A stretch of 63,425 bases of DNA, counting the filler, from Globobulimina sp. (Eukaryota), in NCBI GenBank assembly GCA_003354225.1. It is 37 parts of 37 records of this genome, joined end to end, with 100 filler letters (N's around TTAATTAATTAA, not from the genome) between each part and the next. Parts side by side here need not be neighbours in the genome. Positions count along the whole stretch, not along the records: positions 5,155 to 6,772 come from PIVH01014042.1; positions 6,873 to 8,490 come from PIVH01014043.1; positions 8,591 to 10,208 come from PIVH01014044.1; positions 10,309 to 11,926 come from PIVH01014045.1; positions 12,027 to 13,643 come from PIVH01014046.1; positions 13,744 to 15,360 come from PIVH01014047.1; positions 15,461 to 17,077 come from PIVH01014048.1; positions 17,178 to 18,794 come from PIVH01014049.1; 29 more parts are not named here. One strand, given 5' to 3'. The position numbers were made by a program, and so were the translations under genes. The first letter of the stretch is position 1. Every line of letters starts with the position of its first letter. Below, piece after piece: positions 1-63,425 of the stretch. The notes under the pieces were generated by a model. The model saw nothing but the letters and a program-made list of their open reading frames with translations. It made no database searches and was not told where the DNA came from.

Positions 1-211
1 AACCTCGCCGGGATGTTCCAGCAATCGGTGAGTATGGAGCCAGACTTACTCCCTGGCTGAATGTGCCCCTACAAAAAAAATAACAAAAAACCAAAATATC
101 AATAATACTTAAACAATTCATTATTTTCAAACAATGTTCCATTGAGTGTGTCAATTGCAATTGAAAAATGTGATAAAATAAAAGTACTGCTGATTAATTA
201 ATCATACATGA

Positions 212-448
212 TCATAAATCATTGTTATTGGCAATTGGAACAAGCTCATGTGGGCTCAACATATCATCTGTGTCATTTGGACATAACGTATCTTTTTCTC
301 TTTCCTTTTTTTTCCTTTGATTCAAGCATTTCATCCGACATATAATCCCAATAAAAATCAATACAAATAATAATAAACCAGTCACTGCAATTTTCAGCCC
401 TTTTGTTACCTCAACATATCCAAGTTCAGGTGGTTCCGGTTGATCCAT
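212..448 (-). CDS. Small single-pass membrane protein
   Basis: 78-aa ATG-initiated ORF with a hydrophobic segment (IAVTGLLLFVLIFIGII) followed by a basic stop-transfer stretch. Confidence 0.5.
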   Translation of the reverse strand: MDQPEPPELGYVEVTKGLKIAVTGLLLFVLIFIGIICRMKCLNQRKKKEREKDTLCPNDTDDMLSPHELVPIANNNDL

Positions 449-489
449 TCTGGTTGAGTGCTAGCTAGTGTTTTTGTAATTAATTAGCA

Positions 490-1618
490 ATGGAAATTCT
501 GATATCTGGCTACATCACTCATATCAAAAAAGTCCATAAACTAAAAGCTATTGTTTGTAAAGACATAGCTCGTTTAATTTTATCATTTTATATCTATAAT
601 TTAGAATCATACAAATATGTTGCAGTATTTTGTGTGGTTAACAAAGATTTACTTGGACATTTCTCTGCATTTAATATAAATACGAATATAAATTCAAGAT
701 ATGATATTTTTTGTGCAGATCATGACACTGATCTATTTCATGAAGAATTTGGAACAAAAATGACCATGTTCGAATTGAATAAATTCCCTCAAGTAATCTA
801 CAAAAATTTGTTTCCAATTTATCAAAATATAAATTTAAGAAACGATAAAAATAAATTGCATGTTATATTTCGTACAGAAGGCTGCAATAAATCAGCTCAA
901 ATGACAGCATATTTACTCGAAACAGATCATAAATATATTTTACCGCTACCACCATCACCTATTGATCGATGCGGGTTGCTACAAAGTTGTAAATACGGAT
1001 TGATGGCATTGGGTGGATTCAAACAAGACAATAGAACACAATGTAAATCTGTACAACTTTTAAGATGGAATACTAAGAAAAGTAAGTTTGAATGGGATAA
1101 GAAAGCAATGAGAAAAATGAATTATGGCAGAGGGAATCACGCTGTTTTTATGTTGGAAAAAGAAGAGAAAATATTTGTTTGTGGTGGTTTTTATGAAAAT
1201 GCGAATCGAGCTGAAATTTATTCGTTTAACCGTAATAAATGGACAAATTTAAGTGCAATGAATTATAGTCATGAATGTCATGGATTATGTTATGATGATA
1301 TCAAAACAAACAATATCTATGTTATTGGGGATTTTGCACGCAATTGTCATATATGTGAGAAATATGATTTTCATAAAGATAAATGGATTAATTTACCAGC
1401 AACAACATATCCGCATCGGTGTTATCCGGATGTGGCGATAAATGGTAATGGATTATTAATTTGCACCGGTAATCATTATCGTTTTACAGAGAATGCAAAT
1501 GAATGGGGATATTCTGAGTTTTTAGATTTGAGAGATTCACAACAAGCTTGGCAATCTAATAACTTATCTTTATTTCAAATGTTAAAATCTGGAAATAATC
1601 AAAATGACGCAGACTTTC
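490..1618 (+). CDS. Kelch-repeat protein, 3' truncated
   Basis: Repeated GG-x(n)-Y/W blade motifs (LMALGG, IFVCGG...AEIYSFNRNKW, IYVIG...CEKYDFHKDKW). Confidence 0.85.
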
Positions 1619-1718
1619 NNNNNNNNNNNNNNNNNNNNNNNNNNNNNNNNNNNNNNNNNNNNTTAATTAATTAANNNNNNNNNNNNNNNNNNNNNNNNNN
1701 NNNNNNNNNNNNNNNNNN
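1619..1718. other. Artificial contig linker N44-TTAATTAATTAA-N44 (first of 36 in the window)
   Basis: An identical 100-nt spacer recurs every ~1717 bp and has stops in all six frames. Contig lengths fall monotonically from 1618 to 1616. Confidence 0.98.
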
Positions 1719-1869
1719 CGCCCACAATTCCAGAATTTACAAACATTGTCAATTCGATTGCTTTATTAAATGTGATATTGTCCATAATTATGGAATGGAA
1801 AAAGATGGCGGCACAAAAGTCAAAGTCAAACAAAACTCGATAGCAATATACTATAAATAGCGCATAAGA

Positions 1870-3261
1870 ATGCCTCCAAAACGCAAATTAGACCTAAATC
1901 TATTAAAAGAAATGAACTTATACGAAAAAATCAGATTTCTCTGCAGTGAAGTCACATTATTAAAATTACAAAAATGGAAATTAGCGCGATTAGTTTATGA
2001 GATGGGACTTGGTTTACCCACATCCAGTACAACAACACAAGCATCCTTAGCACAAAAAATTGGTCAATTATTCGCTGATAACGACCATAGAGTTTCAAAC
2101 AAGAATAATTTTATTAAATTAATGTACGAATTGCATACAAAGGATGGTAATGAATACAAAGCGGAATGCATTAAAATACGAGAAACGATTTTAAATTTAG
2201 GCGATAAATATAAACCGGCACTAAGAGTGGTATTAAATCCTGAATTAAATGAGATATTAAAGAGCGATACAATTAATAACAACGATACCCATTATATCAG
2301 TGATGATGGCACAACGTTTAAAAAGAGAACACGATTAATAGTAGGCAGTGTTGATGACAATGGAGACATTTCTCCATCAAATACACCCGTTCGAATTATT
2401 GAGCCCAAATCAAAACAAAATTTGGCACACAAATTAAACAAATTAATTGAGCCACAATCAAAATTAGCCAACAAATTGAATGAAATCATGCATGAGAGAT
2501 TCAGTGAAAATTATAATTCAAAACATGGACAAAACATCGATAATAAAAACAGCGAAAACAATTTACCTCCGGCGATTAATAAAATTAATGACAATTTTGG
2601 CCAACGACCATTTATGTCACATGATACGATGTCATTTAACATAAATAAAATAAATCGACCCATAATCACTGAAAATAAAAGACATCGAAGAAATGAAAAA
2701 ATTGCGAATCGTACACAAAGCCACAACAAATTGGTTGATACTGTGGTCGATTTAAAACAAGCGCTAAATATGAAAGAAATGAATGAAACCGCATTAAGAC
2801 AGAATGAGATCTCATTATTACAACAATTACAGCAACAAAAAGACGAATTTGTGAGATTAAAAATTGAATTCAATGAACATAAAAATCAGGAAAATAAAAA
2901 TAAAAACATATTAAATCCGTCATTGAACAACGAAAATCCATTAATTTATGCACCAAAATTAAATAATTTTGTTAACAAAAAAATGATAAATGCGAGAAAC
3001 GAAAATGAATCAAAAAATGAAAAACCATTCAAATTTGAATTCAATTACAATGAAATTGCAAATAAACAAAAAAGTGATACCCCAAATACTCCAAAATGGC
3101 ATTATGCGGCTAATGATAATCAAAATATTGATAAACAAACATCAAAAAATCAAAAAACGAACGAAATTCTTAAATTATTTGATTTAAATTCAGACAACGA
3201 AGATCAAGGCATATTAAATATGCTTAATAACCAATTTAATAAACACAAACTAAGAAAGTAA
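1870..3261 (+). CDS. Uncharacterised Asn/Lys-rich coiled-coil protein (possibly ORF1 of a mobile element)
   Basis: Intronless 463-aa ORF starting MPPKRK (NLS-like). A second ATG-initiated ORF begins at 3266 and runs off the contig. Confidence 0.55.
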   Translation: MPPKRKLDLNLLKEMNLYEKIRFLCSEVTLLKLQKWKLARLVYEMGLGLPTSSTTTQASLAQKIGQLFADNDHRVSNKNNFIKLMYELHTKDGNEYKAECIKIRETILNLGDKYKPALRVVLNPELNEILKSDTINNNDTHYISDDGTTFKKRTRLIVGSVDDNGDISPSNTPVRIIEPKSKQNLAHKLNKLIEPQSKLANKLNEIMHERFSENYNSKHGQNIDNKNSENNLPPAINKINDNFGQRPFMSHDTMSFNINKINRPIITENKRHRRNEKIANRTQSHNKLVDTVVDLKQALNMKEMNETALRQNEISLLQQLQQQKDEFVRLKIEFNEHKNQENKNKNILNPSLNNENPLIYAPKLNNFVNKKMINARNENESKNEKPFKFEFNYNEIANKQKSDTPNTPKWHYAANDNQNIDKQTSKNQKTNEILKLFDLNSDNEDQGILNMLNNQFNKHKLRK

Positions 3262-3895
3262 CAAAATGAGTGAAATTATGGTAGTCGAAGAGGAAAATGG
3301 TTGGAGGATTTATGGGAAGAAAGGAGAAAATGATGANNNNNNNNNNNNNNNNNNNNNNNNNNNNNNNNNNNNNNNNNNNNTTAATTAATTAANNNNNNNN
3401 NNNNNNNNNNNNNNNNNNNNNNNNNNNNNNNNNNNNCTATTCAAATTCATTGAATATACAAAATCGCTTTGCTAAAATGCAATGCTTTTGTGTGGTTGAT
3501 TATTGAGAGGAAAGAAAAAGTTTTTTTTTATAATTGAACCATGAGAGGGTTTCAGCAGAGAGTATTTCCCCAAAAGCTAGAGAAACCTGGAAATGGATCC
3601 CAACACTGCGTAGTTTCTGCAAATCAGCAAATGTAATATCAGTGAACTATCGGTATAAAGCAACAGAAATTATTTTAAAACGTACAATGAACTTACTTGA
3701 TAATGCAGTATCATCGAACAAAAATGTATCAATCATATCTGCATAATCTCAATTAACGAAGACACTGAGAAAAAAATTAAAACATTAACAATAAAAACGA
3801 AACCACGTAGAAAAAAACAATCAATACGAGATTCACCACATTGATAAAACTAGAAAAAGTGAACAGAAAAAGATATAGCTTAATTAATTAACAAC

Positions 3896-4662
3896 TTATA
3901 ATATATTACATCTTATCAACTTTCTTTTCTTCTTTTTTTTCTTATCAACTTGCGCATTATTGGCGTTTTTATAACTTTGTATCTGTCTGACAACCTCATA
4001 AAATGCTTCAACATTATTTAATTTACATTTGGCCGAGGTTTCATAGAATGGACAGCCCCAAACCGCAGCTAATTCCTCACCTTGTTTTGTAGCAACTTGT
4101 CGGTCATTTTCTAGGTCGCATTTGTTGCCCGCAATAACAATGGGCGCTGCTTCAACATCTTTGTTTATTAATATCTGGTCTCGCACAAGTTGGATTTCTT
4201 CGAAAGTCTGATAAGATGTTATCGAATACACCAACAAAAAACCATCACCATCTCTGATCCATTGGTCTCTCATTGACGCAAATTCTTCTTGACCTACATC
4301 ACATATTTCATGTATATATAAATATAAATTAATTATAAATACCTGCGGTGTCCAATATATCCAATAATATGGGTTTATTGTCATCGAGACATATCTGTTT
4401 ACGATAACTATCCTCGATTGTCGGATCTATGTATGTCCATATGTTGTGCGAGGATAATGTATACATAGTCTGATACCGGCAGCCATACCGTATTCATCTA
4501 AGAAATTGTCTGTTAATAATCGGATGGTAAGAGTTGATTTCTGTAGTGCAGAGATGGTATATTTTGTGTTTTGGTGGAATTCGAACAAGAGAAACAAGAA
4601 ATATAGCATACCCCGACACCACCACCTCCTAAGACGACGATCTTATACTCTGGAATGTCCAT
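3896..4662 (-). CDS. Ras-family small GTPase, 4 exons (4662-4612, 4540-4489, 4425-4343, 4293-3896)
   Basis: The spliced product gives [41 protein letters not shown], a polybasic tail and CaaX (CNIL). All three introns are GT-AG. Confidence 0.95.
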
Positions 4663-4723
4663 TGGCAAATGTTGATTGATTCGAATTCGCTTTGGTGGTT
4701 ATTATTAATAACAGTATGTGTAA

Positions 4724-5054
4724 ATGTTTACCAAAGTTTTTCAAAGTTCAAGAAACTCAACTGCTGAGACCATGTGGCGAACTAGAATTAATAGTTTGAA
4801 TAGCTCAGTCAACATGTGCGCATCTTTGTTTCGTAGTTGGATTGTCCTCATCATTGGTATCATAGTTGTGGTAACTGCATTTCACAATTTTGCAATTTAT
4901 TTTTCTTATAGCAACGATTTCATTCATTTCAAAGATTCATGGGTAATAGCACTAGTTATAAATGTATTAAGTTGCATCACCATCGCCATATACAACATAT
5001 ATGAATTATGTAAATTACATCTCTGTATTCACAGATCATCACATGATAAATCCT
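4724..5054 (+). CDS. Multi-pass membrane protein, N-terminal fragment
   Basis: ORF with two hydrophobic segments, open to the contig end. The start could be 4724, 4772 or 4813. Confidence 0.5.
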
Positions 5055-5154
5055 NNNNNNNNNNNNNNNNNNNNNNNNNNNNNNNNNNNNNNNNNNNNTT
5101 AATTAATTAANNNNNNNNNNNNNNNNNNNNNNNNNNNNNNNNNNNNNNNNNNNN

Positions 5155-5624
5155 TTCACTCCAACCGAATATTTTTGATGTTTATCACTTATTTTTTCAT
5201 TTTCTTTTAATTTCTTGTTTAAAATAATAATATGCGAATTTGAGTTCATTCCAAACCATTCCACGCAGTGTGCCAATAATGTAAAAAAAGCATAGCCTAA
5301 AATACATCCAAATAGTCCCCAAACATTGTCCGGAAATATAAAATAAAATTGAGCCAAACATCCACAACAAATACTTAATATTATCACAATATTACGAATA
5401 TCTGTAAATAAATGAAATTCTAAATATCCATTCATTGAAATAAACTATGTATGAAATCAAACATTACATAAATATTATTAATAAAAAACACATCATCAAA
5501 TCAAATCAAATCAATTAACTTCAATTAGTTCATCATCCAACACCTTCTTTATTGAGAAGAAATTAGACAGATTCACTCGAGGCTTTTTAGCAGTATACGG
5601 AGCAGTCTTAATACGTTTCATCAT
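5155..5624 (-). CDS. SPCS2: Signal peptidase complex subunit 2 (SPC25), 3' truncated; intron 5519-5445
   Basis: The spliced product ..SIRKVLDDELIEFISMNGYLEFHLFTDIR.. followed by two TM helices matches the SPC25 pattern (K..LDD...GY.E...L.D.R). Confidence 0.75.
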
Positions 5625-5793
5625 TAGACCAAAGTCAACTAACTGTCTCGAAAAACTTTGACTTTTAATGTCTACTTCAGTTATGTCAAAGAAGATTGCT
5701 ACTCTATTGTCTCTAGTCTCGTCCTATGGTTTATAATTCATTTGAAAAATAAACCTCCACAAGAAAATCGATAATGGCAAATGCTACAGAAAT

Positions 5794-5860
5794 TGTCGCA
5801 TAGCTCAAGCAGAGAACTGGATCAATCCAGAAGATACAGGTTCGAATCCTGTGGCGACAG
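5794..5860 (+). repeat. tRNA-like element / tRNA-derived SINE head, copy A
   Basis: Cloverleaf: acceptor TGTCGCA/GGCGACA, A-box-like TAGCTCAAG, stem CTGGA/TCCAG with a 4-nt loop, T-arm ACAGG-TTCGAAT-CCTGT. Confidence 0.75.
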
Positions 5861-6231
5861 CAAATCATTATGTAATGGATTTGGATTTTATGAAATGGAT
5901 GAGTTTGAATAGAAAAAAATGGATTTTGTGGTGAGAATTTGGTGGTGATGTAAACCACCACGGATTAAAGAAGCAATGCCATATAATTTGCGATTTGATG
6001 GCATATTATTTACAATTTAATTGCATATTATTTACGATTTGATACCCCATATTATTTTCGATTTATTACGCGATGTCACGTGCGCGATGTTCATTTCCAT
6101 GGTGCAAGAATACTAAAATAACAAGAATATGTAACCAAGCTGAAAACATGTATTGTTGCTTATGCATATCTATGCATATTAGAAGAATTTAAAAAAATTC
6201 CACGGTGCTGAAGCATCTAATTTGTCAGAAA

Positions 6232-6310
6232 TTTCGCGCATAAAGAAGCTCCATCGACAATAAAGGGATGCGTCCAGAGATTCAGGTTCAAATCATGAGG
6301 CTGCGCCAAC
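6232..6310 (+). repeat. tRNA-like element, degenerate copy B
   Basis: TCCAGAGATTCAGGTTCAAATCATGAGG matches the 3' half of copies A and D. Shares the upstream CAGAAATT and downstream CAAAT context with copy A. Confidence 0.55.
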
Positions 6311-6570
6311 CAAATACAAGCAATGAAATTAATGAATTGAATGAGAATGAATTGTGATAAATTGGATTGAGATATATTGAATTAATTGGGAATACAGGGA
6401 TAACTCCTATAAGAAGCAGAATCGAAATAAAGGGGATCCCGTCCTAGATAATGAATTATGTATGACTATATGTATGACCAAAAAATCATACATGTATGAC
6501 TATAGGAGAGGGTTTGTCAGGTAAATATTGTCATACATTGTATGATTTTTCCTAAGGGAATGTGTGTTTT

Positions 6571-6772
6571 TTTGGGCTAACTAGGGCATAAAGTGCACAT
6601 TCCTCTTAGGATAACTCGGGCATAAAGTTGCGTGTAAAAAAGTGCACCTTTGTCTTACGATAACTCGGGCGAGTCGCTCGACCAAACCACCTTACGATAA
6701 CTTGGACATGACTTGCGTGTAAAAACACATTCACCTTAGGATAACTCGGGCGTAGGTTGCGTGTAAAAAATG
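6571..6772. repeat. Degenerate minisatellite, core CTTA(G/C)GATAACTCGGGC, period 37-49 bp
   Basis: Core at 6605, 6654, 6691 and 6735. Most intervening sequences share TTGCGTGTAAAAA. Confidence 0.8.
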
Positions 6773-6990
6773 NNNNNNNNNNNNNNNNNNNNNNNNNNNN
6801 NNNNNNNNNNNNNNNNTTAATTAATTAANNNNNNNNNNNNNNNNNNNNNNNNNNNNNNNNNNNNNNNNNNNNGAGTAATAAGCCAAAAATCAATGATTGA
6901 ACAAATAAAAATGAAATATATCAAAAGTTTTTCACACATATAAATGTCTTGTAACTCTTTATTCGTCTCTTATATAAGGAATATAAGTAC

Positions 6991-7150
6991 AAAAATTAGA
7001 ACAGTGTGTCAGCAAAATTAGAGCAGTGGGTCAGCAAAATATAGTGCAGTGGGTCAGCAAAATTAGAGCAGTGTGTCTGCAAAAAAATTAGAGCAGTGGG
7101 ACAGCAAAATTAGAGCAGTGTGTCAGTAAAATTAGAGCAGTGTGTCAGTA
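6991..7150. repeat. Tandem repeat, ~22-bp unit AAAATTAGAGCAGTG(T/G)GTCAGC, ~7 copies
   Basis: Directly visible. Confidence 0.9.
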
Positions 7151-7423
7151 AGGTCAGGGCAAGAATATAAATACCGCCTTCTATACTAATGTAAACGATG
7201 TCATGTCTCCATATTTTTCATTTAATTTTCTAGTGTTTCTGGTGTGTACCGTGATTTCGTATTGCTATTTCGAATATTTCCACTGACTGTTAAAACGCTG
7301 TTTCTTATCATAGCCGTCATATTTCTTTTATTAATTGTCTTTCCAAACGCTTTCATTTTTGTACCATCTTTATCTCTGGTTAGTTGATTATTACTGTATA
7401 ACTTTAGTTCGAATATTGTCTAT

Positions 7424-8053
7424 TTGCAGCGCAATATTGTGCCAACCCTTTTGTGCCAAAACTTCACGATCTTAATGAACAAACTGTCTCGCTATAATAC
7501 CTCATCATGGCTTTCCAGGGTGCGAAATGGAACATCCAGTCAATTCGAAATCGTTGTAACGGTATTCCTGAACATTTATGCAGATGTCCTTGTTGTTGAG
7601 TTGGAGAAGTACGTTGCAGCTCGGTGCCCTGCTTGCAGAGTGTCAAAATATTGTTTGCGATCAGTTGGTGATCGCTTCTCTAGACAACATGATTGTATTC
7701 AGTATACCAGTGTGATCAAATCATTTGTTCAATTTGGATCTATTGTAATGGAAAAAATGGCTACAAATCGTAAAATATGTCAGGATATATTTAAAGCTTT
7801 GAATAGTTATGAGAATGTGCCACCAGAAAATGTATCATTTGACACGATGTTAGATTTTTGGGTTAGCAAAACTGGTGTTAGTAATAAACCTATGTTTGAC
7901 ATTACGTGGGATAGTTATTTTCAGTATCGACTGAAAAAACATCTCTGGTTTATTGTTACTGATGAGGAAAAATTATCACTTAAGGAAGATTTAGGTATTA
8001 CTGAAAATGTTTTTATTTATAGCTCTGATTTCTTGTTTTTTGGTGATATGTGA
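7424..8053 (+). CDS. Hypothetical protein fragment
   Basis: 209-codon open frame with a CxxC motif but a non-ATG start. No family recognised. Confidence 0.35.
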   Translation: MQRNIVPTLLCQNFTILMNKLSRYNTSSWLSRVRNGTSSQFEIVVTVFLNIYADVLVVELEKYVAARCPACRVSKYCLRSVGDRFSRQHDCIQYTSVIKSFVQFGSIVMEKMATNRKICQDIFKALNSYENVPPENVSFDTMLDFWVSKTGVSNKPMFDITWDSYFQYRLKKHLWFIVTDEEKLSLKEDLGITENVFIYSSDFLFFGDM

Positions 8054-8168
8054 ATGTATATTGTTTTTCTTGTATGTAAATAAAAAATGATTTTTCTTCT
8101 CGATTTGAAGACGCACAGAGGATAAAAGAAAGTTAAATCTAAGCTTTTCCAAGATTAAGAAGAAAATA

Positions 8169-8490
8169 ATGGATTTTAAATGTTTGACTAAAACGTATTT
8201 GACTGTAGCTGCAATAGCTCTTGCTCTAATTTTTGTGATATTTTGGTTGGTTATTTGTTCCAATAGTCAAACGGAGGCATCGATAGACCGCAATAGCACT
8301 CCAATTATGACTCAAACATATACTAAAGATCGTCCAGCTATGTCTGCATTTTCCACTATCACGACACAGCAAAATCCAAACATTGGTAACCTTGAAACGC
8401 GTCAACCTTATCCCGAAGTTCGACCGGCTTCAAACCTTATCGATACATTTATTACAAGTCATCCTTATCCATCGGTTCACCCAATTAAGG
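8169..8490 (+). CDS. Type II membrane or secreted protein, N-terminal fragment
   Basis: ATG start, N-terminal TM segment, Thr/Pro-rich stem. Confidence 0.55.
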
Positions 8491-8590
8491 NNNNNNNNNN
8501 NNNNNNNNNNNNNNNNNNNNNNNNNNNNNNNNNNTTAATTAATTAANNNNNNNNNNNNNNNNNNNNNNNNNNNNNNNNNNNNNNNNNNNN

Positions 8591-10208
8591 AATGCGGATA
8601 TTCTGTTATCTGGCTGATATCCACAGTCATCGTGCAAGGTTTGTAAACATCGAAAAGTCCGCGTGTCCCATATTTTTACCACCTTATCACACGATAATGA
8701 TATAATTTGATGTCGCTCTTCATTCATTAAAACATGCGATATCGATGTATTATGTCCAACTAATAATTGTAACCGGGCACATCGATGAGGGTCAAAAATA
8801 TGAATCTTTCGTTCCACACCACAGGAAGCCATAAATTTATATTCTGCGTTATATGCAAATGAATGAACACCGTGACTATGGCCCATATAAATTCTAGTTT
8901 TTTTACGTCTTTCAATATCAGCAAACTTGATTTGTGAATCTAAGGAACAGGTAACTAATGATTGTAAATCTCGGTTATATTTAATATGTGTTATCCAATC
9001 ATTGTGTATGTCCATAATATGTGGAGTTACGCCAAAACGACTTGGCTGCAAATGGGAGCATGACAGTATTGGATTGATAATATTTTGTTCTTCTTCACTC
9101 ATATTATTACCGGCGATGTTATTATTATTATGGTTTCTGCGTTTATTCCATTTATACATTTTATTTTTGATGGATGCTTGATTGGGTGCCAATGACTGAT
9201 CGCCGCAACAAATATGAAACTTATCTGCATTTAAAATGTACAAAAACGCTTTGCCACTTTCTGTGCCAACACTTAACAATTCATTATTGCCATTGCCATT
9301 CAATATGGATGCATCGGCACAAACCGGTGTGGAGGTAATTAGCCATCGCTGTTCTTCTTTGTTCAATTTCTTTAATGAATCTCCATACTTTTCACCGAAA
9401 ACATAAGCTTTGTTCATAAATTGACAATTTAATTTCCAACCAGTTGCAGAATAAATATTTATTATACCGTCCATGGATATTGCTGCTATTTGATTGCTTA
9501 ATGGTAAGTGTAATAAGTCCATCACCCATGATTTAGTTGGACTGTTTAGGATTGTTTTTTTGATTTGGAATGTCGAGCTATCCCATAACTTTATAGTTCC
9601 ATCCAAACTGTTTATTCATTTTCTAAAATGTATACAAATGCGAAATGAGCTGAAATGTATATTGTATATTAAATACCTTCCAGATATATATCGAGACTGG
9701 TTTGGGAAATGCAAAATCGATGATATCATATCAGAATGGTTACTGTGGTAATTGTCGCATTGCATAGTTTCGCGAACTAACATGTCTCTTTGCTTTTTTT
9801 TTTGTTTCTTTTTGTTTTTTCCGAGCTATATACAAAAAATAAAACGTAACTTGGTGAAAGTTGGAACTTTCCAATCCTTGATTTTCTAACAATAAAAAAT
9901 TTAAGAATTCTTCCCAATCAACTGTGCCATCTGAATTTGCGTCTATTTTCATGAAAAGGTGGGTTAAATATCGTTTACTGTTCGCTTCTTCCTCTTTATC
10001 AACGATTATGTTTGTATCATTTTGGTCGCTTGTTTGTTCATTTATTCCTCCCAATACAGATTCGAATACCTTTACGAACTGATACATATCCAAACCATTT
10101 GGTTGGCAGTAGAATATACGTTCGAGCTCAACCATTTGGTTGGCAGTAATTTTACGTGTTCCGCTGCATTGTCATTGTTATATGATAGTGATATATATGA
10201 TAGTGATA
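8591..10208 (-). CDS. EF-hand + WD40 repeat protein (WDR49/EFCAB8-like), partial, spliced
   Basis: EF-hand LFMKIDANSDGTVDWEEF followed by WD repeats (SLDGTIKLWD, GH..GV, DKVVKIWD). Introns at 9850-9793 and about 9676-9608. Confidence 0.85.
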
Positions 10209-10308
10209 NNNNNNNNNNNNNNNNNNNNNNNNNNNNNNNNNNNNNNNNNNNNTTAATTAATTAANNNNNNNNNNNNNNNNNNNNNNNNNNNNNNNNNNNN
10301 NNNNNNNN

Positions 10309-11926
10309 GGCGCGTTACTGGGCGTTTTTGTTGGTACGTATGTATTTGGTGGATTATCTGTAGGTATTTCACTTGGCGCTGAGCTTGGATTTAATGTAGT
10401 TTGTACAGCAGAAACTGGATTATTTGTTGGATATTGTATAGGATTATTTGTTGGTGATGTTGTTGGATCTAACGGTGATTTGGTGGGTGAGCCAGGAATA
10501 ATGGGTGAATCGGTTGGATGTGGTGTTGGGTAATCTGATGGAGTTGGCGTTGGATGATCAGAAGGTGAGCCAGTTGGGATATTGGATGGTATCTTTGTAG
10601 GGTTATTGCTTGGGAATAATGTAGGATTCCTTGTTGGTGATGGTGTTGGTGATTGTGATGGATTATATGTTGGCGATGGTGTAGGATTTGATGGTGATTT
10701 AGTTGGTGAACCAGGTGTAATTGGATGAGATGTAGGTGGTACAGTTGGATTGTTTGTTGGTGCTATAAAAACGTTTTTGTGATATATAAGTGTTTAACTA
10801 AATTAGTAAACTGATTGATTATATAGTTGTGACTGCAGTGTGTGTCTGCATGTGTGCTTAAATGGGATATCGAATGAAAGAAAGTTAGGATTTATCCAAA
10901 AGAAAGAAAAGAAAAGAAATTGAAACTTGAAACAAAGTGGGCAATGTCTCATTTAATGTATCTGGAATTAAAAATTCATTCATGGGAAGCTAAGCCTTTA
11001 TGCAGCTCATCATATATACTTTTATATTGTAAACGTATGCAAGCTCATCATCAACACGTAAAACATGTACGTTGTATAAATAAATCATACTTATCGTTGG
11101 TTGATTGGTAGGAGAGGTTGATGGCTTGTTTGTTGCTGCTATGTATAATAATTATATTATATTATAAACTACGAAATCGTTTTTGCATTCTCAATGAAAT
11201 AGATAGCTGGACTTGGATTTTTTGAGGGGGGAGATGTTGGATTGTGAGATGGAGATGAAGTTGGATTTCGAGTGGGTGATGCAGTTGGATTTGTTGTCAT
11301 TGTGCTTGGAACAGATGTTGGAGAACCAGGTGTTGATGGATTATCTGTTGGTGATCGAGTTGGACTATTTGATGGTGTTCGTGTTGGATCGCTTGTTGGT
11401 TCTATATAAAAATGTTCATTATAAAATCCGGTGCAATGTGCGAGTTTGGTATAAATACGTCATACTTGTCGAGGGTTGATTTGTCGGAGAAGGTGTTGGA
11501 TTTTTTGTTGGTGCTATGCATTATTAAAAACATAGGAAATCGTTTTTGCATTTAATTGTACTGTGCATGTACCTGGAATTGGATTCTTTGATGGATTATT
11601 TGTTGGATTGTCTGTGGGTGATTTTGTTGGCTGATAACTTGGGTTATTTGTACGTGGTTTTATTGGCTGATTTGTAGGTTTTTGGGTCGGGGCAATTGTT
11701 GCATCGGTTGGTGGGGATGTTGATGTCTTTTAGGGTTTAATTCATTAATTTAATGTGTAACATAGATATTGCATGTGTACGAATATAGATACTTAACACA
11801 GAAATTAGTATCACCATAAAATATATTCGGAGGGTCAACACTTTGCAGCACATCAAGAAATTCAATAACTTCATTGTTAGTATTTGTGACACGGACAGTA
11901 AGCGGAGCACTGAATGACAAACCACC
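10309..11926 (-). CDS. Expansin-like C-terminal (CBM63-like) domain followed by a long PT-repeat mucin stalk, multi-exon, partial
   Basis: The first exon reads GGLSFSAPLTVRVTNTNNEVIEFLDVL...FYGDTNFC. Downstream exons encode P-T/S-x-x repeats and are separated by GT-AG introns. Confidence 0.65.
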
Positions 11927-12026
11927 NNNNNNNNNNNNNNNNNNNNNNNNNNNNNNNNNNNNNNNNNNNNTTAATTAATTAANNNNNNNNNNNNNNNNNN
12001 NNNNNNNNNNNNNNNNNNNNNNNNNN

Positions 12027-12182
12027 AAAGATGAGAAGAATAAAAAAGATGGTAAACAAAGTTGGATTTATTATCAATATTCGGCATCACCCATTAAATC
12101 ATCATCATTTACGTCCACATTGAAGAGTTATATTGAAAGCAGTGGATATTATAATGATTTATTAACATTTGAATCAGTATGA
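12027..12182 (+). CDS. 3' end of an unidentified gene
   Basis: Open frame KDEKNKKDGKQSWIYYQY...TFESV* followed by a T-rich 3' UTR. Confidence 0.4.
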   Translation, partial: KDEKNKKDGKQSWIYYQYSASPIKSSSFTSTLKSYIESSGYYNDLLTFESV

Positions 12183-12663
12183 AATCATAAAACATAATTA
12201 TATGCTATTTATTATACTTTTTGTTGCTTTTTTTTTATATTCGTTTGTTTTTGTTGTATTTATTATGTATTTTGTTTGTATATTTTACAGTTTCTGATGA
12301 TAATACTCTTTGCGTTAATTGCGTATCCAACATAGTACGTCGTCAATCCCTTTTCCATTTTAACCCAGATTTTGCACTTTGATCTACGTATACTTCAGAA
12401 ATAAAAAACCAGATTATAAATTATAATGGAAGCAGAAACAAATGTATATCTTGATGGGAGTTTGTGGCTGCGATAAAACATCCGTATCAATGGCGTTGCA
12501 GTACTGCCTATTTCAAATCGATTCCTTAAGTTTGAACTGAACATTGACAACAAAATTAACAGTTTTTTATTTTGAGAAAACACGAAGCAAACATTCATAG
12601 CATCCCTTTTCGTCTGACTCTGAGTGACATAGCTCATTGTTTCCCGCTATATGCTATTATAGA

Positions 12664-13643
12664 ATGCCTACATTATTCAAATATCTGTCACAGAAACTCC
12701 CCAAAAAATACTTGAACCAAATGAAACGAATCGCACATCGGCCATACGGCACATTGCCTCTCCACATGCATCGATTTCTACCTATCATATCAAGCTCTAA
12801 TTTACCATACAATTCAGGTACCAAAACCCCTAAGAAATTTCCATAAAATATCCACCACAAAAAAAACTTAAAAAAAAAAACCCAGTCCGACGTCGTTTGT
12901 ATAGCAATAACGGCAACGGCAACGACAACGAACTACTGGATCGCTTACGGAACGGTCAAATCACCAAAGCCGAGGTTCAAAGATTAATCTTAAACCAATC
13001 CTCATTAAACAACCAAAACCCAAACAAAACCATCCGCTCCATGACCGATTATGGCGATGGCAGCAAACCCAAAATAACCACAGTGAGCAACAACAACAAC
13101 GGCATTCCCACCATTACGTCGAGCATAGGCAGCAAAACCAACCCATTATACATGAAAAGACAGACCAGTTTCAAAGAGTTTATCTTCTCATTGTTCCCCT
13201 TTTTATTCATCTTCTGGATGTTGGGAGGCTTTGACTTAGTACGCAACCGAAAACAAGGCGGCGTCGGCGGTATGTTTGGGAATAATTATAGTGAGTGGGA
13301 TGAGGAAGACTGGGAAGACGACGACGACGACGACGAGATCTTTGACAATGAAAACAATGAACAAATACTCAAGAAAGAAGAGAAGAAAAAGGAGCAGATA
13401 GCAGAGGATGACATGGATCGAAGGACGGCCTTTTTTAAGAAATTGGGCATCGAATTGAATCCAAATATGCACGAAAACGAAAACAAGCAATTTCCAAACA
13501 CCAATCAGCAACAAATCAATGTCAAGAAAGAAAAGAAGAAAAGGAAACGTGTGCGGTTCCGCGACGTCTGCGGCAACGAAGAGGCCAAGTTGGATTTGAA
13601 GGACTTGGTGGATTATCTCAAGAATCCCGCAAAATATCAGAAG
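12664..13643 (+). CDS. Mitochondrial FtsH-family (YME1/i-AAA-like) protease, N-terminal part; intron 12818-12885
   Basis: Basic presequence ending RRRLYS after splicing, NPLYM motif plus a TM segment, and the FtsH signature VRFRDVCGNEEAKLDLKDLVDYLKNPAKY. Confidence 0.85.
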
Positions 13644-14146
13644 NNNNNNNNNNNNNNNNNNNNNNNNNNNNNNNNNNNNNNNNNNNNTTAATTAATTAAN
13701 NNNNNNNNNNNNNNNNNNNNNNNNNNNNNNNNNNNNNNNNNNNAAAAAATGCGTGACATGTGCTCCAGAATATAAATATATTAGTAACTAATATATATAT
13801 ATTAGTACTAATATGCGTACCTCTTATCGGGAACACTACTGTACGTGGAACAGGAGTTTTGAATGAAGGATTGGAATAAAATATATTCACATTTATTATT
13901 TATTTCGGAGTTTTATTTATTTATAGATAAAACGCAGTGTTATGATTTATAAAATGTAAAAGTGCGTTTCATCTTACTTTTGTGTGTATCTTTAGTTCAC
14001 TAAAACTTTCTTCTGTCTTCGTATTCGTTTCCTTTTCTTCTGTCTTCGTATTCGTTTCCTTTTCATTGTGCAAGATCCACAAAGCATCGATCACGATCCA
14101 CAAACCATTGATTGACGATTGAACCTGCAACTCGTTTTTCTGCAAT

Positions 14147-15360
14147 ATGGCGTTAACTATGACGTTGGACGCATTCAATTCATTTGCAATGAAGGTGAAC
14201 CGAAATAAGAAGTTGTTCTTTTTCACCCCGTCATTATATAAACAACCATTAAAAGACCCAAATAAGGCTCCGGTGAAATATTACAAAGAAGATTATGAAC
14301 AGATTTTATCCTATATTCAGAATAATCAATTCGTATATATGATACCCAAGAGATCATCGTCGTATAAAACGATATTGGATCGCTTGAAATTGAAATGGTC
14401 GGCGGCCAAATCGCGACCAAATGACATTGTGCGACCAGAGAAAGAATTATTAACTGCGTTCTGCCGTAAATTATTAGTATCGGTAGTTATTGCTTTCCGC
14501 AAAGATAAGATGTGGCCGCAATACAAGAAAGATGCTACAGAATATCGCTTAGCGACATCGCCTTATTTTGTCCAAAATGACACTGATTCTGACGGCGACG
14601 GCATGCGATCCGATGATGAACAAACATTACCGGATGATGACAAATATAATATCACCAATGATGAAGCTTTTCATCTCTCTCAGGAAGCAGAATTCGGCCA
14701 ATTAACGGGCTCAAAATCCCAGCAGTCGCCAGTACGCACTCCTGACTCTGACAATGATTCACCAGGCAATGCTTCACCAGACCTCCGTGTATTAAATGAT
14801 GATTCCAAACAAGCCAAAGAAGCGTCTGATAAAAATGAGATGGATACGGATGCCTCGTTAAGTACAAATACCACAACAAATACAAACGAAGATAACAATA
14901 AAAACGGCAAATCCACTACAAACCGGACACAAACCCGGCGAACCAGACAACGCCGCCAAACCCAGCAAACCCAGAAAACCCAGCAAGCTCAGCAAACCAG
15001 GCCAGCTCCGCAAACCCGGCCAGCTCAGCAAACCCAACATAACCGAAATAAAAATCAGACATTTGACGATATCAAATCGTCGATGGATGAAATTGGCTCC
15101 ATATTACAATCAAAACAATCAAAAAATGATATGGTTGAACTCGATCCATTTGAGAATGAAGAAGAAGAATTTGATCCATTATCGCAATTGGATACGTATT
15201 TGGGGCGAAATGTCATTTATTCATATTTATCCAATAAGAAATTTAAATTATTTGTAACCGACAAAGACCTTCGCCGCGATGCTCTAAAATTGAATAACGT
15301 CCTTTCGTATCGATACAAAACGTTGAAGGAAGACACTGCCACCTCCAATTTATTGAATTT
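14147..15360 (+). CDS. Uncharacterised protein with acidic and Gln/Thr/Arg low-complexity regions, 3' truncated
   Basis: ATG-initiated intronless ORF of more than 400 aa. Confidence 0.6.
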
Positions 15361-15615
15361 NNNNNNNNNNNNNNNNNNNNNNNNNNNNNNNNNNNNNNNN
15401 NNNNTTAATTAATTAANNNNNNNNNNNNNNNNNNNNNNNNNNNNNNNNNNNNNNNNNNNNGTACAAAGAGAAAAATACGGCAAAAAACATTGGATGTATA
15501 TCATAAATTGTAACCAATTGTAAACTTGTGTGAACATATTAATATACTGTTTCTAGTTTTGTCTTCATTTTAAAGTTTTCGACTACACTGTAGAATGCTT
15601 CAAAACTTTAAGAAA

Positions 15616-16995
15616 TCAATTACAACCTTTGTCAATTATATTGAGTATATTCATCCATGCCAGTGGTTGCAATGCAGGGAAATGAATCTCTCCGGTTGAA
15701 TATTTTTGCAAATCACCTTGAAATAGTTTATAATAAAGGTCATATTGATCATGGAAGTATACATTAATATTAGTTTTAGTGTTTGAGTATTTAACAAAAT
15801 CTTTCATTCTTTGTTGCAACAAATTGTTTCCTAATCCCCATCCATATAATACACAGTAGTTTGTTAGAAAATTATCACTTGCAATCGCACTGTTATCTGT
15901 TTTAGGAATATTATATGGCAAATCCAGGATTGTATCAACACAATTTCGAATGGTTGATATTTCTGATTTGGTTAAGATTGAAATATTTAACTCTTTCTCC
16001 AATGGATACTTTAAATGATTTTCCGATATTATTGAAGATGACACAGTTTTGTTGATATCAATTTGAAATAATTTACGTTGAATGGATGACCAAATATCAT
16101 CGACAAAAACTGGATTGACCGGCCCAAATATCAAACAATTTGCTTTGACCATGGATGGTGCTACTAATTGCTGCATATAATAGTCCAAGTTTTTAATCAT
16201 TTGGACTGACAAATAATTGTTCCAACCATTTCGTTTTGGATACTGATGCGGAATATGCATACTTAACAAATTATTTATTACTATATCAAAGCTAATTTGT
16301 TTATTTAGATGAAGGTAATCGTCAATCAAACCGTCTGCATTTTTGACAGATGTTCCCCATTTATAATATAAGTATATTGTGATATTATGCTTTTTAAAAT
16401 AAACTGAGGATATATTACTTTTATCAAATGTTCCGCGGTGTCCATCAAATAGAATTGCTGCAGTGGCTAAATTTGATTTATATGGATCCTGAATGAGTTT
16501 TGTTGAACATTCATCCGTGAACATTTTAGCAAAAATATCAGCATCTAAATGATCGCAAAACGCATCACACTTTTTGATACTGCTCGATTTATTGTAGTCG
16601 TCAATGCAATATGGCAATGCATGAAATATATATGTTGCTAGGACTTTGATCAATGAATCTCCAAACATAAGAATAGTTTTATTTGACAAACAATCAATGA
16701 TAAATTCTCTGGATATTGCTCTAAATTTGTAGTTATCATTAATTATATTATAATCGTGATTGTGTGTACTATTTTGCTGTGGAATGACTTGAATTCTACC
16801 TATGGAAAATAATTCATTTAACCATATGGACCATCGAACACACACTGTAAACAATGTAACAAATACAAGGCATTTACATGCAACTTTGATAAATTTGGCC
16901 ATTATGAGTAAAATAATAATTAGTAAAATGAAAACTTGGTTGGAGTGCATCATGTCATCGTTTTTGATGTTGTTATACGTTTTTGCTGTCATCAT
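15616..16995 (-). CDS. SGNH/GDSL-fold (PC-esterase/NXPE-like) type II membrane protein
   Basis: N-terminal TM segment, CLSNKTILMFGDS nucleophile motif, C-terminal GEIHF His motif. Confidence 0.7.
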   Translation of the reverse strand: MMTAKTYNNIKNDDMMHSNQVFILLIIILLIMAKFIKVACKCLVFVTLFTVCVRWSIWLNELFSIGRIQVIPQQNSTHNHDYNIINDNYKFRAISREFIIDCLSNKTILMFGDSLIKVLATYIFHALPYCIDDYNKSSSIKKCDAFCDHLDADIFAKMFTDECSTKLIQDPYKSNLATAAILFDGHRGTFDKSNISSVYFKKHNITIYLYYKWGTSVKNADGLIDDYLHLNKQISFDIVINNLLSMHIPHQYPKRNGWNNYLSVQMIKNLDYYMQQLVAPSMVKANCLIFGPVNPVFVDDIWSSIQRKLFQIDINKTVSSSIISENHLKYPLEKELNISILTKSEISTIRNCVDTILDLPYNIPKTDNSAIASDNFLTNYCVLYGWGLGNNLLQQRMKDFVKYSNTKTNINVYFHDQYDLYYKLFQGDLQKYSTGEIHFPALQPLAWMNILNIIDKGCN

Positions 16996-17177
16996 TGTTA
17001 CATACTCACAAAACTATATATATAACGGTGATTATCAATTGTCTCACCCTGACTGGGAGGCTACGTGTCTATTTTATNNNNNNNNNNNNNNNNNNNNNNN
17101 NNNNNNNNNNNNNNNNNNNNNTTAATTAATTAANNNNNNNNNNNNNNNNNNNNNNNNNNNNNNNNNNNNNNNNNNNN

Positions 17178-18243
17178 ATATCTTAATATCTCTATTTAAC
17201 TTATCATCGAGCGACAATATCGACGCCACATTCCCGCACCGATACACATAATTCGGCGCCGACCACACCGTAATCACATTCTTGCGGTCAAAGTGATATT
17301 TATAGCCATCCTGCACCAATTGATGCGCCCTGCAGATTAACTGTAAGCCGTTCAACTGATTGAACTGTCGCGCCACTTTCTTGCCAAACAGCCAGCCCGC
17401 TCCTCTCGGCGAGACGCCCCACGTCAAGATATCTTCGGGGTCGCTCCACATCAAATCCGCAAAGGCCCCGGCATGCGGGATCTCTTGTTTCCGATCTATC
17501 ATTGATAAGTGATCCAAGGTGGCGATATCCGGAGACAGTCCGCCATGCACACAAAAGATCACACCATTCACCAAGGCGCCAATGGGCAACAAATCAAAGA
17601 CGTCCGTGCAGTATCTCCAGACGTTGGCATTGCCGTATTTGGTCAATATCTCCTCATAGAAGCCATAGACCCGCGTCACTTGCCTGCTTTCGTGGTTTCC
17701 GCGCAATAAGGTGATGGATGAGGTATATCTCGCTTTTAATAAGAATAACAAGGATAGGGTCTCTACGCTGTGGTAGCCGCGGTCCACGAAGTCGCCCATG
17801 AATATATACCGCTGTCCCTCGCAGGGATCTCCTCCGATGCGCAATAATTCTAATATGTCAAAAAACTGTCCATGGATGTCGCCGCAGATGGTGACCGGCG
17901 ATAAAATGGGCTGAACATTGGCTTCCTCCATCAACACATCCGATACTAACTGGCATAAATGCTTTATTTCGCCTTCTGACAAGGCTATGCATTCTTTGAT
18001 GGAACAGATGGCGCGGTCTAAATTTAAGGAGGACCCGTTTGGGTTCATTGCCGTGTTTAACACATTTGTGTTGATTGAAGCACGCGATTTGTTTAGTTGC
18101 GGGGTGGCGTTTGGTTCGATTGAGTCTAATACATCATCGATAGAGGTGCAACTGTCTGATTCTGTGGTGGATGCCATCATTTCATCCTTCCCAATTGTTA
18201 TTTCTTCATCAATACCAACCGATGTTTGTATCTCAGTTGACAT
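17178..18243 (-). CDS. PPP-family Ser/Thr phosphatase, PP6/PP4-like catalytic subunit
   Basis: GDIHG, GDFVDRG, RGNHE, HGGLSP, WSDP, RAHQ and SAPNY motifs. Probable start at MSTEIQ (18243). Confidence 0.95.
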
Positions 18244-18340
18244 GGTAATAAGACAGTTTTTGAAAGTTGCAAGTTTATTTTGAACTGAAAAAGCATCATT
18301 TTGCCTAAACGTCCGTTCTTTTTCCTTCAAGCAAAGAACA

Positions 18341-18794
18341 ATGACTGTGCTAAGTTTATTGCTGATATTGGTATTCAGGCCAGCATTATCATTGGTAATT
18401 GATTTACCATCCATACCATTAACAGAAGACGGAGTTAATCGATATTTAGAAAATATTTCATCGCTATGGAATCAATATTATGCTGGTGATAATACTGTGA
18501 ATATATTTCAGCAGATATTTGACAAAGATATCATTGTATGTGCTCATGATGACGTATGTACGGTTGGTATTGGTAAAGCGATCTCAAATTTACAACAATT
18601 TCAATCATATTTCCCACGCGGATGGATGCCAACAATTCATTCATCTGTTAAATTAATAACATTTGGAGATCATTCAATTAGTTATGTACAAACTGGTGTG
18701 TTTGAGACAGCATTTCCAATGCCATCTTTATCAGGATTTAATAATCAGTTTACTGTCTCGCAACATTCAATAAATATATTCAATTATGATCAAG
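18341..18794 (+). CDS. Secreted protein, possibly NTF2/SnoaL-like fold, partial
   Basis: Signal peptide. W...Y....F..D.......G...I....F pattern resembles SnoaL-like domains. Confidence 0.5.
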
Positions 18795-18894
18795 NNNNNN
18801 NNNNNNNNNNNNNNNNNNNNNNNNNNNNNNNNNNNNNNTTAATTAATTAANNNNNNNNNNNNNNNNNNNNNNNNNNNNNNNNNNNNNNNNNNNN

Positions 18895-20425
18895 GCTTCT
18901 TTTTGTAACTGTGTTTATATGTACCATCAAGTGCGATAATCAAGGCTTATATTATCACCGATTAAAAATTAAAGATGCGCTGTTATCAAATTGTACAGAA
19001 AATTATTATCAGCAAGAATTGGATCATTTTAATTATGATACCGGAACAACACCAAATAACATATCAACATACATGCAAAGATATTTTATTTGTGGTGGCG
19101 CAAATTGGAAACCAAATAATACCATATTTTTTTATTTAGGGAACGAAGCAAATGTGGAATTATATGTAAATAATACAGGTTTAATGTGGGAAAATGAAGA
19201 CGCCTTTGCCGCAATAATGATATTCGCAGAACATCGATATTACGGTAAATCAAAACCATTTACACCAACACAATTGAAGACCGATGTGAGTTTATACCGT
19301 TTTGTCAGTCCAGACCAAGCCATGGCGGATTATGCCCAATTAATATATTACTTAAAATCAAGCAAATTTGATTCATGGCCCTCACCAATCATTGGCTTTG
19401 GTGGTAGCTACGGTGGTATGCTCTGTGCTTGGTTTTCCATAAAATATCCCCAATGGATCGATGGTTGCCTGTCTGGGTCCGCTCCAATTTTAGATTTTGA
19501 AGGCTTGCATCCTGCCATAAATCCGAAATTTTATGCGCAAACAATGACGTTTGCTGCAGCAACAGCAGGCGGAGGGAATGATTTATGTAGAGATAATATC
19601 CGCAATTCATGGCCGAAAATATTTAATTTAAGTTCAACTGCGGAGGGCAGACAGGAATTGTCAAATATATTCAAGCTATGTTCGGTTTTGGACAATGAAA
19701 ACATTGCCAATGCGACAGCTTTTTGGGTGGCAGATGCAATGAGTACATTAGCAATGGGAGCTTTTCCATATCCTTCCAGTTATTTGACCAATGGCGCAGC
19801 TGATTTACCACCATATCCATTGAGATATGCATGCGAGACATATATGATTAATAATTTCAGTGTGGATAATAATGATATATTATATGCATTGAGTGATTTT
19901 ATTGGTGTTTTATACAATGCTACGAATGATACACAATGCTATGATATCAATGATAATTTGTTGCCATATATGCCAGGCTATGTGTCAGCGCATGCTTGGA
20001 GTTGGATGTCTTGCACTGTTATTTTTATGACTGGCACTTTTAATGATTTATATACCGCGGATGGTGTAAATGATATGTTTTGGGCGTATGAATGGGATGT
20101 AAAGAGATTAAGCGATGCTTGTTTTGATAGTTTAGGAGTGCGACCGAGAGTTGATTGGACGCAGATTAATTATGGTGGTTTTTTATTACAAAATGATGGC
20201 GTTAAGAATATTATATTTAGCAATGGTTTGTTGGATCCATGGTGTGATGGCGGTGTTCATTTTAATAATTCAAAGAATGGAATATATTCAATATCGACAG
20301 GAATGGTTGGGCATCATATGGATTTTATGTTTTCTACCACAGAAGATCCAGCATCGGTTCTTGATGCAAGGGAATTTGAATTGGAACAAATGACAGAATG
20401 GGTCAAACAAAAATTATATCTTTGA
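18895..20425 (+). CDS. PRCP: Lysosomal Pro-X carboxypeptidase (peptidase S28)
   Basis: QELDHF, MQRY, FFYLGNEA, AEHRYYGKS, GGSYGGM, NIIFSNGLLDPW and GHHMD motifs. Confidence 0.93.
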
Positions 20426-20611
20426 TTTCTAGAGCTAACCTTTAAATTATTATAGTCACCAACTCTGTCGTAATGAGTTAGGGTGGTGATGGACTCACTA
20501 GACTCTTTCTTNNNNNNNNNNNNNNNNNNNNNNNNNNNNNNNNNNNNNNNNNNNNTTAATTAATTAANNNNNNNNNNNNNNNNNNNNNNNNNNNNNNNNN
20601 NNNNNNNNNNN

Positions 20612-21977
20612 GATCTTGGTTGATACTGGACAATTACAAGATTTATATCGTCCATCGCTATCAACAGGAATCTATGGAAGTTATTTTTATTCTGCAAAAC
20701 ATGAAAAACAAAGTAAAAACATCAAAACACGGAAACATTTTCAATTAAAATATATTTACGATGATGAAAAAAAGGGAGATGAACAATTAACAGATATAGA
20801 AAAGCAAAATATTAACGAGTTTAGAAAGTTGTTATCATCAAAACATGGATATATTGAGAATGTCGATTATGTATATTCAGGTATTTGTGTTTAATTTATT
20901 TTATTTTATTTCATAAATATTATATAAAAATATGTTAATTTTCGTATATGAAAAACAAACATAGATTTGGTACGTTTTGTGATTGGATGCAAACAAAACT
21001 TGGACATCGCTGAAAGAAATTTTTTGAATTTAAAGTCGTTAGAAATAAGATATAATTTAAATGATGTTCGATTATCTGACATTGCGAGTGAATTAGCAAA
21101 AGAATGTTATATTTTATGTGGCTATGATTGGCAAAATAGCGCGATTATTGGATTTCGAATAAATCAGTTCGTCAAAAAAGGAATGAATATCGGCGTAATG
21201 ATCCGTGCCATGCATTGTTTAATCGATGCAGTTACATCTTCCATTTATACATTGCGGAATGGCATTGTTTTATTATTTGATATGAAAGGAGTCAAAAAAG
21301 AGAATATGTCTTTAGATTTGGAGACAATTTTTATTAAATCTTTTCAAAATTGTTATCCTTTGCGAATTAAAAAATTCATTGTTGTGGATGCGCCTGTTCT
21401 CATTCGTGCAGCTATGCAAATTGCAAAATTATTGTTATCCAAGAAATTGAGTGGAAGGATTATTTCTGTTAAATCTGATCCAAACGGAGATTTATGGAAA
21501 TTGGTGCCATATCAAGCTGTTCCAAAATGCATTAATGGCAAATTTGATTCCTGTATGAATGCGTGGCAGTATGTGTGCAGTAAAATAATTAATAATGTCG
21601 CAAATAAGCAACAAGAAAATAAATATATTTTGGACAGACTTTGTGAGAAAAAAGGAAAAGGGAAATGGGACAAATATAGATTGCGACAATTTAAATTAAG
21701 GAAGGATGGCATTTTAGAATATTGGGATGGTAAAATATTAAAAGGTTTGATAGAAAATAAATTTCTAACTGTAGAAAAGAATGAAAATAAAGGAGAAATG
21801 ATGCAATTTGGTTGGCAGATAGTTACGGCGGAAAGAACCTGGCATTTGGCTGCTAAAAATGATGATGGTTTGTTAAAACATAAAAAAACAGAAAGAAATG
21901 AATGGATCGAAAATATTAAACGTTTTTGCGATGAACCCAGTGATAAACAAGAAGAAAAACAGACAACTGTCCAGTAA
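20612..21977 (+). CDS. CRAL-TRIO (Sec14) domain + C-terminal PH domain protein; intron 20881-20964
   Basis: GIVLLFDMKG, QNCYPLRIKKFIVVDAP, then a PH-like segment (KKGKGKWDKYRLRQFKL...RTWHLAA...ERNEWIENI). Confidence 0.85.
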
Positions 21978-22058
21978 CTCACTTGATCTCCTTTGGAAAA
22001 ACCGTTTTGTTCTATAAAGTACTTCACTAACATACATGCATGGAAAAATAACAGCCAT

Positions 22059-22093
22059 TAGAGTTTTCCTATTTGACCTTGATTTTGCTCATG
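22059..22093. repeat. Dispersed 35-bp repeat (putative DNA transposon terminus), identical to 32357-32391
   Basis: TAGAGTTTTCCTATTTGACCTTGATTTTGCTCATG occurs in two unrelated contigs. Confidence 0.8.
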
Positions 22094-22328
22094 ATCAACT
22101 TTTTTTAATCATTTGTGAATTGTTAGAGAAAAAGCTTAAGTAAATGTTCGTCTCATGTTCTCGTCTTCATTAGAAACTGTAAATAAAGATCGTATTGTAT
22201 TATAAATAAGGATTAGACGATCATTTACNNNNNNNNNNNNNNNNNNNNNNNNNNNNNNNNNNNNNNNNNNNNTTAATTAATTAANNNNNNNNNNNNNNNN
22301 NNNNNNNNNNNNNNNNNNNNNNNNNNNN

Positions 22329-22686
22329 TCGATTAAAAATACATCATGCATGTGACAAAGGGGGCGGATTCATGATTGGAATTATAGCCAACACGAATAT
22401 TACTGCAAATATGACCCGTTCATTTACGCGATATGGAGGATTCGCAATAAATAAAGGCGGATTATTATTTCCTGCAGGAAGGAGATATACAAATGTTACA
22501 TGGCGGGATGGTGATATTATCGATATTTATATTGATATGAAGTTACTAACATTGTCATTTGCATACAATGGCATTAACTTAGGCGTAGCATCTAAAAATT
22601 TACCAAAACAAAAATATAGATTTGCATTGACTTTATTATATCAAGATGACGAGGTTGAATTGATCGATTTGAAACAAAATAAATAG
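22329..22686 (+). CDS. SPRY/B30.2 domain protein, C-terminal fragment
   Basis: MIGII...W.DGDIIDIYIDM...LSFAYNG.NLGVA......YRFA is a typical SPRY C-terminal half. Confidence 0.75.
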
Positions 22687-22772
22687 AAAGAAATATAAAT
22701 TATTGTATATATTTTGGTATTGATTAAGTTTTATTTTAACTGACACATAACAGCAATGCTCCAGAAGTCGAC

Positions 22773-22801
22773 GACTAGCTTACTTCGTGAAAATCTTAAA
22801 A
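22773..22801 (-). repeat. Dispersed 29-bp element, 28/29 identical to 46764-46792
   Basis: GACTAGCT(T/C)ACTTCGTGAAAATCTTAAAA in two unrelated contigs. Confidence 0.75.
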
Positions 22802-22845
22802 TCACTGTTATCACCTCACAAACGGCAAATTTTAGCATTTGCCTA

Positions 22846-22893
22846 AACGATATATTCCAAAAGATAACTCCCCCTTTGTATACCGAAAATTCA
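22846..22893 (+). mobile_element. Orphan left end of the MITE family at 23152-23394
   Basis: AACGATATATTCCAAAAGATAAC plus TTTGTATACCGAAAATTCA are shared with the complete copy. Confidence 0.8.
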
Positions 22894-23151
22894 CAGCAAC
22901 ATCGTTGATAACTACTAAAAGTGAAAAAAATAAATCGATATCATCTTTCCCTGCCATGAACTCTGCCATTCTTTTTTGCATATGTGTATTACCATCGGAT
23001 GCATGCATATTTGCATTGAACAATTTTTATTGTTATTGTGAATAATCCATTGATGTACCATCCTAATTATGTGTGTCCGCGTGATTGAAAGTCTGTCATT
23101 GTCGAGAAAATGTCGATACAAAAAAACTTACTTTAAGCTTGATTCAACTTT

Positions 23152-23394
23152 AACGATATATTCCAAAAGATAACCTCCCCCGTTTGGATAACCCCCCATT
23201 TGTATACCGAAAATTCAATTATAAATTTGTTCTCGATTTGCAAACCCAACACAAAGTTATAACAAACACAGATCAAATCCAAGACAAATCTATAGCAAAC
23301 GGTTTCTGGATTTGCAAAGCGTTTCTCAGATAATTGAATTAAATGTATACAACTTATCGACCAGGGGGGGTGTTATCTTTTGGAATATATCGTT
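23152..23394. mobile_element. MITE, 243 bp, perfect 23-bp TIRs
   Basis: TIR AACGATATATTCCAAAAGATAAC (23152-23174) with its reverse complement at 23372-23394. A further partial copy lies at 42933-43033. Confidence 0.88.
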
Positions 23395-23504
23395 TAAACA
23401 AACGGGAAAAAAAATGACATTTGCGAAAACCTTTTAAGCTCACTAAGCTGGCATCTTGTTTTTTAAATGAAACCTCTTAACAACATAACAGGCAACAAAT
23501 GGAT

Positions 23505-23620
23505 TATTATCATTTTCATCGATTTTCTCATTTTCATTGATTTTTCTCATTTTTCATGGATTTTTCTCATTTTCATCGATTATGCTCATTTTTCATGTAA
23601 TATTGTCATTTTCATGCATT
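23505..23620. repeat. Degenerate 18-bp tandem repeat (ATTTTCATCGATTTTCTC)
   Basis: Directly visible, about 6 units. Confidence 0.8.
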
Positions 23621-24426
23621 ACTACCATTTCCACTTAAAAAAAGAAAAAAATTCCTCTTGGGTTTTGGGGCCTGTCCCCTCCTAGGTCAGAAAGGCAATG
23701 AAATGCATCCAAACGTATCGCTGTTTGTTGCCATCCAAACGTATCCTTTTTAAAGTCACTCTTTGCAATTGTGTTGGCGTTGAAACAACATCTATTTCTA
23801 AAAGAGACAGATCGGAGGAAACATATTCAAATATTAATTGTGTGTTATTCTTTCTGTTCTGTGGGAAATCAGTGCCTTGATCCAATGCTTCATCGCTTCA
23901 AACCGATTCCAACTTCAAATTGTCGTATTCTGGAATTTCTGTTTTNNNNNNNNNNNNNNNNNNNNNNNNNNNNNNNNNNNNNNNNNNNNTTAATTAATTA
24001 ANNNNNNNNNNNNNNNNNNNNNNNNNNNNNNNNNNNNNNNNNNNNAAACAATAGTAAAATTCAACGCATTTTTTTCCAATGAACAAAAATAACAGTTAAT
24101 AATAGTAGAAAAAAATAAATGCATTTCAATACAAAAAAAAAAATGAATTTAAGATTACAACGTATGCGATCACGAACAAATAAAATTAGCAAATGCCACA
24201 AAATTAATATGAAGTTAATATGAAGTTAATATAATATGAAATTAGGTAATTTATATGGAACATAAATAAAATGAGCTATGAAAAAAAAACAAAACAAAAT
24301 AAACAAAGCTGCAAAAAACAGCACGAGTCAAAAACGAAGGAATATAAACCACTAAAAATGAGTGACCATATCGGCATTATGTATGAAAAGAAAAAACCAA
24401 CAATGTAAAAAAAATAAAAATATTTT

Positions 24427-25662
24427 TTACATCACATCATTAATTTGAGAATCCGCAGAATCGGCAGTAGAATCACTAGTACTTTTACTTATTTTCAGTT
24501 GATTTATAGGTAAAATAGGTTCATTTTCTTCGGGCTGATTAATATTCACATTTTTTTTTAGTTTTTGGATGAAATCAATATTTGGATTTGCAGCTGCCTT
24601 AATCCCCGAAGCTGAGCACAAACACCGTAATTCTGTATAATTGACAGACATTTTAATCAATAAATCGTTGGGTAACACATTGATACATTTCACTGCTTTC
24701 TCCCTCAAGCACGGTCTCAACCTTTTGATATTATTTCGAACTCTTTCCCAGATCCAATCGGGCGAATTCTTTTTGGATTTAAATAAGATGAAAAAATAGA
24801 TGGTAGACTGGAAAAACGCGAAACTGTCCGCATCCATCAACAGCCCCAACTCTTCCATCAACGTTTCAGGTGCGGCTGCCACCAATATCTGGTCCAAAAT
24901 CACTATATTTTCACCTACAAAATCATAAATTTGTCATGTAAATTAGTCCAAAATCAGGCATACAAATTGCAAACTTAACGTGGATGCGGAATGTCGTGGT
25001 ACATAATCATTTGGTAAATGCGCTGCGTTTCTTCTTTGGTCACCGGAGCGCCTTTCAATAAACACGCGGCCACTTTGGCAGAGGTTATGCCATGAATCAC
25101 CTGCTTGCGATACTTGTCCACGGCCTACACAGTGCAGAGTATACAGTGTGGCGTTAAAGTACATTTACATCACAATCCACACAAAAACAGAGAGTCATAC
25201 TAAACTTCAGGCAAATATTCGCATTTGGTGCTGGGAATAAACCGTTCGATATCTGAGCAAAAAAACGCATTATAAAAGGCCAAAAATGATAAAAAAAAAA
25301 CGGTTTGAAGATGGAAAAAACACTTCCAAACCGAAAAAAAAACGGTTTCGAACCGGTACGGTACATACCATGACACCACGCACTGTACAAAAGGGAGACG
25401 GATGGGACGCGGCCTCTGTCTTTAGCGAATTTAGCGGCCCACGCTGCCACTTCTTTGAAATGCTTCCTATCCGTTTTCTGACGCATTGTATACGTATTTG
25501 GTGTATTGGAGGGAGCTGACAGGGAGAGACTGGTCATACCTTTGTGTATTCGTTGGGCGGCTCTATGTTCATATATGTAAACTGCACCACTGCGCCCAAT
25601 ATTTTTAAGCGGATATAATCGTTGGATTTGGCAGTGATGCCACTTTGCCTCGCTTCTGCGTA
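24427..25662 (-). CDS. Uncharacterised multi-exon protein, 5' truncated
   Basis: GT-AG introns (e.g. 24979-24915) join the frames ..NEYTK|KTDRKHF..AWCH and ..AVDKYRKQ..DIPHP|RENIVILDQ. Confidence 0.55.
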
Positions 25663-25903
25663 NNNNNNNNNNNNNNNNNNNNNNNNNNNNNNNNNNNNNN
25701 NNNNNNTTAATTAATTAANNNNNNNNNNNNNNNNNNNNNNNNNNNNNNNNNNNNNNNNNNNNGAACGATTTGATTTTTATTGTCATTTATTTGATAAGTT
25801 TCATCATGAAATATTTCATCTTTTTAGCATGGGATTAAGAGTGCAAACAATGGAAAAGAAAGAGAATAAGAATAAGAATAAGAAGTGGTGGCGTAAATGC
25901 GCA

Positions 25904-26983
25904 GTTATCGCCATGTCAAGACACTTGCGTTCATCGTAGTGGCACAGACTTAGGCTCATCCAAAGCCTATCCAGCCAGCGCCAATTTTGATAGTGGTTAT
26001 ATGTCAACCAACGCCAATGTCAACCCATTGACATATAATTGGAATACAGTGTTTGTAAAATACTGCGATGGGGCAAGCTTTTCAGGCCATAATGACACAA
26101 CGGAGACATCGGGAGCAGTCACATTGCATTGGCGGGGTTGGAGAATCTTGAATGGTGTTTATAAATTGCTACAAAGCAAATATAACTTCGACAGAGCCAC
26201 TGATGTGCTGATGTCTGGCTGTTCTGCCGGAGGGTTGACGACGTGGTTACATTCTGATTATGTGTATGATACATATGTAAAGGTACAATTATGGTTACAT
26301 TTTAATTGCAAAATGCTTTATATATCATATGTATGCATAATATATAGCCGTTGGGTGCAAATTTTATGTCAATGCCGGACAGTGGTTTTTTTTTAGGTAT
26401 TTTATATTAAAATATGTAGTCATTAATATATATATTTGTGTTGATAGAGTATGAAGGAACTGGTAAATTTATAACGGCGATGCAATGGTTATTTGCATAT
26501 CAAAATACTTCGTCTGCGTTAAACGCGGAGTGTATGCACTCGCATTCGAACACAAATGATGGATATAAATGTATGTTTGCACAAGAAACTGCTCCATTTG
26601 TTCGCGTCAAAACCTTTCCATTGCAGTCTCGTTTTGATTCATGGCAAACTGGATGTGAATTGCAGTCAAGTGATGCGTCGCAAATTAATAATTATGGCAG
26701 TCAGTTGACGACACAGTTTGAAAATATGTATGTTAATGGCGGCCAATATGCGCCAAATCATGCTGCATTTTTCGATTCATGTTCTCATCATTGTTAAGTG
26801 GATATATATGTTGTAATAACATCAGATGCATGTATTGTATGTGAAGGTGGTGCCTGGAATGGATTTAAAATTGATGGAATGACTGCGAGTAATGCACAAT
26901 TGCAAGTTTATTATGGTAATAATACGCATAATAAGTTCTGGTTCCAACAAGAAACATATCCGTGTACTAGTTGTTGTCACTAA
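25904..26983 (+). CDS. Pectin acetylesterase / Notum-family hydrolase, spliced, 5' truncated
   Basis: CVHRSGTDLGSS, NPLTYNWNTVFVKYCDGASFSG, SGCSAGG, DSGFFL, FDSWQ and SCSHHC motifs. Three short introns, including 26793-26846. Confidence 0.92.
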
Positions 26984-27178
26984 ATAATTTTAAATAGATT
27001 AATAGTACGCTTCTACCTGTATTTATTGTCACTTTTAGCAGGTGATATGCAACAGAAATACAACAAAAAGTGTTATTATAGAATGATTAAGCGGGACAAG
27101 TTCCAACGATTGGAAGAAAAACTAGACTCTGAATAATTGGGTGATTATAAACCAATACCCAACTATGTCATATATTCA

Positions 27179-27379
27179 GATGCATAACTCCGAAAGCAAA
27201 TGCATAACTCCGAATGCATAACTCCGAAAAGCATAACTCCGAATGCAAATGCATAACTCCGAATGCAAATGCATAACTCCGAATGCAAATGCATAACTCT
27301 GAATGCAAATGCATAACTCTGAATGCAAATGCATAACTCTGAATGCAAATGCATAACTCTGAATGCAAATGCATAACTC
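27179..27379. repeat. 20-bp tandem repeat GCATAACTC(C/T)GAATGCAAAT, ~10 copies
   Basis: Directly visible; the contig ends inside it. Confidence 0.95.
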
Positions 27380-27479
27380 NNNNNNNNNNNNNNNNNNNNN
27401 NNNNNNNNNNNNNNNNNNNNNNNTTAATTAATTAANNNNNNNNNNNNNNNNNNNNNNNNNNNNNNNNNNNNNNNNNNNN

Positions 27480-28751
27480 AAAAGTTGGTTGCCGCCATCT
27501 GATAATCCCATTTGGTTGAATCGAATGGACGGACACATGGCGTTGGCAAATGCAAAAACATTAGAAATCGCAGGCATTGATGGCCAGACACCAGACATTG
27601 ACGGCGGAGTCATAGTGCGCGACAACAATGGAGAGCCGACTGGAATATTTAAGGACAACGCCATGAATTTGATAAGCAAACACATAGCAAAACCAACAGA
27701 GGAGCACCTTTTCAACGCATTGGAAGCTGCACAAAATTATGTCATTCGCTTCGGTGTAACAAAAGTGCACACCATGTTAACTGTGGATTGTGTGGATGGT
27801 TTGTGGCCGGATCGGAAGAATAAATTAGAAAAAGATTACAGTGCTTTTTGGAATGAATTTAATATTTATAAACGTGCCTGGAATGAAAACAAATTGAAAA
27901 CTCGCATTTATGCAGCTATGCCATTATCGAAATGGAAAGATGTGTTGGCACAAAAAAATACATTGCATTGCGATGATTGGTTCCAAATTGGCAGTGTAAA
28001 GGCGATGATCGATGGCAGTTTGGGTACGCACTCTGCGCGTTTCTTTGAAGACTATTTGGATACACCCGATTTCAGAGGATATTTGATTTGGGATTTGGCA
28101 GAGTTGGAAGAATTAATCCGAATGTCGGATAAAAACGGCCTGCAAGCCTGCATTCATGCGATTGGCGATGAAGCTGTACATAAAACATTAAATATATTTG
28201 AAAATGTTGCTACGAAAAATGGGAAACGAGATCGGCGATTTCGGATTGAACACGCACAGCACATTGCACCTGCTGATATTGCCCGGTTTGGTGAGAATAA
28301 TATCATTGCATCGATGCAAATGTCGCATTTAGCAGATGATGGTCGGTGGGCGCCGTGCTGTTTGGGTATGGATCGCATGAAAGGTTCGTGGCCAATCAAT
28401 TCTTTATTAAACACAGAGTGCAAAACAGCATTTGGCAGTGATTGGTTTGTCACCAAACCATGTCCATTTGAAGGTATTTACGCGGCGGTGACGAGACGTA
28501 CGATGGATGGCAAAAATCCGGATGGCTTAATACCGGCAGAGAAGATATCTGTGGAACAGGCATTATTCGGTTATACGATATATGGAGCATTTGCTGGCTT
28601 TGATGATCATAAAAGAGGGACATTGGAAGCAGGCAAATTAGCTGATATTGTGGTGCTGGATAATAATTTGTTGGAGTGTCGAGTCGATGAGATATTGACA
28701 ACAAAAGTGGAATGTACCATTGTTGGTGGAAATGTTGTGTATGAATCATGA
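27480..28751 (+). CDS. Amidohydrolase_3 family (YtcJ/LAF3-like) metal-dependent hydrolase, 5' truncated
   Basis: RMDGH, GEPTGIFKD, KAMIDGSLG, HAIGD, RIEHAQ, FGSDW and GTLEAGKLAD motifs. Confidence 0.93.
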   Translation, partial: KSWLPPSDNPIWLNRMDGHMALANAKTLEIAGIDGQTPDIDGGVIVRDNNGEPTGIFKDNAMNLISKHIAKPTEEHLFNALEAAQNYVIRFGVTKVHTMLTVDCVDGLWPDRKNKLEKDYSAFWNEFNIYKRAWNENKLKTRIYAAMPLSKWKDVLAQKNTLHCDDWFQIGSVKAMIDGSLGTHSARFFEDYLDTPDFRGYLIWDLAELEELIRMSDKNGLQACIHAIGDEAVHKTLNIFENVATKNGKRDRRFRIEHAQHIAPADIARFGENNIIASMQMSHLADDGRWAPCCLGMDRMKGSWPINSLLNTECKTAFGSDWFVTKPCPFEGIYAAVTRRTMDGKNPDGLIPAEKISVEQALFGYTIYGAFAGFDDHKRGTLEAGKLADIVVLDNNLLECRVDEILTTKVECTIVGGNVVYES

Positions 28752-29196
28752 AAAAACAAAATGTTAAATAAAACGTTTCAATTCGGTTGCATTTTATTTT
28801 TGTGTTTTTTTGTTCAATCGATAATGATATGGTTTTTGCTGTTTTTTCTTTTTGGATTTTTGTTTTTTTTGATGACGTTTTCTTATTTTCTTATTTATTT
28901 CGCATTGCGTGAAATAATTCAGTATGGAACACAGTAAAACATTGGTATAAGAAAATATGATTTATTATGCACTGACTATTAATTTGCATAACTCCGCTTT
29001 AAAAATAACATTTTTTTACAGTTATAGGATAAGGTTGTTAATCTGAAAAAGTTTGCGATTTTCCGGATTATGTTACCTTTCATTTTTTTTTAAATANNNN
29101 NNNNNNNNNNNNNNNNNNNNNNNNNNNNNNNNNNNNNNNNTTAATTAATTAANNNNNNNNNNNNNNNNNNNNNNNNNNNNNNNNNNNNNNNNNNNN

Positions 29197-30813
29197 ATAT
29201 TTTTAATTCTGTCCATCGTTCGGATACATTTATTAAAATTAACCATAAAACCATGCTGTATAAAATTGTCAATTTGTTTAAACGAGTCATTGCCGTCATC
29301 AATAAACACCAAATCCTGTAAAAATAGCCCAAAATAAGGAATTGCCGGAGGCGACGTGGTCCGAAACATGTTGCGAAAGTTGCGAAAATTGCGCGTATTT
29401 ACAAAGATCTGCTTAAAGCCTTCAAATTGATTCAATTGCTTCTCCGGCACTCTCTGCCAAGCCGCCTTCAATCGATGTATCGGCGACGAGTTCAGTGCCC
29501 CTAATATCGCACATAAACTGTTATAATTCTTCAATTCCTTGAACCTGTCACCCATTTTAATCACTCTCTTGATCGACTTGGACCGATCTCTCAGCGACTT
29601 CTCCGACAATATCTGCAGCTGCACGAATACGGTCAAATTGTTAAACTGCTGAATCATAGCCAGCACATTGGGCGATTGCGCCTTCTTCTTCTTCCAAGCT
29701 TGTCCGATACATTCCCGCTGCCCAATATTGCTGAATATCTTATAATTCATCAAAGTAACCGCATCCGCCAAGTCCTCCGCAGTGGTATTGCTCAATTTAT
29801 ATCCTTTTTTAATTGACACTGACTCCAAATTCAGCGGCACGCCGGTCTCCGCATTCAATTTGAAGACCTCGTCGTTCTCTTTGCGTTTCTGCTCATTGGG
29901 CGACTTCAGCTGAAATCTCGCATATTCTTTGCTCACCATCGAGTGCAAGGGCCCGATCCAGGGACACTCAGTGCACTTCGCGTTGGCCAACTCGTCCAAA
30001 TCGCGGAGCCACGAAGTCAATTCCTTTTGTATTTCGGCTTCATTTAAAAAGTCATCGTCCCAATAGGTCTTCATCCAATCTCTCAGCGATTTGATCACTT
30101 TCAACTGGATCCTCTTCTCGACATTCAAGCGGAACTCGGAGATCTTGCTCTCGTTATTCTTGATATCCAAAGGGATGGCCACATTGAAGCGACGCCGCAA
30201 ATTCTTGAGCAAACACAGCGAATTCGTAAATTGTTTGTGCGTCAAAATCAGAGTCTCCATCGTGTCGTTATCGCGCATGCTTTCATGCGTCGACCATATG
30301 ATAATTTGTTCCAGAGTTAAGGTGTCCTCTTCCTCTTCGTCCGTGCTCTTTGGATCCGGTTCATTACCCGGCGTGTGGTACGATTGTCCATCCTCGTGGT
30401 CCTTCTTCTTCTTTCTGCCCATACCCAGTCTGCTCTCATACGTATTCAACACTTGAATGGCATTTCGGACCACTTGCTGCGATGGCTTCTCTTCGCAAAT
30501 TAATTTCATTCCCATAGCGTCGGACTCGAAGCCTAATAACATCAAGAAATCCAAAACGCCCTCAAAGCCGATTAAGCGCTCCATTACCTTCGGATTGGTA
30601 GTGTCCAACGTCCGATATCGCACGTCGTCTTTCAATAATTTCTTGGCCACACTGCGTAAGGTACTAAATACCTGCGATGGCGCGTCATTATAGCAGGCAA
30701 TGTCAGACGCAGACTGTTGGAACTCCTGCACGCTCGCTGCTCGCTGGATATCTGCGCCATAATTATTATTCGCCACAGTGTTCGTGTTTACATTCATATT
30801 TATGTTCATCATC
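29197..30813 (-). CDS. PUB domain + RasGEF (REM/CDC25) protein, partial
   Basis: PUB: RYRTLDTTNPKVMERL...LDFLMLLGF. GEF: LRDWMKTYWDDDF, NYNSLCAILGALNSSPIHRLKAAW, PAIPYFGLFLQDLVFIDDGN, VNFNK. Confidence 0.88.
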
Positions 30814-30919
30814 NNNNNNNNNNNNNNNNNNNNNNNNNNNNNNNNNNNNNNNNNNNNTTAATTAATTAANNNNNNNNNNNNNNNNNNNNNNNNNNNNNNN
30901 NNNNNNNNNNNNNCCAGAA

Positions 30920-32290
30920 TCAAAAAGGATTTAAAGCAAATAATTGCGCAAAATGTAATAAATAAACACCGCAATCCGCCGAATTGGTTTGTTGAGGAAC
31001 ACCTAAACTGACACCCGGCGCTGAGTCGATTACATTTAATTTATCACAATCCATGTCACCGCACATCATTTTCAAATATATTCGCAAATTATCATAAATA
31101 TTGTTTGTTGGATGACATCCTCGCATCGAGTCAAAATGCAATATTTTAAATGGATAATGTTTTATTGCCAATATTTTAGCGTTTGATTGCAACGTATTTA
31201 CCCACGAAGGCTCAGCAAATATCGATGACGATATTAACGAAAATATTTTATTCCGACACAAATCATAAATATCTTCTTGCTTTGTTTTTAATTTTAGAGT
31301 ACAGCCCGGATTTGTAATTATTGCTAAGCTCCAATGCAGCGCAATGTTGATAGGAATAATTAACAATTTCTTGTCGAAAATATTAATATTTTTGGTCCAT
31401 TTTGCTAATTTTAACATATTTTTATTTGTAGAGATGGCGTCATGTAATTTGGTATAAAAAAACTGAGAAAATATATAAGTTTCACTTTGCTGCTTCTCGG
31501 TTAACATTTCTTTAAACAAATATTTTAAATAAAAATCAATGATGGTATCATTTAAATATGTCAATGGTTGTAAGCGGCCAATGTCGCCAATGCTTATTAT
31601 GACCGGTTTGCAGGAATGCAATGGATACCGCACAAATTCATTCATATTCTCATTCCCATTCCCATTCCCATTCCCATTCTCGTCCTCATCCTCATCCGAT
31701 AACAAATCAATTACATTTGACACATTTGGAGGTCCACCGCCTTCAATACAATTATCATCATCATTGTCATTATCATTCAGCTTCAGCATAAAACACGAAA
31801 AAGAATTAATATTTTTCTCTTTTTTCTCATTTTCACTCAATTCAAATGATAACAAATTTGTCGATAATGAAGAGGAACAGCCTGAGACTGAGAGTACTTC
31901 GGTATTGCTATTGCTATTATTATTATTTGCAAATGCATCATAAAAATAAAATGGATTATATTGTATGGATGGTACCAAATATTCTAATCCTTGAATGATA
32001 TCCGGATTATAGTCGACTGACATTGACATATCACTGTCTTCCTCCTCATCATCATGATCCTCATCGTCATCGTCATTGCTTGATTGTTGTGGTGAAAATA
32101 TTATAAAAGGAGGAGACACAGATTGATGATATACATTGGTCCTATGTCTTTTCTGTGGGGGCTCACCATTCCCATAACCTTGCGATACATTCTTTCGTTT
32201 AATACCTGAAAGTTGGTGTGTCATAACCTCATCATCTGAGGCTTGCAGATTGTTATTTTTGTTTTTGTTTCTGAGAAACGAAGGCAAACC
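30920..32290 (-). CDS. Ulp1/SENP (C48) SUMO protease, ULP2/SENP6-7-like
   Basis: YLNDTIIDFY, FFYTKL, WTK..NIFDK, HWSL, FDS and QQTNSADCG catalytic residues. Confidence 0.9.
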   Translation of the reverse strand, partial: GLPSFLRNKNKNNNLQASDDEVMTHQLSGIKRKNVSQGYGNGEPPQKRHRTNVYHQSVSPPFIIFSPQQSSNDDDDEDHDDEEEDSDMSMSVDYNPDIIQGLEYLVPSIQYNPFYFYDAFANNNNSNSNTEVLSVSGCSSSLSTNLLSFELSENEKKEKNINSFSCFMLKLNDNDNDDDNCIEGGGPPNVSNVIDLLSDEDEDENGNGNGNGNENMNEFVRYPLHSCKPVIISIGDIGRLQPLTYLNDTIIDFYLKYLFKEMLTEKQQSETYIFSQFFYTKLHDAISTNKNMLKLAKWTKNINIFDKKLLIIPINIALHWSLAIITNPGCTLKLKTKQEDIYDLCRNKIFSLISSSIFAEPSWVNTLQSNAKILAIKHYPFKILHFDSMRGCHPTNNIYDNLRIYLKMMCGDMDCDKLNVIDSAPGVSLGVPQQTNSADCGVYLLHFAQLFALNPF

Positions 32291-32356
32291 TATATAATTT
32301 TATATTTGTCAGAGAAATCTGACGCTGAAAACATAATGCTTAACTTCAAAAAAACA

Positions 32357-32391
32357 TAGAGTTTTCCTATTTGACCTTGATTTTGCTCATG
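32357..32391. repeat. Dispersed 35-bp repeat, second copy
   Basis: Identical to 22059-22093. Confidence 0.8.
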
Positions 32392-32411
32392 TTCGGAAAA
32401 CATTAACTGTG

Positions 32412-32530
32412 CGTAGTAGAAATGGAATTAATATTTGTTTTCCAGTTTTTGTAATATTATATGCATAATATTACTCTCCGTAATATTTCGATCGAATATT
32501 ACAGCTCTAATATTATAATATCGGATTTTT
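32412..32530. repeat. Dispersed AT-rich repeat; first 76 bp identical to 34133-34208
   Basis: CGTAGTAGAAATGGAATTAATATTTG...CCGTAATATT. Both contigs end inside this element. Confidence 0.88.
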
Positions 32531-32630
32531 NNNNNNNNNNNNNNNNNNNNNNNNNNNNNNNNNNNNNNNNNNNNTTAATTAATTAANNNNNNNNNNNNNN
32601 NNNNNNNNNNNNNNNNNNNNNNNNNNNNNN

Positions 32631-34096
32631 CAGTTGGATTTGATGTTGAGGCTGACAATGGATTTAATGTTGGAGATGATGTTGGGGATGATAATGGATT
32701 TGAGGTTGGAGCTGGTGTTGGATTTGGCGTTGGATTTGAGGTTGGGGATGGCGTTGGAGATGACGTTGGAATTGGTGTTGGAATTTGTGTTGGAGATGGT
32801 GTTGGAGATGGTGTTTGAGATGGTGTTGGAGATGCTGTTAAGAGTGTTGGATTTAAGGTTGGAGCTGGTGTTGGATTTGAGGTTGGGGCTGGTGTTGGAA
32901 CATTTGAAGGATATTTTGTTGGAATATATGTAGGTTTTGTTGTTGGTGGCGGCCTGAAACAATAAAAAAACGAACAATTTAAAAACAATAAAAACAATTT
33001 AATACAGATAAATTTATAAAAACAATAAAAACATATCGGATACTTAACACAATAAAATACTGCCAACAATCAAGCCTCGCATTGCTGCCACCTCCAACAC
33101 CTCCAAATGCATAAATCACATTATTTACATTGATCACCGCGGCATTACGTACCTTGTAGCTCAATACACCACCATTTGTTACTTGCCCGCTAACAGAGTC
33201 TATGACTTGAATAATATCCAAATTGTAACTGCCATCATGTCCGCCGATTACCAATATTTTCTCGTATGCTACCACAGCTCGAGTGGAGGTAACAGCAGAA
33301 AGCAAGACATCGCTATCCGACCAAGCCTCCGTTGAAATGTCACCACCAACGTATATTTTTTCAACTGTATTGGTAAATCCATGGCCAGGGTCTAAGTTAT
33401 AAGTGCCACGCATTACCCACAGATCGGATGTGCCGGGATGTACAATGCAGGCAAAATTCCGCCGACCTAAATTCATTGCGGGCATGGCAGGAAGCCAGGT
33501 CTTGGCTATTAAATCCAATACGGACAGGTTAGCATAATAAGTGGTGATTTGCAGATTATACCCGCCCATTACAAAGAGCCTGTCATTCCATGAGGCAACA
33601 CAAGCTTGGCCATCGCCATCATATGACAAACTTTTACTGTTCCAATGATCAGTGTAGGTTTGTGTTTTCAAATCAAAGGTGTCGATCTGAGCACCATCCA
33701 ACACTAAATAGCCATCGATGATGTAAAGAATGTCGTTATATTCAGCATAATATGTGCCAAGTCCGTACGTGTTGGAGATTGTGGATGTTCCAAGATTGAC
33801 CATTTTGTTATTTGCTATTTTATATTCCATTACTTGCGTATATTTATCCCAACCACCTGTGACAGTGACACACAACATTACAATTTACAAACAAGGCATT
33901 TGCAATAGATTGAGGTATGAAACTATGAATTTTAATTTTACGCACCAACAAGAAAAATAGAGCCGTTGTAATGTCCAATTGCCATTCGACTGTTTGTTAC
34001 GGATAAAGGTGGCGTTGAGACTGGGATCCAATCAGATAGGGAATGTGTGCATATGTACAGTATTGAACTGACACACAACAATGTTTTCGAAAGCAT
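32631..34096 (-). CDS. Secreted/surface Kelch-propeller protein with PT-repeat stalk; 2 introns (second 33048-32954)
   Basis: Signal peptide [19 protein letters not shown], Kelch GG motifs, then PTxxPT repeats. Confidence 0.85.
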
Positions 34097-34132
34097 TGTG
34101 TTGTTCGGAGCCACTTCGGAATTTGGAAAGTA

Positions 34133-34247
34133 CGTAGTAGAAATGGAATTAATATTTGTTTTCCAGTTTTTGTAATATTATATGCATAATATTACTCTCC
34201 GTAATATTACCATAGTAATATTACAGCTATAATATTATAATATCTAA
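34133..34247. repeat. Dispersed AT-rich repeat, second copy
   Basis: 76 bp identical to 32412-32487. Confidence 0.88.
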
Positions 34248-34660
34248 NNNNNNNNNNNNNNNNNNNNNNNNNNNNNNNNNNNNNNNNNNNNTTAATTAAT
34301 TAANNNNNNNNNNNNNNNNNNNNNNNNNNNNNNNNNNNNNNNNNNNNATTGTTCCCTTGCACGATGAATGTTCCGATTAGATGCACAGACCTACCTGTCT
34401 TTTACGTTAATCTATATATATAAGTATATACCCTTTTCTCTAGCCGCGTTTGGGCCAACTTATCACATTTATCATTTATTACACGCACTTCTCCTGGGTG
34501 CATATTAGACCCAACCTTTCCGTCAAATGCACGAGAAAACTCTATATTATCTCATTAGCCCGTAATTCCACTCTAGTAGCCAGTATGTGCCCTTATCAAA
34601 ACCGTCTTTCACCCTCCTTACAACAGCATTAACGTACGACCTGGCTTACAAGAACAGCTG

Positions 34661-35964
34661 TTATTCCTTGGTCTCATTTTTACTCTCATCCTGATCATTC
34701 GCCTCAGGAATCCCACTCATTCCCTCCGTTATCACCTCCTTGGAATGGACCAATAACTTATTTAAATGTTTAATAATCGTCGCTCTTTCTTTATCATTCT
34801 TTAACCCCATCATTTTTAATGAAAAGTCATTCAAATTATTTAAATCCGCACCAGATACATTATTTGTAATTAACTCCCTTTTGAACTTCAAAAACAACTC
34901 TGATTTATTCAGCAATCCTTTGTCAATATTTTCAAACCAAGTCACGACCTCTCCGGAATTCCAGGATTTATAATCTGGCTCAAACTTAACCACTTTCTCT
35001 TGCATACTCTCCACCGATTTGCAATATTGTTTGCTGATCACATCGATTGTCTTCATGAACTCCACCAATTTCGCGGCCTTCTCCTTTCTGTCATTGATAA
35101 ACTTTTGAAATTGTTTGGTTGCATTATTTATTTGTTGCATATTGATTTGGCATTTTGTCATTTGATGCTTTGAAACTTGCAGTTGTTTTTCTAATACTTT
35201 GCGTTTGACGGACAATTTGGAGATTTTCTCATAGATTTCGCTGATTTGTTTTTTGTATTCATCAATTTTGCATTTTATGCCCATATACTCGTTGCTTTTG
35301 GGTCCATTGTGTTTTATAATTTGTTGCAATTGTAAATTATATCGATTTGCTTCAATGTGATAAGATTGCCATTGCATACCTATGGATTGCGACACTTTTA
35401 ATAATTCTAATCGCTGTCCTTGCAACGTACGGATAATATGTGTCCAGTTTCGCATTGAATCCAAACCGCCCATTTGCTTTTCACATACTTTATGTGTATT
35501 TAATATCCCATCCAATCGCCTTGTAACAAAAGCACGCATGTTTTAAAGTATGTACTTAAAAAAAAAACTTGAAGATTTTCACTTAACAGTCTTTCATTCC
35601 AAAATGGTTCCGCTAAATGACTCCCTTTATGGTGTTGATTAGTGGCTATATTGGTACATTTACCATTTACTAATTTCAATTTCTTCGCAGGTGGCTGCCT
35701 TGAACACGTTTCCGTTTCTGTCTCTGTTTCCAATCGAGGTAACATTTGAATTGGATTCAAATTTGTTATTTTTGTAATTACATCACTGTTATTATTCGAA
35801 TTCATTCGTTTTTGTAATAATATCAATTGTTGTAACTGTTGTAACCCATTTTGATTGATATTCGTATTAATCGTCGCCTTATTCAATACTTTTAATGCGG
35901 GAAACAATGAGAAATTTTGAATCTGATTCTGAGGTAAACTGATTTGTGGAAATTGCAATGTTCT
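34661..35964 (-). CDS. Coiled-coil + SAM domain protein, spliced, 5' truncated
   Basis: SAM pattern WNSGEVVTWF...NNVSGADLNNLNDFSLKMMGL. Upstream Gln-rich exon. Confidence 0.75.
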
Positions 35965-36161
35965 NNNNNNNNNNNNNNNNNNNNNNNNNNNNNNNNNNNN
36001 NNNNNNNNTTAATTAATTAANNNNNNNNNNNNNNNNNNNNNNNNNNNNNNNNNNNNNNNNNNNNTTAGGTATGGTATACAATAATTCACAGTTCACACAT
36101 CAGAATTCCGTGTTACATTAAAAAACTTTTCACTAAGAAAACAGTCAAAACACATTGCATA

Positions 36162-37171
36162 ATGTTCGGCAAAAAATTGAAATTACGTAATATTATCGAT
36201 AAACACCAAGACTTTTTCGGCACGCAACCAGAACCAAAAGATGACACCCCACCTCGTCCAATGTCTGATGGGAATCTAAAACATGACGTTAACTCTCCCT
36301 CTTACATACACATAATTTCTGTCGATCATCGCTCAACAAAAACAAAAAAAGATCGCATTAGATATCAGTGCAGACGCATTCGAGTGTTTAATATATGGAT
36401 TCATTCGCGAACTAGTAATATTAATACCATCTATACCCAATAACAAGGTGTCGGATAATATCATCCGACTATGCCTTTCATTTTATAACACCGGCGTATG
36501 TACACATTTTTACATGTTTTTTATTAACACAAATTAAACAAATAATATTTGTATATTTACAGTTTGAAAATTTAACGTTTGATTTGTTTAATGATAAATA
36601 TTCCGCGTTGTTATACACTGCGATATTAAAAGGATCCATTAACAACAATGACGGCGACATTTCGTGTCATCGTGTGTTTGCAGCCTCCATTGGATACAAT
36701 ATAGGCGTTCATAAATGGAAAATAAAATATATTTCACATGACAATAAATCATTATCCTCACCGTACGGTGGTATTGGCATCGTTTCTGACAATAAAATCT
36801 TAAAAAAGGACAATAAATTTGGCAACGGATTATGTGATAATTACAAACAATTACATTGGATCAATAACCGCTCCTTTGGCAATGTTTATTATTTCGATCA
36901 AGGCTCGAAATGTATTTATAATTACATGTATGGTAAAGGCAAAGTATTATATTCCAGCAAACATATGGAAAATAAAAATATTTCTTATCAGAAAGGTGAT
37001 GTAATTACAATTATATTAGATTGCAATCGATGGAAATTAAAAATATTAAGAAATGAGAATAATATTTTGAAAAATGATCAAGAAATTAGTATTAAAAAAA
37101 AATATATTATGTATTATCCTGTCATTGCATTCTATCATTATGCTGATACATATCGTGTACTTAGAAAATAA
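36162..37171 (+). pseudogene. SPRY-domain gene with a +1 frameshift at ~36388 (pseudogene or assembly error); intron 36496-36562
   Basis: Removing one T restores LIYGFIRE...IIRLCLSFYNTG, which splices in phase into a SPRY exon (GVHKWKIK, GDVITIILDC, YYPVI). Confidence 0.7.
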
Positions 37172-37781
37172 TTGTTTAATGCGTGTTTTTTTTGTTTATA
37201 AATTATATAATCTCCATTCGTAAAGTCTTGTGCTTATTTTATTTGAATCAATATCCTTGCACAAAGGGGGAAAATGTTGCTAGTGTTTTCATTTTTTGAT
37301 GCGCTTTTACCCAAAAAAACTCAGTAAAAGTGAAATTACTACACTCCTTTTGACCCTTTTACCCCACTTATTGGAGTAAAATAGAAACGAAAAACACTCT
37401 TGTACGTGATTGGTAAAAGATTGTACATATTGGTAAAAGAAACAAGAAACACAAAACCTTATATAAAACAAAAAAATGTGATGAATTATGGGATAAAATA
37501 TAAAAATGTGATGATTGGGACTTTGTTGATCTAAAATTTCTATTTCTGCAGATGTTTAGTTTTGATTTGTTGAAAGCCCATAAATCTCAAATCCATGACA
37601 GTTTATCATATAATAACCAGTTGAATTCTTTCCTGTGATATGTATTCTGAACATTCTATATGATTTATTACAATTTGAAATNNNNNNNNNNNNNNNNNNN
37701 NNNNNNNNNNNNNNNNNNNNNNNNNTTAATTAATTAANNNNNNNNNNNNNNNNNNNNNNNNNNNNNNNNNNNNNNNNNNNN

Positions 37782-38653
37782 TTGATGATTTTATTTTCAA
37801 TGGAACTGATTTATTTGTCGATTGTTTGCTCGTCGAGACAGACGCAAAGCAAGCAAGGCAAGAATATTTATGGTCACGGAGTTTTAAAAAGACGCGTAGT
37901 TTTCTGTGTAAGGCCAATGCCAAAACAAATAAGAATATGGACACTAAATCTGTCTCAAATGATGACATATTGCATTTGAACCCGATCCAGCAAGAAATTG
38001 TGACCGTGCGCCAACTTTTAAATTTGCGCAAATTGATGATTGAGAAACCAGAGTCGCGTGCGACTGCGAGCGATTTTTTCGACAGTGATATTGGCACAGT
38101 CGACACCAATGACATTATACAAAGGGAGCGATTCGCTATGAAAGCACATCAGAGTGACACTGATAATTCAGAGGAAAAATACCCATATCAGTTACAACCA
38201 CCTACGTTAACGCAAAAAAAAACAGCTTCCACATCGCATCATACATATAACAATGAGGAGGATTTCAGTTATGGGCATAGTCGCAAATCTACCTCGGATT
38301 TGAATGACATCCACGTTGAGCTAGTGCTCGTTAACAGATATGACCGGAACAAGTTAAATGCAGTGGAGAAGATCGCCGAGTTTGAAGACAGTGAGACGGT
38401 GTCATTGACGTTGAATAGCAAGCGGCAGAAAAGGAGGCGTGTCACCACTTCGTTTAATTGTAAAGTAAACGAGTATGCAGCGGAGAGTGAGTCGGAAATA
38501 GAATCAGATTCGGAAACAAACGATAATAAATCGGTAATTACAAATGTATCATCCAATAATATATATGTGAAGGCTGAGAGTGAGCAGAGTGAGAATGAGA
38601 ACAGTTCCACGGAGACCTATGATGGCTGTGATGTGATACCAATTGCATGTTAA
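37782..38653 (+). CDS. Uncharacterised acidic protein, C-terminal part
   Basis: 275-codon ORF followed by a T-rich 3' UTR. Confidence 0.55.
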
Positions 38654-39498
38654 CGTGGATATAAATTGATTATTTCTTTGTTTTTTCGATTCATTTCACG
38701 CTTTTAATTGTGTTTTTTTTTCCCTTTTCTGTTTTTTTTATATATGATTTTATTTTATTTTATTTTGTTTTGTTTAATTGTTTGTTGTAATATTGTGTGT
38801 ATTATTTTGTTGTGCTACTATTAATTAGCTTTTTTCCCATTATTTACCTTTTTCCCCTTTAAATTCTTTGTGACAAATGTGTTAATTAAAAATTGTATTT
38901 TTAATTAATTTACTTTTCACAGCAAACTCTTGCATGAAAATTCTGACATTTCGCCATGACACATGGTCATCATCTCAATGTTTCCCGTCTTAACCAATTA
39001 CTATTTGTTTTGTTTTGTTTTGTTTATCTTATCTCGTATTTCATAATTTGATATATTTTCCCCCTTTTTGCTGATTTCCCGACAGAATGAATATCAAATT
39101 GTGACTCGCTTTGTTGATGATTTGGCTTTTCTACTTTTTGTTGGTAGCAACTCCGAGCCGCTGATTGAGGCAGCCGTATCTATGGCGCCTACGGTGGAGG
39201 TCGGCGGTGATAAGAATGGAGCCGCATACATACAGCATTTAGCATCGCCGGGAGTGTTTGTAACAATTGGCTCAATTTCTTTTTACTGTTTGCTTCTATC
39301 TCTGGATAAGTTAATTGTGCAGCTGTCGTTTTGTGTTTTTTTTTGTCGATTATCTAAATATATAACGAAGAGAAATTCATCTTCCGTGTTTTTTTCGTNN
39401 NNNNNNNNNNNNNNNNNNNNNNNNNNNNNNNNNNNNNNNNNNTTAATTAATTAANNNNNNNNNNNNNNNNNNNNNNNNNNNNNNNNNNNNNNNNNNNN

Positions 39499-41115
39499 GA
39501 CCCTTTCTGAATATAAATCAGTGTCTGCTGCATTAATATGTTTTGATATTGATCAAGAATTTAATGTTGAATCTGCAGAATTAATTAATGTGTTACAATA
39601 TTGTTCAGTTTTGCGCATTGAATTTATTACGACACAGAATGAGAAATGTTGTGAAATATTTGATGAATTGATGCAGAAAATATGTGTAAATACAGGACAA
39701 ATAAAGACTTTATTCGCCTCACACAAATTGCGCATTCCATACCCTTCAGGTTTGAGCTTATTTTATTACACTGTTTATAAATATGGTACGCGGAGTATAA
39801 ATAATATTTATTCTCTCAAATCTTATTTGGCCAAATGGAACGACAATAATTGCCATAATATTGCCTTTGCATTGAAAGCGTGTCTCACAAATTGGCCGAA
39901 AATATTTATTCCTGAAGATATTAATGACATATTATTGACTCAAATTGAACAGGATTTCAAACTCTTTTCGCAAACATTTGTTATGCAAATATTACGCACA
40001 ATTTCTCATTGCTTGCAATTTAGACATAAATATGTGAATAATTTCAGTGTTACTCCATCAGAAATTTATTTCAATGCCAAACAGTTTACTGACAATCATC
40101 AAATGCATCGGGCAAATAAAGAAAATATGTATTACGCACTCAAATGTATTGCAGTGTTACCATTTCATATTGAATTGAATATTAAATACATTGCTCCGAC
40201 ACAAATATTTGCCAATAATTCAGATGAAGGAAGAGCTTATGCCAAATTGCAATTTATTTGTGATAAATATGAGAATCAGTATCGACCATATCATTTCGCG
40301 GAGGATTCAGACACATTGGCACAAGCAAAGAATGTGTTATCCGATGGCGTAATTATCGCAGGTATAAGATATAATTTATTATGGTTTGGAGCTAGTGATT
40401 GTTTGAAGGTATCTGTGACAATGATATCGCAGCAATTATTACCCGCAGGCTATACATTATGTGGTTTGCGCATAAAATATAACTTAAATAAAATGCTCAA
40501 TCAACAATATAGAATGAAACATATTTCTTCGTTGCAAAGCAGTGCAAAGCGAATGAAAGAAAATATTTCCTTTCAATGCATTTCATTCATTAAACAAACG
40601 CAAAATAACTCATTTGATGGATGTGGTTTGATTAATAATAAATGGTTGGCACAGATACTGAAACAAAATGAGAATAAACATAATGGTTTTCCCTGCAAAC
40701 ATGCACAACTTCAGAAACTATCCAGACACAAATTAGCAAACTATTTATATGAGAACGGGTATAAGCAAGCAGACAAAATACATGATAAGTTTTTATTGAT
40801 CGAGATGGTCAAAGACGTGCAACAAAATAGAAAACGGAGGCTAAGAGGACAAATGTTTGATAATACTATGTATGCTGATCATGGTGAAATGGATGATTTT
40901 GTGTCATGTCAACCAATTGAAGCCCAGATAGGCGACATCCAATGTATTTTAGTGCCGTATCCGCAGTCAATTATTAATCAAATCATTGCAGAAAATGGGA
41001 ATGTAAATAGCAGTAAAAATGCGTATATATTCTTACCACAAAATATTTATAAACAATTGTGCGTATTTGAGCATCAACGCCATTATAATGTCCAAGTTTT
41101 ATTTTTCGACGAGGA
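39499..41115 (+). CDS. Divergent cellular (RNAi-type) RNA-dependent RNA polymerase-like protein, partial
   Basis: Ordered motifs: IAVLP; AKLQFICD; VLSDGVIIAGIRYNLLWFGAS..S.TM; SFDGCGLI; AQIGDIQCILV.P; IFLP...K. Confidence 0.7.
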
Positions 41116-41215
41116 NNNNNNNNNNNNNNNNNNNNNNNNNNNNNNNNNNNNNNNNNNNNTTAATTAATTAANNNNNNNNNNNNNNNNNNNNNNNNNNNNN
41201 NNNNNNNNNNNNNNN

Positions 41216-41499
41216 GCAGTTTAGCTGCACTGGGTTCCTGGGTAAGGAATAACTTTGATGAACTGACAGGTTTTCGAAGCGACATGATAAATGTTGAAAA
41301 TGCTTTGAACATGCATAGAGAGTTTTGTGTACTAAGAAATAATGTTCTTAACTGTTATCATTCTCTTAGTGACTATGGAGTAAGTTGTTTATATAATATC
41401 GAAAGTATGTTAAATCTTGGAGATTGGGCAAAAAATATAGCCTATTTAATTGAATCTGAAATTTTTAAACGACACTTTTATGCGCAGTACTGCCACTGA
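41216..41499 (+). CDS. 3' fragment of an unidentified ORF
   Basis: Open frame from the contig start to a TGA. Confidence 0.3.
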
Positions 41500-41901
41500 A
41501 ATATTTGTGTTGGGGTATTAGCATTTGTGTTACTCTTTTTTTGAATAAAAGTTGAATCTTATTGCGTTTGTTTGTCAACAAAGTAAATTCATAGAAAGTT
41601 TAGAGTGAAAGCGTTGACAAATGACAAATGTGGCGTCGTCTTGCGCCACCTAGCAGGACTATGAAAATCGAAGTGTTTTTATAAAGCGTGTGGACACTGG
41701 TCATCTACTTAGTGTTGCCCAAATCGCTGGATATCGATCTTCGGAGTTAAACTTTCCCAATTCGTTTCACTAATCAATGTGGTGTCGACGAAATATAGTA
41801 TAAAAGCCTCGAACCTGCGTAGGGTGTCAAGAAATAATTTATTTTTGATTTACATGTGATTCCCAATCTGAAAATAAAAGTTAAGAAAAAATATAAAAAA
41901 A

Positions 41902-41988
41902 TTTCCCCTCGCGGGGATCGAACCTGTCATTACCTGTTGCAAACGTTTTAAGAATAGAGCTAAACTGATATCACCATCGTCTCGGGGA
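41902..41988 (-). pseudogene. Degenerate tRNA-like sequence
   Basis: Minus strand has TCCCC...GGTTCGATCCC...GGGGA followed by a T-run (B-box, acceptor-like pairing, Pol III terminator-like). The middle does not fold as a tRNA. Confidence 0.35.
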
Positions 41989-42932
41989 TGTAAAATAACC
42001 TATATATTCCAATTTTTAGCTCAAACGAGCAACTATTTCCAATTATATGGCAAATTTTCTGTGTGATTTTTTAGTAAAACATGACTTTTTGACAAAAATC
42101 GATTTTGGGCGGGCAGAAAAAAACACTTTTAGGGGACATGCGATATACCATTCGATAGCCCTTGATGAGCTCTATCGACGCTCAGGGCCTTTTAATTCTG
42201 CGTCTCTTCGTTTGGGAGCAATGCTCGTTTAAAGTCGGACGACTAGACGTCTTCGGTGTACCTGGTTGTGTTGAAATCGTCGATTTGGCTCCGCATGTAA
42301 TCGGTTAGGTAAGTTTTGTATAGGAGTGGATAGAGTAGATCACGGGGATTATTTTGAGCTTTTTTTGGAGGAATTTTGACCATTTTTCGATTAGTTGTGT
42401 CGATTTTTGTGAAAAGTTGATGTTGGCGAAAAAGTTGATTTTGGACGAAAAACGCAAACGAGTGTAACTTTGCCAAAAATTGAGCGACGGGAAAAAATAT
42501 TTTTTCGAAACGAAAGTTTGGGTCGAGAGGAAGCTAATGGTGCCATTCCCATGTCTCTATCATGTTCTGGGGATGAATGGCGCACATTTGAAATAGGTGC
42601 CCAAAATGGACCCCAGGTTTTTATCGGACTTCGAATTCTCTCCCACCCCCAGGGTTGACCCGTAAGACGGGGTAGGTTGTCCAGTGTAGCAAAGTGTTAC
42701 CTCTACCCATCCACCGTGTTTTATTAGCCAAGCTCAATTGGTTGGTGCAGGAGAACATTTGAGGCTAGGTGATACATCGCATATTTCAGCCATATATGCT
42801 AGTTGGGCCCCCCCCTGGTATGTACTGTATGTNNNNNNNNNNNNNNNNNNNNNNNNNNNNNNNNNNNNNNNNNNNNTTAATTAATTAANNNNNNNNNNNN
42901 NNNNNNNNNNNNNNNNNNNNNNNNNNNNNNNN

Positions 42933-43033
42933 CAACATCCCCCCCCCCCTGGTCGATAAGTTGTTTACATTTTATTCAATTATCTGAGAAACGCTTTTCA
43001 GATCCAGAAACGGTTTGCTATAGGTTTGTCTTG
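42933..43033 (-). mobile_element. Partial copy of the MITE at 23152-23394
   Basis: Near-identical reverse complement of about 23280-23375. Confidence 0.85.
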
Positions 43034-43227
43034 TGTTCCTGGAAAAAGCTCTTAGTATGTTGTTCCTGGTGTGCTAATTAGTCTATTTGCTACTTTTAAG
43101 CATATTCGATTTCGCTAATGTTTGTATTTGAAAGAAATTTCAGCAACATAGGTGAAACAACAACAACTACTCACAATTTTAGATTCAAGGCATCTAAATA
43201 CGATTTATGGATGATATTGATAAAAAC

Positions 43228-43286
43228 TATCGCGTAGCTCAAGTCGAGCACTGGATTGATACATCCAGAAGATTCAGGTTGCGACC
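43228..43286 (+). repeat. tRNA-like element, copy C (T-arm partly deleted)
   Basis: TCGCGTAGCTCAAGTCGAGCACTGGA-TTGATACA-TCCAGAAGATTCAGGTT|GCGAC. Confidence 0.7.
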
Positions 43287-43729
43287 CAACAAACCATTCA
43301 CAGAAATAAATTGAGAAAATGAATTGGATTAAAGATGGTGGAATAACTGGGAATAGAAAAAGAAAGAAACAATTATATTATAAACTTTGTAAGGAAGTTG
43401 TTTATAATTCTCTTTTTTTATAGATATGAAGTCATTGAAGTGCAAGGATTGTTGGAGTAGTTTAAAGTGCAAGGATACATAAAAAAAGTTGCAGCAATTG
43501 TGCGAATGATGTCGATGTAGACCTAATACCGTATATATTTATGACAATTACATTCAAAAAAATAAACTATACAAACAAAATATTTTGTTTTTCGAAAATA
43601 TTGTGTGCAAACAATAACGGAAAAACATAAAAAATGAAGACAAAATCATCAAACAAACCAAGAAATTCGTTAAAGTACAAACATAAACTTGTTTTTTTTT
43701 TTTAATTTAAATTTATTAATTTATATATT

Positions 43730-44549
43730 TTAATATAAAATGAAATATAACATTGCCACCATAAACCCGATATGTCCAACACAATAACTCGCAGCACCTC
43801 CACCTACACCAGTTATAATTGGCGTTGTAGTTGGTTCAGATGTAGTTGGTCCAGATGCAGTTGGCATCTGTGTCGGAGCCTGTGTTGGTACAATAGTATC
43901 AAGACTAAACTCAAAATTACATCCAAAGAAACAATTCAACATATTCCAAAATTTAATGCTACAGCCATTCTGCTCACAATATTCACGAATATCATAATAA
44001 TAACATTGAAAGGCACATGCCGCCTCCGCACACGATGTTAAATTGGCAACACTGCAACCATCAATATCCCATGTCGACTGATACCAAAACACATCCATAT
44101 AATCAGTCAAATTATCAAAGCGTTCGAAATATTGCTCAACCCACAACCAATCCGCATAGCATTCCTGCGTAAACATACAATCCACAAAGGACGCAGTGCA
44201 CGTTTGCGAAAAGCACTCATCTTCCTCATCATTCTGACCCGGACAGTCTCTCAACACGCATTGCATCAAATCATTAAAAGTCCCGCCACATTCACCATCT
44301 CCACACTTCTCAAGCGCAATTGGAAGGAAATTATCACAATCTTTGCAGGCTGCTTTGCATTGTTCATACGTCGCGTACGTTGTAGCCGGATCCCCCACCA
44401 TTTCACTGTCATCCCACATGGCAGTACCACAAGCTGTGTAATTCGCGATATCCAAATCATCACAGTCTGCTGGACAATACATATAATCCCCTCCCATCGA
44501 CGCTATCTCTGCTTCACACTGCGTCTCATTGCCGATAATGGTATCGGCA
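43730..44549 (-). CDS. Cys-rich surface protein with PT linker and GPI-type C-terminal signal, 5' truncated
   Basis: More than 20 Cys, acidic, PTQAPT linker, GGGAAS omega region plus a hydrophobic tail. Confidence 0.75.
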
Positions 44550-44753
44550 NNNNNNNNNNNNNNNNNNNNNNNNNNNNNNNNNNNNNNNNNNNNTTAATTA
44601 ATTAANNNNNNNNNNNNNNNNNNNNNNNNNNNNNNNNNNNNNNNNNNNNTAATTAATATATGGTTTTTTGTTGTGATCTTTGATAAATCAACAGTACGTG
44701 TTCTGAATTTAAAACAATCTGAAAACAAATACGAAATGTAAAAAAGATCCCTT

Positions 44754-45815
44754 TTAAATAGGAGTACGGGGAAAGTAATATTCAATGCTACTGTTGTCAC
44801 TGGAATAATTTGCGGCAAGTGATTTATTTTTCCTTTCATGTATTTTCGTATGTCTTTTTAAAGCAGAATTGGTGGTAAATGATCGACCGCATTCATAACA
44901 TTTAAATGGTTTCTCTTTTGTATGAATCCTTTCATGGATTTTCAATCGTGATGGTGTTGAAAATCTTTTTGTACAATATTTACATGCATATTTACCTCCA
45001 TTTGTATGTACTTCATGTATATGCACTTTTAAATGACCATTTTGAGCAAATGATTTATCGCAATGTGAACATTCAAATGGTTTCTCTTTCGTATGAGTCC
45101 TTTCGTGGCTTTTCAATCGTGATGGCCTTAAAAATCTCTTTTGACAAAATCTACATTTAAGTTTTCCATCATTTGTATGTATTCGATTAATATGTGACTT
45201 CAATGAACTTCTCAAAGTATATGATTTATCACAATCTGAACATTTAAATGGTTGAATATTATTGTTATTGTTATTATTATTCGCATTTTTATTATTTTTA
45301 TTCTCATTTATATCATTATCATCGCTTGACTCCATTTCCATTTTTTTATCTCTTACAATATGGTTAATATCATCATCACTCTCTGCTTCTTCATCGCTCA
45401 TATTATTAATATTTGTTTCCATTTCTCGCATTGCATTGTTACTATTAATATTAATATTGTTTGCATTTAGATTTTCCTCTGTTTTTATAATATTCATTCT
45501 ATTTGCAATTGATGATGAATCCGTATTATTATTATTATTATCATTGAGAAAAAATGAGTTGTATAATTGAATAATATTATTCTTCTCTTTTTTATTCATC
45601 TCATCCAATAATAAACGTTGTTTTGCAAATAATTCATTTATATCTTTTATGTAATTATTATTATTATCGTCTGATTGTACGGCCGATATATTTTCAAATA
45701 ATTCAATCACTGATTGTTTTAAATTTTTATCTCCTTCTTGTATAAATTGCGTCCTCTCTTTATATGCATTTAAGCTGCATGCTAAATATATATCGAACAG
45801 AGTTAATTGCTGCAT
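44754..45815 (-). CDS. C2H2 zinc-finger protein (5 fingers)
   Basis: Five CxxC-x12-HxxxH/HxxxxH units with HTKEKPF linkers. Confidence 0.95.
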   Translation of the reverse strand: MQQLTLFDIYLACSLNAYKERTQFIQEGDKNLKQSVIELFENISAVQSDDNNNNYIKDINELFAKQRLLLDEMNKKEKNNIIQLYNSFFLNDNNNNNTDSSSIANRMNIIKTEENLNANNININSNNAMREMETNINNMSDEEAESDDDINHIVRDKKMEMESSDDNDINENKNNKNANNNNNNNNIQPFKCSDCDKSYTLRSSLKSHINRIHTNDGKLKCRFCQKRFLRPSRLKSHERTHTKEKPFECSHCDKSFAQNGHLKVHIHEVHTNGGKYACKYCTKRFSTPSRLKIHERIHTKEKPFKCYECGRSFTTNSALKRHTKIHERKNKSLAANYSSDNSSIEYYFPRTPI

Positions 45816-46190
45816 TTTTCGACTAGCTGCTGTTTGGAACTAAGAAAAGTATCCTGGCACAATTATGGCAAACGCAGTATCAATTTTTTTATTAAAAGCA
45901 ATCTGCAATCCTTGCAAGAACCAACTGAATTTCATACAATTTCTTACAATTCCATGCAATTTCATGTGAACAAGTTAGACCAGATCCAGTCAAAAGTGGG
46001 AAGGAAAATAGGTTATAAATAAAATAGGGCTCTCCGATAAGTACTGATTTTTTGAAAATCTTTTCGAACAGCTCTCAATTTTTCATTCAGTTCGAAAAGT
46101 CAGCAGCATGCTAAAAATGAAAGGAAACGCACCAGAAACTGATTGGATCACCACATGCATCCACCATCAACAACAACACAAAGAATTAAG

Positions 46191-46265
46191 TGGCGCTTAG
46201 CTCAAGAAGAGCACTGGAATTATGATGGATATGTCCAGAAGATTCAGGTTCAAATCCTGAGGCGA
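46191..46265 (+). repeat. tRNA-like element, copy D (cut by contig end)
   Basis: TGGCGCTTAGCTCAAGAAGAGCACTGGA-15 nt-TCCAGAAGATTCAGGTTCAAATCCTGAGGCGA. Confidence 0.75.
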
Positions 46266-46365
46266 NNNNNNNNNNNNNNNNNNNNNNNNNNNNNNNNNNN
46301 NNNNNNNNNTTAATTAATTAANNNNNNNNNNNNNNNNNNNNNNNNNNNNNNNNNNNNNNNNNNNN

Positions 46366-46757
46366 ACATATTCACTCATTGCAACTGTCAATAAAGCCAC
46401 AAATCCGCTAATTAATAAAATGCCATTCAATAAATTCATGTTATAATAAAATATTAATAAGAGAGAGATTGAGTTTTGCAAAAAGATAATGGGTGCTTCG
46501 CCATATGTTGATATTGGTAGAGTTTGTCGGTAAAAATATGCAGTTACCACAGCCAATCCAAACGTGTCAATGGCTAATCCTTCTGTTGATATTCCGACGG
46601 ATGACTTGGAAGATAGTAATTTAAGAATTTGTGGTATTTTTACACCACATGAACCAATAATTATTCCATAGCTGAGAATTTTTGAAACAATTATTCTGAA
46701 TTGGCTGTTATATACAAACCATAAAATGTCTCTTTCAACGTCTAGTGAATCTGTCAT
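46366..46757 (-). CDS. MPDU1: Mannose-P-dolichol utilization defect 1 (PQ-loop), N-terminal part
   Basis: SKILSYGIIIGSCGVKIPQILK..S.KS..GIS and LPISTYGE motifs. Confidence 0.88.
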
Positions 46758-46891
46758 GTTCCGGACTAGCTCACTTCGTGAAAATCTTAAAACCAGTATT
46801 ATAGCTAAAAATCCCTTTTCTACGCTGATATGAATTAAGTGACTGCATTTTAATTTATCTGACAAGAATTAACATTTTGTCACAAGAATCG

Positions 46892-47981
46892 TTACAAAAC
46901 AGATATCTTCATCGATATGACATTGCCCGTTCCACAATAAAAAACAACCCGATCCTCAACAATAGACACTCCACCTTTTATCACATCGTATTTTTGAGGA
47001 CACGACAAAGTATAAATATGTGTTCCATTGAACAAACTATGAATAAATACATGCCCAGAATATGACGGAATAAATACCATATTTCCAGAAATTGTAACTG
47101 GTCCAACAAACAGTCCCGCATTACTTGCTCGATTCGCATATCTCTCTGCATCAATGGGTGGTTTATGAACATTATCTGATGCAGTTTCTGACGCATTCTT
47201 CATCCTCTCGCCATTTACATCTCTTTCGCATGAATGCTCCACAGCAATGTCGACATATTCGTCATACATTGAATCCGTACAATTGCCATCGCCAACATTA
47301 CCATATACGGATTATAAATTTGCCACACTGTGTATCCAGTGTTCAAATCAATAGCATGCGCACTCCCAGTTAAGCCACATAATGTTGTTCCATCCGCCAT
47401 TTTATATCTATAACTCCCATCGCCGCCAGTTATTGTTGTAACTGCTATCATATGGATGGGATCCACAGCAATCCCCCATTGACCACCACCAATTACTGAC
47501 CATGGACCTACTTTTTTGGCAATCACAGCTTGCCCCGATTCCAAATCAAACACATAAAATTGCCCCGATTTCTGCATTGCCGCACCGTATAATTTTCCAT
47601 TATGTTTGTATGCAGCCACAGCGCAAAGATCACTATCAGGCCCATCAAACAATGGAGAATATGCCGCTTGACACCACGCATCAGCCCCTTGTACCGGTAT
47701 AATATGCATGGCTTCAAATGTGGTCTTATCAAATATCATGAATGAATTCCCTTTTCTAAACATCTCCACATATTCGAATCTGAACATCGATCCGCACCAC
47801 ACGCATCATAACAATATGCATCTTCTAAAGCTAGCGCTGAATAATTGCCATTCATACATTGTTCAATGTACTTAGGGAAAGTTAATAAATTTCCAGTTCC
47901 AAACACTAAAATATCATCGATGATTGCCGCGATACAAATATGGATCAGTTGAATCTATGCTACTTTCATTGTATCCAAATT
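46892..47981 (-). pseudogene. PQQ-type beta-propeller (polyvinyl-alcohol-dehydrogenase-like) pseudogene
   Basis: VFGTGN, QKSG.FY..D..SG, VGP.S..GGGQWG.AVD and A.D..TG..VWQ motifs spread over four frame segments. Confidence 0.75.
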
Positions 47982-48081
47982 NNNNNNNNNNNNNNNNNNN
48001 NNNNNNNNNNNNNNNNNNNNNNNNNTTAATTAATTAANNNNNNNNNNNNNNNNNNNNNNNNNNNNNNNNNNNNNNNNNNNN

Positions 48082-49697
48082 AGAAGGCACTACCAGTGCT
48101 CGAACATTAACTTAATAAATAATCAAAGATTGTCACACGTTAACACAAATCACAAGATTGTTAAGTCGCGACGTACAAACAACAAAAACAGAAACAAACA
48201 ACAAAAGTAACCCAAGTTAATGTATCTAACGAGCAAAGTTAATAAATATATAATTAATTGATTGGTAGATTAATGATGATCGTTGAAATAAAAATATTGT
48301 GCATAATGCTCCAATATAGCGACAGCATTCTCCTTTTGCAATTTTCCTAATAATTTTCGATAAATAAGACATTTTTGTTGATTTGGATCAAGGTTTTTAT
48401 CAACACATTTTGCATCAATAATATAGTTCAAAGTTTGTTTGCTTTCGTAGTTAATACCACCCATAGATTCGAAGATAAGTGGTTTATATTTGTAATTTAA
48501 CTCCGAATTATTGATAATTGCCTCATATTTACGTGTTTTCGTCGCATAATAAAGATCGGCACAAACCAATCTATTATCGGCACATTTGGTTAATTTGCTC
48601 TCTCTATTTCTTGTTCCATTGTCGCTGACAATGTTCGTAATGCCAACATCTATGGCCCCGTGATGTTGAGGGAATAAATTAAATACCATAATATCCGCCG
48701 GTTTTTTACTTGAGTCCTCAACCAATCCATTGAGTTCTAATTCGCATTTATATCCGGCTCCTTTGCAGATTTCCATCACAGCACATGCCATGGAATTGTG
48801 CCTACCAATTCTACCGTGTCCGAATGAGCAATTTAAGCCATGGTCGCCGTATACATCTAATTTAGCTGTACATAGCAAGCAGTCGGCTTCCTCTTTCATT
48901 ATCGGCATATTTAGTCTTCGTTTCATTAATAATCTAAATTGTACATTGTCATAATCGATGCCAAAGCCGACTGCAAGATTTACTTTCAACCACGAATCAC
49001 ATTTCCAATTTGAGATTGATTTTAATGCTGCTCTCCCGCGCGAATCGTACACAGTATACAATTCACTCAGATACGACTTATCGATACGATCTATCAACTC
49101 CGACTGCATAAATTTGCCTTCTTCATTGATTCTAAACTTTGGCAATACTTTTGAATTATAATTGTTTACTGCCAAATCTCTCATATTCTCCATTTTTTTA
49201 TTTGTAAATAGGATTAAATCATTATCTAATAACCTTTTTAAAACATTATTGATGCTCGAATTGCAAGATAAGAATGCCGCGCTTTGTATTTGTGTAATTG
49301 TGCGCATGCTTAGACCACCTCGTTTAGACGAAATACTCGCATGTTTTATCGTGGTATTTGACATATTTTCACCTACGATTTTATTGTGAATCCCAATAAA
49401 AATCTCATCAAACTTTATTTGCCATTTACTAACGCCATAATAAGATAAATTTCTGGCCAAATAATTGATTTTGTTGATGTTATAAAAGTTTGATATTAAA
49501 ATGTATTGATGATGGATCGATTTCAGTTTTTGAATCATTTTGAGGTTCTTGAGCCATTTTGTAATTTTATCAAACATAAAATTATCGACATCTTCTTTGC
49601 TACCAATTCGTACTCCCATTACTTCAAAAGATCCTTTCTCCAAAATTTTCAGATTGGAAAAATCAATTTTGTCGGCACCTGGAATATTGAGTGTATT
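48082..49697 (-). mobile_element. Non-LTR retrotransposon with restriction-like endonuclease (CRE/SLACS-like clade), 3' part; ORF ends at 48270
   Basis: Post-RT VMGVRIG and KRGGL motifs, zinc knuckle CLLC...DHGLNC, RHN, KPADI, AIDV, K..KY, PLIFESMGG. Confidence 0.9.
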
Positions 49698-50148
49698 NNN
49701 NNNNNNNNNNNNNNNNNNNNNNNNNNNNNNNNNNNNNNNNNTTAATTAATTAANNNNNNNNNNNNNNNNNNNNNNNNNNNNNNNNNNNNNNNNNNNNTAA
49801 TGAAGATGAAAAAGATAATTTATGAATTGTTTTAATTTTGTTTGTTCGTGTAATGACATTTGGCTCATAGCTCCTTCATACTTCGGTGGTCCTCGTCTAA
49901 TGACTTTTTTGCTTTGTTTATATCCTCATGACTACTAATAGTAGTCATGTAACCTCATGAATCTATTACTAAATGTTTTTTTTTGACTTCAGACATTTTG
50001 ATTTAACATAGCCGCTTTCGGCTGCTTCGCATCACATCAATACATAGATTAATATCATTAATTAAATCAAGTCACTAATTTTAGAAAATTGATTGTTTTA
50101 ATCAAAATCATTTAACTGTTTTATTAATCAATAAATACTAATCTAAAA

Positions 50149-51413
50149 ATGGATGAGAATGCAGTTCGTGCCGCATGGAAAACAGGCGCAAATTGTCAAA
50201 TATACTCCAATTCAAAAAAGAAATGGTTCCACGGAGAAGTAGCACAGATTTTCACCGACGAAGAAGGAGAATGGCTTGAAGTTAAATATCAACACAAACC
50301 TCCCAATCCACTCAAACAAAATGCAACAATAATACCAACCATCAAGGTACGATACGATAAATCAATGAGCAAACAAGTACAACGATACAGCTCTGACATT
50401 CGACCGCATGTTAAGTATCCCTTGTTTTCCAGCCTCGGCGCTCAACAACGCACACACTCAAAACAAAAACACTAACATGGAATTCTATGCTATTCTCGCA
50501 CTATATCCCCACCACAAAACCGCCGCATAATCGCATCATCCAACACTCCAAAACCCTTAAATTCAAATCCCCCAACAACAGCCTGACGATATGAAAAAAA
50601 AGAAAAAGGTGAAGCCCAAATCCGCCGAGAATACCACGCCTTTCACCGACGAAGAAATGAAGGTATGACCGCACCAACCCTCCCTTCCTCACACTCAATA
50701 TACAGCCCACTAATCCCCTGCATATATCTCCTTCCATGCCCACAGCAACAACAATTTGCAGAAAAAGAACGCGCGGTAACACACCTCCATTGACCCCCAA
50801 TCATAACCATATACACATACACACTATACACGACACACAATGCACAGTTGCGCCAGTCCTGGGACAAAGGCGACGAAGTGGAGATCTTCAGCAACACGCA
50901 CCAGGAGTGGTATTTGGGCGAAGTTGTAGACATCATCAAGGACGACGAGGGCGAGTGGCTCAACTGCGTCTGGGCGCGCGCCAACGGCGAGGCGATGAGC
51001 AAACAGGTCCAGCGCTTCAGCACCGACGTGCGCCCCGTCCAAGACGACTCCACGTCGGGCGACAGCAGCGACGACGGCGGCAAAGCCTCGCCCGGGCCGC
51101 CGCCGCATAGCAAGCCGCCCAGAGCCAACAACGTCGGCGCCCAGACGCCCGGCGAGAAGATCAAAGTTTTGGCGCAGAAGATCGCGCAAAGAAAGACCAA
51201 CTTTCGACGGCGCGCCCCGCCCTTCTCCAGAACCTTGCGGCCGTCGACCTTTACATATCCCGCCACTTCCTCTGCGCGGCGAGCGCGCAAATTGCTCGAT
51301 TTGGAGGAAACGCTCGAGAAAAACCAACATGTGGTGGAGCAGATGCCCGTCGCTGGCAAAGTTGAGTACTATTCGTTGTGTGCGATTTTGCGTATTATTG
51401 CGTTGTGGGTTGC
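50149..51413 (+). CDS. Multi-exon protein with two tandem Tudor/Agenet/SH3-like ~60-aa domains, 3' truncated
   Basis: Repeat W..G..(C/V).I(Y/F)SN....W..GEV..I..D.EGEWL.....MSKQVQR(Y/F)S.D(I/V)RP occurs twice. First intron 50281-50346. Confidence 0.75.
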
Positions 51414-51565
51414 NNNNNNNNNNNNNNNNNNNNNNNNNNNNNNNNNNNNNNNNNNNNTTAATTAATTAANNNNNNNNNNNNNNNNNNNNNNNNNNNNNNN
51501 NNNNNNNNNNNNNAATCAACAAATCAGACACAATCAACAAAATATAGAGAATAATAAAAATATAT

Positions 51566-52543
51566 TTAATTATGATTAATATGATCAATACCAAACTGAT
51601 TGATTGGATGTCTACAAATTGGACAATATATCCTATCATGTAACCAAATTGAAATACATCCACTATGAAATGAATGGAAACACGGTAAGGTCATTTTTGT
51701 CTCATCCGCTCGATATGATTGCATACAAATCCTGCATTCAATATCTTCATTTTCTTCATTGCGTCTTATTTTCCGTGTGGGTAAATACTCGATTATGCTG
51801 GCACTGACTCCTTCGTTGTTTTCATTCTTATTTTCATTCTCACCCACATTCTCATTATGTATTCTTCGAAGTGTTGCTCCGTTTTGTGGTACAACCACAC
51901 CATTATTGATACTAAATGCTCCATCAACAACATAATGAATATATTCTCCGTTATTATAAATATGTACATGCGTTTCATTATTTTCATTCACTACATTTGT
52001 GATAATTTGTTGATTTCTATTATTATTATTATTTTGTGGCTGTGGTTGTGGTAATTGAAATTGCATTTGATTTGCAACTGGCATTTGTGCCATATTCTGT
52101 TGCATTTGACCCATTAAATTAGCAAAGGTATTCATTGACCGTTGAAACGGTATAAATGGAAATGGCGATGGTTGAGGACCAAATGTCGGTGCTGGTGGTG
52201 GATAATTATAATTATTATTATTGTTATTGTTATAATTATTGTTATTATTATGATTGTTATGATTGTTATGATTGTTATGATTGTTATGATTGTTATGATT
52301 ATAATTATTCATTTGCATATTTGTTTGATTTCTTCTGTTTTGATTTAAATTGTTTACATTGAGACTATGATGGACGGCTAAACTTGCATTTCGTTCATTT
52401 AATTGTTGCTCCATTGTTCCTAATTCATTGACACGATTATGATTTGAATTGTTTCTGTTCCTTGACCTTGACCTTGATCGTGAATTAGTATTATGTCTCG
52501 GACGGTTATTACTATGTCGTTCGGTACAACCTTTTGCTTCCAT
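51566..52543 (-). CDS. RING-H2 E3 ubiquitin ligase with Asn/Gln-rich N-terminus
   Basis: CRIC...LPCFHSFH..CI..WL....CPICR. Contains an (AATCATAAC)n microsatellite at about 52245-52300. Confidence 0.92.
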   Translation of the reverse strand: MEAKGCTERHSNNRPRHNTNSRSRSRSRNRNNSNHNRVNELGTMEQQLNERNASLAVHHSLNVNNLNQNRRNQTNMQMNNYNHNNHNNHNNHNNHNNHNNNNNYNNNNNNNYNYPPPAPTFGPQPSPFPFIPFQRSMNTFANLMGQMQQNMAQMPVANQMQFQLPQPQPQNNNNNRNQQIITNVVNENNETHVHIYNNGEYIHYVVDGAFSINNGVVVPQNGATLRRIHNENVGENENKNENNEGVSASIIEYLPTRKIRRNEENEDIECRICMQSYRADETKMTLPCFHSFHSGCISIWLHDRIYCPICRHPINQFGIDHINHN

Positions 52544-52729
52544 ATTGAATGTAAAGTAACTCAAGTTAAACTTTTTCTGTTTAACTTATGGGTGGGGGAG
52601 GGGTTATCTATTAAAACTCTATTTATTGGCTGGTGAAGTATTAAGTTAAATGTGAAAGTTCAAAAATTAGGTTATTATTTTTCATTTTTTTTAATAAAAA
52701 CATCCAAAATGACGACCATAAAAACCTGA

Positions 52730-53129
52730 TCAATTTACATCCCCCTTTAATTTCCATGACTCATGATATCCATTTATCTGACAGTTTTTGTTTGCGATGA
52801 CAAATATTGATTTGCCGTTATAAGCAATCACATTAATATTTGACGATACGTTTTTAAATTCTTGCAATACTGCATTTCCATTAAATATTAATGCAGTACT
52901 CTTATTATTAAATATTAAAATAAACATAAAATCCTTGATTTCACTCATTTGTAACCAATGAATTACATTTCCAATATTTAACATAAATGTCATTGCATCA
53001 AATTGTTGACTACGTACCGAAATATGAATCTTTATTTTCATTTGTTTTCGTTTTCGTTTTTTAGTTTGAAATAATCCTTTTTCAATACCAACCAATATCG
53101 ATTCAAATAATTTACCATCATCTCTAAAT
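52730..53129 (-). CDS. C-terminal fragment of an unidentified protein
   Basis: Open frame of more than 120 codons running from the contig end. Confidence 0.4.
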
Positions 53130-53351
53130 NNNNNNNNNNNNNNNNNNNNNNNNNNNNNNNNNNNNNNNNNNNNTTAATTAATTAANNNNNNNNNNNNNNN
53201 NNNNNNNNNNNNNNNNNNNNNNNNNNNNNAAAATAACATCATACTCAATAAAATAGCTTTTTACATCACTGCCGTCTGACAAGTTGCGGGTAAATGTATC
53301 AAACAAAAATCAAAAGTTGCAACATTGACTCAATTAATTCACCACCGCTGC

Positions 53352-54845
53352 CTACTCCGTATTGTTTGAAGTATCTTCAAAACTCAATTTTTTTTTAAGT
53401 TTTTGTATTGTATCATCCGATGAACTGAATAATTTCTGGAAAATATGTTTAGCAAAATATTTTGAATCATGCTTCACCGGATGGGATGCCTTCAATTTAT
53501 TATCCTCATCTTTTTGCTGTTGAATATATTCCTCTTTTTGTAACGTATCAATGCGATTTGCTTCCTTTGCCATGGCGCGAACCACATTTTTATTCAATAA
53601 AATATATGAATTCAAGTCCTTCAATATTTCATTTTGTAACTTTTCATCTGGCACCAAATCCATATAAACTACATTTTCAACTTTCTGTTCCTCGTTAGCT
53701 AAATCTTGCGTTTTTTCATCTGCGGTGCCTGTAAAATACTCAATGTTTTGCTTACATATTTTATTTAACAATGCATATTTTTTAAAATTTATCTGATGAT
53801 CTAATGTCTTATTTAATTTATTCTGATTTCCATCATTTGCAAATGTCAAATCCTTTAATATCAATCCCAAGAATGGAATGCCGGGCGGTTTCATTATTTC
53901 GCAGTAATCCCTCAACTTTGAATAGTTCATTTTTCCGCTGCAGAGTGGCGATAAAAACTCGTTCAATTTCCTCCGCGTTGACTTATTCAAAAACTCACTC
54001 GAAATCTTCAATTTTTGCACTGAGAGCGAGTTCAAAGCACTGCAAACCGCCATGAATGAGTGCAAGTTATTCAATTTCAACAATGTCTAAAACAAAAACA
54101 TTTAATTTTGTAGCAACAAATCAAAATCAACACACTTAACTTCCGCCACATAAATAAAAAACTCCATCATTTTCACTCTCGTTTTCTATATATTACAACC
54201 ATCAAATTCATTCCTTCGGTTTTGCATAAATCATCAGATAAAAAGGCTTAACTAAATCGGGCGAACCAATGATTGACACAATAACGTACTGATTAATTTG
54301 CTGGAACCTGTCAATAAATAATTTGATCGATTGGTGTTTGCGCGTATCCTTTTTGGATAAAATCTTATGCAAACATTCCCGACAGCTGATATTGCAAAAA
54401 TACTCCCAATCCACAATGGTTAATTGTTTCGCATATTCCCTGGCTGTATCTGTGTTTTTCAATGCTAAAAATGATAACATATTGACATTCTCGTCCTTGT
54501 GTTCAGAATTATAATCTGAATCATACTCAATCATATTATCATAATTCACCAATTCTGTAAATAAATCGTCTGAAAACTGAGCAACATCCTTTTCCACAGC
54601 AGAGGTCGACGGCGTTCTGGACCGATTTTCAACGCTCAACATCCTGTTTCTGGTGAAATTCTTGGATTTCTTGATCTGTTTATCCCAGAGCTCCTGATGT
54701 TGTTTGTGTTTATTTTGCAGTTCGCGCACAATGTTTAAGTACCACTCCTCGCGAGAATTTATAACGCCATTTATTTTCAAGATATATTGTTGGAGGAAGG
54801 CTGCATATGTTTTATGATTCGAATTAGAATCATAATTATCATATT
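53352..54845 (-). CDS. RasGEF (CDC25) domain protein, 5' truncated; introns 54252-54186 and 54140-54087
   Basis: AKQLTIVDWEYF, spliced SPDL|KTRVKMMEFFIYVAE|TLLKLNNLHS, PGIPFLGLILKDLTFANDGN, INFKK. Confidence 0.92.
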
Positions 54846-55549
54846 NNNNNNNNNNNNNNNNNNNNNNNNNNNNNNNNNNNNNNNNNNNNTTAATTAATTA
54901 ANNNNNNNNNNNNNNNNNNNNNNNNNNNNNNNNNNNNNNNNNNNNCGAAATTGGGGTCATGCCTATTCGTCTCTTTATAACCCAGTGCCTGACCGGTTCC
55001 TAATTCGGCTGGGGCTGTCTCGGCAATGTATTTTATGGATTGATTTGGTTGGATATTATTTATTATTTATTAAAAATAACTCAGAACTTTGTTGCTCTGC
55101 AGCCTGAATCATAAGATTCAACTCAATAATTTTATCTCTAGAGGTTTGCCACCATAACATCCATAATGACATCTTGAACATAAATATTGATAATATTTAT
55201 CATTTGTTGTAAGTGATACTGTCATACATAATGTGTCTAAAAACACATCCATAGCTAGTCCAAATATTGATAACATTTGAACAGCCCACCAACTATGATC
55301 TTCTGGTATACCCAAAAGAGGAATAGTTACAATGGATGATATGCAATAAAATAAACTGAACATGACACAGAATATTGATAAGATGCCATACAGTAATGTT
55401 CCCGATAATATATACGCATATGAGTACTAATATATATATTAGTACAGCTAATATATTTACTAAATGGTGGACCTGTCAAGGGATCATATATACTAATATA
55501 TCTAATATATATATACAACAACAAAAAAAGTGTAGCAAAAATATAATTT

Positions 55550-56062
55550 TTACAGAAGAACAATCCACTTAATTATAATTTTTACAGAAGAACAATAATT
55601 TTTACAGAAGAATATAATTTTTATAATTTTTAATTGTTCCTCTAACCATTCAACAATATCATAATTTCCCTTTGCTAATGCAAATACAGCAGCCGATATT
55701 GCTTTTGTTTTCTCTATATTGAACCAATCAACAGGTTCATCCCAAAAAGTTGCCTCATCTTTCACCTCCCACTTATTTTTATCATACGAACCAAATTTTT
55801 TATAATATGGCATTTTTTTAAAAGGTATTTTAACTTTTTTCAATTCTGTTATTTCATTTGAAAAAGCATAGCCATATTTACTCCGTACATTAACATTGAG
55901 TGGCAATGAGAAATCAGGAAATAACACCAAATATTGAGTATATATCAAAAAACATGCACATGTCGTTATAAATATTGCCAATCCATAATCTGCAGACAAA
56001 AAAAACTCTTTTCTTTCTCCATTGGCACCAAACAATGCCCACAAAATCAAAAATGCCCACAA
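55550..56062 (-). CDS. Membrane protein fragment whose 5' side abuts a MITE (likely disrupted)
   Basis: 170-codon frame with TM segments and a non-ATG start. It ends in a triplicated ATTTTTACAGAAGAA. Confidence 0.4.
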   Translation of the reverse strand: MWAFLILWALFGANGERKEFFLSADYGLAIFITTCACFLIYTQYLVLFPDFSLPLNVNVRSKYGYAFSNEITELKKVKIPFKKMPYYKKFGSYDKNKWEVKDEATFWDEPVDWFNIEKTKAISAAVFALAKGNYDIVEWLEEQLKIIKIIFFCKNYCSSVKIIIKWIVLL

Positions 56063-56067
56063 AATTC

Positions 56068-56278
56068 GGAAGGAAAATAGGTTAATAATAAAATGTTAAA
56101 GGTAACATTTAACTTTTTGCTTTTCAGTTTGAAATTACTGTTTTTACTGTAAACTCTTTGAATTTACAGTTTTTTAGAGATTATTCAAAATAAAAACATT
56201 GAAAGTCAAAATTGAATTCTTAAAGGTTGTGTTTCATCGGTAACCATTAACATTTTATTATTAACCTATTTTCCTTCC
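56068..56278. mobile_element. MITE, 211 bp, 32-bp perfect TIRs starting GG, 8-bp TSD CAAAATTC (Merlin-like)
   Basis: TIR GGAAGGAAAATAGGTTAATAATAAAATGTTAA. TSD at 56060-56067 and 56279-56286. Confidence 0.92.
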
Positions 56279-56329
56279 CAAAATTCTAACTTATCATATT
56301 CTAAACAATCGTATATTAATCTTATATTA

Positions 56330-56441
56330 ATCTAAATCTATCCTATCCTAACCATCCTAACCTATGCTAACCAATGTTAACAAATCCTAACCTATTCTAA
56401 CCAATCTTAACCAATCCTAACATATCCTAACCAATCATAAT
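56330..56441. repeat. Degenerate 10-bp satellite (CCTAACCAAT)n
   Basis: About 10 imperfect units. Confidence 0.8.
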
Positions 56442-56661
56442 CTGAGTTAATGGAATTTCGAAAAGCACCAGTGTAATAGCACCAGTGTAAGTCTTCAATA
56501 TAAAATGTACATTTCTATTCGCCATTTTACACTGGTGATTTTATATTGGTGCTTTATATTGNNNNNNNNNNNNNNNNNNNNNNNNNNNNNNNNNNNNNNN
56601 NNNNNTTAATTAATTAANNNNNNNNNNNNNNNNNNNNNNNNNNNNNNNNNNNNNNNNNNNN

Positions 56662-58277
56662 TTTAACCAATTCCTTTAATTTGCTTTTCATTGGTTCGAA
56701 TTTGCCTTTTTTATACTCAATGATAATGGAATCAAACTGTGAGTGATAAGCAATCAAATTCCCGATCATTCGCAATAATTTTATCCGTATCACGTTATCA
56801 TTGAGTCGATATTTATCATATTTTGCATATAACTCACAATTAATCTGTTGATAAAACGACTGTATCATTGTCAGTCTGATATCAATTTCTCCGATGGGCG
56901 AACTCTCCAAAAACTCATTTAAATGATTAAACATTTCCTGTAGGAATATTTCACACTTCTCCTGATGTGAAAATACCTCAATTGGATTCTTTCTCGTTGC
57001 CTCAATTTTGGCCAAAATCTCTTCCGCTTTAACACCAAAAACCTGTTCAGGATTCAATGAAGACCTATATTTATTGAATGATTCTTCGTGATTCAATGTT
57101 TTCTTTTCTTTCGCCTTTCTATTTTCCAAAATAGAGTCAATAAAATCGTCGGTAATCTCTTCTGTGTGGATCAGCGAATACAAATAGAACCAATTATTGA
57201 TGGCCGCGTCACAAATTTCTTCTTCTTTGCGTTGAAATATAGCAGACCATGATTGCAGCTCTAATTTTCGCCAATAACCAATTAATTTGAATATGGGAGT
57301 TAACTGTGTTTGGATGGAAGTATGTCGCGCTGCGCAAGTGTCCTCCCAATCCGATTTGGCTTTGGATAGCAACAATTCCAAACCAGTCAATACTTTCATG
57401 ATTGGTGACCGTATCGACAATGATGATAAATGAGTGCATAATTCACTCACTTGCAACAGCACCGAATGTGAGGGATACGCAGATAACAATGTCGCTATAC
57501 GGACACTTAGATTTTGCAATGGCCTCTCAACAATGCGGATAAATGAGGGCACCGATTGGGTGTACACATTAATGGGGTTATGGAATTTTAATTTTTTTGA
57601 GCGTGACAATGTGGAAATATCCAACGAAGAGTCAATAAGGGATGAGGAGGATGCTCTGCTCATTGAAGTAAATCTTGTGTACAAATCTGTGGAGGATAGT
57701 AAATACGAAATATGGCCGATATTATCCACGCTTTTATCCACAGTGATACCATGCTTATAACTGTGAGCTTGCGGCTGTTTAACGGATAATAATTCTGTTA
57801 AGATACTGGCGAGTCTGTGTTGGGAGGATAATGACTCTGAGATTTCTTTGATGATTGCTCCAGAGACAGTGCTTGTTTTTGAGCTTAGTTTAGCGGAAAA
57901 TATATGTAAATGTTGTTTGAATATTTCCTTTATGTCTTGTGTGGATAACGAGGCTACGAAGGCATTGTTTCCTTTTCTAGGAATCTTAAATGGGAGTGTT
58001 TGAGTGGAGGTTTTTGTAAGGTTTGGATCTATTAATACGTCATCTAGTTGTTGTTGGGTTTGTTGTTTATCCATCCTTTGTTGATGTAGTTGAATGATGG
58101 TTGGATTTTGAGCAATCCGTGAATCTAATTTAGCAAAATCTTGTTTCATTTGAGTTTTATGATGCAATGTTTTGGAGGCTGTTAAATGACGGAAATCCAA
58201 TAAATAATCGGGGAATAAGTCCCACATATTTGGCTTGCTTTTTTGTTCAAGTTCTTTCGAATCAAATTTATACAATG
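56662..58277 (-). CDS. MDN1: Midasin (Rea1) linker-region fragment
   Basis: SPIMKVLTGLELLLSKA...WE...LIGYWRKLELQSW, WFYLY and FLESSPIGE...RL match the midasin linker. Confidence 0.85.
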
Positions 58278-58377
58278 NNNNNNNNNNNNNNNNNNNNNNN
58301 NNNNNNNNNNNNNNNNNNNNNTTAATTAATTAANNNNNNNNNNNNNNNNNNNNNNNNNNNNNNNNNNNNNNNNNNNN

Positions 58378-58893
58378 TTTCTCACTTTTCTCACCAAAAT
58401 AAAAGATGTAAATAAAATGAAATAAATAAGTATAACTTGTGGTTATTCGCATCTTAGCATTTAAATCAAAATACAATTGATATTTAGGCAATGTTTTCAA
58501 CTGAGAATGAATGGTTTGATATATATATTGAGAGATGTGCAGACTGTGAAAGACTGTGAAAGATGCGGCCAATTCATACTCATTAATAAGGTCATATGTC
58601 GTGATTAAATATTCTTTCTTTATCAGCTCAATATAATTCAATTTACGTTTACATGAATTATATACTATTCTTCGTATCAAATGAGATTTCCTCGTGATAT
58701 CATTGCGATTAATATTCCATTGCTTGCAGACCAACATCACACTACAAAGATAATCGACAATGTTTAAAAATATAAATATTTCATCTAGTATCACAGATGG
58801 CAGATTCATGAGACACATCAAGTCATTATTTACAGTTAAATTATTAGTTCCATCATCAAATTCATCATGCTGTGTTTCATTGTTTTCATTCAT
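58378..58893 (-). CDS. F-box protein, N-terminal part
   Basis: LMNLPSVILDEIFIFL....L.SVMLVCKQW. Confidence 0.8.
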
Positions 58894-59031
58894 GACGTCG
58901 TCAATGTGGACACAATAAGTTGCCATTATTTATTAAATTTAAAATCAAAATCAAAAAAAAAACCTGTACTTTTACCCTGTCAATATTTGACCATCGACAG
59001 TTCAACAGCACGCCTAACTATCACATTCGGT

Positions 59032-59307
59032 ATGTTTGGGAACTGGGATCAATGGTGGTATTCTGGTGCTTATGGACAAACAAAAAAACCTGATGTTGCC
59101 AATGCGCACATGGTGCCATATGCGCACATGGTGCCATATGAGCCAGTACCAGTACCACAACCACATGAAGCATATCCTCAATATATCAATTGGTTAATTG
59201 GCTTAATTACAGCATTATTATTAATAAATATAGTTTGCTGTATATATTTTTATAAATGTAAAGCAGTAAAAGCACCTAAATATAATAAAGTGGATTATGA
59301 AAATTAA
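59032..59307 (+). CDS. Small single-pass membrane protein with a duplicated AHMVPY motif
   Basis: ATG start, one TM segment, KYNKV tail. Confidence 0.55.
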   Translation: MFGNWDQWWYSGAYGQTKKPDVANAHMVPYAHMVPYEPVPVPQPHEAYPQYINWLIGLITALLLINIVCCIYFYKCKAVKAPKYNKVDYEN

Positions 59308-59653
59308 ACTAATTCACCATGCAAAAAATGAAAAAGTATCATTTGCACTTATTAATAAATCCAAATGCATTGTGTAAATATAATATATTCTCTCTTATAA
59401 TTATATATTTTTTCTTTTTTTTTATTCTGTGTTTTGTGACAGGTTTTGTGTACCTTTTTTCTTGTAGAAAATTAACACGACGTAGGAGTTCAACGGACAA
59501 AAAAAGAGCAGCGGATTTTTATTGTTTCAGAGAAACCTAAAAGAAATGTTTTCAAATTGAATCGAGTTAAAATCAAGAACAATATTTTAATTTAAAAATG
59601 AAATAAATATTACAAATAGATTGTTTATGCCCATATTTTTAATAAAGTATCCC

Positions 59654-59993
59654 ATGAACCAGTACAAAGTGCTTGTCAACTGCGACGCCAACGACCTGGT
59701 CATGACCTAGTACCTGGCTGCCTGTCAGCAGAGAGGACGCTACACCGACACTGCCTTCAACCTAGAGGGCACTTCCTTCGTGGCCGACAAGGTCTACCCC
59801 TGCAGAAGACTCAGCAAGGAGACCGCTCTCTTCGACCCCCGTGTGAAATTCTACGATATCGCCTGTCCCGCCTGTCTGCCCGACCTGGAGTCCGTGCTGA
59901 ACCTAGTGTCTCACCAGTCCCGTCTGCTGGAAAACACCCTCCAGTTCCAGCGATTCTCCCAGGCAGATCGTATCGGCCGGACTCGTCACCATC
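59654..59993 (+). CDS. GC-rich ORF with in-frame TAG at 59708-59710, 3' truncated
   Basis: MNQYKVLVNCDANDLVMT*YLAACQQRG... with strongly C/G-ending codons, unlike the flanking DNA. Confidence 0.5.
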
Positions 59994-61306
59994 NNNNNNN
60001 NNNNNNNNNNNNNNNNNNNNNNNNNNNNNNNNNNNNNTTAATTAATTAANNNNNNNNNNNNNNNNNNNNNNNNNNNNNNNNNNNNNNNNNNNNACAAAGT
60101 AAACAAATTAAAGAGACAAAGCCTTAATTTTATTTCAGAAATCGGACAGAGATTCTCATCATAAAACAAAAAGGCCTCAGATGATTACATACCATTTTTT
60201 TAAATGATATTCTCTTTTAATAATTTTACCGCTTGTTGGAAGTTAGCTGTATCATCGCACTGTCTTTGTGTTCTGTTGGTGGTTCTGTGTTGGGCGCAGT
60301 AGTAGTTTGGTTTATACTAGAGTGCGCGTTGTGGGTCAATTTTTCTGCAAAAGATAGTTGCTTTACAAATGATGGTTGTTTGAATGAAGTTCGTTTCTGT
60401 TCAGTAGATTGTGCCATGCTTAGTATGACTGTTTTTTAATAGTTGAAAAATGACCCACCATTCCATACACGAAATTTGGATAAATGACACGAATATTTCC
60501 CCTGACAGAAAATATACACTGATGCAGATCCGTTATTGGAATATAAATCCGTTACTACATGTGACGATCGTGTGTCACGAGCGATTTGGGCAGGAAAGAG
60601 TTTGAGATTAAGTGTGTCAGCATTGACGGAGAGGTGCTCGCGAAGGAGACGTGTATGTTGACTGAGGAGTCCAATGTGATGTCGAGTGTGGAGATCAAAG
60701 GCTTTTGTGTCTTCACCATGTGTTTGTATTGCGTGTTGTCCTTTGATATTTAAACTCACTGGTTTGCCTTCCGTCATTGCTTCCAATACTGGTCTCGTGA
60801 CACAATTATCTGAAAAAAATTGTGCGTTGCAGAATCGAATACAATTGCCTGATTCTTCTTGCCTTTATACCTTTTGCCCAAAAACCCACCTTCAGCAGTG
60901 GATACATAATAACATATGAATGCTTGATCTAATACTCGTGACATCGCTATATTGATCGGAGAATATTTATTTTTTCACTTTGAAAAATTAATTTTTTATG
61001 ATTTTTACCAATAAAAAAAAAAATATTTTGGTATTCGCGTGTGTGGAGAGCATGGACTGTTATGGTATGGTTGTGCTGGCAATTGTATTAAAATCAAAGC
61101 AAAGACAAAGGATGAATGGAAAAAAATCGTTCAAATCAATAAAAAATTTGTGCATAAATGGAAAAAGAAAATACGGAATAAATTTGGAAATTGTTTGCAG
61201 TCATGTGTGAAAGAGTTCAAAAAATATGTGAAATGTAACGAAACTGAATGTGTCAATACATTTTGTAATAATATTTCAATGTTTTTGGATGCTTTTTGGC
61301 ATAATG

Positions 61307-61498
61307 TAAAACAACTTGGGATTTACACACGAATCAGTCAGTTTCAAACTGAAAATTGTCACAAAATGTAAAACAACTTGGGATTCACACACGAATCAGT
61401 CAGTTTCAAACTGAAAATTGTCACAAAATGGCAAAAATATAAAACAACTTGGATTCACACACGAATCAGTCAGTTTCAAACTGAAAATTGCCACAAAA
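61307..61498. repeat. ~61-70-bp tandem repeat, 3 copies
   Basis: AAAACAACTTGG(G)ATT(C)ACACACGAATCAGTCAGTTTCAAACTGAAAATTG(T/C)CACAAAA. Confidence 0.92.
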
Positions 61499-61809
61499 CG
61501 GGAAAAGATTCAATCGAATATTTCAGTTATGCTCCAATAAAATGTATGCGTTTGGTATTAAATTGTATGGAAAGGATTATTATATCAAAGTAATGGAAAA
61601 TACCGGGAATTGAAGGCATTGATTGTGTCTTTTATGACAGATGACTGCAGTCTCATTACCTCTCTGTTTTCCAGCCTTAGACAACGCGACCAAGAAACAA
61701 CACCGATTGNNNNNNNNNNNNNNNNNNNNNNNNNNNNNNNNNNNNNNNNNNNNTTAATTAATTAANNNNNNNNNNNNNNNNNNNNNNNNNNNNNNNNNNN
61801 NNNNNNNNN

Positions 61810-63014
61810 AAATTATCTTTATGATTATCAATCTCTCGCAAAGGGATGCTTATTTTTAATTTTTTCATCCATTTCTTAAACTGCTGACCATTATAATTCA
61901 CATATACATCCTCATAAATACCCCAAATAGGCTCCAGTATAAACTCCACAAACATGGGTAAAATATGATGTTTATAGCCTTTTTTGTGTATATTATTCTT
62001 ATAAAAGTAATAGTTTCCCCATAATGCGTTGATTAATACTTTGCGATTCATTTTCTTTCGAGAATGGTAATATTGCGCCACACTTTGGATGGTGAAGCCC
62101 CATTTATGCTTCGCCGAACAAAATATGACATTGCCTTTGTTTGGGGAGAAGAACCATTCACTTTCTTCATCCAATTTGACAGTGTACTCACTGGTATCAA
62201 TCACTTTTTTGTTCCCATCATCGTCGGCAATGTGCAAGTTTTTCTTTTTTTCACTATGAGGGTGCTCCGAATGTTGTTCATGTATCTTTTTAAATGCTTG
62301 GCCAGTCGCAAAGGTGGAGACCAATGCATTGATGCGACCGATTAATTTGTCAATGTGTACGTATGCTTCCATCGCATTCATATTTAGCTCTATTTTTAAG
62401 CGATCCATTTTGTTTAATACTAATATTGGCACAACACATTCAGTCCAGGCCTGTTTTAATACGGATATTGTCTGCACACAAATGCCTTCCAATACGTCTA
62501 CTAATACCAAAGCACCATCGCAGAGTCGTACGGCGGTGGAGGCTTCATTGGAAAAGTCAACGTGGCCCGGACTGTCCACTAAATTCACTAGAAATGGTAC
62601 TGCAGTATGTGTTTTTAAGTGTTTTTATTTTGACGATGTTTAAGTACATTGCAAACTTAACATTTTGCTTTCCGTGGCATGTAAACAAGTGAGATGGAGG
62701 ATGCCTTCATCGTGATTTGGCGCTCTTGTTCATCTGCACTGTGTGCATGTGTTATTTATCATGGTTTTAGTATTTTTGTTTGTTTTTTAGAATGTATGAA
62801 TAATCAAAATAGCATAGAAATTGCATAAACCTAACCGGCTATCTAAATATCTGAGATTGCCAGCGTTTTTGGATGATATGATACCGTTCCATGAGATCAG
62901 ATGATCAGATAACGTAGTTTTGCCGTGGTCGACATGTGCTAAGAAACAGACGTTTCGAATATTATCTGTTTGTGTTTGCAAAGCAGCTATTTCGTTTAAA
63001 GTAATTCGAGGCAT
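61810..63014 (-). CDS. EFL1: Elongation factor-like GTPase 1 (Ria1), N-terminal part; introns 62835-62739 and 62661-62600
   Basis: [28 protein letters not shown]...[40 protein letters not shown] and NKMDRL motifs. Confidence 0.93.
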
Positions 63015-63425
63015 GATTTTACTAAAAATGTTTTGTAAATGTTTCAAGTGCAAACAAAAACTGCTTTGAACTACACAACATTGCACTGTTTAATTTACTA
63101 AATACTAAATACGTTTAATTTGTCGGATTAATTTATACCACGGACAGAATTTCTGTTAAAACAATCACACACAGTCAAAAATTAATAAATCTTGTCTACG
63201 ACCATGATAATCACTTGTTTGTTGTATTGATATTTTTATTTTTGGATATTTAATATTTAATGATGATGAGATTGATGAATATACAAAAAATAACCAACTT
63301 CGTCTATCTCCACTCCCTTCTTTTCTATCCTTCCATACGCCATATAATGAACATTTTATTTTATTTCTTTTTCTTGTTTCACTTAAAATATCCAATAAAC
63401 CACATAATGAAAATTGATATGAATA

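Follow-up and report, generated by a model that had tools for sequence, protein, structure and literature searches.

How does the spliceosome of a foraminiferan find the 5′ end of an intron when, as in Globobulimina sp., about half of the checkable introns begin with a GTTAAGT-like sequence and not with GTAAGT? This is unusual as a routine signal, and our search of the literature returned no account of GTTAAGT-type donors in that role. The window, by which we mean the whole stretch of 63,425 nucleotides analysed here, consists of 37 pieces of about 1618 bases each, separated by N spacers, and covers more than one locus. A preliminary description of it had named 13 GTT sites as donors of a major GTT(A/G)AGT class, and every one of them is present in the place and on the strand assigned to it. 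We curated 20 introns, 15 of which have outside support in the form of spliced contigs, homologues, or Pfam and H-Ras alignments; all 20 start with GT and end with AG. A GTT start is found in 8 of the 15 externally supported introns and in 12 of the 20 overall, a share that makes the class, which reads GTT(A)NGT, a major one, as claimed, and that is biased upward because the genes were chosen for their claimed GTT donors. All other curated donors are GTA, mostly the GTAT already described, and none of the 20 introns starts with GTRAGT, in agreement with the reported lack of GTAAGT and GTGAGT donors.

Loss from the mature transcript is seen directly in an EFL1-like gene on the minus strand, in both of the two introns compared with contigs (X5, X1, and X2 join, X3 does not); for the remaining 18 curated introns, removal was judged by homology or frame logic. 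The first EFL1-like intron (62739..62835, 97 nt, donor GTTAGGT, acceptor CACACAG) is bridged by X5 and X1 contigs that join 62738 to 62836, which excludes the donor GTTTATG lying 5 nt downstream of the one at 62835. The second (62600..62661, 62 nt, donor GTTAAGT, acceptor CTGCAG) is bridged by an X5 contig that joins 62599 to 62662; X1 and X2 contigs join at 62662 too, with 5 differing letters, and across the junction the homologue P0001 has RKAK-L-PFLV. Both X5 joints are exact, with no shared letter at 62599/62662 and one at 62738/62836, and their ends, CT..AC on the plus strand, are GT..AG on the strand of the gene. The DNA-like contigs of run X3, possibly the assembly's own source, pass unspliced through both introns with one differing letter in each. 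At 62191 on the minus strand, the canonical-looking cca^GTGAGTAC (^ marks the junction, real or apparent) lies within an exon, and an X5 contig crosses it without a joint.

Foraminiferal homologues, together with Pfam and H-Ras alignments, fix the introns of several other genes. In the RasGEF gene (minus strand), Pfam RasGEF positions 1-63 stop at ..SPDL, directly before the donor GTTAAGC of a 67-nt intron (54186..54252) that is followed by an exon in matching frame; the ORF downstream of a 54-nt intron (54087..54140, donor GTTAAGT) begins at position 80 of the same profile (80-180), and positions 64-79 are filled by an exon of 15 codons plus one residue. In the pectinacetylesterase-like gene (plus strand), 5/5 homologues show an alignment break ..DTYVK / PLGANF.. 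at a 65-nt intron (26283..26347, donor aag^GTACAAT), a 17-residue gap ..SGFFL / E(W/Y)(E/Q)G.. at one of 51 nt (26397..26447, donor tag^GTATTTT), and an 18-residue gap, ..SCxHHC^G(E/V)WNA.., at one of 54 nt (26793..26846, donor GTTAAGT, acceptor TGTGAAG). In the EF-hand/WD40 gene (minus strand), 4/4 homologues place a 23-residue gap, ..SRYISG / SLDGTIKLWD, at a 69-nt intron (9608..9676, donor aag^GTATTTA) and read NFDQ-Q-RDxLVR where the window has NFHQ^QRDMLVR, across a 58-nt intron (9793..9850) with donor GTTACGT and acceptor AAAAAAAAAAG. The donor at 9850 stands as first read; the acceptor first paired with it, which needs an intron of 25 nt, falls, and the 58-nt intron ending in A10G replaces it. 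The Tudor-like repeat gene (plus strand) has three introns. The first (50281..50346, 66 nt, donor GTTAAAT) is in frame and free of stops, and coincides with a single 22-residue gap in 7 of 13 aligned homologues, gaps of 18-20 residues in 4, and no gap in 2; the second (50410..50581, 172 nt, donor GTTAAGTATCC) and third (50663..50847, 185 nt, donor aag^GTATGAC) are placed by the orthologue P0226, whose ..DIRPH^PDDLKKKK.. and ..QEMK^MRQGWDKGDE.. correspond to PDDMKKKKK.. and ..EEMK^LRQSWDKGDE.. in the window exons. A Ras gene (minus strand) contributes three GTA donors: identity with H-Ras ends after GGGGVG (G15) at a 71-nt intron (4541..4611, donor ggg^GTATGCT), with KSTLTIRLL.. in the next exon; the alignment restarts at DPTIEDSY (residue 33) after a 62-nt intron (4427..4488, donor acg^GTATGGC) and stops at DTAG (residue 60) before one of 49 nt (4294..4342, donor cag^GTATTTA), beyond which the ORF matches Pfam Ras from profile position 56, starting with GQEEF.

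Outside evidence of these kinds supports a donor role for 8 of the 13 claimed GTT sites (62661, 62835, 26793, 9850, 50281, 50410, 54140, and 54252), and the other five fared unevenly. The donor at 33048, GTTAAGTATCC, opens a 95-nt intron (32954..33048, minus strand) of a Kelch/PT-rich gene in which Kelch Pfam matches set the upstream frame and apparently a single GT-AG pair is phase-compatible. Three candidates on the minus strand rest on frame logic and compete with alternative donors: 24915..24979 (65 nt, donor GTTAAGT) with GTTTGCA 5 nt downstream in the other frame, two frames that codon scores did not separate; 11727..11797 (71 nt, donor GTTAAGTATC) with GTTACAC at 11761; and 5445..5519 (75 nt, donor GTTAATT) with aag^GTGTTGG at 5543. 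The last belongs to an SPC25-like gene, in which the ORF downstream matches Pfam SPC25 from its residue 3 onward; the upstream exon gave no match in PDB and Pfam searches. For the fifth site, GTTGAGT at 51361..51367 (plus strand), the acceptor falls past the end of the piece and the homologue alignment stops a few residues earlier. Frame logic also gives a candidate intron with a GTA donor in a CRAL/TRIO gene (20881..20964, plus strand, 84 nt, donor cag^GTATTTG).

Compared at their junctions, the curated donors take two forms. Form A, (A)AG^GTAT(G/T), always carries G at -1 and is weakly conserved beyond +4, with a strongly conserved AG on the exon side, T at +4 in 7/8 GTA donors, and G at +5 in 3/8. 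Form B, N^GTTA(A)GT(AT), is without signal on the exon side and conserves T+3, A+4 (12/12), A+5 (10/12), G+6 (10/12), and T+7 (11/12), together with T+9 (10/12), A+8 occurring in just 4/12. A G at -1 is found in 1/12 GTT donors and 8/8 GTA donors (Fisher p=7e-5), and in 1/8 and 7/7, respectively, of the externally supported set (p=0.0014). Form B is the canonical GTAAGT displaced one base into the intron, and the two forms, both belonging to ordinary foraminiferan GT-AG spliceosomal introns, differ in the side of the junction that carries the information. The AT-rich background does not produce this pattern at the rate observed: AAGT occupies +4 to +7 in 4/8 externally supported and 7/12 of all GTT donors vs 0.6% of the 2150 GTT sites in the window, and A.GT at +4, +6, and +7 occurs in 9/12 vs 1.0%. 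The heptamer GTTAAGT is present in 13 copies vs 6.64 +/- 2.51 in shuffled sequence (13 being reached in 1/100 shuffles), and GTAAGT in 9 vs 18.47 +/- 4.56. Four of the 13 heptamers lie inside coding ORFs, one of them shown to be exonic by homologues, and the heptamer is therefore insufficient by itself to define a donor. U12-type introns, which open with /RTATCCTT and have a branch site resembling TCCTTAAC, were considered and rejected on the 5′ sequence, the junctions lying at GTTAAGT and GTATC occurring off the junction, at +6..+10, in 3/12 GTT donors.

On balance we think it probable, if only just, that both forms are bound by one U1 snRNA with a standard 5′ end (AUACUUACCU), form B with the pairing moved over by one base; the junctions, both motifs, and the contrast at -1 are observed, and the U1 register and all U6 steps are what we infer. 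Form A would pair in the usual register through -2..+3, whereas in form B G+1 would stand opposite C9, U+2 would be mismatched with C8, and U+3..U+7(+9) would lie opposite A7..A3(A1), cleavage still falling before the first GU and being fixed later by U6, U5, and Prp8. The conserved T+3, A+4, A+5, G+6, and T+7 of the GTT donors, often joined by A+8/T+9, complement AUACUUA, the 5′ end of a standard U1, and the missing -1 G is expected if G+1 itself faces C9. In silico, GTT donors match U1 poorly in the canonical register and well in one displaced by a single base. RNA duplex folding against AUACUUACCUG pairs them through UAAGU(AU), and the energies fall below those calculated for the window's GTT sites as a whole (Mann-Whitney p=2e-4), the predicted duplexes being weak (-1.4 to -6.5 kcal/mol vs -4.9 to -8.0 kcal/mol for GTA donors); no complementarity to U10/G11 of U1 was found at positions -1 and -2 of the GTT donors. 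A search of the window found no snRNA, with no hit to U1 or U6 even at E<=5. The shifted register is an established binding mode in human cells (PMC4856993; PMC9311317), atypical donors of this kind being attributed to Roca & Krainer 2009 by Tan et al. 2016 (PMC4856993), whose test oligo is ACA^GUCAAGUAUA. As described there, the human sites resemble the Globobulimina GTT donors in having GU, one extra base, and AAGUAU, with the U1 complement displaced one base; they differ in being rare exceptions established through suppressor U1 experiments, whereas the Globobulimina donors make up about half of the checked introns, always have T at +3, and are known from sequence.

The same motif could be read by other pairings. 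A standard U1 could bind in its normal register if a single U, at +2 or +3, were bulged, GT-T-AAGT being GTAAGT plus one T; such registers are documented for human sites (Roca et al. 2012, as cited in PMC9311317 and, in a legend to Fig. 1C, PMC4856993), and folding chose a bulge in 2/12 GTT donors (54140 and 54252) and an interior loop in 62835. The exon side speaks differently, since C9 should then take G-1 as its partner, just as it does in normal sites, and the expected G is missing from the GTT donors, so that normal pairing of -1G, +1G, and +2U with C9, C8, and A7 is not what these donors display, an indirect argument from a small sample that leaves the bulge, in our estimate, distinctly unlikely. 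We hold as rather unlikely that U1 itself is altered, with an extra base in its 5′ end (..ACUUAAC..) or as a second variant that pairs with GUUAAGU unshifted while another or the same U1 reads GTAT. The GTT class is too common for an exception, three donors extend to GTTAAGTAT, which could conceivably form an unbroken helix with a U1 of matching sequence, and variant U1 genes are known in other eukaryotes (PMC3561869, PMC10870369); an inserted base would nonetheless keep -1 and -2 opposite C and U of U1, and the -1 G should be favoured as in GTA donors but is seen in 1/12, a single indirect argument. This indirect evidence, drawn from motif comparison, favours the shifted register; a bulge, or an additional base in U1, fits less well.

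Two explanations of other kinds were weighed. The GTT introns might be introner-like copies of one mobile element that share their 5′ end by descent, as the unrelated introns at 62661 and 24979 have GTTAAGTTTGCAAT in common, with 62835 similar, and three introns share GTTAAGTATC. The best whole-intron pairwise score among the 20 introns is, however, 31 vs a null 99.9th percentile of 32 (mononucleotide shuffles, a weak null), and the GTT introns spread widely in length (54-172 nt) and GC (0.18-0.44). We consider descent from one element improbable; even copied donors would still be spliced and require recognition. That the junctions are one base off, or that real GTAAGT donors were assembled with one T too many, is barely credible. 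The assembly seems fragmentary and the spliced contigs do not cover the intron sequence itself, but the exact X5 joints give GT..AG ends, the X3 contigs (from what may be the assembly's source) carry the same intron sequence, and random homopolymer errors would neither target donors nor erase the -1 G.

Among lineages with non-canonical donors, Entamoeba, with a 5′ splice-site consensus of GTTTGT, is like Globobulimina in that a whole lineage has T at +3 and an extended consensus, and differs in carrying G and T at +5/+6, in normal register, and not at +6/+7 (PMC4053983). Donors of Entamoeba type (T+3, T+4, G+5, T+6) are ruled out here by A+4 in 12/12 and G+6 in 10/12. The yeast-type donor is GTATGT. 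The GTAT(G/T) class resembles it in the T at +4, but has G at +5 in 3/8 donors only, and its strong conservation lies in the AG on the exon side.

To our knowledge, the shifted U1 register is known solely as a rare rescue mode of odd human splice sites. Returning to a single standard U1 that reads donors in two registers, we offer tentatively, as a possibility somewhat short of even, that in this foraminiferal lineage it serves two donor grammars genome-wide, an exon-anchored AG^GTAT and an intron-anchored ^GTTAAGTAT displaced by one base. If the two-register reading is true, U1 binding would be routinely uncoupled from the bond that is cleaved, and the cut site would be set by U6, U5, and Prp8 alone; with about half of the introns using the shifted register, Globobulimina would be a natural system for studying how the spliceosome fixes cleavage independently of the position of U1. 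It would also account for the poor performance on foraminiferal genomes of programs that find genes or classify introns after training on GTRAGT, and a donor model with two components is needed for annotating the genome of Globobulimina and those of related organisms.

Introns that open with GTT form a real and frequent donor class in the window, beyond what chance supplies. All 13 GTT sites listed in the preliminary description exist as written, and the 20 introns that we could curate divide into 12 that begin with GTT and 8 that begin with GTA; among the 15 placed by outside evidence, namely spliced contigs, homologues, Pfam profiles or H-Ras, the division is 8 to 7, the other five being placed by frame logic, and the claimed donor at 51361 (+) is left out of the tally. 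Because the genes tested were those carrying the claimed GTT donors, 8 of 15 overstates the GTT share, for which the original 13 of about 30 is the fairer guess. The further claim that GTAAGT and GTGAGT donors are missing is borne out by the curated set, in which 0 of 20 introns begin with GTRAGT and none of the 23 GT[AG]AGT sites of the window serves as a donor. GTAAGT is itself rarer than expected (9 copies vs 18.47 ± 4.56 in shuffles), whereas GTTAAGT occurs 13 times vs 6.64 ± 2.51 in dinucleotide shuffles, a count reached in 1 of 100 of these. We count seven of the 13 GTTAAGT copies as donors (4 with outside evidence, 3 on frame logic), 4 lie in coding ORFs, including the one at 9277 that homologues confirm as exonic, one lies at 48160, and the one at 35587 is another possible donor, the alternative being that the ORF downstream of it begins at its own ATG.

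Rather than a single locus, the window joins 37 pieces, each of about 1618 bases, with spacers of the form N44-TTAATTAATTAA-N44 between them (for example 1619-1718 and 61710-61809); genes break off at a spacer and are not taken up again in the adjoining piece, which makes gene order and distances between pieces meaningless. The EFL1-like gene, for instance, extends over 63014-61810 and is cut off by the spacer there at residue 345 of a 1091-residue homologue (P0001), and its remainder was found nowhere in the window. GC content is 29-37%. Among protein matches, EukProt entries rank first, with 73-79% identity, ahead of Ammonia sp. (MMETSP1384) and a Reticulomyxa filosa paralogue, which identifies the source as a foraminiferan; tblastn of 375 fetched proteins against the window revealed no additional genes. 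An obvious GT-AG intron is missing where a beta-propeller-like ORF shifts frame (..TVWQIYNPY / GNVGDGNCTD..) on the minus strand at about 47290-47310; the shift may come from an error in sequencing, from a very short intron or from the ORF being a pseudogene.

Direct evidence comes from contigs of four sequencing runs (X1, X2, X3 and X5), none of those with matching contigs being recorded as RNA, in a comparison that covers one piece, 61810-63425, and hence 2 of the 13 claimed sites. A 2117-letter X5 contig aligns in three blocks (61810-62599, 62662-62738 and 62836-62972), and the segments that it skips start with GT and end with AG on the gene strand. These are two EFL1-like introns on the minus strand, 62661..62600 with donor GTTAAGT, whose joint recurs in X1 and X2 contigs, and intron 1 at 62835..62739 with donor GTTAGGT, whose joint recurs in X1 contigs; X3 contigs are continuous through both, with one differing letter each. 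Across 61810-62740 the X1 and X2 contig pieces differ from the window by 3-7%, mostly at third-codon positions, which indicates that these runs derive from a close relative, and since the same two exon junctions occur there, both intron positions are conserved in that relative. For intron 1 the sequence alone also allowed a GTTTATG donor 5 bases downstream, with the acceptor shifted likewise, which the contig joints exclude. One of the 23 GT[AG]AGT sites, the canonical-looking cca/GTGAGTAC at 62191 (-) (a slash marks the exon-intron border), sits within EFL1 exon 3, which the spliced X5 contig spans without a joint. At the far end of the piece, 63160-63425 is a high-copy repeat, over which summed contig depth climbs in each of the four runs from some 5-45 into the hundreds or thousands, and loose contig ends are numerous at its edge (63158-63165).

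Homologues and profiles fix further introns of both kinds. In a pectinacetylesterase-like gene, all five foraminiferal homologues run straight from ..SCxHHC into G(E/V)WNA.., and the gap of 18 residues that this leaves over 26793-26846 fixes the GTTAAGT donor at 26793 (+); the same alignments place donors aag/GTACAAT at 26283 (+) and tag/GTATTTT at 26397 (+). An EF-hand/WD40 gene reads NFHQ, 58 nt, QRDMLVR where 4 of 4 homologues have NFDQ-Q-RDxLVR, so that the donor GTTACGT at 9850 (-) and the A10G acceptor at 9793 are fixed, and a 23-residue gap in homologues sets aag/GTATTTA at 9676 (-). In a Tudor-like repeat gene, the stretch 50281-50346 (+), whose donor is GTTAAAT, coincides with a single gap of 22 residues in 7 of the 13 aligned homologues and with gaps of 18-20 residues in another four, and the remaining two, P0245 and P0234, do not show it. 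This intron of 66 nt is in frame and stop-free, and its retention would insert 22 residues with the ORF intact. The orthologue P0226, with ..DIRPH/PDDLKKKK.. and ..QEMK/MRQGWDKG.., sets two more donors in this gene, GTTAAGTATCC at 50410 (+) (172 nt) and aag/GTATGAC at 50663 (+) (185 nt), and gives no support to a mini-exon at about 50760. The piece that holds the gene, 49798-51413, is GC-richer than the others, and these two introns are C/A-rich with a GC of 0.44-0.47, while introns elsewhere span 49-97 nt with a GC of 0.13-0.42 and the 66-nt intron has a GC of 0.35. In a RasGEF gene, Pfam profile positions 1-63 stop at the GTTAAGC donor (54252, -), positions 64-79 are supplied by a 15-codon exon plus one residue, and the next ORF opens at position 80, right after the GTTAAGT intron (54140, -). 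Alignment of a Ras gene with H-Ras ends at G15, restarts at D33 and ends at G60, its donors being ggg/GTATGCT, acg/GTATGGC and cag/GTATTTA.

Frame logic places the GTT donors at 33048, 24979, 11797 and 5519 (all -) and a GTA donor at 20881. At 33048 our reading of the frame scan leaves a single GT-AG solution; for each of the other three GTT donors an alternative exists, and codon scores gave no choice of frame at 24979. Searches of PDB and Pfam with the small exons of SPC25, the 24.9-kb gene, the PT gene, CRAL exon 1 and Ras exon 2 returned no matches. A codon-usage dynamic-programming gene finder, which called 10 and then 30 introns, was dropped since it missed or misplaced known ones, and homologues disproved its donor at 26331; ORF-pair scans were too unspecific (1147, then 325 candidate donors), and at 52738 a gap between two genes is more likely than a GTAAATT donor. 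In a piece for which there is no gene model, a 48-codon open frame ends in GTTAGGTAAGT (42304, +), where a GTT-type heptamer and a canonical GTAAGT overlap.

The two donor forms differ on the exon side as well as within the intron. The 12 GTT donors carry A at +4 in 12, A at +5 in 10, G at +6 in 10, T at +7 in 11 and T at +9 in 10, with G at -1 in one, whereas the 8 GTA donors have G at -1 in all 8, A at -2 in 6, T at +4 in 7 and G at +5 in 3; the contrast at -1 (Fisher p=7e-5) persists among the 15 introns with outside evidence (1/8 vs 7/7, p=0.0014). AAGT occupies +4 to +7 in 7 of 12 GTT donors vs 0.6% of the 2150 GTT sites in the window, so the condition under which the preliminary description would have been refuted, a lack of AAGT enrichment beyond background, does not arise. 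AAG acceptors may be a second contrast: four of the 12 GTT introns have them (9793, 26846, 50346 and 11727, one following ten A's) vs 0 of 8 GTA introns, a difference that is not significant (p=0.12). Two unrelated introns share their first 14 bases, GTTAAGTTTGCAAT (62648-62661 and 24966-24979, both -), and a third start resembles them (GTTAGGTTTATGCAATTT, 62812-62835, -); whole-intron similarity, as an introner test, was not above shuffles.

The canonical U1 5' end is AUACUUACCU; its complement, shifted by one base, is spelled out by the intron positions that are conserved in GTT donors. When folded against AUACUUACCUG, GTT donors pair via UAAGU(AU) at -1.4 to -6.5 kcal/mol, lower than GTT sites of the window generally (p=2e-4), and GTA donors pair more strongly, at -4.9 to -8.0 kcal/mol. 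A standard U1 may pair one base further into the intron, with G+1 opposite C9. Two other arrangements are possible: a bulged U, with -1G, +1G and +2U paired normally to U1, or a U1 with an inserted base. Both predict that G is favoured at -1, but GTT donors show otherwise. This makes a standard U1 working in the shifted register our preferred and best-supported reading, somewhat likely on the basis of 20 introns. Rfam searches of the window (gathering score and E<=5) returned no snRNA, only two tRNA genes, at 5794-5860 (+, 39.3 bits) and 46194-46265 (+, 32.4 bits, its 3' limit exactly at a spacer), and three weak chance-level matches; sought as DNA in the window, the U1 5' end gave one one-mismatch match vs 0.69 expected, which is chance.

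Both the shifted and the bulge register are documented at rare human sites (PMC4856993, legends to Fig. 1B and 1C; PMC9311317), a test oligo given in the former being ACA/GUCAAGUAUA. A lineage-wide GTTTGT donor is described for Entamoeba (PMC4053983), which keeps G and T at +5/+6, unlike the GTT class here (G+6, T+7). The donors at 50410 (+), 33048 (-) and 11797 (-) read GTTAAGTATC(C), and their inner GTATCC resembles a U12-type 5' end. In excerpts of a survey of 263 species (PMC11347168), 2.1% of R. filosa introns are 'minor-like', minor-spliceosome snRNAs are reported as not found in Rhizaria, and GTT donors go unmentioned; speculatively, the inner GTATCC could explain the 'minor-like' scoring of some Reticulomyxa introns. 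Foraminiferal GTTAAGT/GUUAAGU donors were described nowhere in the literature that we searched, which did not include the 2014 Reticulomyxa genome paper (Curr Biol) or Roca & Krainer 2009. GTT donors matter both for studies of splice-site recognition and for the annotation of foraminiferal genomes.
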